Source: Candidatus Saccharimonas sp. | Lineage (GTDB): Bacteria > Patescibacteriota > Saccharimonadia > Saccharimonadales > Saccharimonadaceae | DNA: 32,000 nucleotides | Direction: 5' to 3' | Assembly (NCBI GenBank): GCA_015256915.3 | Contig: CP076101.2 | Coordinates: 180,001-212,000 of the forward strand | In this document: one piece after another, positions 1 through 32,000 of the stretch | How the letters are laid out: each line of letters begins with the position of its first letter | How positions within the stretch are numbered: the stretch's first letter is position 1 | The notes under the pieces: generated by a model | What the model saw: only the letters and a program-made list of their open reading frames with translations | Database searches by the model: none | Told to the model about the DNA's origin: nothing | Position numbers and translations under genes: made by a program

Positions 1-897
1 TCAAATAAAAAACTTACTGCTGCAATGCTATTTTTTGCGGTGAATGGCAATATTCAGATTGTTGAAAAAACTTCGAAGGGCTTTTTGGGTGGCAAGAAAA
101 AGAGCTATACAATTCAGCTATTAAATCGAGATAATTTGAATCAAGATATGCTTTCATTATTAAATTCATTTTTTAGAAGTAAAACTGAGATTGATTTATC
201 TAAACAAATGAGTAGTACGCAAGCCTCTGATATTTCTTCGAAAGTTTTAAACTCCGCATTTAGCGGAACTTCTTACTATGTTCAAGAAAAGCCAGCAGTG
301 TTCAGTAATTCTCAGTTTTTTGCTGGCGGAGTGACTATTTTATCTGTGGTATTGTTTTTTGCGAGCGGAATAATAGTTAATTTTATTTCAACTATTTCAC
401 CTTGGTTTACGGTAGCTATATGTTCTTTCATTGCAGCCGTTATGCTCTCAATTTTAATATTTACTATTTCAAATATAAAAATTCCATCTCGAAAAGGTTT
501 TGAAGCAAAAAATTATCTTGAAGGTTTAAAGCTTTATATTTCAGTAGCAGAAAGCGAACGGTTAAAATTTTCGCAAAGTTTGCAGAATTCTGAAAGATTC
601 CAAACTGAATTTGGTGGCTCTCGCGTAAAACTTTATGAAAAACTTTTACCTTGGGCAGCGTTGTTCGGGCTAGAGAAGTCTTGGGCGAAGGTGCTTGAAT
701 TGCAATTTCAAGATGAAAATTATCTACCAGATTGGTATGTTGGCTCAACAGCATTTAATGCTATGGTGTTTTCTAATAGCTTGAATAGCTTTAATAGTGC
801 AATGAACAGTTATTCTGCGCCAAGTTCGAGCAGTTCTGGTGGAGGTGGTGGATTCTCTGGCGGCGGCGCTGGCGGCGGCGGTGGTGGTGGTTGGTAA
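1..897 (+). CDS. DUF2207-like membrane protein, C-terminal part (5' end lies outside the window)
   Basis: Frame 1 is open from base 1, with no stop before the listed ATG at 25; stop TAA at 895-897. Two hydrophobic helices (GVTILSVVLFFASGIIVNFI, WFTVAICSFIAAVMLSILIF), then a soluble segment and a Ser/Gly tail (SSSSSGGGGGFSGGGAGGGGGGGW) typical of DUF2207 proteins. Family call is from memory. Confidence 0.7.
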   Translation, partial: SNKKLTAAMLFFAVNGNIQIVEKTSKGFLGGKKKSYTIQLLNRDNLNQDMLSLLNSFFRSKTEIDLSKQMSSTQASDISSKVLNSAFSGTSYYVQEKPAVFSNSQFFAGGVTILSVVLFFASGIIVNFISTISPWFTVAICSFIAAVMLSILIFTISNIKIPSRKGFEAKNYLEGLKLYISVAESERLKFSQSLQNSERFQTEFGGSRVKLYEKLLPWAALFGLEKSWAKVLELQFQDENYLPDWYVGSTAFNAMVFSNSLNSFNSAMNSYSAPSSSSSGGGGGFSGGGAGGGGGGGW

Positions 898-930
898 AAC
901 CGCACCTTTCTATAAAGCAGATTTTCGAAA

Positions 931-963
931 AGTAGCTTGCAAAAAATGTAAGCTACTTTTTTG
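931..963 (+). terminator. Rho-independent terminator after the DUF2207-like gene
   Basis: 10-bp stem AGTAGCTTGC/GTAAGCTACT (931-940 with 948-957), 7-nt loop, then a T run. Confidence 0.7.
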
Positions 964-983
964 TAGTAAAAAGCATAACTATA

Positions 984-1012
984 TTGATTTTTTTGCTTTT
1001 TTGTGATTAAAT
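984..1012 (+). promoter_or_regulatory. Candidate sigma70-type promoter for the 842-aa membrane protein gene
   Basis: TTGATT (984-989), 17-nt spacer, TGaTTAAAT (1004-1012). The ATG at 1022 is only 9 nt downstream. Confidence 0.4.
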
Positions 1013-1021
1013 ATAAGCATT

Positions 1022-3550
1022 ATGAAAAGATTTTGGGTTGGGTTGAAAAATAAAAAAGTTTTGATTATTTTTACTTTAATTTGTAGTTTTTTTGGGCTTA
1101 GTATTTTTTTGAATAACAATGTTTATGCTGAGAATATTGGTCAGGGAGGACAATCATTCAGAACTCAATATGAAGGTGCTTCTAAGTCTGGATGCGATTA
1201 TTTTCAAACTTATGGACCTACTGGTCAAAGACAGGAAAGTGATAGTAGTAGAGCTTGTAAAAAAGCTATTGAGGAAGGCGCATCCGGAAATGGTAAGAAA
1301 GTTACTAACGCACAAGAATGGGTTCTTCTAAGATGTGAAGCATATGGAACTCGAGGTGTAAGTATTAGTGATGGATATAGTGGAGCTACAAAAAATTCAA
1401 AAGAATGCCAAGAGGAATCTATAAAGCAGGGTTTTTCTAAGAAAGACAGTGTTGCTACTGATAAGGAAGTTACTAAAGATGCTTCAAAATCTTCATCAGA
1501 CAATAAGCCTGGTGAAGGTGATAAAGATAAAGATAAAGATAAAGATAATAAAGACAAAAATTCTTGCGCTATTGAATGGATTGGCTGGATTGTTTGCCCG
1601 ATTGTTCGTGGTTCAACTGGTGTTGTTGTTGGTCTATATAATTTTATGCAAGCTAATTTCTTAAATATTAAATCTGATCAACTTTTTTCAAATTCTGGGA
1701 AGGGCCAAGAGGCATTTAAACACTGGGTAACATTTAGAGATATTGCAAATATATTTTTTGTGATTATGATTGCGATAATAATTTTCTCGCAAGTAACTGG
1801 TGTAGGGATTTCTAACTACGGTATTAAGAAGATGCTTCCAAAAATTATTATTTATGCAATTTTAGTGAATATTTCTTGGTATATCGTTGTGATTGCTATT
1901 GATATTTCGAATATTGTTGGTAGTACTTTATTTAAGTGGCTATCAAATGATGGAAATTGGAACTTTTCTAGTGACGTCCAGAAAGAAACATCTCCTGTTG
2001 AAGGAATTTTAACAGGTACTGCAGCAACAGGTGCGCTTATCGCTGCAGGGGTTACCGCTGCTCTCGTTGGTGGAGCCACAATTCTTCTATTTATCGTCTC
2101 TGCTGCACTTGCTGTTGTAATGACTGTATTTATATTAATGATAAGGGAAGCAGCTGTTATAGTTCTTGTCGTGACTTCTCCTTTAGCTTTTGTTGCAGGA
2201 TTATTGCCAAATACAGAAGGAGTCTTCAAAAAGTGGGTCAAGCTTACAAAAAATATGCTAATAATTTACCCAATTTGTTCGTTAATAGTCGGTGGTGCTT
2301 TGTTTGTCTCTAATTTACTATATGGCGTAGTTGATGACCCTCTACTTAAAATTATTTATGGCGTTTTGCCTATATTATCGCTATTTGCAATTATTGCAGT
2401 TATTAAAACTGTACTTTCGTTTATTGATGGCTTGACTGGCGGAAATTTGCGTGGCGCTATTGACAAAATGTCTGGTAAAATTAATTCTGTTGGTCAGAAT
2501 TCAAACTGGGCCAAGGCTTCAAGAGAGAAAGCTGCAAATAGGAGTATTGCTGGAATTCCTATTGGTAAAAATGCTCGTACAGCAAAATATGAAGAGGGTC
2601 AATATAGAAGAAATCGTAATGAACTTCGAAAACTTCAAGCAAAGAGAAACCCTACCGCTTCAGATTATCGAAGAATGGGGCAACTTGGTGCTGCTATTGG
2701 TGGTTTTGAAAAAGGTCAAACCGATGGAATGGTTACTGCTATGGCTTCAGGAATTGGTAACAGTGTATCGAATGTCAATTCTGAGCTTGCAAGAATTTCG
2801 AATGTTTCTGATCCTGTTCAACAAGGTTTAATGTATAGTGCTCTTTCACAAGCAGTGACAAAATCGGGCCTTAATAGTGCTGGTCAGGCTGCTGCAATGA
2901 GTAGTATTGCTAATAGTGCTTTAAATATTGGCGATTCTGAACAGAGAAAATCTGTTGCGGCTCAAATTGCATCAAAAGCTGGTAGTGATATTAAGAAGGT
3001 TAACCCTGCTGCAGCAAAAGCAGTCATGCAAGATTTTTCTTCAGAAAATATCAAATCTGTTCAAGATTTTGAAAATGATATTTCAACATACTCAGGTGCA
3101 AGTGCTAAGCAAATGGCTGATTGGTCTGACATGTCTAGCGCAAATGTTAATGATAATAAAGCGTTTAAGGCAATGCAAAGCGCATTTAATAGTGGTGACC
3201 AAAGCAAGATTTTACAAGCACAGAATATGGGTAAGATTGCTGAGCAAGCTCTCACTGCCAATGCAAATGGAACAATGTCCCTAACGCCAGACCAGCAGGC
3301 TAACTTTATGGCGATGCAAAAGTTGGCTCAATCTCAAGCTTCACAAACGGCTGCGGATACAGCAAGCAATACTCAATATTCTACTAGTCAAAAGGTAGAA
3401 GTGAATTATCAAACTTCAGCTTCACAGCAAGATCAGAGCGGGTCGTCCACCTTTAGCTCCGATACGTATAATGCACCCCCAGCACAAGCTACTCAAGCCT
3501 CGCAGCCAATAAATAATAATAGTAGTAATCAAAATATTCAACCTCGGTAA
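1022..3550 (+). CDS. Large multi-pass membrane protein: secreted Cys-module N-domain, central TM bundle, long Q/S/A/N-rich tail (VirB6/TrbL/TcpH-like topology, homology unverified)
   Basis: 842-aa ORF. Signal peptide ends in NNNVYA/EN. The secreted ~150-aa region carries two similar C..YGxxG...C...I..G.S modules. A (DK)n linker follows, then at least 7 hydrophobic helices between about aa 185 and 480, then a ~350-aa low-complexity tail. Confidence 0.85.
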   Translation: MKRFWVGLKNKKVLIIFTLICSFFGLSIFLNNNVYAENIGQGGQSFRTQYEGASKSGCDYFQTYGPTGQRQESDSSRACKKAIEEGASGNGKKVTNAQEWVLLRCEAYGTRGVSISDGYSGATKNSKECQEESIKQGFSKKDSVATDKEVTKDASKSSSDNKPGEGDKDKDKDKDNKDKNSCAIEWIGWIVCPIVRGSTGVVVGLYNFMQANFLNIKSDQLFSNSGKGQEAFKHWVTFRDIANIFFVIMIAIIIFSQVTGVGISNYGIKKMLPKIIIYAILVNISWYIVVIAIDISNIVGSTLFKWLSNDGNWNFSSDVQKETSPVEGILTGTAATGALIAAGVTAALVGGATILLFIVSAALAVVMTVFILMIREAAVIVLVVTSPLAFVAGLLPNTEGVFKKWVKLTKNMLIIYPICSLIVGGALFVSNLLYGVVDDPLLKIIYGVLPILSLFAIIAVIKTVLSFIDGLTGGNLRGAIDKMSGKINSVGQNSNWAKASREKAANRSIAGIPIGKNARTAKYEEGQYRRNRNELRKLQAKRNPTASDYRRMGQLGAAIGGFEKGQTDGMVTAMASGIGNSVSNVNSELARISNVSDPVQQGLMYSALSQAVTKSGLNSAGQAAAMSSIANSALNIGDSEQRKSVAAQIASKAGSDIKKVNPAAAKAVMQDFSSENIKSVQDFENDISTYSGASAKQMADWSDMSSANVNDNKAFKAMQSAFNSGDQSKILQAQNMGKIAEQALTANANGTMSLTPDQQANFMAMQKLAQSQASQTAADTASNTQYSTSQKVEVNYQTSASQQDQSGSSTFSSDTYNAPPAQATQASQPINNNSSNQNIQPR
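1520..1543 (+). repeat. In-frame hexanucleotide tandem repeat (GATAAA)x4 encoding (DK)4
   Basis: Four perfect GATAAA units, then degenerate units GATAAT AAAGAC AAAAAT. Lies in the linker between the secreted head and the first TM helix of the 842-aa protein. Confidence 0.9.
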
Positions 3551-3606
3551 ACTGTGAGCGATCCAACTAAATCAAACAGAAAATTTGGTGCTAACTAAAT
3601 ATAGGA

Positions 3607-3640
3607 AACACTCTTTCAAAAACAGAAAGGGTGTTTTTTT
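3607..3640 (+). terminator. Rho-independent terminator after the 842-aa gene
   Basis: Stem ACACTCTTTC/GAAAGGGTGT (one G-U pair), loop AAAAACA, followed by T7. Confidence 0.75.
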
Positions 3641-3650
3641 GCATAAAATA

Positions 3651-3659
3651 TGCTAAAAT
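3651..3659 (+). promoter_or_regulatory. Candidate extended -10 box upstream of murD
   Basis: TGcTAAAAT. murD is 33 nt downstream and has an SD (GGAG at 3685-3688). Confidence 0.4.
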
Positions 3660-3692
3660 AAAATAAAGATAATCTAAACTAAAAGGAGAAAT

Positions 3693-5027
3693 ATGAAAAT
3701 TGCATTAATTGGTTTTGGGCTCGAAGCAAAAAGTGCTTATGATTATTTTAAAAGTATTGATCAAAATATTACTTTTGAAATTTATGACGAAAACTCAAAA
3801 AGTAAAATTGAGCTACCAAATGGTGTTAAATTCTTTGGTGATTTTCATGATTTTTCAAAAATTCAAGCAGATTTGATTGTGCGAACACCTGCAGTTAATC
3901 CTAGCCGTTTGCCAAAAAGTGCTAAAATTACATCTGTTACAAATTTATTTTTTGAAAAATGCCCAGCATCAATTATTGGTGTAACCGGCTCAAAAGGTAA
4001 GGGAACGGTATCGAGTTTTATTGCTGAAATTTTGCGTGCAGCCGGTTTGAAGGTTTATCTTGTTGGCAATATTGGCTTACCAGCGCTTAATGAGCTTTCA
4101 AAAATTCAAAAAGATGATGCCGTGATTTATGAGCTCAGTAGCTTTCAGCTTTGGGATGCTCAAAAATCGCCACATATTGCAATTTTAAATAATCTTGAAG
4201 TTGATCACCTTGATGTTCATGATGGCTTTGAAGATTATGTGGCTGCAAAAATGAATATTGCTAAGAATCAAACCGAGAATGATTTTTTTATTTTTAATGC
4301 TGAAAATCCAATAGTTTTAAAAAATGTTGAAAACTTAAAAAATCAGCTCAAGGCAGAACTTCAGCCTTTTCGGGATTATAATTTAGCCCATATTCAGGAA
4401 AACCATTTTTTATGGGGAGATGAAGTTCTCTTCGAAACTAATATTTTGAAAATTCCAGGCGAACACAATCAAAAAAATGCTTGTGCCGCAATGATTGCAA
4501 CTTTTGATTTTTTGCGTGAAAAAGGTTTTGAAAATGAGGAAATATTCGATTTTTGGCGAGAAGGGCTTTCGAAATTTGCAGGTTTACCGCATCGGTTAAA
4601 ATTTGTTCGTGAGTTTGAGGGTGTGCGATTTTATGATGATTCCATTGCAACCACACCGGGTAGTGCGATTGCTGCACTAAATTCTTTCGAAAAGCCAAAA
4701 ATTTTAATTCTTGGCGGAAGCAATAAAGGTGCTGATTTAAGTGGGCTGATTGAAAAAATTGCAAAAATGCCAGAGCAAGAACTTCGAAAGGTAATTTTAA
4801 TGGGGGCAGAATCTGAAAAACTAGCCCAGAAATTGATATCAAGCGGATTCGAGCGGTTTATAAATCTAGGTGCAAAAACAAATATGCAAGAAGTTGTAAA
4901 AACTGCTTTCAAAAACGCGAAAAGTGGCGATGTGGTTATTTTAAGTCCAGCTCATGCCAGTTTTGATATGTTTAAGAGTTATATTGATCGCGGTGAACAA
5001 TTTGTTGAAAATGCAAACCTTTTATGA
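3693..5027 (+). CDS. murD: UDP-N-acetylmuramoylalanine--D-glutamate ligase
   Basis: 444 aa. Rossmann-like N-terminus, Mur-ligase P-loop GVTGSKGKGT, and GLPHRLKFVRE..V.FYDDSIATTP matching the MurD GLPHR.E...NDSKAT signature. Stop is TGA. Confidence 0.9.
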   Translation: MKIALIGFGLEAKSAYDYFKSIDQNITFEIYDENSKSKIELPNGVKFFGDFHDFSKIQADLIVRTPAVNPSRLPKSAKITSVTNLFFEKCPASIIGVTGSKGKGTVSSFIAEILRAAGLKVYLVGNIGLPALNELSKIQKDDAVIYELSSFQLWDAQKSPHIAILNNLEVDHLDVHDGFEDYVAAKMNIAKNQTENDFFIFNAENPIVLKNVENLKNQLKAELQPFRDYNLAHIQENHFLWGDEVLFETNILKIPGEHNQKNACAAMIATFDFLREKGFENEEIFDFWREGLSKFAGLPHRLKFVREFEGVRFYDDSIATTPGSAIAALNSFEKPKILILGGSNKGADLSGLIEKIAKMPEQELRKVILMGAESEKLAQKLISSGFERFINLGAKTNMQEVVKTAFKNAKSGDVVILSPAHASFDMFKSYIDRGEQFVENANLL

Positions 5028-5033
5028 TAAAAT
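5005..5033 (+). promoter_or_regulatory. Promoter inside the murD 3' end driving a leaderless mscL
   Basis: TTGAAA (5005-5010), 17-nt spacer, TGaTAAAAT (5025-5033), 7 nt to the ATG at 5041. Confidence 0.5.
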
Positions 5034-5040
5034 TTATATT

Positions 5041-5460
5041 ATGAGTAAAAAACAAGTTAAATCTACAAAGAAACCTGCTTTAAAAATAAAAGCAGTAGAC
5101 CCAAAAGCACAATTTGCGGGTTTTAAAAAATTCATTAAAGATCAAGGATTGATCGGAATGGCGATCGGTTTAATTCTCGGAACGGCTTCTGGCGATCTTG
5201 TTAAATCTTTGATTAATAATATCATTATGCCACCACTTGGTTTCGTTCTTGGATCAGCCGAAGGTTTGAAAGGTGTTGTTTGGAATATGGGAAAAACACC
5301 AGCAGGTAAAGAGGCAGTTCTTTCTTACGGTGCATTTTTGAACGATGTCATTAACTTTTTGGTAATTGCATTCGTTGTATATTTCGTACTTTTGTTTGTT
5401 GAAAAACTTTTCACAGACGATGATATTGAAGCAGAGGCTGAAGAGGCAGCAAAGAAATAA
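5041..5460 (+). CDS. mscL: Large-conductance mechanosensitive channel
   Basis: Matches the MscL pattern: FKKFI..G.....A.G...G.A....V.SL...IIMPP.G, a second TM helix with F.VIAF.VY, and an acidic C-terminal helix. Start moved from the listed 4954 to ATG 5041, because the upstream part overlaps murD and the promoter. Confidence 0.9.
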   Translation: MSKKQVKSTKKPALKIKAVDPKAQFAGFKKFIKDQGLIGMAIGLILGTASGDLVKSLINNIIMPPLGFVLGSAEGLKGVVWNMGKTPAGKEAVLSYGAFLNDVINFLVIAFVVYFVLLFVEKLFTDDDIEAEAEEAAKK

Positions 5461-5463
5461 ATT

Positions 5464-6543
5464 ATGGATAAGCTGAAAGCTCGTGTTGGCGAAATTTTAA
5501 ATGAGCTTGAAAAAGCGAGCTTGAAGCTTAATCTTGAAAGCAAAAAAAATCAAATCTCAGATTTAGAGGTTGAAATTTCGAATCCAGAAATTTGGCTAAA
5601 CCCTAAAACTGCACAAGAAAAAGTTAAAAAACTTGCTGATTTAAACAAGGAAATCCACCCTTGGTTGGTTTTAAAAACGCAAGTTAAAGACATTCTAGAA
5701 TTAATAAATCTTAGCGACGATGAGCTTCTTGAAGAGTTTGAAGCTCAAATTTTGCAATTCGAAAATGATTTCGAAGAGCTAAAAAAACAGCTTTTATTTG
5801 ATGGAGAATTTGACAGCGGTGATGCGATCGTTCGAATTACGGCTGGTGTTGGCGGAACTGATGCGCAAGATTTTGCTGAAATGTTGGAGCGGATGTACTT
5901 GCGTTGGGCTGAAAAAAATAAACTCAAAACCGAGCAAATTGAGCGAAGTATTGGTGAAGAAGCTGGAATTAAAACTAGTGTTTTCGAAATTCAAGGTCTT
6001 TATGCTTATGGTAAAATGCGAAGTGAAAATGGTGTGCATCGTTTGGTGCGAATTTCGCCGTTTAACAGTGGTGGAACTCGTGAAACGTCTTTTGCCTTAG
6101 TTGAAGTTTTGCCAAAAATTGATACGCCAGAACATGTTGAAATTACTGAAAAAGACCTTCGAGTTGATGTTTATCGTTCTGGCGGAAAGGGCGGGCAAGG
6201 TGTAAATACAACTGATTCGGCTGTACGAATTACACATATTCCAACTGGTACGGTTGTGGCAATTCAGAATGAGCGCTCGCAAACGCAAAATAAAGAAACC
6301 GCAATGAATATTTTGCGCGGAAAGCTCGTGCAAATGAAAATGGAACAGCACGCACAGAATTTGAGTGAGCTTCAAGCTGGAAAATCTGCTGATTGGGGCA
6401 CGCAAATTCGAAATTATGTTCTAAACCCCTATAAAATAGTTAAAGACACACGAACCAAATATGAAGAAAAAGATGTTGAAAAGGTCTTAAATGGCGAAAT
6501 TGACGGATTTATCTTTGCATTTTTAGAAAGTTCGAAAGAATAA
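5464..6543 (+). CDS. prfB: Peptide chain release factor 2, encoded in a single frame
   Basis: SPF tripeptide (RISPFNSGG) and GGQ motif (SGGKGGQGVNTTDSAVRITHIPTG). 359 aa, with no internal frameshift site. Confidence 0.95.
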   Translation: MDKLKARVGEILNELEKASLKLNLESKKNQISDLEVEISNPEIWLNPKTAQEKVKKLADLNKEIHPWLVLKTQVKDILELINLSDDELLEEFEAQILQFENDFEELKKQLLFDGEFDSGDAIVRITAGVGGTDAQDFAEMLERMYLRWAEKNKLKTEQIERSIGEEAGIKTSVFEIQGLYAYGKMRSENGVHRLVRISPFNSGGTRETSFALVEVLPKIDTPEHVEITEKDLRVDVYRSGGKGGQGVNTTDSAVRITHIPTGTVVAIQNERSQTQNKETAMNILRGKLVQMKMEQHAQNLSELQAGKSADWGTQIRNYVLNPYKIVKDTRTKYEEKDVEKVLNGEIDGFIFAFLESSKE

Positions 6544-6546
6544 AAC

Positions 6547-6590
6547 ATAAGCATATAACAAAACTTTAATTTTGTGATACGCTTATTTTA
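6547..6590 (+). terminator. Possible terminator after prfB
   Basis: Nested hairpin: outer ATAAGC/GCTTAT (6547-6552 with 6581-6586), inner ACAAAA/TTTTGT (6558-6563 with 6570-6575), then TTTT. Confidence 0.4.
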
Positions 6591-6611
6591 CAATAAACTT
6601 TTAAAAAACTC

Positions 6612-6640
6612 TTGCAATAAAAAAGCTTATACTGTATAAT
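6612..6640 (+). promoter_or_regulatory. Promoter of tRNA-Phe
   Basis: TTGCAA (6612-6617), 17-nt spacer, TATAAT (6635-6640). The tRNA 5' end is 11 nt downstream. Confidence 0.6.
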
Positions 6641-6651
6641 TAATAAAGGTT

Positions 6652-6727
6652 GGCTCTTTAGCTCAGTTGGTAGAGCAGAGGCCTGAAGAGCCTTGTGTCC
6701 CCAGTTCAAGTCTGGGAGGAGCCACCA
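6652..6727 (+). tRNA. tRNA-Phe (anticodon GAA), CCA encoded
   Basis: Cloverleaf folded by hand. Acceptor GGCTCTT/AGGAGCC; D arm GCTC-AGTTGGTA-GAGC; anticodon arm GAGGC-CTGAAGA-GCCTT; variable loop GTGTC; T arm CCCAG-TTCAAGT-CTGGG; discriminator A; CCA at 6725-6727. Confidence 0.95.
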
Positions 6728-6741
6728 ATTTTTGATAAATT

Positions 6742-6760
6742 CCGCTTTGGCGGTTTTTTA
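6742..6760 (+). terminator. Short terminator after tRNA-Phe
   Basis: CCGC-TTTG-GCGG hairpin followed by T6. Confidence 0.45.
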
Positions 6761-6789
6761 TTTTTATAAAATAAAGTTTCGAAAAGCAC

Positions 6790-6817
6790 TTGAAAAATTT
6801 AAAAACATAAGTATAAT
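6790..6817 (+). promoter_or_regulatory. Promoter for a leaderless hypothetical gene
   Basis: TTGAAA (6790-6795), 16-nt spacer, TATAAT (6812-6817), 7 nt to the ATG at 6825. Confidence 0.5.
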
Positions 6818-6824
6818 GGTAAAT

Positions 6825-7499
6825 ATGAATAGATTCAAAAAAGGTGCAGTTAAAGGTTCAACAATCGCAATTATTCTGTTGAGCATCGGTTTTGCTGGTG
6901 CTGGTTCATTTGGAATTTGGGCTTACATTGAATACAATAATGTAAAAACAGATGTTGAAGGAAAGATTGATTTACAGGTTGCTGAAGGAAAACGAAAACA
7001 GCAAGAAGATGATGAAAAGAAATATAATGAAGAGCGACGAAAAACTGTTAAAGAATTTCGTGCTCCAGAAGATTTAGGAAAGGTAACTTTTAGTTATCCA
7101 ACATTTTGGAATCAATATGTTGAATCTAATGGTTCTGATCGAAAGGGGTTCTTCTCTTATTTCTATCCAGATACAGTGCCACCAGTTCCAAAAGACGGTA
7201 AAGATACTCAGCGTTTCGGTTTGCGCGTAGCTATTTATGAGAAGAGTGTAGACGAAGTTCTTAAAGAATTTAACGAAGCTATCAAAAAGGGTGAGCTTTC
7301 TTCTGAAGCCGTAACGGTTAATGGATATCCAGCAACAAAAATTGCAGGCTTATTCCCTGGGCCAGAGAAGAATAATCGAATTCGTGGAACAGCTTATTAT
7401 TTTAAATTAAACAGCAAAACTTTGATGATTCGAACTGATGCCGATACTTACAATAATGTCTTGAACGAAAATATTTTAAGCACTCTGAAAATGGATTAG
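6825..7499 (+). CDS. Hypothetical membrane-anchored (N-terminal TM) extracytoplasmic protein
   Basis: The listed ORF 6693-7499 overlaps the tRNA and the promoter, so I start it at ATG 6825 (MNRFKKGAVKGSTIAIILLSIGFAGAGSFGIWAY...). One N-terminal TM helix, a charged coiled segment, then a mixed alpha/beta domain. No motif recognised. Confidence 0.7.
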   Translation: MNRFKKGAVKGSTIAIILLSIGFAGAGSFGIWAYIEYNNVKTDVEGKIDLQVAEGKRKQQEDDEKKYNEERRKTVKEFRAPEDLGKVTFSYPTFWNQYVESNGSDRKGFFSYFYPDTVPPVPKDGKDTQRFGLRVAIYEKSVDEVLKEFNEAIKKGELSSEAVTVNGYPATKIAGLFPGPEKNNRIRGTAYYFKLNSKTLMIRTDADTYNNVLNENILSTLKMD

Positions 7500-7520
7500 C
7501 TTTCAAAAATAGCAAAAATT

Positions 7521-7529
7521 TGCTATAAT
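7521..7529 (+). promoter_or_regulatory. Extended -10 box for a leaderless histidine kinase operon
   Basis: TGcTATAAT, 6 nt before the ATG at 7536. Confidence 0.55.
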
Positions 7530-7535
7530 AAAAAT

Positions 7536-8252
7536 ATGGATGAGCGGGAGTTTTTAAATCTGGTAGCAAAAGAAAGTAGTTTTCTTATTGCTGCTCACGA
7601 GATGAAAACCCCGCTTTCAATTATTCGCCAGCTTTCTTTAACTTTAAATGATGAGGAGACTGAGCTTTCTAATTCTGAAAAAAGCCGAATTCTACGCCAA
7701 ATTGACATCACTAGTGAAAGGGCTTTGCGACTCGTTCAAGATTTAACTAGAATTTCAAAACTTGAAGATGCAATGTTCGAGCTTGAGCCTATAAATTCAA
7801 AAAAAATCTGTAATGATGTGGTTGCAGAAATTGCCGATGTCTTCAAACTTCATGGTAGAGTTATTAGGTTTAAAAATGTTCGAAAAAATGAGTTAATCAT
7901 GGCGAATTATGAATTGCTTCGTTCAATTTTGATGAACTTCTCAGATAACGCACTTTATTCTTCGAACGAAAAGAGCGAAGTTGAGATTAAAATTTCAAAT
8001 ATTGGTGAAAAAGTTCGAATTTCAGTTCGAGATTATGGCGAAGAATTACCGCTTTCAATTTGGCGTTCAATTAAAAAACAGAATCATCAGCCAGTTCGAG
8101 CGAATTCTCGGCCGCAGAGTTCTGGCTTGGGTATTTTTATTGCTCAAAGTTTTGCGGCGGCAATGGGAGCAAAAATCGGTGTGATCCGCCATCGTGATGG
8201 AAACACTTTTTATGTTGATTTAAACCGTTCTGGTCAGTTGAGTTTATTGTGA
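7536..8252 (+). CDS. Minimal cytoplasmic histidine kinase (HisKA + HATPase only; no TM or sensor domain)
   Basis: H-box AAHEMKTPLSII about 20 aa from the N-terminus; N-box MNFSDNALYSS; G-boxes RDYGEELP and SGLGIFIAQSF. 238 aa. TGA stop. Confidence 0.85.
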   Translation: MDEREFLNLVAKESSFLIAAHEMKTPLSIIRQLSLTLNDEETELSNSEKSRILRQIDITSERALRLVQDLTRISKLEDAMFELEPINSKKICNDVVAEIADVFKLHGRVIRFKNVRKNELIMANYELLRSILMNFSDNALYSSNEKSEVEIKISNIGEKVRISVRDYGEELPLSIWRSIKKQNHQPVRANSRPQSSGLGIFIAQSFAAAMGAKIGVIRHRDGNTFYVDLNRSGQLSLL

Positions 8253-8614
8253 AAAAAATTTTAATTATTGAAGATAATACAATCTTGGCAGATAATTTTG
8301 AAATAATTTTGCGTTCAAATTTTTTAATTTCAAAAGTTAATTCTGCGCAAAAAGCAATCTTAGAGATTGATAGAAGTTTACCAGACTTAATTTTTCTCGA
8401 TATTTTGCTTGAAGGGCATTCTGCTTTTGCTCTTTTAAATGAATTACAGAGCTATGCCGATACGGCAAAAATTCCAGTGGTGATTTGCTCAGACTTAGCA
8501 AGTGAAATAGATTTCGAAAGTTTAAAATTGTTCAATGTTCGCCATATTTTTGATAAATCTCAGGTTTCACCAAAAGAAATTCGCACAAAAATCAAGGAGA
8601 TTTTAGATGAATAA
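8249..8614 (+). CDS. Single-domain response regulator (receiver only)
   Basis: The GTG start overlaps the kinase stop (GTGA at 8249-8252). Acidic pair IIEDN, phospho-acceptor LIFLDILL, conserved S (VICSD) and K (FDKS). No output domain. Confidence 0.85.
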   Translation: MKKILIIEDNTILADNFEIILRSNFLISKVNSAQKAILEIDRSLPDLIFLDILLEGHSAFALLNELQSYADTAKIPVVICSDLASEIDFESLKLFNVRHIFDKSQVSPKEIRTKIKEILDE

Positions 8615-9278
8615 TTCACGCAAAAAAACTCTGGCTATAGTTTTGCGGCGAACTGATTTTGGCGAGGCCGACCGGATTGTAAATTTATTAACTCCAAATG
8701 GTAAACAGGTGGCAATTGCGCGTGGCGTTCGAAAACCAAAATCAAAGCTTGCTGGTGGAATTGAGTTTTTTTCGCTAAATGAAGTGGTTTTAATTGAAGG
8801 AAAAAGCGAAATGAAAACGCTTTCTTCAGCGAGAATGTGCGAGTTTTTTGGTGAAATTTTAAAAGATTTTGAAAGAACTGATTTTGCCTACCAAGCAATT
8901 AAAAAGGTTTCGAATCTTTGCGAACATATTGAATCGGTTGAATTTTTCGAAATTTTGTTAAAAGTCTTTCGCAGTTTGAATGATTTTGGAATCAGCTTAG
9001 ATTTGGTTCGAAAATGGTTTATTCTTAAAATCGCAGAATTTTCTGGCGATGAAATTAATCTTGAAACAGATAAAAATGGCAAGAAATTGCAGGAAAATTT
9101 AAGGTATGATTTTGATTTTTATGATAAGGTTTTTGTTGAAAGTTTTAGCGGTAAATTTGATGCAAATGATATTAAATTTTTGCGACTAATGGTTTCAAGC
9201 GAGCCAAAAGTTGTTTCAAAAATTAAAGGTTGTGACATTTTTTTGAACAAAATTGAAGAGATAATCCCAAGATTTTAA
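8607..9278 (+). CDS. recO: DNA repair protein RecO
   Basis: The N-terminal OB-fold signature AIVLRRTDFGEADRIVNLLTPNGKQVAIARGVRKPKSKL is classic RecO. The ATG overlaps the regulator gene by 8 nt, and an SD AAGGAG sits at 8594-8599. Confidence 0.85.
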   Translation: MNNSRKKTLAIVLRRTDFGEADRIVNLLTPNGKQVAIARGVRKPKSKLAGGIEFFSLNEVVLIEGKSEMKTLSSARMCEFFGEILKDFERTDFAYQAIKKVSNLCEHIESVEFFEILLKVFRSLNDFGISLDLVRKWFILKIAEFSGDEINLETDKNGKKLQENLRYDFDFYDKVFVESFSGKFDANDIKFLRLMVSSEPKVVSKIKGCDIFLNKIEEIIPRF

Positions 9279-9327
9279 AATAGGCTTTTGAAAGTCTATT
9301 TTTGTTATTTACTTTTAAAAAAGAAAG

Positions 9328-9336
9328 TGGTATAAT
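9328..9336 (+). promoter_or_regulatory. Extended -10 box upstream of the surface protein gene
   Basis: TGgTATAAT, then a 43-nt leader with an SD GGGAG (9370-9374) 5 nt before the ATG at 9380. Confidence 0.5.
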
Positions 9337-9379
9337 AATTTTAAGCATAAGTGTTTATATAATTAAAAAGGGAGAAAAA

Positions 9380-10684
9380 ATGAATTTTCGAAGTAAAATA
9401 ACAATTTTTATTCTTGCTGCGTTATTCTCAATAGTTAGCTTTGGCTCTTCTGCCTTTGCTGCCAAGGACATAACCAGCCAGCTAAAGATTGAGCCTAAGA
9501 GCATTAAGAGTAGCGGGCGCGAGTGGTCGATCGACATTTCTGGCCAGAATGTTAAAGAAGGGGACTGGGCGGCTTTTCGTGCTGAAAATATATCGTTGAT
9601 TCCGGGTAATAGTGTTGACTTGAAATACAAGAATGATAAAATTGGTATTATTTCTGTAGATAAGATTTATAGTGATGGGCACGGATTGAACGTTTCAAGT
9701 GTTGTTCGTAATGATGAAAATGCCAAACCAGGATCTACTGTCTGGCAGGGGAAAATTGTTTTCAATAAGAATATTGAAAAATATGCCGATTTTAAAACCT
9801 CTATTTCTAACAATAATACTAATTATTTCTCATATGTAAATCGTGATGTTACTGTAGAAACTAAAATTATTGGTAGCACTACTTTAAAAGGTGAAGATGT
9901 TAAACTCACTAAACAGCCTCTGATAAATATAAACAAGACAACTACCGGTCTTAGTGGGGCTCAATTTAATTCTAATAGTGGTGGTTCTGTCTTTGGTCCA
10001 ACTATAGTTTATTCTAAGAATGACCCTATCAAGGCTGGCTCTAAGATTAAAATTACTATGACCGAAGATTCTTCGATCCGTTTTGATGATAAGACTTATC
10101 CTGTTGGCTCGACTGTATTGTTAAACAGAATGCGTGAAAGTATAACCGCTTCCACCCCTGTAAATAAATATGGTGTTTACTTTGTTGGTGGACCTTCTAT
10201 GGAGTTAAAGGTTGTTTCTCGCTCTGAGACCGAGATAGTTCTTGAATTTGTTAAAGATGCACCCGCAGTAGACGGTATCTATAGGGGCTGGATTTCTTCT
10301 ATAAAAGTGGTAGATGGTTCGGCTATTAAAAACGGAACTATCAATGATGTTAAACATATAGTTGATTTAGTTGCACCTAACGGAAATACTATTGATAAGA
10401 GGGGATTCAATGGAAGTGCGCCGATATTTGGTAGCAACGTAGAAACCTATGCCAAAATCCGCAAGCCGGAAGCAAAGCCACAAAAACCTGCACCTGTACC
10501 AACTCCAGCTCAACCGCAACCGGCTGTTGAGGTTTCAAAAGATGAAAAGCCTTCATCATCAAAAGTTCAAGCTCCAAACACTGGTTTTGAAAAATCTCAA
10601 AATTTCATTATTCTAGCTTTTGCCATTTTGGGTGTAACTACTGCAGTAGTTTTTCGCAAAAAATTGGCAAAAATAAAAATCTAA
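9380..10684 (+). CDS. Cell-surface protein with signal peptide and C-terminal sortase-type sorting signal (APNTG + TM + basic tail)
   Basis: Start moved to ATG 9380 (MNFRSKITIFILAALFSIVSFGSSAFA/AKD). Pro-rich stalk KPEAKPQKPAPVPTPAQPQPA. C-terminus is QAPNTG-FEKSQNFIILAFAILGVTTAVVF-RKKLAKIKI. Confidence 0.8.
   Translation: MNFRSKITIFILAALFSIVSFGSSAFAAKDITSQLKIEPKSIKSSGREWSIDISGQNVKEGDWAAFRAENISLIPGNSVDLKYKNDKIGIISVDKIYSDGHGLNVSSVVRNDENAKPGSTVWQGKIVFNKNIEKYADFKTSISNNNTNYFSYVNRDVTVETKIIGSTTLKGEDVKLTKQPLININKTTTGLSGAQFNSNSGGSVFGPTIVYSKNDPIKAGSKIKITMTEDSSIRFDDKTYPVGSTVLLNRMRESITASTPVNKYGVYFVGGPSMELKVVSRSETEIVLEFVKDAPAVDGIYRGWISSIKVVDGSAIKNGTINDVKHIVDLVAPNGNTIDKRGFNGSAPIFGSNVETYAKIRKPEAKPQKPAPVPTPAQPQPAVEVSKDEKPSSSKVQAPNTGFEKSQNFIILAFAILGVTTAVVFRKKLAKIKI
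10566..10584 (+). repeat. 19-nt exact repeat, copy 1 (encodes the QAPNTG sorting motif)
   Basis: TTCAAGCTCCAAACACTGG is identical to 20763-20781. Confidence 0.9.
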
Positions 10685-10706
10685 TTTTATAGCAATTTAA
10701 ACAAAA

Positions 10707-10732
10707 AGCTCTCGAAAAACGGGAGCTTTTTT
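10707..10732 (+). terminator. Rho-independent terminator after the surface protein gene
   Basis: AGCTCTC-GAAAAAC-GGGAGCT followed by T6. The T tract runs into the next promoter. Confidence 0.75.
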
Positions 10733-10740
10733 GGTATAAT
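10732..10740 (+). promoter_or_regulatory. Extended -10 box upstream of glyQS
   Basis: TGgTATAAT. SD GGAGG at 10757-10761, 4 nt before the ATG at 10766. Confidence 0.5.
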
Positions 10741-10765
10741 AGTTAAAAGATTATACGGAGGAAAA

Positions 10766-12115
10766 ATGAAGAACGAAGATTTGATGGACAAAATTGTTAG
10801 TCTTGCTAAACGGCGGGGTTTTATTTGGCAAGGTAGTGAAGTTTATGGTGGAATGCGCGGAACTTGGGACTACGGCCCACTTGGGCTAGCTTTAAAGCGC
10901 AAAATTATGAATGAATGGTGGGAATTCTTTGTTGAAAATCGTGAAGACATGTTTGGCGTTGATGCTGCAATAATCATGAATCCAAAAGTTTGGCAGGCGA
11001 GTGGTCATGCTGCAACTTTTGCCGACCCTTTGGTGGAAGATTTAAAAACAGGCGAGCGATATCGTGCTGATCACCTTTTAAAAGATGCCGGAATTGAGGC
11101 GGAAGGACTTTCAAACGAGAAAATTACTGAAATCATCCGTGAGCAAGGCTTGAAATCGCCAAAAGGAAATGAACTTAGTGAAGTTCGAAGTTTCAACATG
11201 ATGTTTCAAACTAATGTTGGTGCAGTGGTGAATGAGAATTCAACCGCGTATCTTCGACCAGAAACTGCTCAGGGAATTTTTACTAATTACAAAAATGTAG
11301 TTGATTCGTTTTATCCAAGTTTGCCATTTGGTCTTGCGCAACAAGGAAAAGCTTTTCGAAACGAGATTTCGCCCCGAGATTTTGTTTTTCGTTCTCGCGA
11401 GTTTGAACAAATGGAGATTGAATATTTTGTAGATCCTGAGAATTGGGAAGCTGAATTTGAAAAATTGCTTAGGCTAGTTCGAAAATTCTTAACTGAAAAA
11501 ATGTGCTTGCCACAAAGTTCACTATATGAACTTGAAGTTCCAGAAGAAGACCGCGCGCATTATTCAAAACGCACTGTTGATTTTGAATTTAATTATCCAA
11601 TCGGCAAAGAAGAGCTGATGGGGATTGCTTATCGCACTGATTTTGATCTTGCTAATATCCAGCGGGCAAGTGGCAAGAATATGGAATATACTGATAAGCA
11701 AACGCGCAAAAAGTTCATTCCTCATGTGATTGAGCCAAGTTTTGGCGTTGAACGGCTTTTGATGGCGATTCTTTCTAATGCTTATCGCGAGGTTGAAACC
11801 GATGGCAAAACTCGTATTTTTTTGGCATTACCTGAAAATCTTGCTCCAACAAAAATCATTGTGGCACCACTTCTTAAAAATAAAGAAGCTTTGGTTGAAA
11901 AAGCACGAGAAATCTATCTTGAACTTCGCCAAAAATACAAAAATGTTGAATTTGATTTGAGCGGAAAAGTTGGAAAAGTTTATGCCAAGGCTGATGAAAT
12001 CGGTGTACCAAAAGTTGTTGTAATTGATTTTGACACAATTGAGGGCGATGGCTCGGTGAGTGTTCGAAATCGAGATGACGCCTCGCAAATTCGCGTAAAA
12101 TCGAGCGAGATTTAA
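10766..12115 (+). CDS. glyQS: Glycine--tRNA ligase (homodimeric class II type)
   Basis: N-terminus IVSLAKRRGFIWQGSEVYGGMRGTWDYGPLG, class II motifs FRNEISPR and EPSFGVERL, and a C-terminal anticodon-binding domain. Confidence 0.95.
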   Translation: MKNEDLMDKIVSLAKRRGFIWQGSEVYGGMRGTWDYGPLGLALKRKIMNEWWEFFVENREDMFGVDAAIIMNPKVWQASGHAATFADPLVEDLKTGERYRADHLLKDAGIEAEGLSNEKITEIIREQGLKSPKGNELSEVRSFNMMFQTNVGAVVNENSTAYLRPETAQGIFTNYKNVVDSFYPSLPFGLAQQGKAFRNEISPRDFVFRSREFEQMEIEYFVDPENWEAEFEKLLRLVRKFLTEKMCLPQSSLYELEVPEEDRAHYSKRTVDFEFNYPIGKEELMGIAYRTDFDLANIQRASGKNMEYTDKQTRKKFIPHVIEPSFGVERLLMAILSNAYREVETDGKTRIFLALPENLAPTKIIVAPLLKNKEALVEKAREIYLELRQKYKNVEFDLSGKVGKVYAKADEIGVPKVVVIDFDTIEGDGSVSVRNRDDASQIRVKSSEI

Positions 12116-12915
12116 TGAAAAAAATTAGTTCATCGCGAAACCCTTTGGTTAAAAAACTTGTTCAACTTTCGAATAAACAAAGCTTTCGAAACAAACAGGG
12201 GTTAACTATTATTGAGGGGGTTCATTTGGTTAGCGAATGGCTTAAAGCTTTTGGCTCACCGGAGATTTGCGTTGTTTCAAGTTCTTCTAAAAGTTTTGAG
12301 GTTGAGCAAGTGATTAAAAAATGCGAAGAACTTGGTGTTGAAATTGTTGAGCTTGAGTCGAATATTTATACCAAAATTAGCCCCGTAATTGAAGGCGTTG
12401 GAATACTTTTTGTTGTAAAAATATCAACTTTTCAAGATGTTGACTTTCGAAAAGATACGATTTTTCTTGAAAAGATTCAAGATCCGGGTAATCTTGGCAC
12501 AATTTTGCGTAGTGCAGTTGGTTTTGGCGTTGAACAAATTATTTGCTCGAAAGGGACTGTTTCGGCCTGGTCACCGAAAGTGTTACGATCTGGAATGGGA
12601 GCACATTTTAAACTAAAAATTTTTGAAAACCAAGATTTAAATTTATTAGTTGATAAAATGCAAGTTCCAGTTTTTGCTACAAGTTTGAGAGCTAAAAAAT
12701 CAATTTACGATGAGGATTTTACAACAAAAACGGCTTGGATTTTTGGTAACGAAGGTTCTGGTGTTTCTAGTGAGCTACTTTCGAAAATTGAAAATCAAGT
12801 AATGATTCCGCAGGTTGGCGAAATTGAAAGCTTAAATGTAGCAATGGCCGCTACAGTCTGTTTGGCAGAACAATCTAGACAAAGGTTGAAGCATGAGCAT
12901 CTTGGCGAAATCTAA
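12115..12915 (+). CDS. TrmH/SpoU-family RNA 2'-O-methyltransferase (RlmB-like)
   Basis: SPOUT motifs DPGNLGTILRSAVGFGV, IFGNEGSGVS and SLNVAMAATVCL. The start overlaps the glyQS stop (TAATG). Confidence 0.85.
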   Translation: MKKISSSRNPLVKKLVQLSNKQSFRNKQGLTIIEGVHLVSEWLKAFGSPEICVVSSSSKSFEVEQVIKKCEELGVEIVELESNIYTKISPVIEGVGILFVVKISTFQDVDFRKDTIFLEKIQDPGNLGTILRSAVGFGVEQIICSKGTVSAWSPKVLRSGMGAHFKLKIFENQDLNLLVDKMQVPVFATSLRAKKSIYDEDFTTKTAWIFGNEGSGVSSELLSKIENQVMIPQVGEIESLNVAMAATVCLAEQSRQRLKHEHLGEI

Positions 12916-12930
12916 ATAATATGGTATAAT
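12902..12930 (+). promoter_or_regulatory. Promoter for the leaderless CYTH gene
   Basis: TTGGCG (12902-12907), 17-nt spacer, TGgTATAAT (12922-12930), 6 nt to the ATG at 12937. Confidence 0.55.
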
Positions 12931-12936
12931 CGAATT

Positions 12937-13494
12937 ATGAAGAAAGTTATCGTAAAGGCAAAAATTAAAAATAAGGTTGATTTTATCAAAAGAATAACGG
13001 ATACGGGGCATGATTTTGGGCGAGTTGTTTTTCAGAATGATCGCGTATTTTTACCACGAGGTTTTCAGCCAAGTAGAAATTTACCAAAGTTGATGATTAG
13101 AACAGAGATTATTGATCCAAAACGCAAACCTTGGTATCAGCTGATTCAAAAGCGTCATATTGATGCTGAAAATGTTGATTTAATTCATGAAACGCCGGTT
13201 TTAAATTATTCTGAAACAGCGCATATTGTTCAGCAGCTTGGCTTTGAAATGAAAGTTGAGGTGCTTCGAAATCGCCAGAAACTTCAGGTTGAAGACACTA
13301 CTTTCTTTTTAGACGATGTTGAAGGATTGGGAACTTTCATTAAACTTGAACGAGAGGTGAAAAAAGGTGATAATCCAGATGGAATTCGCCAAGAATTGTG
13401 GGATGTTCTAGAAGTTCTAGGAATCGACAGAACCGCATACTCACCAGAAAACTATACAGCGCAACTTCTTCGAAAGAAAAAAGCTAAAAAATAA
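12937..13494 (+). CDS. CYTH-fold protein (class IV adenylate cyclase / triphosphatase-like) with a degenerate N-terminal ExExK motif
   Basis: The C-terminal half (LDDVEGLGTFIKLERE ... SPENYTAQLL) matches the CyaB/CYTH pattern LG.F.EIE ... SY..LL. The N-terminal strand reads VIVKAKIK instead of E.E.K. Confidence 0.6.
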   Translation: MKKVIVKAKIKNKVDFIKRITDTGHDFGRVVFQNDRVFLPRGFQPSRNLPKLMIRTEIIDPKRKPWYQLIQKRHIDAENVDLIHETPVLNYSETAHIVQQLGFEMKVEVLRNRQKLQVEDTTFFLDDVEGLGTFIKLEREVKKGDNPDGIRQELWDVLEVLGIDRTAYSPENYTAQLLRKKKAKK

Positions 13495-13498
13495 CTCA

Positions 13499-13524
13499 AA
13501 AATCACTCGAAAGGGTGATTTTAG
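13499..13524 (+). terminator. Rho-independent terminator after the CYTH gene
   Basis: Stem AAAATCACTC/GGGTGATTTT with a GAAA tetraloop, followed by T-rich sequence. Confidence 0.7.
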
Positions 13525-13543
13525 TTAATTTTTTTAAATAAGC

Positions 13544-13572
13544 TTGAACACTTTGAAAAAAGCTGGTATAAT
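13544..13572 (+). promoter_or_regulatory. Promoter of the ftsEX operon (leaderless)
   Basis: TTGAAC (13544-13549), 17-nt spacer, TGgTATAAT (13564-13572). GTG at 13578 and ATG at 13581 follow. Confidence 0.6.
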
Positions 13573-13580
13573 AAAAAGTG

Positions 13581-14264
13581 ATGATATTATTAGATCGTGT
13601 GACAAAAGTTTATGGTAATTCAAAAACTCCTGCGATTAACAGGGTTAGCCTTCATATTAAGCCAAAAGAGTTTGTTATTTTGGTTGGAACGAGTGGTGCG
13701 GGAAAATCCTCACTTTTAAAAATGCTCACTCGTGAAGAAAAACAAACCAGCGGTAAAATTGTTGTTGGTGGAATTGATTATGACAAATTGCGAGATAAGG
13801 ATATTCCACTTTTGCGGCGCCGAATTGGTGTGATTTTTCAAGATTTTAAGCTTTTGCCAAATCGAACCGTTTTCGAAAATGTAGCTTTTGCGCTTGAAAT
13901 TGCCGGAATGACTAATCATGAGATTAAAGCGACTGTTCCAAAAGTTATTAAACTTGTTGGTCTTGAAGGAAAAGAGGGAAATTTTCCACATCAGTTAAGT
14001 GGTGGTGAAAGGCAACGTGTAGCGATTGCCCGGGCAATCGCTCGCCAGCCAAAAATTCTAATTGCCGATGAGCCAACAGGGAATCTTGACCCAAAGCATA
14101 GTTGGGACATTATTAGACTACTTGAAAAAATTAATGATTACGGAACAACAGTTGTCTTAACTACGCATAATGTTGAAATTGTAAATAAACTTAAACGGCG
14201 TGTAATTACCTTAAATGGTGGAAAAATTACTCACGACCAATCACAAGGGGAGTATAGGCAATAA
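13581..14264 (+). CDS. ftsE: Cell-division ABC ATPase FtsE
   Basis: Walker A GTSGAGKSS, signature LSGGERQRVAIARA, Walker B ILIADEPTGNLD. About 227 aa and followed by ftsX. The start could instead be GTG 13578. Confidence 0.9.
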   Translation: MILLDRVTKVYGNSKTPAINRVSLHIKPKEFVILVGTSGAGKSSLLKMLTREEKQTSGKIVVGGIDYDKLRDKDIPLLRRRIGVIFQDFKLLPNRTVFENVAFALEIAGMTNHEIKATVPKVIKLVGLEGKEGNFPHQLSGGERQRVAIARAIARQPKILIADEPTGNLDPKHSWDIIRLLEKINDYGTTVVLTTHNVEIVNKLKRRVITLNGGKITHDQSQGEYRQ

Positions 14265-15295
14265 TGAGAGAGGAAAATTTAAAACATCATAAAATTAAAG
14301 GCTCTCAAGTGCAGCAAGGTAGAAAAAAACAAAATTCGAAAGTTATTATGCAACATAAACAGCGTCGCCGCAAAACTTTAACTCTTTGGCGAATTACAAA
14401 ATATGGTGCAAATAGCTTTGTTCGAAATGCTTGGCTTTCGGTTGCCGCAACTGCTGTGATGACTGTTACTTTGGTGATTATTTTTGGTTCACTCCTTGCA
14501 CGTTCAATTTTGATGGATACGGTTGATGACATTAAAAATAAAGTCGATATGTCTATCTATCTTAAAAAAGGTGTTTCAAATTCTGATATTTTAAAAATGC
14601 AAAAAGCAATTAAAGATTTACCTTCAGTTACAGATATAACATACATTTCACCACAAGAGGCACGTGATAGATTTGCTCGAAAAAATTCGGCTGATGCGGA
14701 TATTCGAAAAGCCTTAATTGAATCGAACAATGAATTTTTTGGAATTTTTAATGTTAAACTTGTGGATATTTCGAATTCAACAGAGTTAAAAAATCTTGTT
14801 GAAAATAATAAGCTAATTAAATCAAATCTCGATCCAGATCATCCACCAACATATGCAAGTGATCGAAACGAGATTATTAAAAATATCTCAAATACAATTA
14901 ATTTTGCTGAAAAAGTTGGAATTTTAGCTGGCTCAATTTTTGTAATCATTGCTAGTTTAATTATTTTTAATACAATTCGAATGGCTATTTTTAACCGTAG
15001 AGAAGAGATTTATATGATGAAATTAATTGGTGCAAATAAAAGTTTTATTGCTGGACCATTTTTGGTTGAAGCAGTGATTTGTGGAACAATCGCAGCAATT
15101 TTAGCCTCAATAATTGGCTATACTATAATTTTTCTTTCGAAATCTCGGCTCGAAGCTTATGGAATTATCATTTCGCCTGTAATTTCATTCTTGCAAGTTT
15201 ATGGATTTTTGGTTGTTCTGGGGCTGGTAGTTGTTGGTTCATTTATTGGCGTTGTTTCAGCATTTACGGCAACAAGAAAATATCTAAAAATATAG
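14264..15295 (+). CDS. ftsX: Cell-division permease-like protein FtsX
   Basis: The start overlaps the ftsE stop (TAATG). Basic N-terminus, TM1, a ~130-aa extracellular loop, then three C-terminal TM helices (FtsX topology). Confidence 0.85.
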   Translation: MREENLKHHKIKGSQVQQGRKKQNSKVIMQHKQRRRKTLTLWRITKYGANSFVRNAWLSVAATAVMTVTLVIIFGSLLARSILMDTVDDIKNKVDMSIYLKKGVSNSDILKMQKAIKDLPSVTDITYISPQEARDRFARKNSADADIRKALIESNNEFFGIFNVKLVDISNSTELKNLVENNKLIKSNLDPDHPPTYASDRNEIIKNISNTINFAEKVGILAGSIFVIIASLIIFNTIRMAIFNRREEIYMMKLIGANKSFIAGPFLVEAVICGTIAAILASIIGYTIIFLSKSRLEAYGIIISPVISFLQVYGFLVVLGLVVVGSFIGVVSAFTATRKYLKI

Positions 15296-15303
15296 AAAGG
15301 GGC

Positions 15304-15332
15304 TTGTTTTCGAAAAAAGATTGTGGTATAAT
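15304..15332 (+). promoter_or_regulatory. Promoter upstream of the PcsB-like hydrolase gene
   Basis: TTGTTT (15304-15309), 17-nt spacer, TGgTATAAT (15324-15332). 39-nt A-rich leader with no SD. Confidence 0.5.
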
Positions 15333-15371
15333 CTATTTAAGAATAAAGTTAAAATAAAAAGAAAAATAACT

Positions 15372-16559
15372 ATGAAAAAGATTAAGAAGAAGAATTTAGT
15401 GATAAATGGCGCAATTTCTCTTGGAGTTGTTGTTGCTGGTGTTATTGCGGCTTTGCCAAAAAGTGCTGAAGCCGAGAAGAGCGTTGAACAGCTCGATAAA
15501 GAAATTAAAGCTCTGGAATCTCAAATTAGTGGTGCGGAATCTCGTGCGAGCGATCTTAGAAATAAAGCGCAAACACTTCAAAATGAGCTTAGCGGTATTG
15601 AAAATGAAAAAGCTACAATTCAATCGCAAATTGCAATATATCAAAAACAATATGAAAAGCTACAGCTTGAAATTAAAAATAATGAAGAGAGTATTGAACG
15701 AAATCGAAATGCTTTGGGTTCTATTTTGGCGGCAATGTCGCTTGAAGATAATATCACACCAATTGAACGGATCGCAGGAAGCAACAATCTTTCGAAAGCG
15801 CTTGATAATTTTGAATATCAAAGTGCAGTTAAAAGCCAGTTGGTTGAAAAGGTTGATAGTATTAAGCGAGCGAAAGCTGAACTTGAAAAGCAGCGAGATG
15901 AAGTTAAAGTTGCTTTAACTAACCAGCAGCAAGCTGAATCTGCGCTTCAAGAAAAAATTCGCCAGCAGAATGAATTAATTGCTCAAACTAAAAATGATGA
16001 AGCAGAATATACAAAATATGCGAACGAGCGAAACTCACAAAAAGCAGCTCTTCAAAAACAGCAGCAAGATATGATTCAGGCTCAAATTTTGCGAGCAGCT
16101 CGAGCAGCCGGTAGTGGGTCTCTTCCACAGGCTATTGCTGGAACAAGCAGTTACCCTTGGAATGATGCAAACTGTTTTGTTGATGCGAATGCAGTAAGTT
16201 ATGGCGGTGCAGATGGAAATGGAACAGATGGCTATGGCTATGGTTGTCGCCAATGTGTGAGCTATGTTGCATGGAAATTACGTGCAACGAAAGGTATTAA
16301 CGCTGCATATTGGGGTAATGCTAAAGATGTGCCAGCTAGCGCACGGCGAGCAGGATTCCGAACTGGAAGTACTCCAAAAGTTGGATCATTCGGCGTAATG
16401 AGCGGCGGTCAATATGGTCACATTGTTTGGGTTGAGGCTGTGAATGGTAATATGGTTACGATTTCGCAGTATAATTACTTTGTTAATGGTAGATGGGGTC
16501 AATTCTCAACAATGACCGTACCTGCAAGCACTTATGATACATATGTGTATTTCGATTAA
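15372..16559 (+). CDS. Secreted coiled-coil + CHAP-domain peptidoglycan hydrolase (PcsB-like)
   Basis: Start moved to ATG 15372 (signal peptide ...ALPKSAEA/EK). About 230 aa of heptad-rich coiled coil, then a C-terminal CHAP domain with Cys in GCRQCVSYVAWKL and His in YGHIVWVEAV. Confidence 0.85.
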   Translation: MKKIKKKNLVINGAISLGVVVAGVIAALPKSAEAEKSVEQLDKEIKALESQISGAESRASDLRNKAQTLQNELSGIENEKATIQSQIAIYQKQYEKLQLEIKNNEESIERNRNALGSILAAMSLEDNITPIERIAGSNNLSKALDNFEYQSAVKSQLVEKVDSIKRAKAELEKQRDEVKVALTNQQQAESALQEKIRQQNELIAQTKNDEAEYTKYANERNSQKAALQKQQQDMIQAQILRAARAAGSGSLPQAIAGTSSYPWNDANCFVDANAVSYGGADGNGTDGYGYGCRQCVSYVAWKLRATKGINAAYWGNAKDVPASARRAGFRTGSTPKVGSFGVMSGGQYGHIVWVEAVNGNMVTISQYNYFVNGRWGQFSTMTVPASTYDTYVYFD

Positions 16560-16564
16560 TATTT

Positions 16565-16593
16565 AGCGAGCCAGTTTATCTGACTCGCTTTTT
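16565..16593 (+). terminator. Rho-independent terminator after the CHAP hydrolase gene
   Basis: Stem AGCGAG-C-CAG/CTG-A-CTCGCT with a 5-nt loop, then T5. Confidence 0.75.
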
Positions 16594-16600
16594 ATTATTT

Positions 16601-16616
16601 GCTTTAAATTATTTAG
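16601..16616. repeat. Left arm of an imperfect inverted repeat bracketing the AT-rich insert
   Basis: GCTTTAAATTATTTAG matches the reverse complement of 17276-17291 (GCTTTAAAATAATTTG) at 13 of 16 positions; the first 8 are perfect. Confidence 0.3.
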
Positions 16617-16767
16617 AAAATGAGATGGTGTTTCTCGATGGAATGAAAGTATTTTATATAAAAATATTCAAAAAAGATATAATTTTAATAAAAATGCAAA
16701 TGTTTCTAAATTTAATCATATAATTCTACTATTGCAATTGCTGAATAGCTAAGTTATAATATGAAAA

Positions 16768-16805
16768 GCTGTTCATAATAATATAAACCATGTTTATGAA
16801 CAAGC
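16768..16805 (+). other. Hairpin / palindrome inside the AT-rich insert
   Basis: TGTTCATAA (16770-16778) pairs with TTATGAACA (16794-16802). Extendable by GC/GC with one bulged A. 15-nt loop. Confidence 0.5.
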
Positions 16806-16899
16806 ACCTATAGAAGATAGTCGGCTAATATTCCAAAAAATTGATTTTCTAAAAACTATTTTTTGTACTTTTTAGTATACAGCAGGAGGGGGTTTAAAA

Positions 16900-17142
16900 A
16901 TGTCAGAAGAAAAACAAATAACTAGTGCTGAATTTGGTAGAAGATTAATAGAAGATAATAGGGAATTAATACGAATAATAGGTACTGCCCTTTATCCAGC
17001 AATTGAACAACTGAAATTATATCAAGAAGCTCGGAAAGAAATTAGAAGTATGAAATTAGAAAAAAGGACTTCATATGAGCTTAAAGTTCAAGACACGGCA
17101 ATCGCCTGGGAAAAAGAATATCTAAGTAGAAAAAACTTTTAG
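16900..17142 (+). CDS. Hypothetical 80-aa helical protein
   Basis: Strongest SD in the window (AGGAGGGG at 16885-16892, 7 nt before the ATG) and its own strong terminator. No TM helix and no recognisable motif. Confidence 0.6.
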   Translation: MSEEKQITSAEFGRRLIEDNRELIRIIGTALYPAIEQLKLYQEARKEIRSMKLEKRTSYELKVQDTAIAWEKEYLSRKNF

Positions 17143-17151
17143 TCAGTCTTC

Positions 17152-17180
17152 AAGACCCAAAAAATGGGTCTTTTTTATTT
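17152..17180 (+). terminator. Rho-independent terminator after the 80-aa ORF
   Basis: AAGACCCA-AAAAA-TGGGTCTT followed by TTTTTTATTTT. Confidence 0.8.
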
Positions 17181-17275
17181 TAACGCTCTTCTAAAATATG
17201 TCTAACCTGCCACAATTACAGAAAAGAGAAATTTTGGCAAAATTATCACAAGAACAGTGCAAATTCAAATTATTT

Positions 17276-17291
17276 TAAAGCATTAAATATT
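17276..17291. repeat. Right arm of the imperfect inverted repeat bracketing the AT-rich insert
   Basis: CAAATTATTTTAAAGC; see 16601-16616. Confidence 0.3.
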
Positions 17292-17318
17292 AAACTTATC
17301 TTTCAGAACTTATTTTTT

Positions 17319-17347
17319 TTGTTATGCTTGTGCTTTTGTGATATAAT
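17319..17347 (+). promoter_or_regulatory. Promoter for the leaderless ctpA
   Basis: TTGTTA (17319-17324), 17-nt spacer, TGaTATAAT (17339-17347), 7 nt to the ATG at 17355. Confidence 0.6.
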
Positions 17348-17354
17348 GGAATTT

Positions 17355-18536
17355 ATGGATAGAGGTAAAAAAGTTGAACGCTCAACGCTAGTTTTGGTTT
17401 CAGTTTTCATGCTGGTTTTAGGCTTTGCGGGTGGCTCAAGAATAGATGATATTAGAAATTTAATTGCGCCAGTTTTTGGGTTGAAAAAGGTTGAAAGAAT
17501 AGATTTTTCGAATGTCGAAAAAACTTATCAAGCTTTAGCCTCAAATTTTGATGGTGAAATTGATAAACAAAAAATTATTGATGGTGCTTCGAAAGGTTTA
17601 GTTGAAGCGGTGGGAGACAAATATACGGAGTATATGACTTCTAAAGAAGCCGAAGAATTCAATAAGAGCTTAAGTGGTGACGTTGGAACGGGAATTGGTG
17701 TTGAGCTCGCAAAAGATGGCGATTCTGTTAAAGTTGTGCGAGTTTTAGCTAAAAATCCAGCCGAAAGTGCAGGAATTTTAGCAGGCGATGTAATTTCGAA
17801 AGTCAATGGTGAAGATGTTTCGAAAGAAAATACTTCTGAAATTAGCAAAAAAATTCGTGGAGATGCTGGAACAACTGTTAAGATTGGTGTAGTTCGTGGC
17901 AATGAAAAGAAAGAATTCTCAGTAACTCGTGCAAAAATTGAAAATCCAAGCGTAGAACTCACGAAGAAAGACGGCGTTGCAACACTTTCAATTTATCGAT
18001 TTGATAATGAAACTGGTGTTTTGGCGAAAAAATATGCTGAAGAAATTAAAAATGAGGGAATTTCAAAAGTTATTTTAGATTTGCGTGGAAATGGCGGCGG
18101 ATATGTTCAAGCTGCAAAAACTGTTGCGAGCTTGTGGCTTGAAAAAAATGCTTTGATCGTTAGTGAAAAAACTGGTTCAAAAACGGTTGAGGAGATTCGA
18201 GCGACTGGTGACAATCCTTTGAAGGGTACTAAAACTGTAATTCTGCTTGACGGCTCCTCGGCTAGTGCAAGTGAAATCGTTGCAGGCGCTTTAAAAGAAT
18301 ATAAAGCTGCTCAAATTGTTGGTGAAAAATCTTATGGTAAGGGAAGTGTTCAAACTACTATTGATATGCCAAACGGAGCTTTATTGAAAGTTACGATCGC
18401 GAAATGGTTTACGCCAGGTGGAAAAAATATTTCGAATAATGGGATTTCACCAGATATTAAAGTGAGCGCACCAAAGGGCGAAAGTTATTTATTAAACGAT
18501 ATTCAAAAAAACAAGGCGTTAGAAATTTTAAAATAA
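17355..18536 (+). CDS. ctpA: C-terminal processing (S41) peptidase with PDZ domain
   Basis: Start moved to ATG 17355, because the earlier ATGs lie inside the promoter. N-terminal TM anchor; PDZ (GIGVEL...VVRVLAKNPAESAGILAGDVISKVNG); S41 motifs LDLRGNGGGY, DGSSASASEIVAGAL and GEKSYGKGSVQ. Confidence 0.9.
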   Translation: MDRGKKVERSTLVLVSVFMLVLGFAGGSRIDDIRNLIAPVFGLKKVERIDFSNVEKTYQALASNFDGEIDKQKIIDGASKGLVEAVGDKYTEYMTSKEAEEFNKSLSGDVGTGIGVELAKDGDSVKVVRVLAKNPAESAGILAGDVISKVNGEDVSKENTSEISKKIRGDAGTTVKIGVVRGNEKKEFSVTRAKIENPSVELTKKDGVATLSIYRFDNETGVLAKKYAEEIKNEGISKVILDLRGNGGGYVQAAKTVASLWLEKNALIVSEKTGSKTVEEIRATGDNPLKGTKTVILLDGSSASASEIVAGALKEYKAAQIVGEKSYGKGSVQTTIDMPNGALLKVTIAKWFTPGGKNISNNGISPDIKVSAPKGESYLLNDIQKNKALEILK

Positions 18537-18561
18537 TTGCAAGAACTATTTAGGAGGGAAA

Positions 18562-18951
18562 ATGGAAGCAAGAAAAAAGATCTTATTAGTCGAAGATGAT
18601 GAGGTTTTGGCTAGCGTATATCGTGCAAGGCTTGAGATGGAAGATTTTGAAGTTATGGAAGTTCATGACGGCGAGCAAGCGTTGACTGCAGCTTTAAGAT
18701 ATCGTCCAGATTTAATGATTCTTGATGCAATGATGCCAAAAATCTCGGGCTTTGATGTGTTAGATATTCTTAGAAATACTCCTGAAACAATGAATCTGCA
18801 AATTATTATGCTTACTGCTTTAAGCCAAGAAAGTGATCGTGAGCGAGCTGAAAAACTTGGCGTTGATGAATATCTTGTTAAGTCTCAGGTGATGATTTCA
18901 GATGTGATTGAGAAAGTTCGTGAACATTTGGGCATTGGTGAGGATTACTAA
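18562..18951 (+). CDS. Single-domain response regulator (receiver only), orphan
   Basis: SD AGGAGGG at 18552-18558. LLVEDDE, phospho-acceptor LMILDAMMP, MLTAL, and K in YLVKS. No output domain and no adjacent kinase. Confidence 0.85.
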   Translation: MEARKKILLVEDDEVLASVYRARLEMEDFEVMEVHDGEQALTAALRYRPDLMILDAMMPKISGFDVLDILRNTPETMNLQIIMLTALSQESDRERAEKLGVDEYLVKSQVMISDVIEKVREHLGIGEDY

Positions 18952-18975
18952 CAGGTCCAAAATGAGTAAAATAAA

Positions 18976-19008
18976 AAATGAGTCAATCTTTCGAAAGGCT
19001 CATTTTTA
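18976..19008. terminator. Bidirectional terminator hairpin between the convergent regulator and rpmA genes
   Basis: Stem AAATGAGTC/GGCTCATTT with a 12-nt loop containing TTCGAA. A runs on the 5' side and T runs on the 3' side, so it can terminate both strands. Confidence 0.5.
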
Positions 19009-19014
19009 TTGCAA

Positions 19015-19293
19015 TTACGCAGCAACAACTTCTACAACTGTACGTCGTTCTGTCTTGCCAGTAAATTTTCGCTTTTGAATTTGTTTGAACTTCACAACAC
19101 CGTTTTGCTTAGCGTGGATTGTAAAGTTTCGGCTCATGTAAGTTCCTTCACCAGCTAATTTGGTTGCGCCAGTTTGTCGAACGAGAACTTCACCCTCATT
19201 GACTTTTTGACCGCCAAATCGTTTTACGCCTAAGCGTTGGCCAGCGTTATTGTGGATATTCTTACTTGTACCACCAGCTTTAACTTTTGACAT
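19015..19293 (-). CDS. rpmA: 50S ribosomal protein L27
   Basis: MSKVKAGGTSKN...GQRLGVKRFGGQKV..G..LVRQTG is the L27 signature. SD AAGGAG lies 5 nt upstream, inside the preceding gene. Confidence 0.95.
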   Translation of the reverse strand: MSKVKAGGTSKNIHNNAGQRLGVKRFGGQKVNEGEVLVRQTGATKLAGEGTYMSRNFTIHAKQNGVVKFKQIQKRKFTGKTERRTVVEVVAA

Positions 19294-20506
19294 TTTTACT
19301 CCTTATTAGTACTAATAATTCACGCGCCACAACTTGATTTTCGCGATAATATATTAAATCTTGTGGTTTAACGCGCATAAATTCCTTTCTATTATAACCC
19401 AGCTCATTTAAAAAGTCAATAAGTGGAAGGTGAGAAAAATCACCATTTTGTGTTTTCCAGGCAGGAACGGCAATACAAATCTGTGTATCTTCTGGAATTT
19501 GCTGCGATAAATTCTTTAAAAAGTTCGAAATTATACGGTTGCAATTTTCGCGAACTTTTGCTAATTTTTTGGGTGAAGGTGGAGCAGAGAATGGTTGCCC
19601 TAAGTAAGTCTCGCAAACTACACTTGAAAGTTTTTTTGCAAAACTCCATTTTTCAATTGTAGCATCAGCTTCATAAATTTCTCCAAGTTCACCATGCGGT
19701 TTAAACTCTCGCACAAACCAATCACTATTTTCTTTCGAGAACTCCACCATCTTTTCGCTCAAATCTGTCCCGTTTGCTTTAAAACCTTTTAGAAGTGCTT
19801 CTTGAATAACTGTGCCAGTTCCACAAAAAGGATCGAGGATTTCTGGCTTTTCGAAAGTTTTTTTACCAAAAAGTGCTTGAATCTGTGGCTGATTTTCGCC
19901 AACACCGAGATTGATCATTGTTTGAGCGAGTTTTGGCGGCAGCATTCCAACAAAAGCATCACGCTTCGGTCTGTTTTGATCGCGTCTAGCGTAGCTTGTG
20001 ATATTTTGTGCACCTTCACTTAAAGCAATAATTGTTTTTTTGCCGCCACGAACTACTAAAATTTCGATTTTTTTCTCGCTTAAGCCAAGCTTATTATTAT
20101 GCGAAATTGCGGTTGAAAGCTCAGTATTTTTTGAAGGGATTATTCGCACTGAAACGCCGTGATTTTTAAGCTTTTGTTTAATAATTGTTCCAGTTTTCGA
20201 AACTTCGTTTGCCCGAGTTTTTAAGCCATAGGTTGAAATTCCTAGTGTGATTTTTCCGCTAAAATCCGCAAAATCGTGTTCAAAAATTTTGGTTATTTTT
20301 TTTGAAACATCTCGCCAATCCGTTGAATTGACTTCAAAAACAACTTGGCCTGTTTTTAAAATTGAGCCAAAATGCGAAACATTGAGTTTTTCAGTTTCTA
20401 TAAGACAGGCGTAATCGCCAAGCGCATGAATTTTTTCTCCGCTAAAAACGCTTTCGAGTTCGGCAATTCCTATGCTCGGCTGTCGCCCTAAAATTGCAAT
20501 TTTCAT
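19280..20506 (-). CDS. SAM-dependent RNA methyltransferase, Trm11/UPF0020-like (N-terminal THUMP-like region)
   Basis: ARRDQNRPKRDAFVGMLPPKLAQTMINL followed by motif I LDPFCGTGTVIQEA. The motif IV position reads CETYLGQP rather than DPPYG. Overlaps rpmA by 14 nt. Confidence 0.65.
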   Translation of the reverse strand: MKIAILGRQPSIGIAELESVFSGEKIHALGDYACLIETEKLNVSHFGSILKTGQVVFEVNSTDWRDVSKKITKIFEHDFADFSGKITLGISTYGLKTRANEVSKTGTIIKQKLKNHGVSVRIIPSKNTELSTAISHNNKLGLSEKKIEILVVRGGKKTIIALSEGAQNITSYARRDQNRPKRDAFVGMLPPKLAQTMINLGVGENQPQIQALFGKKTFEKPEILDPFCGTGTVIQEALLKGFKANGTDLSEKMVEFSKENSDWFVREFKPHGELGEIYEADATIEKWSFAKKLSSVVCETYLGQPFSAPPSPKKLAKVRENCNRIISNFLKNLSQQIPEDTQICIAVPAWKTQNGDFSHLPLIDFLNELGYNRKEFMRVKPQDLIYYRENQVVARELLVLIRSKNVKS

Positions 20507-20512
20507 TTTAAA

Positions 20513-20541
20513 ATTATAACATAAAATAAGCTTAATATCAA
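20513..20541 (-). promoter_or_regulatory. Promoter for the leaderless methyltransferase-rpmA operon (minus strand)
   Basis: On the minus strand: TTGATA (20541-20536), 17-nt spacer, TGtTATAAT (20521-20513), 6 nt to the ATG at 20506. Confidence 0.6.
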
Positions 20542-20632
20542 AGCAAAAACATATTGATATTTTTTTCGATTAATGATAAAATCAAATAGACATAAGAGTA
20601 ATGGAAATAAGAAAGGTGGAATAAATAAATAA

Positions 20633-21343
20633 ATGCAAGATCTAAAACTCAAAAAGCTTATCTGTCTAGATAAGCCTGCAGAAAACAATTTGGTTTCTGC
20701 AGCTCCATCTCCAACGGATAGAAAAACAGAAACTGTAGCTGCTCAACCAGCTCCAAAAAATATTCAAGCTCCAAACACTGGGGCACAAAACACAACAGGA
20801 ATTATTGCAACGATCCTTGTTCTAGCTCTAATCCTTGGACTAACAACTCTCATTACTTCAAAGCTAGGTAAGAAATCTAAAAAGATTATTCTTTCAATCT
20901 TCATGCTAGCTACAGCTACATTTGGTGGAATTAATGCTTTTTCAAAACTTTCTTACGCCGAAACCCTAGTTGACGGCAAACCTTGCCAAACTACTGGTTA
21001 CACTGACTACGAGGTTGGGGCGAATGTTACTGTGGGCATTAATATTGACGCATCTTACAACAAACCACAGCTTTTCATAAAAGTCAAAGGAACTGGCGAT
21101 CCAGAAAAAGACAAAGCAGCTCTAGCCGCAGAGATTGACAAGCTAAAAGATGACAAGGAATTGCTTAATAGTGTTATAAGAAATTTTAAAGAGAGCAATC
21201 CTACATCAGATATTGTTGCTGAAAAATTTAAAGGAAGATTTAAACAGGACATTTCTAAATCTCCAAAACAAGACGAGGAAAAGCAGATATATCAGATTTA
21301 TGCCGATTTTACAGCTTCCCGAATTTCTCGGCCACCACAATAA
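20633..21343 (+). CDS. Chimeric exported protein: N-terminal Pro-rich stalk + QAPNTG sorting signal fused in frame to a second signal-peptide-like segment and a ~135-aa domain
   Basis: 236-aa ORF. Residues ~20-85 (AAPSPTDRKTETVAAQPAPKNIQAPNTG-AQNTTGIIATILVLALILGLTTLITS-KLGKKSKK) have the layout of a sortase-substrate C-terminus. Next comes IILSIFMLATATFGGINAFSKLSYA/ET, which looks like a signal peptide. A weak SD GGTGG lies 12 nt upstream of the ATG. Confidence 0.6.
   Translation: MQDLKLKKLICLDKPAENNLVSAAPSPTDRKTETVAAQPAPKNIQAPNTGAQNTTGIIATILVLALILGLTTLITSKLGKKSKKIILSIFMLATATFGGINAFSKLSYAETLVDGKPCQTTGYTDYEVGANVTVGINIDASYNKPQLFIKVKGTGDPEKDKAALAAEIDKLKDDKELLNSVIRNFKESNPTSDIVAEKFKGRFKQDISKSPKQDEEKQIYQIYADFTASRISRPPQ
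20763..20781 (+). repeat. 19-nt exact repeat, copy 2 (encodes the QAPNTG sorting motif)
   Basis: TTCAAGCTCCAAACACTGG is identical to 10566-10584. Confidence 0.9.
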
Positions 21344-21360
21344 TCTTAATAACTATCAAA

Positions 21361-21390
21361 AATAGCACCAAAGGGTGTTATTTTTATTTT
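21361..21390 (+). terminator. Rho-independent terminator after the chimeric exported protein gene
   Basis: 9-bp stem AATAGCACC/GGTGTTATT (one G-U pair), loop AAAG, T-rich tail TTTTTATTTT. Confidence 0.65.
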
Positions 21391-21397
21391 GCGTTTA

Positions 21398-21406
21398 TGC
21401 TATAAT
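21398..21406 (+). promoter_or_regulatory. Extended -10 box for the leaderless two-gene cassette
   Basis: TGcTATAAT, 7 nt before the ATG at 21414. Confidence 0.55.
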
Positions 21407-21413
21407 ATATTAC

Positions 21414-22490
21414 ATGGAAGATGAAATTAGAACTGGATATTCAGAAAATACCGAAAACAAACAATACGAAATAGAAGAAAAAAACCACGAGGTTGAATTT
21501 TCTTTAGAGAAAGACGACTCGACTGATATTTTTCAATGGGCGAATTTAACAGATGGAATTAAGGGTGAGCTTGATGTAGAATTTTTCTTATTTAATAAAA
21601 ATTTTGTGCCTTTTACAACTAGTTTTTCAAGCGAATTGAACTCGCAAATTAAGCCGTTGTTTTTGTTTGATATGATTAATTTCGTAAATATGGGTGCAGG
21701 AACTGGTTTGAGCGTGCGAGACTATGAAATGGATGGTGGCGCGGGCAAAGATGTGCTTTTAAAAACTGAACTACAAAAAGTTCAACACGCTAATGCGCTA
21801 TTAAATATAATTGAAACGCAATATTCCGACATTGTGGAATTTAATGAAAACGAACATGATTTTAAGCGGATTAAAGGAATTTTGGCAAGGTTTACAAATT
21901 CGAAAGGCGAGAAATTTTATGTTGCTAAACAAATTATGCAAGGGCAGGTTTTGCGCGGAGCAACAGCTTGGGAATTTCGAAATGGTAAATTTGGTGCATT
22001 TGAGCCTGAATTTGGTTTAAAAATCCAGCCAGATAATCAAGTTTTGATCGTAAATAATGATATTTTTATTTTCAATCAAGGAAAATTTGAAAAACTCTTT
22101 AATTACGATTATAAAAAACAAGTTTTAGCTGATAAAAAAGTTTTGGAAATCGAAAGAAAGTATAAATTGAGTTTTCCTGATGGTTTAGATTTGCAAACTT
22201 TGGTTCGCGAGCATAAAAAGGCTGCTACGAAATTACAAAAAATGGATGAAATTGGTGAAATTTCGCAAGAAAAAGTGGTTGAATACGCCGATGAAATGCA
22301 GCTTGAATTAATGACGGACGACAACGGTGCAATCATTATTATGGATAGTAACGATTTAGATATGTTCGTGAATTTAATTAATGAAGATTACATCTTGAGC
22401 GAAATCACTGGTCGCCGTTATGAAATTAAAAGCAAAAAGTTGCTCGACGACCCAGAAGGTGAACCGCCACGAATGATCGGAAGCGAGTAG
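21414..22490 (+). CDS. Uncharacterised 358-aa cytoplasmic protein (possibly DUF4868/KwaB-like; unverified)
   Basis: Start moved to ATG 21414, because the listed 21375 start lies inside the terminator and promoter. Acidic N-terminal ~45 aa; no TM helix and no catalytic motif that I recognise. The C-terminal half (..VLIVNNDIFIFNQGKFEKLFNYDYKK.. ; ..LINEDYILSEITGRRYEIKSKK) resembles my memory of the DUF4868 layout. Confidence 0.8.
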   Translation: MEDEIRTGYSENTENKQYEIEEKNHEVEFSLEKDDSTDIFQWANLTDGIKGELDVEFFLFNKNFVPFTTSFSSELNSQIKPLFLFDMINFVNMGAGTGLSVRDYEMDGGAGKDVLLKTELQKVQHANALLNIIETQYSDIVEFNENEHDFKRIKGILARFTNSKGEKFYVAKQIMQGQVLRGATAWEFRNGKFGAFEPEFGLKIQPDNQVLIVNNDIFIFNQGKFEKLFNYDYKKQVLADKKVLEIERKYKLSFPDGLDLQTLVREHKKAATKLQKMDEIGEISQEKVVEYADEMQLELMTDDNGAIIIMDSNDLDMFVNLINEDYILSEITGRRYEIKSKKLLDDPEGEPPRMIGSE

Positions 22491-22499
22491 TTTTCGAAA

Positions 22500-24047
22500 A
22501 TGAAGCAAGCGTTAGCACTAGAGATTATGCTCTCAGGCGAAAATGTTTTTTTAACTGGTGCAGCGGGAAGTGGAAAAACTTTCACACTTAACCAGTTTAT
22601 TAAGCTTGCAAAAAATTCTGGAAAAAAGGTTAGCGTTACGGCTACCACTGGTTTAGCGGCAACTCATCTTGGAGGAAACACTATTCACGCTTGGAGCGGA
22701 ATTGGAATTTATGATTATCTTTCGAAAAAATTTTTTGAAAAATTCCCAAAAACGCGGGCTGAAATTATTAAAAATACAGATATTCTGGTTGTTGATGAAA
22801 TTTCTATGTTGCATGATTTTCGACTAGACATGGTTGAAGAAATTTGTCGCACAATTCGCCAAAATGATAAACCTTTCGGTGGAATTCAGATAATTTTATG
22901 TGGTGATTTTTTTCAGCTACCGCCAATTAACCGAGCTGGTGGGCGAACTGGTGGTTTTGCGATTCATTCGAATGCCTGGAAGCTTGCCAAATTTACGATT
23001 TGCTATCTTGAGGAAAATCACCGTCAAAAAAATGATGAACTATCTGAAATTTTAAACGCACTTAGAGCGGATGATTTACGTCGAAAGCACGCTCAAAGTT
23101 TGCTTGATCGCATTGATGTTGAGCTCAGTTTTAAAAGTGATGATTTTTCGAAAAACTTAACCGAACTCCACACTACTAATATAGATGTTGATAAAATAAA
23201 TGAACAAAAACTTACCGAACTTGAAGGTGAGGAGTTTCATTTTGCGCAAACCACAACTGGTGCGAAAAACTATATTGAAACTTTACAGAAGTCTGTTCTT
23301 GCGCCGGAACTATTGCGACTCAAAAAAGGTGCTTTAGTGATGGCAGTAAAAAATGCCCAAAACCGCCAATACGTGAACGGTTCAATTGGAGAAGTTATTG
23401 ATTTTGAAAGATCAACAGATTACCCAATTGTTCAATTTCGAAATGGCAAAATTATTACAATGGTGCCAGAAACTTGGGAGATGCGTGATGGTGAAAAAAA
23501 GCGAGCAAGTATTATGCAAATTCCACTCCGGCTGGCATATGCAATTACGGTTCATAAAAGTCAAGGAATGACACTCGATGCCGCTCGAATCGACCTTCGA
23601 AAAGCCTTTTCTGAAGGAATGGGTTATGTGGCACTTTCTCGTGTTCGCTCTCTTGATAGACTTTATTTGCTTGGAATAAATCGCACTGCTTTGATGGTTA
23701 GTGAAGAAGCGCGGAAGATTGATTTTATACTTAAAAATGAAAGTTTAAAAGCCGAAAAGCGTTTTTCGCACTTAAAAGAAGTTGCTAAAAAGCGTGAAGC
23801 AGGCGAAATTGTTGAGGTACAACCATCAAAAACAACTTGGGCTGAAAAGCTTGAAAAAATGCGGCAAGAATATCCAAATGCGTATCGTGCGTGGAGACTT
23901 GTTGATGATTCGAAATTACAAGAAATGGTTTTCGAAAATGGCAAAATTGATGCAGATTTAATTGCTAAATTGAGTAAAGAACTAGGCCGTCACAAAGGCT
24001 CGATTGTAGCTCGCATAAAAAAACTCTTTGGCGAAGATGCTATATAA
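22500..24047 (+). CDS. Pif1/RecD-family SF1B DNA helicase with a C-terminal HTH-like extension
   Basis: Motif I GAAGSGKT, Ia TATTGLAA, II LVVDEISM, III ILCGDFFQLPP; late motifs AITVHKSQGMT and GYVALSRVRS. About 110 aa extra at the C-terminus (..YRAWRLVDDSKLQEM....IAKLSKELGRHKGSIVARIKKL). Starts 9 nt after the upstream gene. Confidence 0.9.
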   Translation: MKQALALEIMLSGENVFLTGAAGSGKTFTLNQFIKLAKNSGKKVSVTATTGLAATHLGGNTIHAWSGIGIYDYLSKKFFEKFPKTRAEIIKNTDILVVDEISMLHDFRLDMVEEICRTIRQNDKPFGGIQIILCGDFFQLPPINRAGGRTGGFAIHSNAWKLAKFTICYLEENHRQKNDELSEILNALRADDLRRKHAQSLLDRIDVELSFKSDDFSKNLTELHTTNIDVDKINEQKLTELEGEEFHFAQTTTGAKNYIETLQKSVLAPELLRLKKGALVMAVKNAQNRQYVNGSIGEVIDFERSTDYPIVQFRNGKIITMVPETWEMRDGEKKRASIMQIPLRLAYAITVHKSQGMTLDAARIDLRKAFSEGMGYVALSRVRSLDRLYLLGINRTALMVSEEARKIDFILKNESLKAEKRFSHLKEVAKKREAGEIVEVQPSKTTWAEKLEKMRQEYPNAYRAWRLVDDSKLQEMVFENGKIDADLIAKLSKELGRHKGSIVARIKKLFGEDAI

Positions 24048-24088
24048 AGTAGATTTTTAGTTAATTTATTTTAAAATTAATTGAGTGC

Positions 24089-24125
24089 AAAAGACTTTCG
24101 AAAATTCGAGAGTCTTTTAGTTTTG
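24089..24125 (+). terminator. Strong terminator after the helicase gene
   Basis: AAAAGACT/AGTCTTTT outer stem, extended by inner TTCGAA/TTCGAG pairing, then a T-rich tail. Confidence 0.75.
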
Positions 24126-24286
24126 ATTATTTTTATGGAATAGTAAGGCTAAAGGCTCAAAAATATGAAAACAATAAAATAGTGAAATGTCAAAAAATAA
24201 AATAAAATAAAACTATGCAATGTCAAGCGAACAAAATATTGGCAGAGGGTTTTGAAATGTTTTAAAATAATTTAGCATAAAAGCTA

Positions 24287-24315
24287 TTGACTTTTTAAAA
24301 AACTTATGCTATTAT
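24287..24315 (+). promoter_or_regulatory. Promoter of the lysine-rich small membrane protein gene
   Basis: TTGACT (24287-24292), 17-nt spacer, TGcTATTAT (24307-24315). About a 50-nt leader, with AAGGA 5 nt before the ATG at 24372. Confidence 0.55.
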
Positions 24316-24371
24316 ATAAACATAAAAAACAATTAAGATCAAATAAGTCAAATAAACAAAAAAGGAAAAAA

Positions 24372-24677
24372 ATGACAAAAAAACAAACAGAAACAAAAAT
24401 TGCTAAAAAAACTACAGCTAAAAAAGTTGCTGAAAAAACTACAAAAGTTTCAAAAAAAGAGCAAGATATTAAAAAAGCTAAAACTTTGCTTACAAATAAT
24501 GGAATTATTATCGCTGAAGATGGAACAGTAGTGGTTGACCAAGTTACGCAAGATTTTCGAAGTGCAGTTTTAGTTCTTTCACTTGCAATCAATCTTGTTG
24601 TATTTGTAACATATTTGATTCTAATGTCTACAACAAAATATGATACTGCATTAATTAGCGCATTATTGCCACGATAA
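24372..24677 (+). CDS. Small (101 aa) protein: lysine-rich N-terminal tail + single C-terminal TM helix
   Basis: Start moved to ATG 24372. MTKKQTETKIAKKTTAKKVAEKTTKVSKKEQDIKKAK (histone-H1-like composition), then a short domain and the TM helix AVLVLSLAINLVVFVTYLILM. Confidence 0.65.
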   Translation: MTKKQTETKIAKKTTAKKVAEKTTKVSKKEQDIKKAKTLLTNNGIIIAEDGTVVVDQVTQDFRSAVLVLSLAINLVVFVTYLILMSTTKYDTALISALLPR

Positions 24678-24705
24678 ATTAGTTTTCAACAATTAAACAC
24701 AAGCA

Positions 24706-24764
24706 TTGTGGAAAAGCGGGGAATATCTGTTAAAAGGCTTGCTTTTCCACATAGTTGTGGAAAA
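24706..24764 (+). repeat. Three GTGGAAAA boxes (two direct TTGTGGAAAA copies flanking one inverted copy)
   Basis: TTGTGGAAAA at 24706-24715 and at 24755-24764. GCTTTTCCAC at 24741-24750 forms a 10-bp inverted repeat with GTGGAAAAGC at 24708-24717. Confidence 0.6.
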
Positions 24765-25159
24765 ATATATAAAAAATTATTTCTAAATTTGCGTGTTTGT
24801 CAAAAATAGGTCTTGCGAAAAAAAATAATTCGCGGTAAACTTAAATCAGTGGCAACGACAGAAACAAACAGAAAAACCACTAAACAAAAATAAAAGCACG
24901 TTAAAATAGATGTAGTTTTTAGTTTAAGGTCAACTATCTGGTGATTAAACAGCTGGACAAATTCCAGTAACCAGGTTAAAATAATAGCTGGAGCACATTT
25001 TAAAACCTCCCAAAATAAAACTCCACCTCATATATAAGTCTCTCAAACAGCAATATGGTTGGCTATACGCCAAGCAAGAAGCTAAACTTATAATGAATCT
25101 TAAAACAAAAATATAACAAAAACAAAAAGTTTAATCATCAGTTAGGTGGCTTTAAATTT

Positions 25160-26056
25160 ATGAATTACACAGAAGAATCAGTTCACATACCAGTTTTATT
25201 GCAAGCGAGTCTGCAACAAATCCAGCCAAAGAGAGGTGAAAGTTATCTTGATCTTACGGCAGGATATGGAGGGCACGCTGGCGAATTTTTGCGTATAACC
25301 GAGAATTTCAAAAACTCGGTTTTAGTTGATAGGGATGAAAATGCAATTCGCACGCTTCAGCGGTTTAAAAATGAAGGTGTAGAGATTTTACACAAAGATT
25401 TTCTTTCGGCCGCAAAAGAATTGGTAAAAAGAGGTCAAAAATTTGATATAATTTTGGCAGATTTGGGTGTTTCTTCACCTCAGTTAGATATTGCAGAAAG
25501 GGGATTTTCTTTTCGAAAAGATGGCCCACTTGATATGCGAATGAATCCTGCGCAGAAAAAAACAGCGGCAGATATTGTGAATTTCGCAAGCAGGAATGAA
25601 CTTTTGCAAATTTTAATTGAATTTGGCGAAGAAAAGCGCGGTTTTGCTGAAAGAATCGTTTCGAAAATTTTAGAATTTCGAAAAAAGCAGAGAATTGAGA
25701 CCACAACGCAGCTGGCTGATTTAATTTTAAGCGTGCACAAAGGCGGTTGGCAGAAAACGCACCCCGCAACGCGCACTTTTCAGGCGATTCGAATCGCGGT
25801 AAATAATGAACTTCAACAAGTTGAGGAGGTTTTAAAATTACTTCCGAAACTGTTAAATTTAGGTGGAAGAGTTGGAATTATAACTTTTCACAGTCTTGAA
25901 GATAAAATAGTGAAGAATTATTTCAAAGATGATTCAAAAAAAGGTTTAGAGTCTAAATTTCAGACGATTACTAAAAAACCGCTTGATAGTGCGAAAGAAG
26001 ATGTTAATAATCCGCGAGCCCGCAGCGCAAAGTTGCGAGTAAGCATTAGAAAATAA
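25160..26056 (+). CDS. rsmH: 16S rRNA (cytosine1402-N4)-methyltransferase
   Basis: HIPVLL, DLTAGYGGHA, DLGVSSPQLD..ERGFSF...GPLDMRM, HPATRTFQAIRI.VN.EL, and ITFHSLEDKIVK are all RsmH/MraW signatures. Confidence 0.95.
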   Translation: MNYTEESVHIPVLLQASLQQIQPKRGESYLDLTAGYGGHAGEFLRITENFKNSVLVDRDENAIRTLQRFKNEGVEILHKDFLSAAKELVKRGQKFDIILADLGVSSPQLDIAERGFSFRKDGPLDMRMNPAQKKTAADIVNFASRNELLQILIEFGEEKRGFAERIVSKILEFRKKQRIETTTQLADLILSVHKGGWQKTHPATRTFQAIRIAVNNELQQVEEVLKLLPKLLNLGGRVGIITFHSLEDKIVKNYFKDDSKKGLESKFQTITKKPLDSAKEDVNNPRARSAKLRVSIRK

Positions 26057-26076
26057 AAAAAACAAAAGGAGGCGAG

Positions 26077-26142
26077 ATGCCAAAAACAATCAAAGTAAGC
26101 TACGCTAACGAACAAGCTCGCGTAAAAGTTAATTTTCGATAG
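26077..26142 (+). CDS. Possible 21-codon small ORF / leader peptide (MPKTIKVSYANEQARVKVNFR)
   Basis: Consensus SD AAGGAGG (26066-26072) lies 4 nt before the ATG. Supported only by the SD and by the terminator downstream. Confidence 0.25.
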   Translation: MPKTIKVSYANEQARVKVNFR

Positions 26143-26196
26143 TATTTGACGCTTTCGAAAAACAAAAACAAAAATTTAAAACAGAAACTAAACTTT

Positions 26197-26238
26197 AGAG
26201 CACCAGCCGAAAAACTGGTCTGGTGCTTTATTTTATTG
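26197..26238 (+). terminator. Terminator / attenuator hairpin between rsmH and ftsL
   Basis: 8-bp stem AGCACCAG/CTGGTGCT (26199-26206 with 26220-26227). The loop carries a duplicate CTGGT, which allows an alternative pairing. Followed by TTTATTTTATT. Confidence 0.6.
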
Positions 26239-26267
26239 AATATTAAATTTAACGCAACAAAAAACCA

Positions 26268-26630
26268 ATGTATAAAACAAACACAAATTATGTTAGTCGC
26301 CGTCGCCAAACACAAGTTTCGTCGCGGTCATATGGAAGAAATAACAATATCGCTATTTTTCAGCCAACAGCAAAACTTGGTGCAGTAACGCAATTTTTGA
26401 TGCTTGGTGTTTTGATTGCAGTTCTTGGAATTATCTTCTTAATGAATTCTTCTAAACCGGCACTTTATGGAAACGAAATTCAGCAAATTGATTCGAAAAT
26501 TTCAGATTTAGAAACTAAAAAAGCTGATTTAGAAGTGGAAAACGCACGACTTACAGCGCTTTCGAATATTGAAAATAGCGAAGTCGCAAAGAAAATGACA
26601 ACTCCAGCGTCAGTTTCTTACGCAAAATAA
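26268..26630 (+). CDS. ftsL: FtsL-like cell-division protein
   Basis: 120 aa: basic N-terminus, single TM helix (VTQFLMLGVLIAVLGIIFLM), then an extracellular coiled coil (IDSKISDLETKKADLEVENARL). Lies between rsmH and ftsI. Confidence 0.7.
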   Translation: MYKTNTNYVSRRRQTQVSSRSYGRNNNIAIFQPTAKLGAVTQFLMLGVLIAVLGIIFLMNSSKPALYGNEIQQIDSKISDLETKKADLEVENARLTALSNIENSEVAKKMTTPASVSYAK

Positions 26631-26663
26631 GGTTAAGCTTTTTTCGAAAAATCACAAAAAGTG

Positions 26664-26672
26664 TGATAAAAT
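26664..26672 (+). promoter_or_regulatory. Possible internal extended -10 box before ftsI
   Basis: TGaTAAAAT, 8 nt before the ATG at 26681. Overlaps a small hairpin ATCACA/TGTGAT. Confidence 0.35.
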
Positions 26673-26680
26673 AGAATTAT

Positions 26681-28423
26681 ATGATTTTAGGTTTTAAGAA
26701 TAAAAGTCGAACAGGTTATCTCGCAGTCTCAATTTTAGGGGTTTTTGCGGTAATTGTGGTTCGACTTTTTTTCTTGCAAGTTATTGAAGGTGCAGATTAT
26801 CGCGCTCGTGCTGATAAAGGTCAGAGAAAACAATTCGAAATTAAAGCTCAACGCGGTTTAATTTATGCAATGGATGGCAAAAAACTAACTAAAATGGTTT
26901 TGAATGAAACTGTCTATACGCTTTGGATTGACCCGCAGGAAATTGCAAATTCAAAAAAAGTTAAAAAAAGTGAAATTATTTCAGAGTTTAGAAAAATTGC
27001 TGGTGGAAATTTAAGAGATGATTTTGAAAAGCTTTTCGAAAAAACTAGCACGCGATATCAAGTTATTGGAACTAAACTTTCATTAAAACAGGCAAATGCA
27101 ATTCGTGAAAAGAAATTTCATGGGGTCGGATTTACTGCAGAAACTCGCCGAGTTTATCCTGAGGGAAATTTAGCTGCACAAGTTCTTGGTTTTGTAAATG
27201 ATAATGGTGGAAATTATGGCATCGAACAGGCAATGAATAAAGAATTGACGGGAACTGATGGCTATAAAAAAATTACTACCGATGCATTCAATCAGGTTAT
27301 TGAAGTTGGAAGTGAGAATATCGAAAAGCCAGCCATAAATGGAAAAAATATCGCGTTATCAATTGATCGTAATATTCAGGCTCGCGTTGAAAAGGTTTTA
27401 AAATCGCAAATGGAGTCAAAAGGTATGAAAAATGGCTCAGTTTTGGTTATGAATCCAAAAAATGGCAAAATTATGGCAATGGCAAACTATCCAACTTACA
27501 ACCCAGCAGATTATGGTAAAGTTGAAAAAAGCTCAGTATATAATAATAATACTACAACAATGGCTTATGAGAATGGCTCGGTGATAAAATCTTTCACAAT
27601 GGCAACAGGAATTAATGAAGGCGTTGCGAGTCCTTCAACTCGATATAACAATACTGATTCAATTAGAATTGAAGATATTGTAATTCAAAATGCAGTTTTG
27701 GGGCATACTGGTTCGATTACTCTTCAAACAGCCATGAATTATTCGCTCAATACTGGAATGGTGACTATTGGAAAGCTCCTTGGTGGTGGAAGTCTTAACT
27801 CAACCGCTCGGGATAAGATTTATGATTATTTCCATAATCGTTTTGGGCTTGGGCTGGACACTGGAATTGAAGTTCTTGAAAGCAAAGGTTTGCTAGTTTC
27901 ACCAAAAAAAGCTGAAGGAAATGCGGTTCGATATTCGAATATGACTTTTGGTCAAGGTATGACCACAACAATGCTTCAAACGGCAAATGCTTTTTCTTCA
28001 CTAGTGAATGGTGGAACTTTATATAAGCCAAGCCTGATTGAAGGAATAGTTGATGAAAATGGAAAGCTTTCGAAAAAAGAGCCTGAAATTAATAAAGAAG
28101 CGGTAATTTCGAAAGAAACCAGTGAACAGATGAAGCAAGTCCTGGAAGGTGTTCGAAAAGTTGGTGGTGCAAAAGATCCATCGGGTTATCAAATTGGCGG
28201 AAAAACCGGAACAAGCCAGACAATCGTTGGTGGAAAATATGTTGATTATCAGACAATTGGTAGTTATGTTGGTTTTGGTGGCGGAGATGAAGCCGAGTAT
28301 GTTATAATGGTAGCGGTTTGGGGTGAAAATCAGAATCTGCAAGGGTCGAAAGACGCCGCACCGATTTTCACCGAAATTTCAAACTGGCTATTAAATTATT
28401 TAGAGATTAAACCAAAGAATTAA
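26681..28423 (+). CDS. ftsI: Class B penicillin-binding protein (peptidoglycan D,D-transpeptidase, FtsI-type)
   Basis: N-terminal TM anchor, dimerisation domain, and transpeptidase motifs SVIKS (SxxK), SLN (SxN) and KTGTS (KTG). Confidence 0.9.
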   Translation: MILGFKNKSRTGYLAVSILGVFAVIVVRLFFLQVIEGADYRARADKGQRKQFEIKAQRGLIYAMDGKKLTKMVLNETVYTLWIDPQEIANSKKVKKSEIISEFRKIAGGNLRDDFEKLFEKTSTRYQVIGTKLSLKQANAIREKKFHGVGFTAETRRVYPEGNLAAQVLGFVNDNGGNYGIEQAMNKELTGTDGYKKITTDAFNQVIEVGSENIEKPAINGKNIALSIDRNIQARVEKVLKSQMESKGMKNGSVLVMNPKNGKIMAMANYPTYNPADYGKVEKSSVYNNNTTTMAYENGSVIKSFTMATGINEGVASPSTRYNNTDSIRIEDIVIQNAVLGHTGSITLQTAMNYSLNTGMVTIGKLLGGGSLNSTARDKIYDYFHNRFGLGLDTGIEVLESKGLLVSPKKAEGNAVRYSNMTFGQGMTTTMLQTANAFSSLVNGGTLYKPSLIEGIVDENGKLSKKEPEINKEAVISKETSEQMKQVLEGVRKVGGAKDPSGYQIGGKTGTSQTIVGGKYVDYQTIGSYVGFGGGDEAEYVIMVAVWGENQNLQGSKDAAPIFTEISNWLLNYLEIKPKN

Positions 28424-28432
28424 AGAGGGAAT

Positions 28433-29458
28433 ATGTTAAATATCACAAATCAATTAATCGTTTCTGCATTATTTAGTCTTGCTGGGTTCGTTCTAGCAAT
28501 GGCTTTAACGCCACTTTATACTTTTGTTGCTTATAAATATAAATTCTGGAAGAAGCAAAAAACAGCATCTGTTACAGGTGAAGCTTTAACTGTTGTAAAT
28601 AAACTACATGCTAAAAAAATTGCACGTAATATTCCTACTATGGCAGGAATTATTGGCGTAATTGCAGTTATTATCATTTCTGTTTTATTAAATTTGAAGC
28701 GTGAGCAAACTTGGTTGCCACTTGCTGGGCTTGCTGGTGGTGCGTTTATTGGTTTAATCGATGACATCTTAAATATTTGGGGTTCGAATCGTAAAGATGC
28801 CGGGCTCCGTGCGCCTGTTAAGTTTGCGATGATTATCTCTCTTGCTGGTTTCTTAGCGTGGTTTTTTACTTTTAAACTTCACTTTACAAGTGTTATGATT
28901 CCTTTTATTGGTAACATTGAAATTGGATACTGGATGGTTCCACTCTTTATTTTTGCGATTGTTGCAACAAGTAATGCCGTAAATATTTCTGACGGGCTTG
29001 ATGGTTTGGCGGGTGGATTATTGAGTGCTGCTTTCGGTGCTTTTGGAATTATTGCTCTCGTTCAGAATCAGCATAATTTAGCGGTATTTTGTTTTACTGT
29101 TCTTGGCGCACTACTTGCATATTTATGGTTTAATGTCTATCCTGCGCGTTTCTTTATGGGCGATGTTGGCTCTTTCGCTTGGGGAACGACTCTCGGAGTA
29201 GTTGCAATGCTTACAAATTCACTCCTTCTTCTTCCTGTAATTGGCTTAATTTTTGTGATTGAAGCTGGTTCAAGCGCGATTCAAATTTTTTCGAAAAAAG
29301 TATTTAAACGAAAAATCTTTATCTCTGCACCAATTCATCATCATCTTGAAGCTACTGGCTGGGAAGAAACTAAAATTACAATGCGTTTTTGGATTATCGG
29401 AATGGTTATGGCCTTTATTGGTGTAATTTTGGCGCTGGCAGAGCATAAAATTCTTTAA
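28433..29458 (+). CDS. mraY: Phospho-N-acetylmuramoyl-pentapeptide transferase
   Basis: 10-TM protein with NAVNISDGLDGLA, FMGDVGS and PIHHHLE motifs. Confidence 0.95.
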   Translation: MLNITNQLIVSALFSLAGFVLAMALTPLYTFVAYKYKFWKKQKTASVTGEALTVVNKLHAKKIARNIPTMAGIIGVIAVIIISVLLNLKREQTWLPLAGLAGGAFIGLIDDILNIWGSNRKDAGLRAPVKFAMIISLAGFLAWFFTFKLHFTSVMIPFIGNIEIGYWMVPLFIFAIVATSNAVNISDGLDGLAGGLLSAAFGAFGIIALVQNQHNLAVFCFTVLGALLAYLWFNVYPARFFMGDVGSFAWGTTLGVVAMLTNSLLLLPVIGLIFVIEAGSSAIQIFSKKVFKRKIFISAPIHHHLEATGWEETKITMRFWIIGMVMAFIGVILALAEHKIL

Positions 29459-29459
29459 A

Positions 29460-31028
29460 ATGGAAAGAAGGAATAGGAATTTGAGTGAACGACGGGGTTT
29501 TGAAAACTATTCATCTCGTCGTCAAGCTCGAACGCCACAAGTTCGAAATTCATCTTTTCGAAAATCACGTAACCAAAGCTTTTTAAAAAGTGATTTGAAG
29601 AATGATAATTTTTCAGCAATTTTTCAGCAATTTTTGAACGGTGATTTTGCAGGTTTTTTGGAGCGAGTTATATTTTTAATTCGTTCAATGTTTTTAATTT
29701 TCATCGTAAATCCTTGTATGAGAATTTACGAAAGTGTTAAAGCTGACAATAAAAAACGCCTCAATCTTGAAGGTTTCGAAAAAATCCGCAAGCATCGTGC
29801 AAATTATATGCTATTTCTTTTTATCTGTCTGTTGCTGCTGATTGGTTTGGTTGTAATGTTTTCATTAAGCCCACAGCGAGCAAATTCATTGAATATTGCT
29901 AAAGGTGCGAACTACGATGATTATTATTTCTTCTGGCGACATTTAATTTATATTGCGGTTGGTTTGGTTTTCTTTTTTGGAATGAAGGCAATTCCACTCA
30001 ACTGGATTTTTTCGAAATCATTACAATTCTTTATCTTTTCTCTAATTTTATGTGTAGCTCTTGCAGGTTTAGCGTTGTTTAATCTTCCTCCTGTAATTTG
30101 TGAAAATGGAGCTTGTCGCTGGTTTGGCTTTTCTGGTTTCAGTTTTCAGCAAGCTGAGTTTTTAAAGATTGGCGTGATTTTGCTTCTTTCAACTTTCCTT
30201 GGCGCTCAAGCTTCGAATGGAAAAATCAACAGTTATAAAGAAACGATTCTACCGGCTTCAGTTGTGATTATTGCGGTGCTTTTGGTGATTGCTGGTTTTC
30301 AAAAAGATCTTGGAACGGCAACGACAATTATTATCGCAATTGCATTTCAGTTTATTATTGCAGGAATGAAGTCTAAAAAATTAATTCCAATTGGTGTGTT
30401 GGTTTTGGTTGGGGTTGTTCTTCTGATTGTTTTCGAACCTCATCGAATTTCTCGAATTTTAACTTTTTCGAGTGGCGATTGTAGCAACATTTTAACTGAA
30501 AGTGGTAAAGATCAATACCATATTTGTAATGCAAAGCTCGCAATTGGCTCGGGCGGAGTTTTGGGCTTAGGGATTGGAAATTCAGTTCAATCTGCTGGCT
30601 ATTTGCCTGAAACCATTAATGACTCAATTTTTGCCGTAATGGGAGAAATGTTTGGTTTTGTCGGTTTAATTTTTATTATTGCAATTTATTTCGGGCTGTT
30701 TTATCAGCTTCTTGTAATTATTTCAAAAATGGAAAACCCCGCGAGCCGCCTTTTTGTGGCCGGTGTTGCTGGGTGGCTAGCTTCGCAAACAATTATTAAT
30801 ATTGCAGCGATGGTTGGGCTATTTCCACTTAAAGGTATTACAATTCCGTTAATTTCTTATGGTGGAACGAGTTTGGTTGTTATTTTGACAGTTCTTGGTG
30901 TTGTGTTTAATATTTCGAATTACACATCATTTACTCAAGTTGAAGATTTTAAGGAGGAAGGCAATGAAAATATTGGCAGTCGGCGGCGGGTCAGGCGGTC
31001 ACGTAGTTCCAATCGTGGCAGTTTTTAA
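29460..31028 (+). CDS. ftsW: SEDS-family peptidoglycan glycosyltransferase FtsW, with Arg-rich N- and C-terminal extensions
   Basis: Core from about aa 115 (YMLFLFICLLLLIGLVVMFSLSP...) with SEDS motifs (QQAEFLKI, KDLGTA, LPETINDSIFAVMGEMFG, PLISYGGTS). ~110-aa basic N-terminal extension. The last 65 nt overlap murG. Confidence 0.9.
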   Translation: MERRNRNLSERRGFENYSSRRQARTPQVRNSSFRKSRNQSFLKSDLKNDNFSAIFQQFLNGDFAGFLERVIFLIRSMFLIFIVNPCMRIYESVKADNKKRLNLEGFEKIRKHRANYMLFLFICLLLLIGLVVMFSLSPQRANSLNIAKGANYDDYYFFWRHLIYIAVGLVFFFGMKAIPLNWIFSKSLQFFIFSLILCVALAGLALFNLPPVICENGACRWFGFSGFSFQQAEFLKIGVILLLSTFLGAQASNGKINSYKETILPASVVIIAVLLVIAGFQKDLGTATTIIIAIAFQFIIAGMKSKKLIPIGVLVLVGVVLLIVFEPHRISRILTFSSGDCSNILTESGKDQYHICNAKLAIGSGGVLGLGIGNSVQSAGYLPETINDSIFAVMGEMFGFVGLIFIIAIYFGLFYQLLVIISKMENPASRLFVAGVAGWLASQTIINIAAMVGLFPLKGITIPLISYGGTSLVVILTVLGVVFNISNYTSFTQVEDFKEEGNENIGSRRRVRRSRSSNRGSF

Positions 31029-32000
31029 AGAAATTTTAAAGAAAAATCCAAAAGTAGAATTACATTTTTGGTGTGATAAAAAATTTGCACCACAGGCTAA
31101 AAAAATAATGACTGATTCTTTTGGTGAAAGAGTTAAAATTTCAAAAATTTCAAGTGGGAAATTTCGCCGCTACAATCACTTAACTTTTTGGCAGCATCTT
31201 ACAATTCCAAGTGTTGTTTTTGGTAATCTTATAGATATTTTTCGAAATATTGCCGGTATTTTTCAGTCTTTTTTCAAACTATTTTTTTGGCAACCAGATG
31301 TTATTTTCTGCAAAGGCGGGTTTGTTTGTGTTCCTGTTGGAATAAGCGCTTGGATTTTGAGAATTCCAATTGTAATTCATGATTCTGATGCTCACCCAGG
31401 TTTAGCTAATCGTATTATTTCAAAATTTGCTAAAAGAATTGCAACAGGCGCACCGCTCGAATTTTATAATTATCCAAAAGAAATTTCAAAATATGTTGGA
31501 ATTCCAGTACTTGAAAATTTTAAAAAATATAGCAAAAAAGAACAAGATAATTTTAAGGTTGAGCTCGGGTTTTCGAAAGATAAGCCTCTTGTTTTAGTTA
31601 CTGGTGGCGGTCTTGGTGCAGCTCGGCTTAATAATGCGGTAGTTTCGAAGGGTGAGGAACTTTCAAAATCTGCTCAAATTGTTCTAATCTCTGGCGTATC
31701 TCAATTTGATGAACTTAAGAGAAAAACTGAGGGATTTTCGAAGGATTTTTACTTGTTAAGTTTTGTATCAAAAGATATGTGGAAGTTTTTAGCTGCTGCA
31801 GATTTGGTTGTTGCTCGGGCTGGTGCAACTTCCAACCTTGAACTTGCCGCGCTTCACAAGCCAACAATCCTTGTTCCAAATGCAAGATTAACGGGCGGGC
31901 ATCAATTAAAAAATGCGCAGGTTTATCAAAAATCTAATGCTGTTAAGATTGTTTCTGACGATGAAATTGAAAAAAATCCAGAAATTCTTTCAGATGAAAT
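30964..32000 (+). CDS. murG: Lipid II synthase MurG (undecaprenyl-PP-MurNAc-pentapeptide GlcNAc transferase); 3' end outside the window
   Basis: Absent from the ORF track because no stop lies in the window. I translated frame 1 from ATG 30964 (SD AAGGAGG just upstream): MKILAVGGGSGGHVVPIVAV..., later TGGGLGA and ARAGATSNLELAA, with no stop up to base 32000. Confidence 0.9.
   Translation, partial: MKILAVGGGSGGHVVPIVAVFKEILKKNPKVELHFWCDKKFAPQAKKIMTDSFGERVKISKISSGKFRRYNHLTFWQHLTIPSVVFGNLIDIFRNIAGIFQSFFKLFFWQPDVIFCKGGFVCVPVGISAWILRIPIVIHDSDAHPGLANRIISKFAKRIATGAPLEFYNYPKEISKYVGIPVLENFKKYSKKEQDNFKVELGFSKDKPLVLVTGGGLGAARLNNAVVSKGEELSKSAQIVLISGVSQFDELKRKTEGFSKDFYLLSFVSKDMWKFLAAADLVVARAGATSNLELAALHKPTILVPNARLTGGHQLKNAQVYQKSNAVKIVSDDEIEKNPEILSDE

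Follow-up and report, generated by a model that had tools for sequence, protein, structure and literature searches.

The stretch analysed here, 32,000 bp from a gut Saccharibacteria (TM7) genome and hereafter the window, raises the question of why a single palindromic hexamer, TTCGAA, recurs throughout it. The initial annotation had counted some 95 copies, about one per 340 bp, against 10-15 expected from composition, and proposed a selected or driven DNA-level signal, rather than a codon, dipeptide or composition effect, that might also mark native versus acquired DNA. The first proposal is borne out below and the second has some support; what did not stand is the identity of the 'chimeric surface gene' at 20210-21895, which is actually a defence gene of the KwaB-like (Kiwa) type, with a 236-aa ORF before it.

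Results

Abundance of TTCGAA in the window

The exact count is 95, or one per 337 bp, and 41 of the 95 sites are TTTCGAAA. The first bases of the sites are:

72, 237, 924, 1906, 2625, 2797, 4431, 4568, 4686, 4783, 5577, 5758, 5770, 5831, 5983, 6407, 6531, 6778, 7429, 7879, 7961, 8014, 8513, 8728, 8909, 8946, 9007, 9387
11184, 11355, 11478, 12063, 12168, 12185, 12446, 12780, 13265, 13469, 13872, 14335, 14421, 14703, 14770, 14976, 15136, 15309, 15791
17507, 17588, 17795, 17819, 18431, 18990, 19524, 19850, 20196, 21899, 21976, 22493, 22721, 22967, 23147, 23437, 23596, 23909, 23931, 24097, 24556
25512, 25660, 25677, 25788, 26154, 26492, 26561, 26643, 26834, 27035, 27934, 28069, 28108, 28152, 28783, 29290, 29542, 29557, 29775, 30011, 30212, 30432, 30914, 31241, 31572, 31644, 31737

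For the base composition of the window (A 0.334, T 0.310, G 0.205, C 0.151), Markov models predict 10.6 copies at order 0, 19.6 at order 1, 33.9 at order 2 and 44.0 at order 3; the excess over base composition is ~9-fold. TTCGAA ranks first among the window's hexamers under both order 0 and order 2, and the top 7-mer and 8-mer are TTCGAAA and TTTCGAAA, respectively. The maximal-order (order 4) expectation is much higher, at 85.7, but this figure is circular, since the motif itself swells the counts of the pentamers TTCGA and TCGAA. Among codons, CGA and TCG are also frequent in the window, as are the half-sites TTCG and CGAA; the palindrome is present at 2.2-2.5 times the level predicted from independent half-sites (95 observed vs 38 predicted, P = 6e-15). 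Spacing of the sites is Poisson-like, without regularity.

The excess extends to contigs of the same organism beyond the window, with 23 sites vs 3.1 expected in 9 kb downstream and 11 vs 0.7 in 1.9 kb upstream, and is seen again in >20 independent assemblies from different studies. The enrichment is confirmed as real, the scope of the claim being this locus and its ~11 kb of flanks, where the observed/expected ratio is far from 1, in many independent assemblies.

The signal acts at the level of DNA

A codon-preserving shuffle, set beforehand as the refuting test, gave 27.1 +/- 4.8 coding copies (pooled synonymous codons) vs the 84 observed (z ~12), or 28.9 +/- 4.6 when shuffling was within genes; the highest count reached in 1000 codon-preserving shuffles was 46, and synonymous and codon-order shuffles together span 18-29. 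As had been proposed, the motif is not one codon pair or confined to one frame, all three reading frames being enriched (14, 32 and 38 copies vs shuffle means of 6.5, 11.1 and 9.7). By contrast, the excess of TGGTGG in the same window is a Gly-Gly codon effect, 30 of its 32 copies lying in a single frame.

Non-coding DNA holds 8 copies in 2,971 bp vs 0.99 expected (P = 1e-5), a total that still counts the ~280-bp rpmA gene, which barely alters the expectation. All eight sites first listed as non-coding are so, including two assigned to terminator loops, one of which lies at a hairpin apex and the other in the 5' arm of a terminator stem. The features concerned are (unstranded unless a strand is given):

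924-929, non-coding TTCGAA with a DUF2207-like gene on one side and a TrbL-like gene on the other
6778-6783, non-coding TTCGAA downstream of tRNA-Phe (6652-6727); the gene start follows the annotation of L086
15309-15314, non-coding TTCGAA in the interval between ftsX and a PcsB/CHAP-like gene
18990-18995, TTCGAA at a hairpin apex between a convergent response-regulator gene and rpmA; RNA fold -14.3 kcal/mol
19015-19293, minus strand, rpmA (~280 bp)
22493-22498, TTCGAA within the 9 bp that separate the KwaB-like gene from the Pif1-like helicase gene
24089-24118, plus strand, terminator-like hairpin, a 13-bp stem then a T-run, fold -19.5 kcal/mol; TTCGAA (24097-24102) in the 5' stem arm pairs with a downstream TTCGAG
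26154-26159, non-coding TTCGAA in the rsmH/ftsL interval
26643-26648, non-coding TTCGAA in the interval between ftsL and a PBP gene

The sites have no set position relative to promoters or gene ends. Position -1 is T at 65% of sites vs 41-44% background, a preference so weak that the unit is the hexamer; flanks are not conserved beyond +/-1, and TTCGAA is therefore not a dispersed repeat element. Overall, the signal is shown to be one of DNA rather than of protein or RNA.

Lineage distribution

Comparison with related genomes, as suggested at the outset, located the enrichment in the clade of the window and in one genome of Candidatus Nanogingivalis (L010); a survey of 160 RF2 loci found none in two interleaved lineages or in ~150 other Saccharibacteria loci. 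Coding TTCGAA counts, observed and expected from synonymous shuffles, are as follows, with no enrichment in L008, L009 or L030:

Window, observed 84, expected 26.8, ratio 3.1
L003, observed 72, expected 19.3, ratio 3.7
L011, observed 53, expected 14.6, ratio 3.6
L007, observed 54, expected 18.8, ratio 2.9
L010 (Nanogingivalis), observed 85, expected 29.6, ratio 2.9
L008, observed 12, expected 12.1, ratio 1.0
L009, observed 15, expected 12.2, ratio 1.2
L030, observed 5, expected 6.9, ratio 0.7

The RF2 neighbour-joining tree has the form (L221-, (L010+, ((window clade+), (L008/L009-)))), where + is enriched and - is not, and several other Saccharibacteria loci avoid the motif (0 sites vs 4-5 expected). 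Of the contexts that synonymously allow TTCGAA, the window clade has filled 37-46% with it and L010 63%, vs 5-13% elsewhere; in L010, TTC-GAA encodes 75% of Phe-Glu pairs. The window and L003 have 8.1-8.3 such permissive contexts per kb, L007 and L011 have 7.5-8.6, and elsewhere the number is 5.0-6.1. The force behind TTCGAA is strong. Its hyper-abundance is shown to be a discrete on/off lineage trait, and this switching between sister lineages, which the initial annotation had not foreseen, is the most informative result. TTCGAA, with a weak extension to TTTCGAAA, is an iterated palindrome that is hyper-abundant in a Saccharibacteria clade of family level.

Site turnover and conservation

Among seven ingroup lineages, 20 of 85 TTCGAA positions are fixed and 65 polymorphic, with both gains and losses; density holds steady at ~3-4 sites/kb despite this fast turnover of single sites. 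Conservation relative to gene- and frame-matched controls is modestly higher in enriched genomes (z ~0.8-2.9) and lower in L008/L009. Recent singleton substitutions within the motif occur at the background rate (9 in 108 positions vs ~0.11 per position elsewhere), and over the 18 usable sites point neither to m5C hypermutability nor to strong per-site constraint.

Motif-free stretches

The three motif-free stretches first noted are real, being bounded by sites starting at 9387 and 11184, 15791 and 17507, and 20196 and 21899; a fourth, between 2797 and 4431, is added. All are unstranded:

2803-4430 (1.6 kb), the 3' part of the TrbL-like gene, a fast-evolving type IV secretion gene, and the beginning of murD
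9393-11183 (1.8 kb), a hypervariable gene of unknown function (9302-10684) and the start of glyS
15797-17506 (1.7 kb), the 3' portion of the PcsB/CHAP-like gene, 760 bp of spacer holding a single 80-aa ORF, and the beginning of an S41 protease gene
20202-21898 (1.7 kb), the 236-aa ORF, of unknown function, and the N-terminal half of the KwaB-like gene

These stretches are longer than uniform placement in the window permits (P = 0.008). The TrbL-like gene has only 57-86% identity among close relatives, and its L007 orthologue lies inside a 3.7-kb TTCGAA-free stretch; the gene at 9302-10684 has 54-97% amino acid identity among relatives, and its orthologues in L007 and L011 are also TTCGAA-poor. 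The stretch 20202-21898 is probably accessory DNA, and its L081 counterpart likewise lacks the motif. Across the window, variable/accessory genes carry 1.05 sites/kb vs 3.48/kb in other genes, i.e. ~3.3 times fewer (P = 7e-4). Evidence of recombination between lineages includes a gene that the non-enriched L009 imported from the enriched clade; it has kept three TTCGAA, and the allele of L009's close relative L008 has none. TTCGAA density tracks the residence time of a gene, and the densities and the L009 import support the proposed marking of native versus acquired DNA.

Search for a reader

No TTCGAA-specific methyltransferase, endonuclease or receptor was found in the ~5% of the genome inspected, and scanning 1.64 Mb of Saccharibacteria loci for motifs gave no DPPY/NPPY or m5C-type methyltransferase ORF. 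The sole methyltransferase-like ORF of the window (19280-20506, minus strand) resembles Trm11/TrmG10-type RNA methyltransferases and is a core Saccharibacteria gene; it was rejected as the TTCGAA factor because non-enriched lineages carry it too. TTCGAA m6A methylation has been seen in a MAG from a thermophilic community (bioRxiv 10.64898/2026.06.24.734251).

Discussion

The reading that we favour, tentatively and at somewhat less than even chances, is that TTCGAA is a methyltransferase-linked self-DNA tag, favouring motif-bearing alleles in repair, recombination or natural transformation, and so may mark the cell's own DNA. This mechanism is inferred, because neither methyltransferase nor receptor was found in the ~5% of the genome inspected. 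The clade would encode a protein reading TTCGAA, the likeliest candidate being a DNA methyltransferase, either orphan or derived from an R-M system, which may act with a partner recognizing the methylated site. Tagged alleles would be preferentially retained or spread, either by better uptake or homologous recombination of tagged DNA in natural transformation, a known capacity of Saccharibacteria, or by methyl-directed repair favouring them. The net effect would be a weak genome-wide directional force, akin to biased gene conversion, filling synonymous-permissive positions and non-coding DNA alike; TTCGAA would lag in fast-evolving or newly acquired genes and decay to background once a lineage loses the factor. 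In favour of this reading are the enrichment in every frame and in non-coding DNA, the on/off distribution, the turnover of sites at constant density and the lower density in variable and accessory genes; precedents are the HIP1 findings given below, natural competence in Saccharibacteria and the TTCGAA m6A methylation of the thermophilic-community MAG. Against a tag stand the negative search for a methyltransferase, endonuclease or receptor in the ~5% of the genome inspected, the background rate of recent substitutions within the motif over 18 usable sites, the poor separation of self from foreign DNA by 6 bp (~9-fold per site) and the Poisson-like, irregular spacing.

A classical DNA-uptake sequence is a possible, though rather unlikely, alternative. 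A surface or periplasmic competence receptor would bind (T)TTCGAA(A) regardless of methylation, with biased uptake and recombination giving Redfield-type molecular drive without per-site selection. Saccharibacteria as a phylum are naturally competent via ComEC (PMC10633639), and the occurrence in every frame and in non-coding DNA, constant density with site turnover, scarcity in variable and accessory genes, inter-lineage recombination and presence in two terminator hairpins all fit, as do amino acid contexts apparently shifted to suit the motif, as with USS (PMC2817400). However, known DUS/USS are 9-12 bp and non-palindromic, whereas a 6-mer discriminates only ~9-fold, a strict palindrome suggests a symmetric reader of the R-M type, and the ~5% of the genome inspected yielded no receptor.

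It is improbable that TTCGAA is the binding site of an abundant nucleoid-associated/architectural protein or global regulator, its density held by selection on chromosome structure, as Xu et al. proposed for cyanobacterial HIP1 (PMC5861425). A palindrome would suit a dimeric DNA-binding protein, and the modestly raised conservation and even density across core genes are in line with this, as is the HIP1 precedent. Against it are the Poisson-like spacing, the lack of placement by promoters or gene ends, and sister lineages that manage entirely without the signal; with 65 of 85 positions polymorphic and recent substitutions within the motif at the background rate, the data also argue against function at single sites.

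Improbable too, and a little more so, is a neutral by-product of context-specific mutation or repair bias, e.g. Vsr-like very-short-patch repair of T:G to C:G in TT(T/C)GAA. Dcm/Vsr inflates CCWGG in E. coli. Elhai's model for HIP is repair-based (PMC4390886), and the CpG-transition products TTCAAA and TTTGAA are the commonest other alleles in both gains and losses, with a ratio of TTCGAA to (TTTGAA or TTCAAA) of 1.1 in the clade vs 0.31 in L008/L009. However, in any AT-rich genome no change is commoner than the C-to-T transition, gains also come from TTAGAA, TCCGAA, TTTTAA and CTCAAA, and TTTGAA/TTCAAA are not depleted (order-1 O/E 0.95 in the clade vs 0.98 in L008/L009; 3.0 vs 2.2 per kb). 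Since TTCGAA is raised 2.8- to 11-fold relative to each of its nine one-mismatch neighbour classes, transversions included, and none of the nine is clearly depleted, a Vsr-type mismatch-specific repair bias is weakened; among the mechanisms, this is the only one that the data weaken. The initial annotation had named an uptake-like sequence, a protein-binding site and a methyltransferase-linked bias without choosing among them.

The frequent half-sites and codons and the order-4 value might speak for an artefact, whether of base composition, of codon or dipeptide usage, of a dispersed repeat or of assembly; this reading is refuted by the shuffles, the equal enrichment in non-coding DNA, the unconserved flanks, the circularity of that value and the independent assemblies.

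Comparison with known systems

BstBI/AsuII-type R-M systems recognize the same hexamer and such a methyltransferase is the obvious candidate reader, but an active system of this type predicts avoidance of TTCGAA, the opposite of what the window shows. The targets of the orphan methyltransferases Dam (GATC) and CcrM (GANTC) and of E. coli Dcm/Vsr (CCWGG, in excess) resemble TTCGAA as short palindromic methylation targets, with frequencies shaped by the enzyme system and not by restriction avoidance; GATC and GANTC are, however, near random expectation, whereas TTCGAA is 9-fold enriched, and a test of TTCGAA for the Vsr signature, in which the T:G-derived neighbour is depleted, was negative. Chi sites (RecBCD/AddAB hotspots) are likewise short, over-represented self-DNA markers, which modulate recombination, and a Chi-like role has been suggested for HIP1; by contrast with palindromic TTCGAA, which cannot be skewed, Chi is asymmetric, with a skew that follows the direction of replication.

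The DUS of Neisseriaceae and USS of Pasteurellaceae, which occur hundreds to thousands of times in the genomes of naturally competent bacteria, share with TTCGAA the occurrence in all frames, impact on the proteome, rarity in recently acquired DNA, drive-like maintenance with turnover and occasional location in terminator hairpins. They differ in being asymmetric 9-12-bp sequences with a defined receptor (ComP in Neisseria), whereas TTCGAA is a perfect 6-bp palindrome with only a candidate uptake role.

The closest analogue is cyanobacterial HIP1 (GCGATCGC), of which TTCGAA is the AT-rich counterpart in Patescibacteria/Saccharibacteria. HIP1 and alternate highly iterated palindromes are, like TTCGAA, many-fold over-represented short palindromes, with roughly one copy per gene or above, occurring in every reading frame and in non-coding DNA, with sites somewhat more conserved than background (for HIP1, PMC5861425) and wholly lost in some lineages inside the enriched group. 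HIP1 is, however, a GC-rich 8-mer, and TTCGAA an AT-rich 6-mer core with a weak 8-mer extension; enrichment is 15-300-fold for HIP1 vs a lower ~9 (hexamer) and ~37 (octamer) at order 0 for TTCGAA, and HIP1 has a periodicity of 10-90 kb, whereas the window spans just 32 kb. HIP1 also has cognate methyltransferases, with which its abundance tracks (PMC4390886), whereas none was found for TTCGAA in the ~5% of the genome inspected. The roles proposed for HIP1, which is still unexplained, include orphan methyltransferases, biased repair, nucleoid structure and natural transformation (PMC4390886, PMC5861425, bioRxiv 10.1101/2024.09.10.611283, bioRxiv 10.64898/2026.06.24.733823), the last being up to 100-fold higher with methylated HIP1 (bioRxiv 10.1101/2024.09.10.611283).

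Over-representation of TTCGAA in the window

TTCGAA occurs exactly 95 times in the window, the figure at which the initial annotation had arrived approximately by hand; 41 of the 95 take the form TTTCGAAA. Base composition is A 0.334, T 0.310, G 0.205 and C 0.151, and Markov models predict 10.6 sites at order 0, 19.6 at order 1, 33.9 at order 2 and 44.0 at order 3; the order-4 expectation (85.7) carries no information, as the motif inflates the counts of its own pentamers TTCGA and TCGAA. At order 0 as at order 2, TTCGAA ranks first among over-represented hexamers, with TTCGAAA the top 7-mer and TTTCGAAA the top 8-mer. TT to the left and AA to the right of CG dinucleotides co-occur 2.5 times more often than expected from independence (95 vs 38, P = 6e-15), and therefore the whole palindrome, not its halves alone, is favoured. 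The flank preference is weak, with T at position -1 in 65% of motifs vs 41-44% of other _TTC contexts, and the unit of enrichment is the hexamer. TTCGAA is the recognition site of BstBI/AsuII; a restriction target under avoidance would be depleted in its host, whereas this palindrome is 9-fold enriched.

Codon usage does not explain the excess. When the 28 called coding sequences were subjected to 1000 synonymous-codon shuffles, preserving proteins and codon usage, the 84 coding sites observed compared with 27.1 +/- 4.8 (pooled shuffle) or 28.9 +/- 4.6 (within gene), with a shuffle maximum of 46; codon-order permutation gave 17.6. All three reading frames are raised (14/32/38 observed vs shuffle means of 6.5/11.1/9.7). 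With tRNA-Phe and the start of murG, which like rpmA are further genes of the window, assigned, non-coding DNA carries 8 sites in 2,971 bp vs 0.99 expected (P = 1e-5), a total that still contains the ~280-bp rpmA with negligible effect on the expectation; TTCGAA density is therefore alike in non-coding and coding DNA. These 8 are the intergenic and terminator-associated sites picked out in the initial annotation, all of which prove to be non-coding. That annotation had also named three outcomes that would count against the excess; in the window locus and ~11 kb of flanks, shuffled counts do not approach those observed, the observed/expected ratio is not near 1, and the sites are not confined to a single frame.

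The second most conspicuous k-mer family in the window, TGGTGG, presents by contrast the picture of a coding artefact. TGGTGG/CCACCA is strongly over-represented and strand-skewed (32 vs 7; e.g. TGGTGGAA has 13 plus-strand and 0 minus-strand copies), with a superficial likeness to the Chi core GCTGGTGG. Its excess comes from coding, since 30 of the 32 plus-strand copies share a single frame, as Gly-Gly codons (GGT-GGx), and only two genes are not encoded on the plus strand. The excess is also present in non-enriched relatives (L008).

Distribution among Saccharibacteria

The window genes, including murD, mscL, prfB, recO, glyS, ftsEX, the rsmH-ftsL-PBP-mraY-ftsW-murG cluster and a TrbL-like type IV secretion gene, belong to a MAG lineage of gut Saccharibacteria (TM7) found in the databases as 'uncultured Candidatus Saccharimonas sp.'. 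The enrichment extends to same-organism contigs beyond the window, both on the 3' side (23 sites in 9 kb vs 3.1 expected) and on the 5' side (11 in 1.9 kb vs 0.7). In a survey of 160 Saccharibacteria RF2 loci of ~20 kb each, TTCGAA is the top hexamer, at 6-13 times the order-0 expectation, in every genome with an RF2 at least 83% identical to that of the window (L001-L007, L011 and L216-L220). It also leads the hexamers of L010, a MAG of Candidatus Nanogingivalis (RF2 identity 72%), with 93 sites in 21 kb and flank preferences as in the window. By contrast, it occurs at expectation in L008/L009 (78-79%) and L221 (71%), and in nearly all other surveyed lineages at or below expectation, with zero sites in many loci of at least 10 kb. 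A few other, mostly short, contigs reach 2.5-7.5 times the order-0 expectation, yet only 1.0-1.9 times that from independent half-sites. Synonymous shuffling divides the genomes in the same way.

TTCGAA sites observed and expected under synonymous-codon shuffling
L010 (Candidatus Nanogingivalis MAG): 85 observed, 29.6 expected
L003 (window clade): 72 observed, 19.3 expected
L011 (window clade): 53 observed, 14.6 expected
L007 (window clade): 54 observed, 18.8 expected
L008 (non-enriched): 12 observed, 12.1 expected
L009 (non-enriched): 15 observed, 12.2 expected
L030 (non-enriched): 5 observed, 6.9 expected

TTCGAA enrichment is thus an on/off lineage trait, both heritable and losable. Genomes with the trait include CAURNF01, CAUSJG01, CALHPA01, CAKUZG01, CAUQGB01 and, for Nanogingivalis, JBAQCW01; those lacking it include CALIJI01, JAUMVB01 and RRZU01. 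The neighbour-joining tree of a single gene, RF2, has the topology (L221, (L010, ((window clade), (L008, L009)))), which implies either one gain followed by loss, or two gains. L010 and the window share 7 of 24 sites vs 2.9 expected (gene- and frame-matched), a level of sharing that fits ancestry or convergence alike, because permissive contexts are 37-63% saturated.

At the other extreme, several Saccharibacteria lineages (L067, L070, L073, L076, L080; also L031, L043 and L060) have no TTCGAA in 11-21 kb, vs 3-5 expected at order 0; most are of 52-54% GC and two of 44-48%, and the loci are related, hence not independent. Their sequences suggest avoidance, e.g. as would result from a BstBI-type restriction system, the opposite of what is seen in the window clade.

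We make no claim that other Saccharibacteria lineages have iterated palindromes of their own, as the candidates reach only 1.3-1.7 times the half-site expectation and are never the top hexamer at order 2; the value for GCTAGC in L041 is 2.2 times. Any of them might be a weak analogue of the TTCGAA signal.

Palindromes with an apparent 3- to 6-fold excess over the order-0 expectation, and the loci concerned
GCTAGC: L041, L077
TGATCA: L054, L055, L058, L078
CGATCG: L079
CAATTG: L035, L039, L044

Motif-poor stretches and gene exchange

Outside four long gaps, the spacing of TTCGAA in the window is Poisson-like (CV 1.09); a third-largest gap of at least 1,700 bp has a probability of 0.008 under uniform placement. 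The gaps fall on the following features, for which the coordinates given are those of the gene or region and not of the gap.

1022-3550: fast-evolving gene for a TrbL/VirB6-like type IV secretion membrane protein
9302-10684: hypervariable gene for an unknown 460-aa protein
3' part of a PcsB/CHAP-like gene, with the adjoining spacer
Unknown ORF and KwaB-like (Kiwa) defence gene, within 20633-24047

Variable or accessory genes in the window carry 1.05 sites/kb vs 3.48/kb in other genes (P = 7e-4), and the motif-poor genes of the window are likewise motif-poor in L007, L011 and L081, the last a locus otherwise ~100% identical to the window.

Several of these regions have features of their own. 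The TrbL/VirB6-like and 460-aa proteins outpace their neighbours in evolution, being 54-97% identical among genomes in which the flanking genes are 94-100% identical, and in some strains (L086-L089) the orthologue of the 460-aa gene is broken into three ORFs. An AT-rich 760-bp spacer (16560-17318), between the PcsB/CHAP-like and S41 protease genes, has a single ORF of 80 aa (16900-17142), no Rfam match and no TTCGAA. The region 20633-24047, which may be a small defence island, encodes an unknown 236-aa ORF, a KwaB-like (DUF4868, Kiwa) protein and a Pif1/RecD-like helicase, with 0, 2 and 7 TTCGAA sites, respectively, the helicase gene being motif-rich. A 300-bp ultra-conserved segment (19081-19380) was considered as a non-coding RNA and rejected, as it corresponds to the ribosomal protein L27 gene (rpmA, 19015-19293, minus strand), which accounts for its 91-99% identity between genomes otherwise ~65% identical; rpmA fell below the 100-aa minimum of the ORF list.

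A core gene encoding a 408-aa methyltransferase-like protein provides a case of exchange.

19280-20506, minus strand: window
17470-18693: L009
17469-18695: L008
1-1049: L081

The protein encoded by the window allele is 95% identical to that of L009, a distant genome, vs 70% to that of L008, the close relative of L009, and 85% to that of L081. The gene is a recombination mosaic, with the tract imported into the non-enriched L009 corresponding to ~19530-20410 of the window. The L009 allele carries three TTCGAA at donor positions, the L008 allele none. The depletion in accessory genes and the L009 import together imply that TTCGAA density marks DNA long resident in the enriched clade, bearing out the proposal of the initial annotation that the motif distinguishes native from acquired DNA.

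Turnover and conservation of sites

Three amino-acid contexts are permissive for TTCGAA, namely Phe-Glu, [FLIV]-Arg-[A-starting codon] and x-Ser-[Lys/Asn]. Of these, 37-46% carry the motif in the window clade and 63% in L010, which encodes 75% of its Phe-Glu pairs as TTC-GAA, vs 5-13% in non-enriched genomes. The contexts are themselves more frequent in enriched genomes (7.2-8.6 per kb, with 8.1-8.3 in the window and L003) than in non-enriched ones (5.0-6.1), a surplus that suggests some accommodation of TTCGAA at the protein level.

Only 20 of the 85 motif positions are fixed across seven ingroup lineages, which diverge by 4-15%, and the other 65 are polymorphic; there are 14 putative gains, and also losses, the alternative alleles being mostly TTCAAA and TTTGAA. 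Unmatched controls overstate conservation, and gene- and frame-matched figures are therefore used. On this basis conservation in enriched genomes is modestly above controls (37/44 vs 31.2, 41/45 vs 32.9 and, for L010, 7/24 vs 2.9; z = 0.8-2.9), and in L008/L009 it is below them (1/24 vs 3.3). The recent (singleton) substitution rate inside TTCGAA is that of the background (18 usable sites). No signal of m5C-type CpG hypermutability was found at the motif cytosines, in a low-power comparison (3 transitions at 36 positions vs 0.105 per position at other CpG). Density across the clade is constant, at 2.9-3.8 sites per kb. Site turnover, modest conservation, a background substitution rate and constant density together indicate an equilibrium between mutation and a directional force, rather than individually essential sites.

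Candidate mechanisms

The force concerned acts on DNA, is specific for the hexamer, is tied to a heritable and losable property of the lineage and favours the motif over all its neighbours. The strict palindromy of TTCGAA points to reading by a protein of the restriction-modification type. A methyltransferase-linked tag on self DNA might then bias transformation, recombination or repair; we put this forward tentatively, as a serious possibility that falls somewhat short of probable. It is favoured by the palindromy, by the m6A methylation of TTCGAA observed in a thermophilic-community MAG (bioRxiv 10.64898/2026.06.24.734251), by the natural competence, through ComEC, of cultured Saccharibacteria (Wang et al. 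2023, PMC10633639), and by precedents from HIP1, the hyper-abundant iterated palindrome of cyanobacteria. The abundance of HIP1 follows cognate orphan methyltransferases (Elhai 2015, PMC4390886) and rises and falls with DNA-uptake machinery (bioRxiv 10.64898/2026.06.24.733823), HIP1 sites show conservation (Xu et al. 2018, PMC5861425), and natural transformation is up to 100-fold higher with methylated HIP1 sites (Kamoku and Nielsen, bioRxiv 10.1101/2024.09.10.611283). The full proposal, that TTCGAA would be a putative palindromic, methylation-read self tag gating uptake/recombination in naturally competent Saccharibacteria, the first such signal in the CPR and an independent second origin of HIP, is doubtful.

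Neither a cognate DNA methyltransferase nor any other reader protein was found in the ~45 kb (~5% of the genome) examined, nor were DNA-methyltransferase motifs detected by regular expression in 1.64 Mb of Saccharibacteria loci. The methyltransferase-like ORF at 19280-20506 (minus strand) was rejected as the TTCGAA methylase, as ~50 Saccharibacteria loci, some of them non-enriched, have it conserved and in synteny, and its sole PDB matches are Trm11/TrmG10-type tRNA methyltransferases.

An uptake sequence acting independently of methylation is unlikely; it would share with the preferred methyltransferase-linked tag the competence of the phylum and the scarcity of the motif in accessory genes, and no com genes are present in the window. 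A search for viral contigs with paired TTTCGAAA, aimed at phages of the clade, returned at least 120 loci, with a clade-like density in none of the matches listed. An architectural or nucleoid-protein site is improbable; the sites in the window show neither regular spacing nor clustering (gap CV ~1, short gaps at the expected frequency).

A neutral repair bias is slightly more improbable again. With L008/L009 as reference, the ratio of TTCGAA to its one-mismatch neighbours is 2.8- to 11-fold higher for all nine neighbour classes. No class is clearly depleted (GTCGAA and TCCGAA drop most, ~two-fold), total neighbour density is unchanged (8.1 vs 7.7 per kb), and the order-1 observed/expected ratio of TTTGAA/TTCAAA is 0.95 for the clade vs 0.98 for L008/L009. 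A product of Vsr/very-short-patch repair would combine site excess with depletion of the T:G-derived neighbour; that depletion was not found, and all nine classes are similarly outnumbered, which is not the signature of mismatch-specific repair such as Dcm/Vsr. The pattern fits processes favouring whole site-bearing alleles, whether by selection or through a bias in uptake, recombination or conversion. An artefact is barely credible, the enrichment having been seen again in more than 20 independent assemblies.

Comparison with known systems

To our knowledge, hyper-abundant palindromes have until now been mainly a cyanobacterial puzzle. In the accessible literature we found no earlier report of TTCGAA/TTTCGAAA enrichment, iterated palindromes or methylation motifs for Saccharibacteria, nor of such enrichment or iterated palindromes for Patescibacteria. 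A clear HIP-like case outside the cyanobacteria, in an unrelated phylum with reduced genomes and natural competence, suggests a general phenomenon. Since sister lineages are on and off, comparative genomics or phylogenetic profiling could name the gene whose product reads the motif, making the HIP question tractable; were TTCGAA a self tag gating uptake/recombination, naming that gene would also provide a test case for HIP1 function, a question 30 years old. Should TTCGAA, plain or methylated, promote uptake/recombination as HIP1 does, its addition to donor DNA could ease Saccharibacteria genetics, a possible gain for the genetics of CPR bacteria. TTCGAA density can also flag native vs imported DNA and aid metagenome binning of these genomes.

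Like the DNA uptake sequences (DUS/USS) of Neisseriaceae and Pasteurellaceae, TTCGAA is under-represented where DNA is accessory or recently acquired. By contrast, those sequences are asymmetric, at least 9 bp long and read by a dedicated receptor, whereas TTCGAA is a 6-bp palindrome with a weak preference at +/-1. The likeness to HIP-type motifs is closer in kind, comprising a short perfect palindrome many-fold above Markov and codon-preserving models, occurrence in all frames and in intergenic DNA, so that it is no peptide or RNA motif, and lineage-specific absence inside the enriched group (L008/L009 and L221 off; the window clade and L010 on). HIP1 proper, however, is GCGATCGC in cyanobacteria, and TTCGAA is thus an analogue of HIP1, not a member. 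The phenomenon of hyper-abundant palindromes and uptake-like sequences is known; what is new is the sequence, the phylum and the unusually clean on/off phylogenetic distribution.

Follow-up and report, generated by a model that had tools for sequence, protein, structure and literature searches.

A KwaB-family gene without KwaA and a Pif1 helicase gene form a conserved pair in Saccharibacteria

Layout of the two-gene unit

We analyzed a 32,000-nt stretch of the genome of Candidatus Saccharimonas sp. (contig CP076101.2, positions 180,001 to 212,000), hereafter the window, whose own numbering is used throughout. Two genes lie on its forward strand with a spacer of 9 nt (22491–22499), as the first-pass annotation of this DNA had noted. 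The unit is made up as follows.

21358..21385, forward strand: terminator-like hairpin with T-run; 12 pairs (3 G-C), loop 4, tail ATTTTGCGTT
21398..21406, forward strand: extended -10 promoter TGcTATAAT, 7 nt 5' of the gene 1 ATG
21414..22490, forward strand: gene 1, 358-aa KwaB-family protein with an N-terminal Rossmann-like domain and DUF4868, without KwaA partner
22500..24047, forward strand: gene 2, 515-aa Pif1-family SF1B DNA helicase
24089..24118, forward strand: intrinsic terminator at the end of the two-gene unit; 13 pairs, loop 4, tail AGTTTTGATT

The start of gene 1 was placed at ATG 21414 because all orthologues begin with 'ME' there; the mechanical ORF opens earlier, at GTG 21375. 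The 5' region of gene 1 has no Shine-Dalgarno sequence. Twenty relatives (13 loci with full-length matches among L005–L030, together with L018, L019, L021–L023, and L027) retain the arrangement TGnTA(T/A)AAT-N7-8-ATG despite unrelated upstream DNA, which supports a presumably leaderless mRNA for the two genes, as had been proposed. The TGcTATAAT site lacks a -35 element and for that reason was missed by a generic -35/-10 scan. In more distant species, TGCTACAAT is present about 30 nt upstream, together with a GAAAG leader.

Strong terminators had been claimed on both sides of the pair. This holds for the downstream one, with its 13 pairs, but the upstream hairpin is weaker, with only 3 G-C among 12 pairs. 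The latter closes the upstream gene for a 236-aa membrane protein and would shield gene 1 from upstream transcription; it was kept along with the promoter in L005–L007 only. No mobility genes were found near the pair in the window, GC content showed no compositional break across the pair, and an Rfam scan of the window gave tRNA-Phe as the sole match.

Assignment of the two proteins

A likeness of gene 1 to DUF4868, pointed out in the first-pass annotation, was confirmed. The protein matched Pfam KwaB (PF16162) with E=5.2e-11 and 43.3 bits, above the 26.3-bit cut-off, and nine PADLOC KwaB models, the best of which (1.7e-12) spanned aa 112–344. KwaB was not found in the PDB with the gene 1 sequence alone or with a profile of the shallow clade alignment (A1), whereas the broader family profile (A2) matched KwaB 9o0i/9mrx with E=5e-16 over residues 30–316 of 321. 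The AF2 model from a 39-sequence alignment reached a pLDDT of 84.5 and replaced an earlier, unusable model from 13 close sequences (pLDDT 56). When this model was compared with the PDB by Foldseek, KwaB structures alone were significant (E=5.7e-13, 321 columns). Pfam, PADLOC, PDB profile search, and Foldseek all identify gene 1 as a KwaB-family protein over its full length. It has the two-domain architecture and full-length fold of Kiwa KwaB (PF16162/DUF4868; PDB 9mrx, 9mtn, 9nyu, 9o0i), whereas its identity to E. coli KwaB is about 15%, with a TM-score of only 0.41–0.48. Against the NCBIfam KwaB equivalog NF041623 it scored 53.2 bits (E=2.5e-14), below the 200-bit cut-off. Three regions of the protein were delimited.

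21414..21521, forward strand: acidic, disordered, hypervariable N-terminal tail (aa 1–36; pLDDT <50; pI 4.2)
21867..22409, forward strand: match to DUF4868, the C-terminal, DNA-binding domain of KwaB (aa 152–332; profile positions 3–186 of 186)
22452..22472, forward strand: peptide PEGEPPR in the disordered C-terminal tail, invariant in alignment A1

No Pfam domain was found in the N-terminal half. The acidic N-terminus had already been noticed; across the clade this tail is about 5–45 aa long, it is exchanged by recombination, and in alignments of close relatives it holds nearly all gene 1 differences. The C-terminal PEGEPPR/EPPRG occurs only in the chromosomal Saccharimonadia clade and in P0121 and P0127, and was not found in phage copies, Kiwa KwaB, or the L093 lineage. 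These clade-specific tails distinguish gene 1 from Kiwa KwaB. In an approximate mapping, made by hand from the HMM alignment and the contact list of the Kiwa paper, basic residues fall at or beside four of the six AF3-predicted DNA contacts of KwaB (R142 to R181, R167 to K203, K187 to K224, R233 to K273). The whole protein is strongly acidic (pI 4.7), like Kiwa KwaB and most family members. Its acidity, with DNA binding being putative, was counted against a role in DNA maintenance; as an argument against DNA binding itself it was rejected, since the canonical members linked to Kiwa are just as acidic.

According to the Kiwa paper, KwaB binds ssDNA and dsDNA without cleavage, stalls forks, and requires KwaA for defense. 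Kiwa has KwaA, a four-transmembrane membrane sensor, whereas gene 1 lacks such a partner, in agreement with the first reading: KwaA models (PF28043 and PADLOC) matched neither the flanking proteins nor any sizeable window ORF scanned, and tblastn with Saccharibacterial KwaA gave nothing significant in the window and no match in loci L001–L084. KwaA was detectable where it is present (L088/L138).

Gene 2 matched Pfam PIF1 (PF05970) with E=3.4e-39 (135 bits; cut-off 25.9 bits), and its 2B/SH3-like insertion at aa 258–302 matched Pif1_2B_dom (PF21530; 1.5e-5, 25.0 bits; cut-off 23.9 bits). Solved Pif1 structures, bacterial ones included, were matched at E=1e-34 to 8e-74; among PDB sequences, yeast PIF1 (8e-74) and human PIF1 (1.6e-63) matched best. 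The full SF1B/Pif1 motif set seen earlier was located, that is, motifs I, Ia, II, III, IV, V, and VI and the Pif1 signature. Gene 2 encodes a genuine Pif1-family SF1B helicase. A motif search placed the first five of the following features.

22557..22580, forward strand: Walker A
22788..22808, forward strand: motif II
22827..22883, forward strand: Pif1 signature
22902..22925, forward strand: motif III
23550..23573, forward strand: motif VI
23697..24044, forward strand: basic C-terminal extension (aa 400–515, ~115 aa, pI 9.3), kept in Saccharimonadia

In its full motifs, signature, and 2B/SH3 domain, gene 2 resembles yeast Pif1/Rrm3, human PIF1, and the Pif1 helicases of Bacteroides and thermophiles; unlike other Pif1 helicases, it bears the basic C-terminal extension, which has no Pfam match. 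The extension had been described as HTH-like. Neither HTH_40 (PF14493) nor any other Pfam domain was found in aa 391–515 at E≤10, and a tri-helical class is on record for the Southlakia orthologue only (residues 436–505, ECOD 'tri-helical'; Wang et al. 2023, Table S2).

The pair shares a two-gene layout of helicase plus second protein with Hachiman HamAB, Gabija GajAB, and the PADLOC candidates PDC-S68 and PDC-M16A. PADLOC called no complete defense system and found no homologues of HamA, HamB, or GajA in the pair; its GajB matches of gene 2 were marginal (E=0.003–0.008) and confined to the Walker A region. The ATPase core of gene 2 gave partial PADLOC matches to the RecD/Pif1-like helicases of PDC-S68 and PDC-M16A; these proteins are much longer, and the matches are limited to their generic SF1 core. 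No dedicated KwaB-like neighbor of other Pif1 helicases is described in the literature searched, and our searches (Pif1 with Saccharibacteria, DUF4868) returned no description of the pair, so that the combination appears to be undescribed, as had been suspected.

Conservation and genomic context

The pair is present in nearly all Saccharibacteria examined. At least 310 GTDB species representatives encode a relative, and all of these are Saccharimonadia-type genomes. Among the 80 loci examined, a set made up of the window's best matches and so biased towards closer relatives, Pif1 lies on the same strand downstream of the KwaB-like gene in 70 of the 72 species loci that could be evaluated. The two genes are thus co-conserved, and in distant lineages adjacency was seen in either order. 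In 37 loci the gap is below 60 nt, the genes being directly adjacent (4–28 nt). The pair belongs to a backbone conserved across the class Saccharimonadia, RecO-aaRS-...-KwaB-like-Pif1-...-RsmH-FtsI (MraZ/RsmH in the region), which contains many DNA-repair genes (XseAB, RecO, RNase HI); RNase HI is directly upstream in 22 of the 80 loci. The first-pass annotation had placed the pair outside conserved housekeeping synteny and suggested variable islands. This is wrong for the pair, whose chromosomal position is fixed in those 70 loci, and applies only to the small flanking genes (the 236-aa membrane protein and the region 5' of gene 1), which vary even among close relatives. By its core, not island-like, distribution the pair differs from helicase-plus-partner defense systems. 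Its flanks are an insertion hot spot: in L138 they host a canonical Kiwa together with a Zeta-toxin-like gene, and in L094 a prophage has its integration site there.

One to three unrelated genes, in some cases of opposite orientation, stand between the KwaB-like gene and Pif1 in roughly a third of the species (prephenate dehydratase and dehydrogenase, pilin-like proteins, DUF4419, HD-domain protein). They were considered as defense genes and rejected, their products being metabolic, pilin-like, or otherwise non-defense. L037, L040, and L138 have no Pif1 nearby. These intervening genes and the three loci indicate that strict operonic coupling is not required. In two distant lineages the two genes remain adjacent, beside RNase HI, with their order reversed: L093 has RNaseH-Pif1-small ORF-KwaB-like, and in Southlakia SEML1_0262 is RNase HI, 0264 Pif1, and 0265 DUF4868. 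Pif1 of L093 is a 412-aa protein without the C-terminal extension. L085 (47% identity) has CYTH-KwaB-like-Pif1. In L002, Pif1 is followed by a 340-aa gene, which was considered as a second DUF4868 copy and is not one.

In distant species, the KwaB-like protein had a median identity of 69.8% to its counterpart in the window, compared with 61.2% for Pif1, 56.4% for RsmH, 47.9% for FtsI, 41.0% for RecO, and 71.4% for L27. The dN/dS of the gene 1 protein body was about 0.03, against 0.05–0.08 for neighbors. By these estimates, gene 1 is the slowest-evolving sizeable gene of the neighborhood, and its body is under strong purifying selection. The gene 1 lineage is vertical, syntenic, and slowly evolving, whereas Kiwa KwaB travels on mobile elements: the Kiwa paper reports 53% of Kiwa loci on such elements and a patchy spread driven by HGT. 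A patchy, HGT-type distribution, taken as a test for Kiwa membership, was not seen for gene 1, and its linkage to Pif1 and RNase HI is likewise unlike Kiwa KwaB.

Saccharibacteria phages carry KwaB-like genes within Exo-RecT-SSB recombination modules. The order SSB-KwaB-like was found in 30 of 43 phage contigs (L095–L137), and other phages have ERF-RNaseT-...-KwaB-like and SSB-VRR_NUC-...-KwaB-like. No Pif1 was found on the KwaB-like phage contigs. The phage protein matched no PHROGs family, and tblastn gave no match in 50,697 deposited phage genomes. The viral scan was run with alignment A1, as the wide alignment A2 had no conserved stretch. The position of these genes is analogous to that of gam in lambda exo-bet-gam, an analogy of gene position only, there being no sequence relationship to Gam. 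Lambda Gam itself binds KwaB, according to the Kiwa paper.

Possible roles of the pair

Both genes of the pair were non-essential in Southlakia Tn-seq, as was RecF at early passages. This non-essentiality, the KwaB fold over both domains, the basic residues near four of the six predicted contacts, the adjacency that outlasts a change of gene order, the repair-rich backbone, and the recombination-module context in phages were counted for a role in DNA maintenance. The near-universal fixed distribution and slow evolution make DNA maintenance likelier than a mobile defense cassette. Given the synteny, the slow evolution, and the non-defense intervening genes, defense is no longer the best-supported reading.

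We favor, at about an even chance, a vertically inherited, lineage-wide module of Saccharibacteria (TM7), in which a KwaA-independent KwaB-family protein and Pif1, often with RNase HI, act in replication, recombination, or repair. By analogy with KwaB, the KwaB-like protein would bind DNA non-specifically as a dimer via the DUF4868 channel, with stalled forks, DNA ends, and ssDNA/dsDNA junctions as likely substrates. It may recruit, or be cleared by, the 5'-3' Pif1 helicase, RNase HI would remove RNA:DNA hybrids, and the three together would process replication/recombination intermediates or incoming transforming DNA. A docking function is proposed for the invariant EPPRG peptide at the C-terminus, possibly towards the tri-helical domain at the Pif1 C-terminus, and a regulatory or autoinhibitory one for the hypervariable acidic tail at the N-terminus.

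A wider proposal is more tentative. The KwaB family may consist of older DNA- or fork-binding factors that are not intrinsically immune; Saccharibacteria would keep a housekeeping form, either ancestral or domesticated, that acts alongside Pif1 and RNase HI, phages would carry copies as recombination accessories, and Kiwa would be a membrane-tethered (KwaA) derivative. Through the present finding, the KwaB/DUF4868 family would gain a context outside Kiwa, namely a core KwaA-less Saccharibacteria form linked to Pif1 and RNase HI, as well as phage-borne copies within recombination modules. This bears on the origin of defense effectors from housekeeping DNA-binding proteins, or domestication into them, on the roles and partners of bacterial Pif1 helicases, and on DNA upkeep and policing in ultra-small episymbionts with reduced repair systems. 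If the wider proposal is true, a major CPR lineage without much of the classical repair toolkit would possess, in this pair, a previously unrecognized module for genome maintenance or intrinsic immunity. The question is directly testable, as Southlakia and Nanosynbacter are already open to genetic tools and Tn-seq, and a candidate family of phages has been identified.

A lineage-fixed, KwaA-independent immune or DNA-surveillance module is a rather unlikely alternative to maintenance. Here the KwaB-like protein would bind invading phage, plasmid, or transforming DNA and block its replication as in Kiwa, Pif1 would be a co-effector or clear the host chromosome of KwaB-like roadblocks, and an arms race with phage inhibitors would account for the hypervariable N-terminal tail. 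Every characterized family member is an anti-phage effector, and that Kiwa KwaB is the sole such member was counted against maintenance; the dispensability of both genes in co-culture Tn-seq also suits immunity, and that neutral fitness fits defense equally well was likewise counted against maintenance. The promoter-terminator unit, the recombination-exchanged tail, and the insertion hot spot at the flanks suit immunity too, and the phage homologues could be decoys or superinfection-exclusion genes. However, near-universal single-locus vertical inheritance with ribosomal-protein-like identity and such low dN/dS is the opposite of Kiwa's pattern. The sensor that published KwaB needs is missing, gene 1 scores far under the equivalog cut-off, PADLOC calls no complete system, the intervening genes are non-defense, and the phage copies sit in recombination modules, not moron positions.

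It is improbable that the two are independent genes, with Pif1 a general accessory helicase, the KwaB-like protein in an unrelated role, and their proximity due merely to conserved gene order. Saccharibacteria genomes are highly syntenic overall, which is compatible with passive linkage and was counted against maintenance. The entire RecO-aaRS-...-MraZ/RsmH-FtsI region is syntenic across the class, unrelated genes intervene in about one third of species, three loci have no Pif1 nearby, and the phage copies occur without it. Against this stand the direct adjacency in 37 species within, here, one promoter and terminator unit, the survival of adjacency through order reversal in two distant lineages, and the joint presence or absence of the EPPRG tail and the Pif1 C-terminal extension, which concerns two lineages only.

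The self-contained, mobile accessory two-gene cassette of a variable island, put forward in the first-pass annotation as a candidate new defense system, is very improbable. In its favor, the small flanking genes vary even among close relatives; the pair itself proved to be essentially syntenic core genes, with a constant chromosomal position, uniform GC content, no mobility genes near it in the window, and strong purifying selection on the body of gene 1.

A KwaB-like gene followed by a Pif1 helicase gene

The window has a low GC content (~35%) and is Saccharibacteria (TM7) DNA, and the genomes nearest to it are MAGs from mouth and gut that carry the labels Candidatus Saccharimonas and Nanogingivalaceae. 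The pair and its signals are as follows.

Features of the KwaB-like/Pif1 pair (window positions)
21358-21385, upstream of gene 1: weak hairpin (3 G-C pairs) with T-run
21398-21406, + strand: promoter element TGcTATAAT, 7 nt to the ATG of gene 1
21414-22490, + strand: gene 1, KwaB-like protein (358 aa), ATG start
22452-22472: PEGEPPR peptide, aa 347-353 of gene 1, invariant, in the predicted disordered C-terminal tail
22500-24047, + strand: gene 2, Pif1 helicase (515 aa), 9 nt after gene 1
24089-24118, downstream of gene 2: hairpin (13 pairs) with T-run

The resemblance of gene 1 to DUF4868 that the first-pass annotation had suggested was right and spans the whole protein. Gene 1 matched the Pfam family PF16162 'KwaB' above the cut-off (E=5.2e-11) and nine KwaB models of PADLOC (best 1.7e-12), with coverage of up to aa 61-345. 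A profile of the 39-sequence family matched the KwaB chains 9o0i and 9mrx in the PDB (~5e-16, residues 30-316 of 321). The AF2 model built from the 39-sequence alignment had a pLDDT of 84.5, and its significant Foldseek matches in the PDB were solely KwaB structures (E=5.7e-13 over 321 aligned columns, with TM-scores of 0.41-0.48). However, gene 1 is far from characterised KwaB (~15% identity) and scored 53 bits against the NCBIfam KwaB equivalog, whose cut-off is 200 bits. Basic residues of gene 1 (R181, K203, K224, and K273) lie at or adjoining four of the six AF3-predicted DNA contacts of KwaB, in a mapping made by hand that is approximate at such divergence.

Gene 2 is unambiguously a Pif1-family SF1B helicase by its sequence. 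It matched Pfam PIF1 (E=3.4e-39) along with the 2B domain of Pif1, and, among PDB sequences, yeast PIF1 (8e-74), human PIF1 (1.6e-63), and several Pif1 structures from bacteria. All of motifs I, Ia, II, III, IV, V, and VI were found, as was the Pif1 signature. Its C-terminus is a basic extension of ~115 aa; an HTH_40 domain had been suggested here, but the extension had no Pfam match. Wang et al. 2023 (PMC10633639, Table S2) place the C-terminus of the orthologue in Southlakia epibionticum, a cultivated Saccharibacterium, among the tri-helical folds of ECOD.

The KwaB-like protein has a disordered C-terminal peptide, (D/E)P(E/A)(G/A)EPPRG, which is invariant in the chromosomal Saccharimonadia clade and restricted to it. 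Phage copies and Kiwa KwaB do not have the peptide, and neither does the lineage of locus L093, in which Pif1 also lacks the C-terminal extension. This comparison, of two lineages only, hints that the peptide may be a partner-docking motif.

No Shine-Dalgarno sequence was seen before the ATG of gene 1. The arrangement TGnTA(T/A)AAT-N7-8-ATGGA is kept in 20 relatives (the 13 full-length-match loci L005-L030 plus L018, L019, L021-L023, and L027), and the DNA further 5' is unrelated between subgroups. This conservation gives good comparative support for a leaderless gene 1 transcript. More distant species have TGCTACAAT ~30 nt upstream instead, plus a leader containing GAAAG. A longer GTG-initiated ORF was ruled out as gene 1 because all orthologues begin with 'ME' at the ATG.

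The 5' end of gene 1 (21358-21521) is a mosaic. Its upstream hairpin, promoter, and acidic N-terminal tail (aa 1-36) follow the type found in L005-L007, and the protein body and flanking genes follow that of L008-L014. Close relatives differ in amino acids almost solely within this tail. The pattern suggests a recombination breakpoint within the tail.

Relatives in Kiwa loci and phages

KwaB of the Kiwa anti-phage system is a dimer that binds ssDNA and dsDNA non-specifically, has no nuclease activity, and makes phage replication forks stall; defence requires the membrane sensor KwaA, and lambda Gam inhibits KwaB (bioRxiv 10.1101/2023.02.26.530102). Kiwa is patchy and spread by HGT, with ~53% of cases on mobile elements (bioRxiv 10.1101/2023.02.26.530102). 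Among the flanking proteins and the sizeable window ORFs that were scanned with PF28043 or the PADLOC models there was no KwaA, and tblastn with a Saccharibacterial KwaA gave no significant match in the window. Canonical Kiwa is present in one Saccharibacterium, as KwaA (PF28043) and a KwaB with 31% identity to gene 1, inserted directly after the aaRS gene; another KwaB-like gene lies a few kb further downstream. In this locus (L138, same contig as L088), Kiwa (7466-8945) is followed by a Zeta-toxin-like gene and then by the divergent KwaB-like gene (14202-15281).

KwaB-like genes are common in phages. Copies with ~41% identity to gene 1 were found in 43 IMG/VR contigs (L095-L137, e.g. L104:7980-8966) of a temperate phage family with genomes of ~27-52 kb and a GC content of 45-48%. 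The layout is integrase-...-Exo-RecT-SSB-small ORF-KwaB-like-...-VRR-NUC-TerS-TerL; other phages have ERF-RNase T-...-KwaB-like or SSB-VRR-NUC-...-KwaB-like. None of the phages with the KwaB-like gene had Pif1. Contig L094 (4533-7517) holds a prophage of this family with 93% nucleotide identity to L104, and the similarity stops 3 nt before a host cluster of RNase HI, KwaB-like (63%), and Pif1. The phages of this family are therefore phages of Saccharibacteria. The phage protein fell into no PHROGs family and had no counterpart among deposited phage genomes; in BFVD, the fold is shared by two proteins of uncultured Siphoviridae. Recurrent placement in recombination/replication modules suggests that this branch of the family acts in DNA transactions, and a function as decoy or in superinfection exclusion is also possible.

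Distribution, linkage, and possible roles of the pair

When one genome per GTDB species was scanned, at least 310 proved to encode a relative of gene 1. Homologues at 63-94% identity were abundant, all from Saccharibacteria or Patescibacteria. Synteny was counted in the best 80 of these loci, 72 of which had enough flanking DNA. In 70 of these 72, Pif1 lay downstream in the same orientation: 37 loci had a gap of <60 nt, 21 had one of 60-1000 nt, and 12 had one of 1-2.5 kb. In L037 and L040, Pif1 was absent within 10 kb. The conserved order is (XseAB)-HK-RR-RecO-aaRS-(RNase HI/CYTH)-KwaB-like-(0-3 variable genes)-Pif1-...-(MraZ)-RsmH-FtsL-FtsI. The window keeps this backbone, with FtsEX-CHAP-CtpA-RR-L27-methyltransferase inserted upstream. 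Where the pair is split in other species, the intervening genes are of ordinary kinds and encode prephenate dehydratase and dehydrogenase, pilin-like proteins, DUF4419, and an HD-domain protein. Median identity to the window in the distant group was 69.8% for the KwaB-like protein, 61.2% for Pif1, 64.5% for aaRS, 56.4% for RsmH, 47.9% for FtsI, 41.0% for RecO, and 71.4% for ribosomal protein L27. From relatives at dS ~1.1-1.6 (L005, L007, L018, L019), dN/dS was ~0.03 for gene 1, 0.074-0.083 for Pif1, 0.078-0.083 for RsmH, and 0.050-0.085 for FtsI.

Gene 1 places a KwaB-family protein in the core genome, outside Kiwa and linked to a helicase; we do not class the pair as a new defence system. 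Our best reading, to which we give about an even chance, is that gene 1 encodes a KwaA-independent, DNA-binding partner of Pif1 and often of RNase HI, whose gene directly precedes the KwaB-like one in 22 of the 80 loci. The partners would act on intermediates of replication or recombination, or on DNA entering the saccharibacterial cell. In Southlakia Tn-seq, Pif1 and the DUF4868 gene were called non-essential throughout the three passages, their read counts staying flat, and RNase HI dropped to a growth defect by passage 2, with similar behaviour of RecF (Wang et al. 2023, PMC10633639, Table S1). The module is therefore conditionally useful, not essential, which fits repair/recombination and, equally well, defence.

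The main alternative is a lineage-fixed intrinsic immunity module, which we regard as rather unlikely. The precedent of the family, the dispensability of the pair, the hypervariable, recombining N-terminal tail, and the insertion-prone flanks are in its favour; against it, gene 1 is core, slow-evolving, and without KwaA. Passive synteny of unrelated genes is more doubtful still. The linkage would be more than inertia, judging from gene order in more distant lineages: L085 (47% identity) has CYTH-KwaB-like-Pif1 with a gap of 1 nt, L093 (45% identity) has the reversed order RNase H-Pif1-small ORF-KwaB-like, and Southlakia epibionticum, also reversed, has RNase HI (SEML1_0262), a hypothetical gene, Pif1 (0264, K15255), and the DUF4868 gene (0265) (Wang et al. 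2023, PMC10633639). On the other hand, the linkage is loose in about one-third of species, and the divergent KwaB-like gene of L138 lies beside NUDIX and RNase HI genes with no Pif1 nearby. The mobile accessory-island cassette originally proposed is highly improbable, since the fixed position, slow evolution, and ordinary intervening genes mark the two as syntenic core genes in relatives, a finding that the first-pass annotation had itself named as grounds for refuting the idea.

A literature search found no mention of Pif1 together with Saccharibacteria, and none of the papers listed for DUF4868 described its pairing with Pif1; the Southlakia gene is named just 'hypothetical/DUF4868' in the supplement (Wang et al. 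2023, PMC10633639). With its putative function, the pair offers a testable lead on the roles of KwaB-fold proteins and bacterial Pif1 helicases.

Neighboring genes

A gene for a 236-aa membrane/surface protein (20633-21343), which had no match in Pfam, PADLOC, or NCBIfam, changes position: in the window and L007 it precedes the pair, and in L005, L006, and L020 it comes after Pif1. It went undetected in L008-L019, whose gene 1 has up to 3.2 kb of other DNA on its upstream side. Most Saccharibacteria loci have MraZ ahead of RsmH, but it is absent from the window and L005-L030. There, RsmH is preceded instead by a lysine-rich, conserved 123-aa membrane protein with flanking AT-rich non-coding DNA (24306-24677 and 24678-25159 in the window; GC ~28%). 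Two large ORFs of 842 aa (1022-3550) and 460 aa (9302-10684) had no Pfam match at E<=0.001. The 408-aa protein adjoining the L27 gene (19280-20506, - strand) had sub-threshold matches only, to families of DNA and RNA methyltransferases (N6_N4_Mtase, UPF0020). It is kept at 49-98% identity in syntenic position across Saccharibacteria, and is probably an RNA methyltransferase with no part in restriction-modification.
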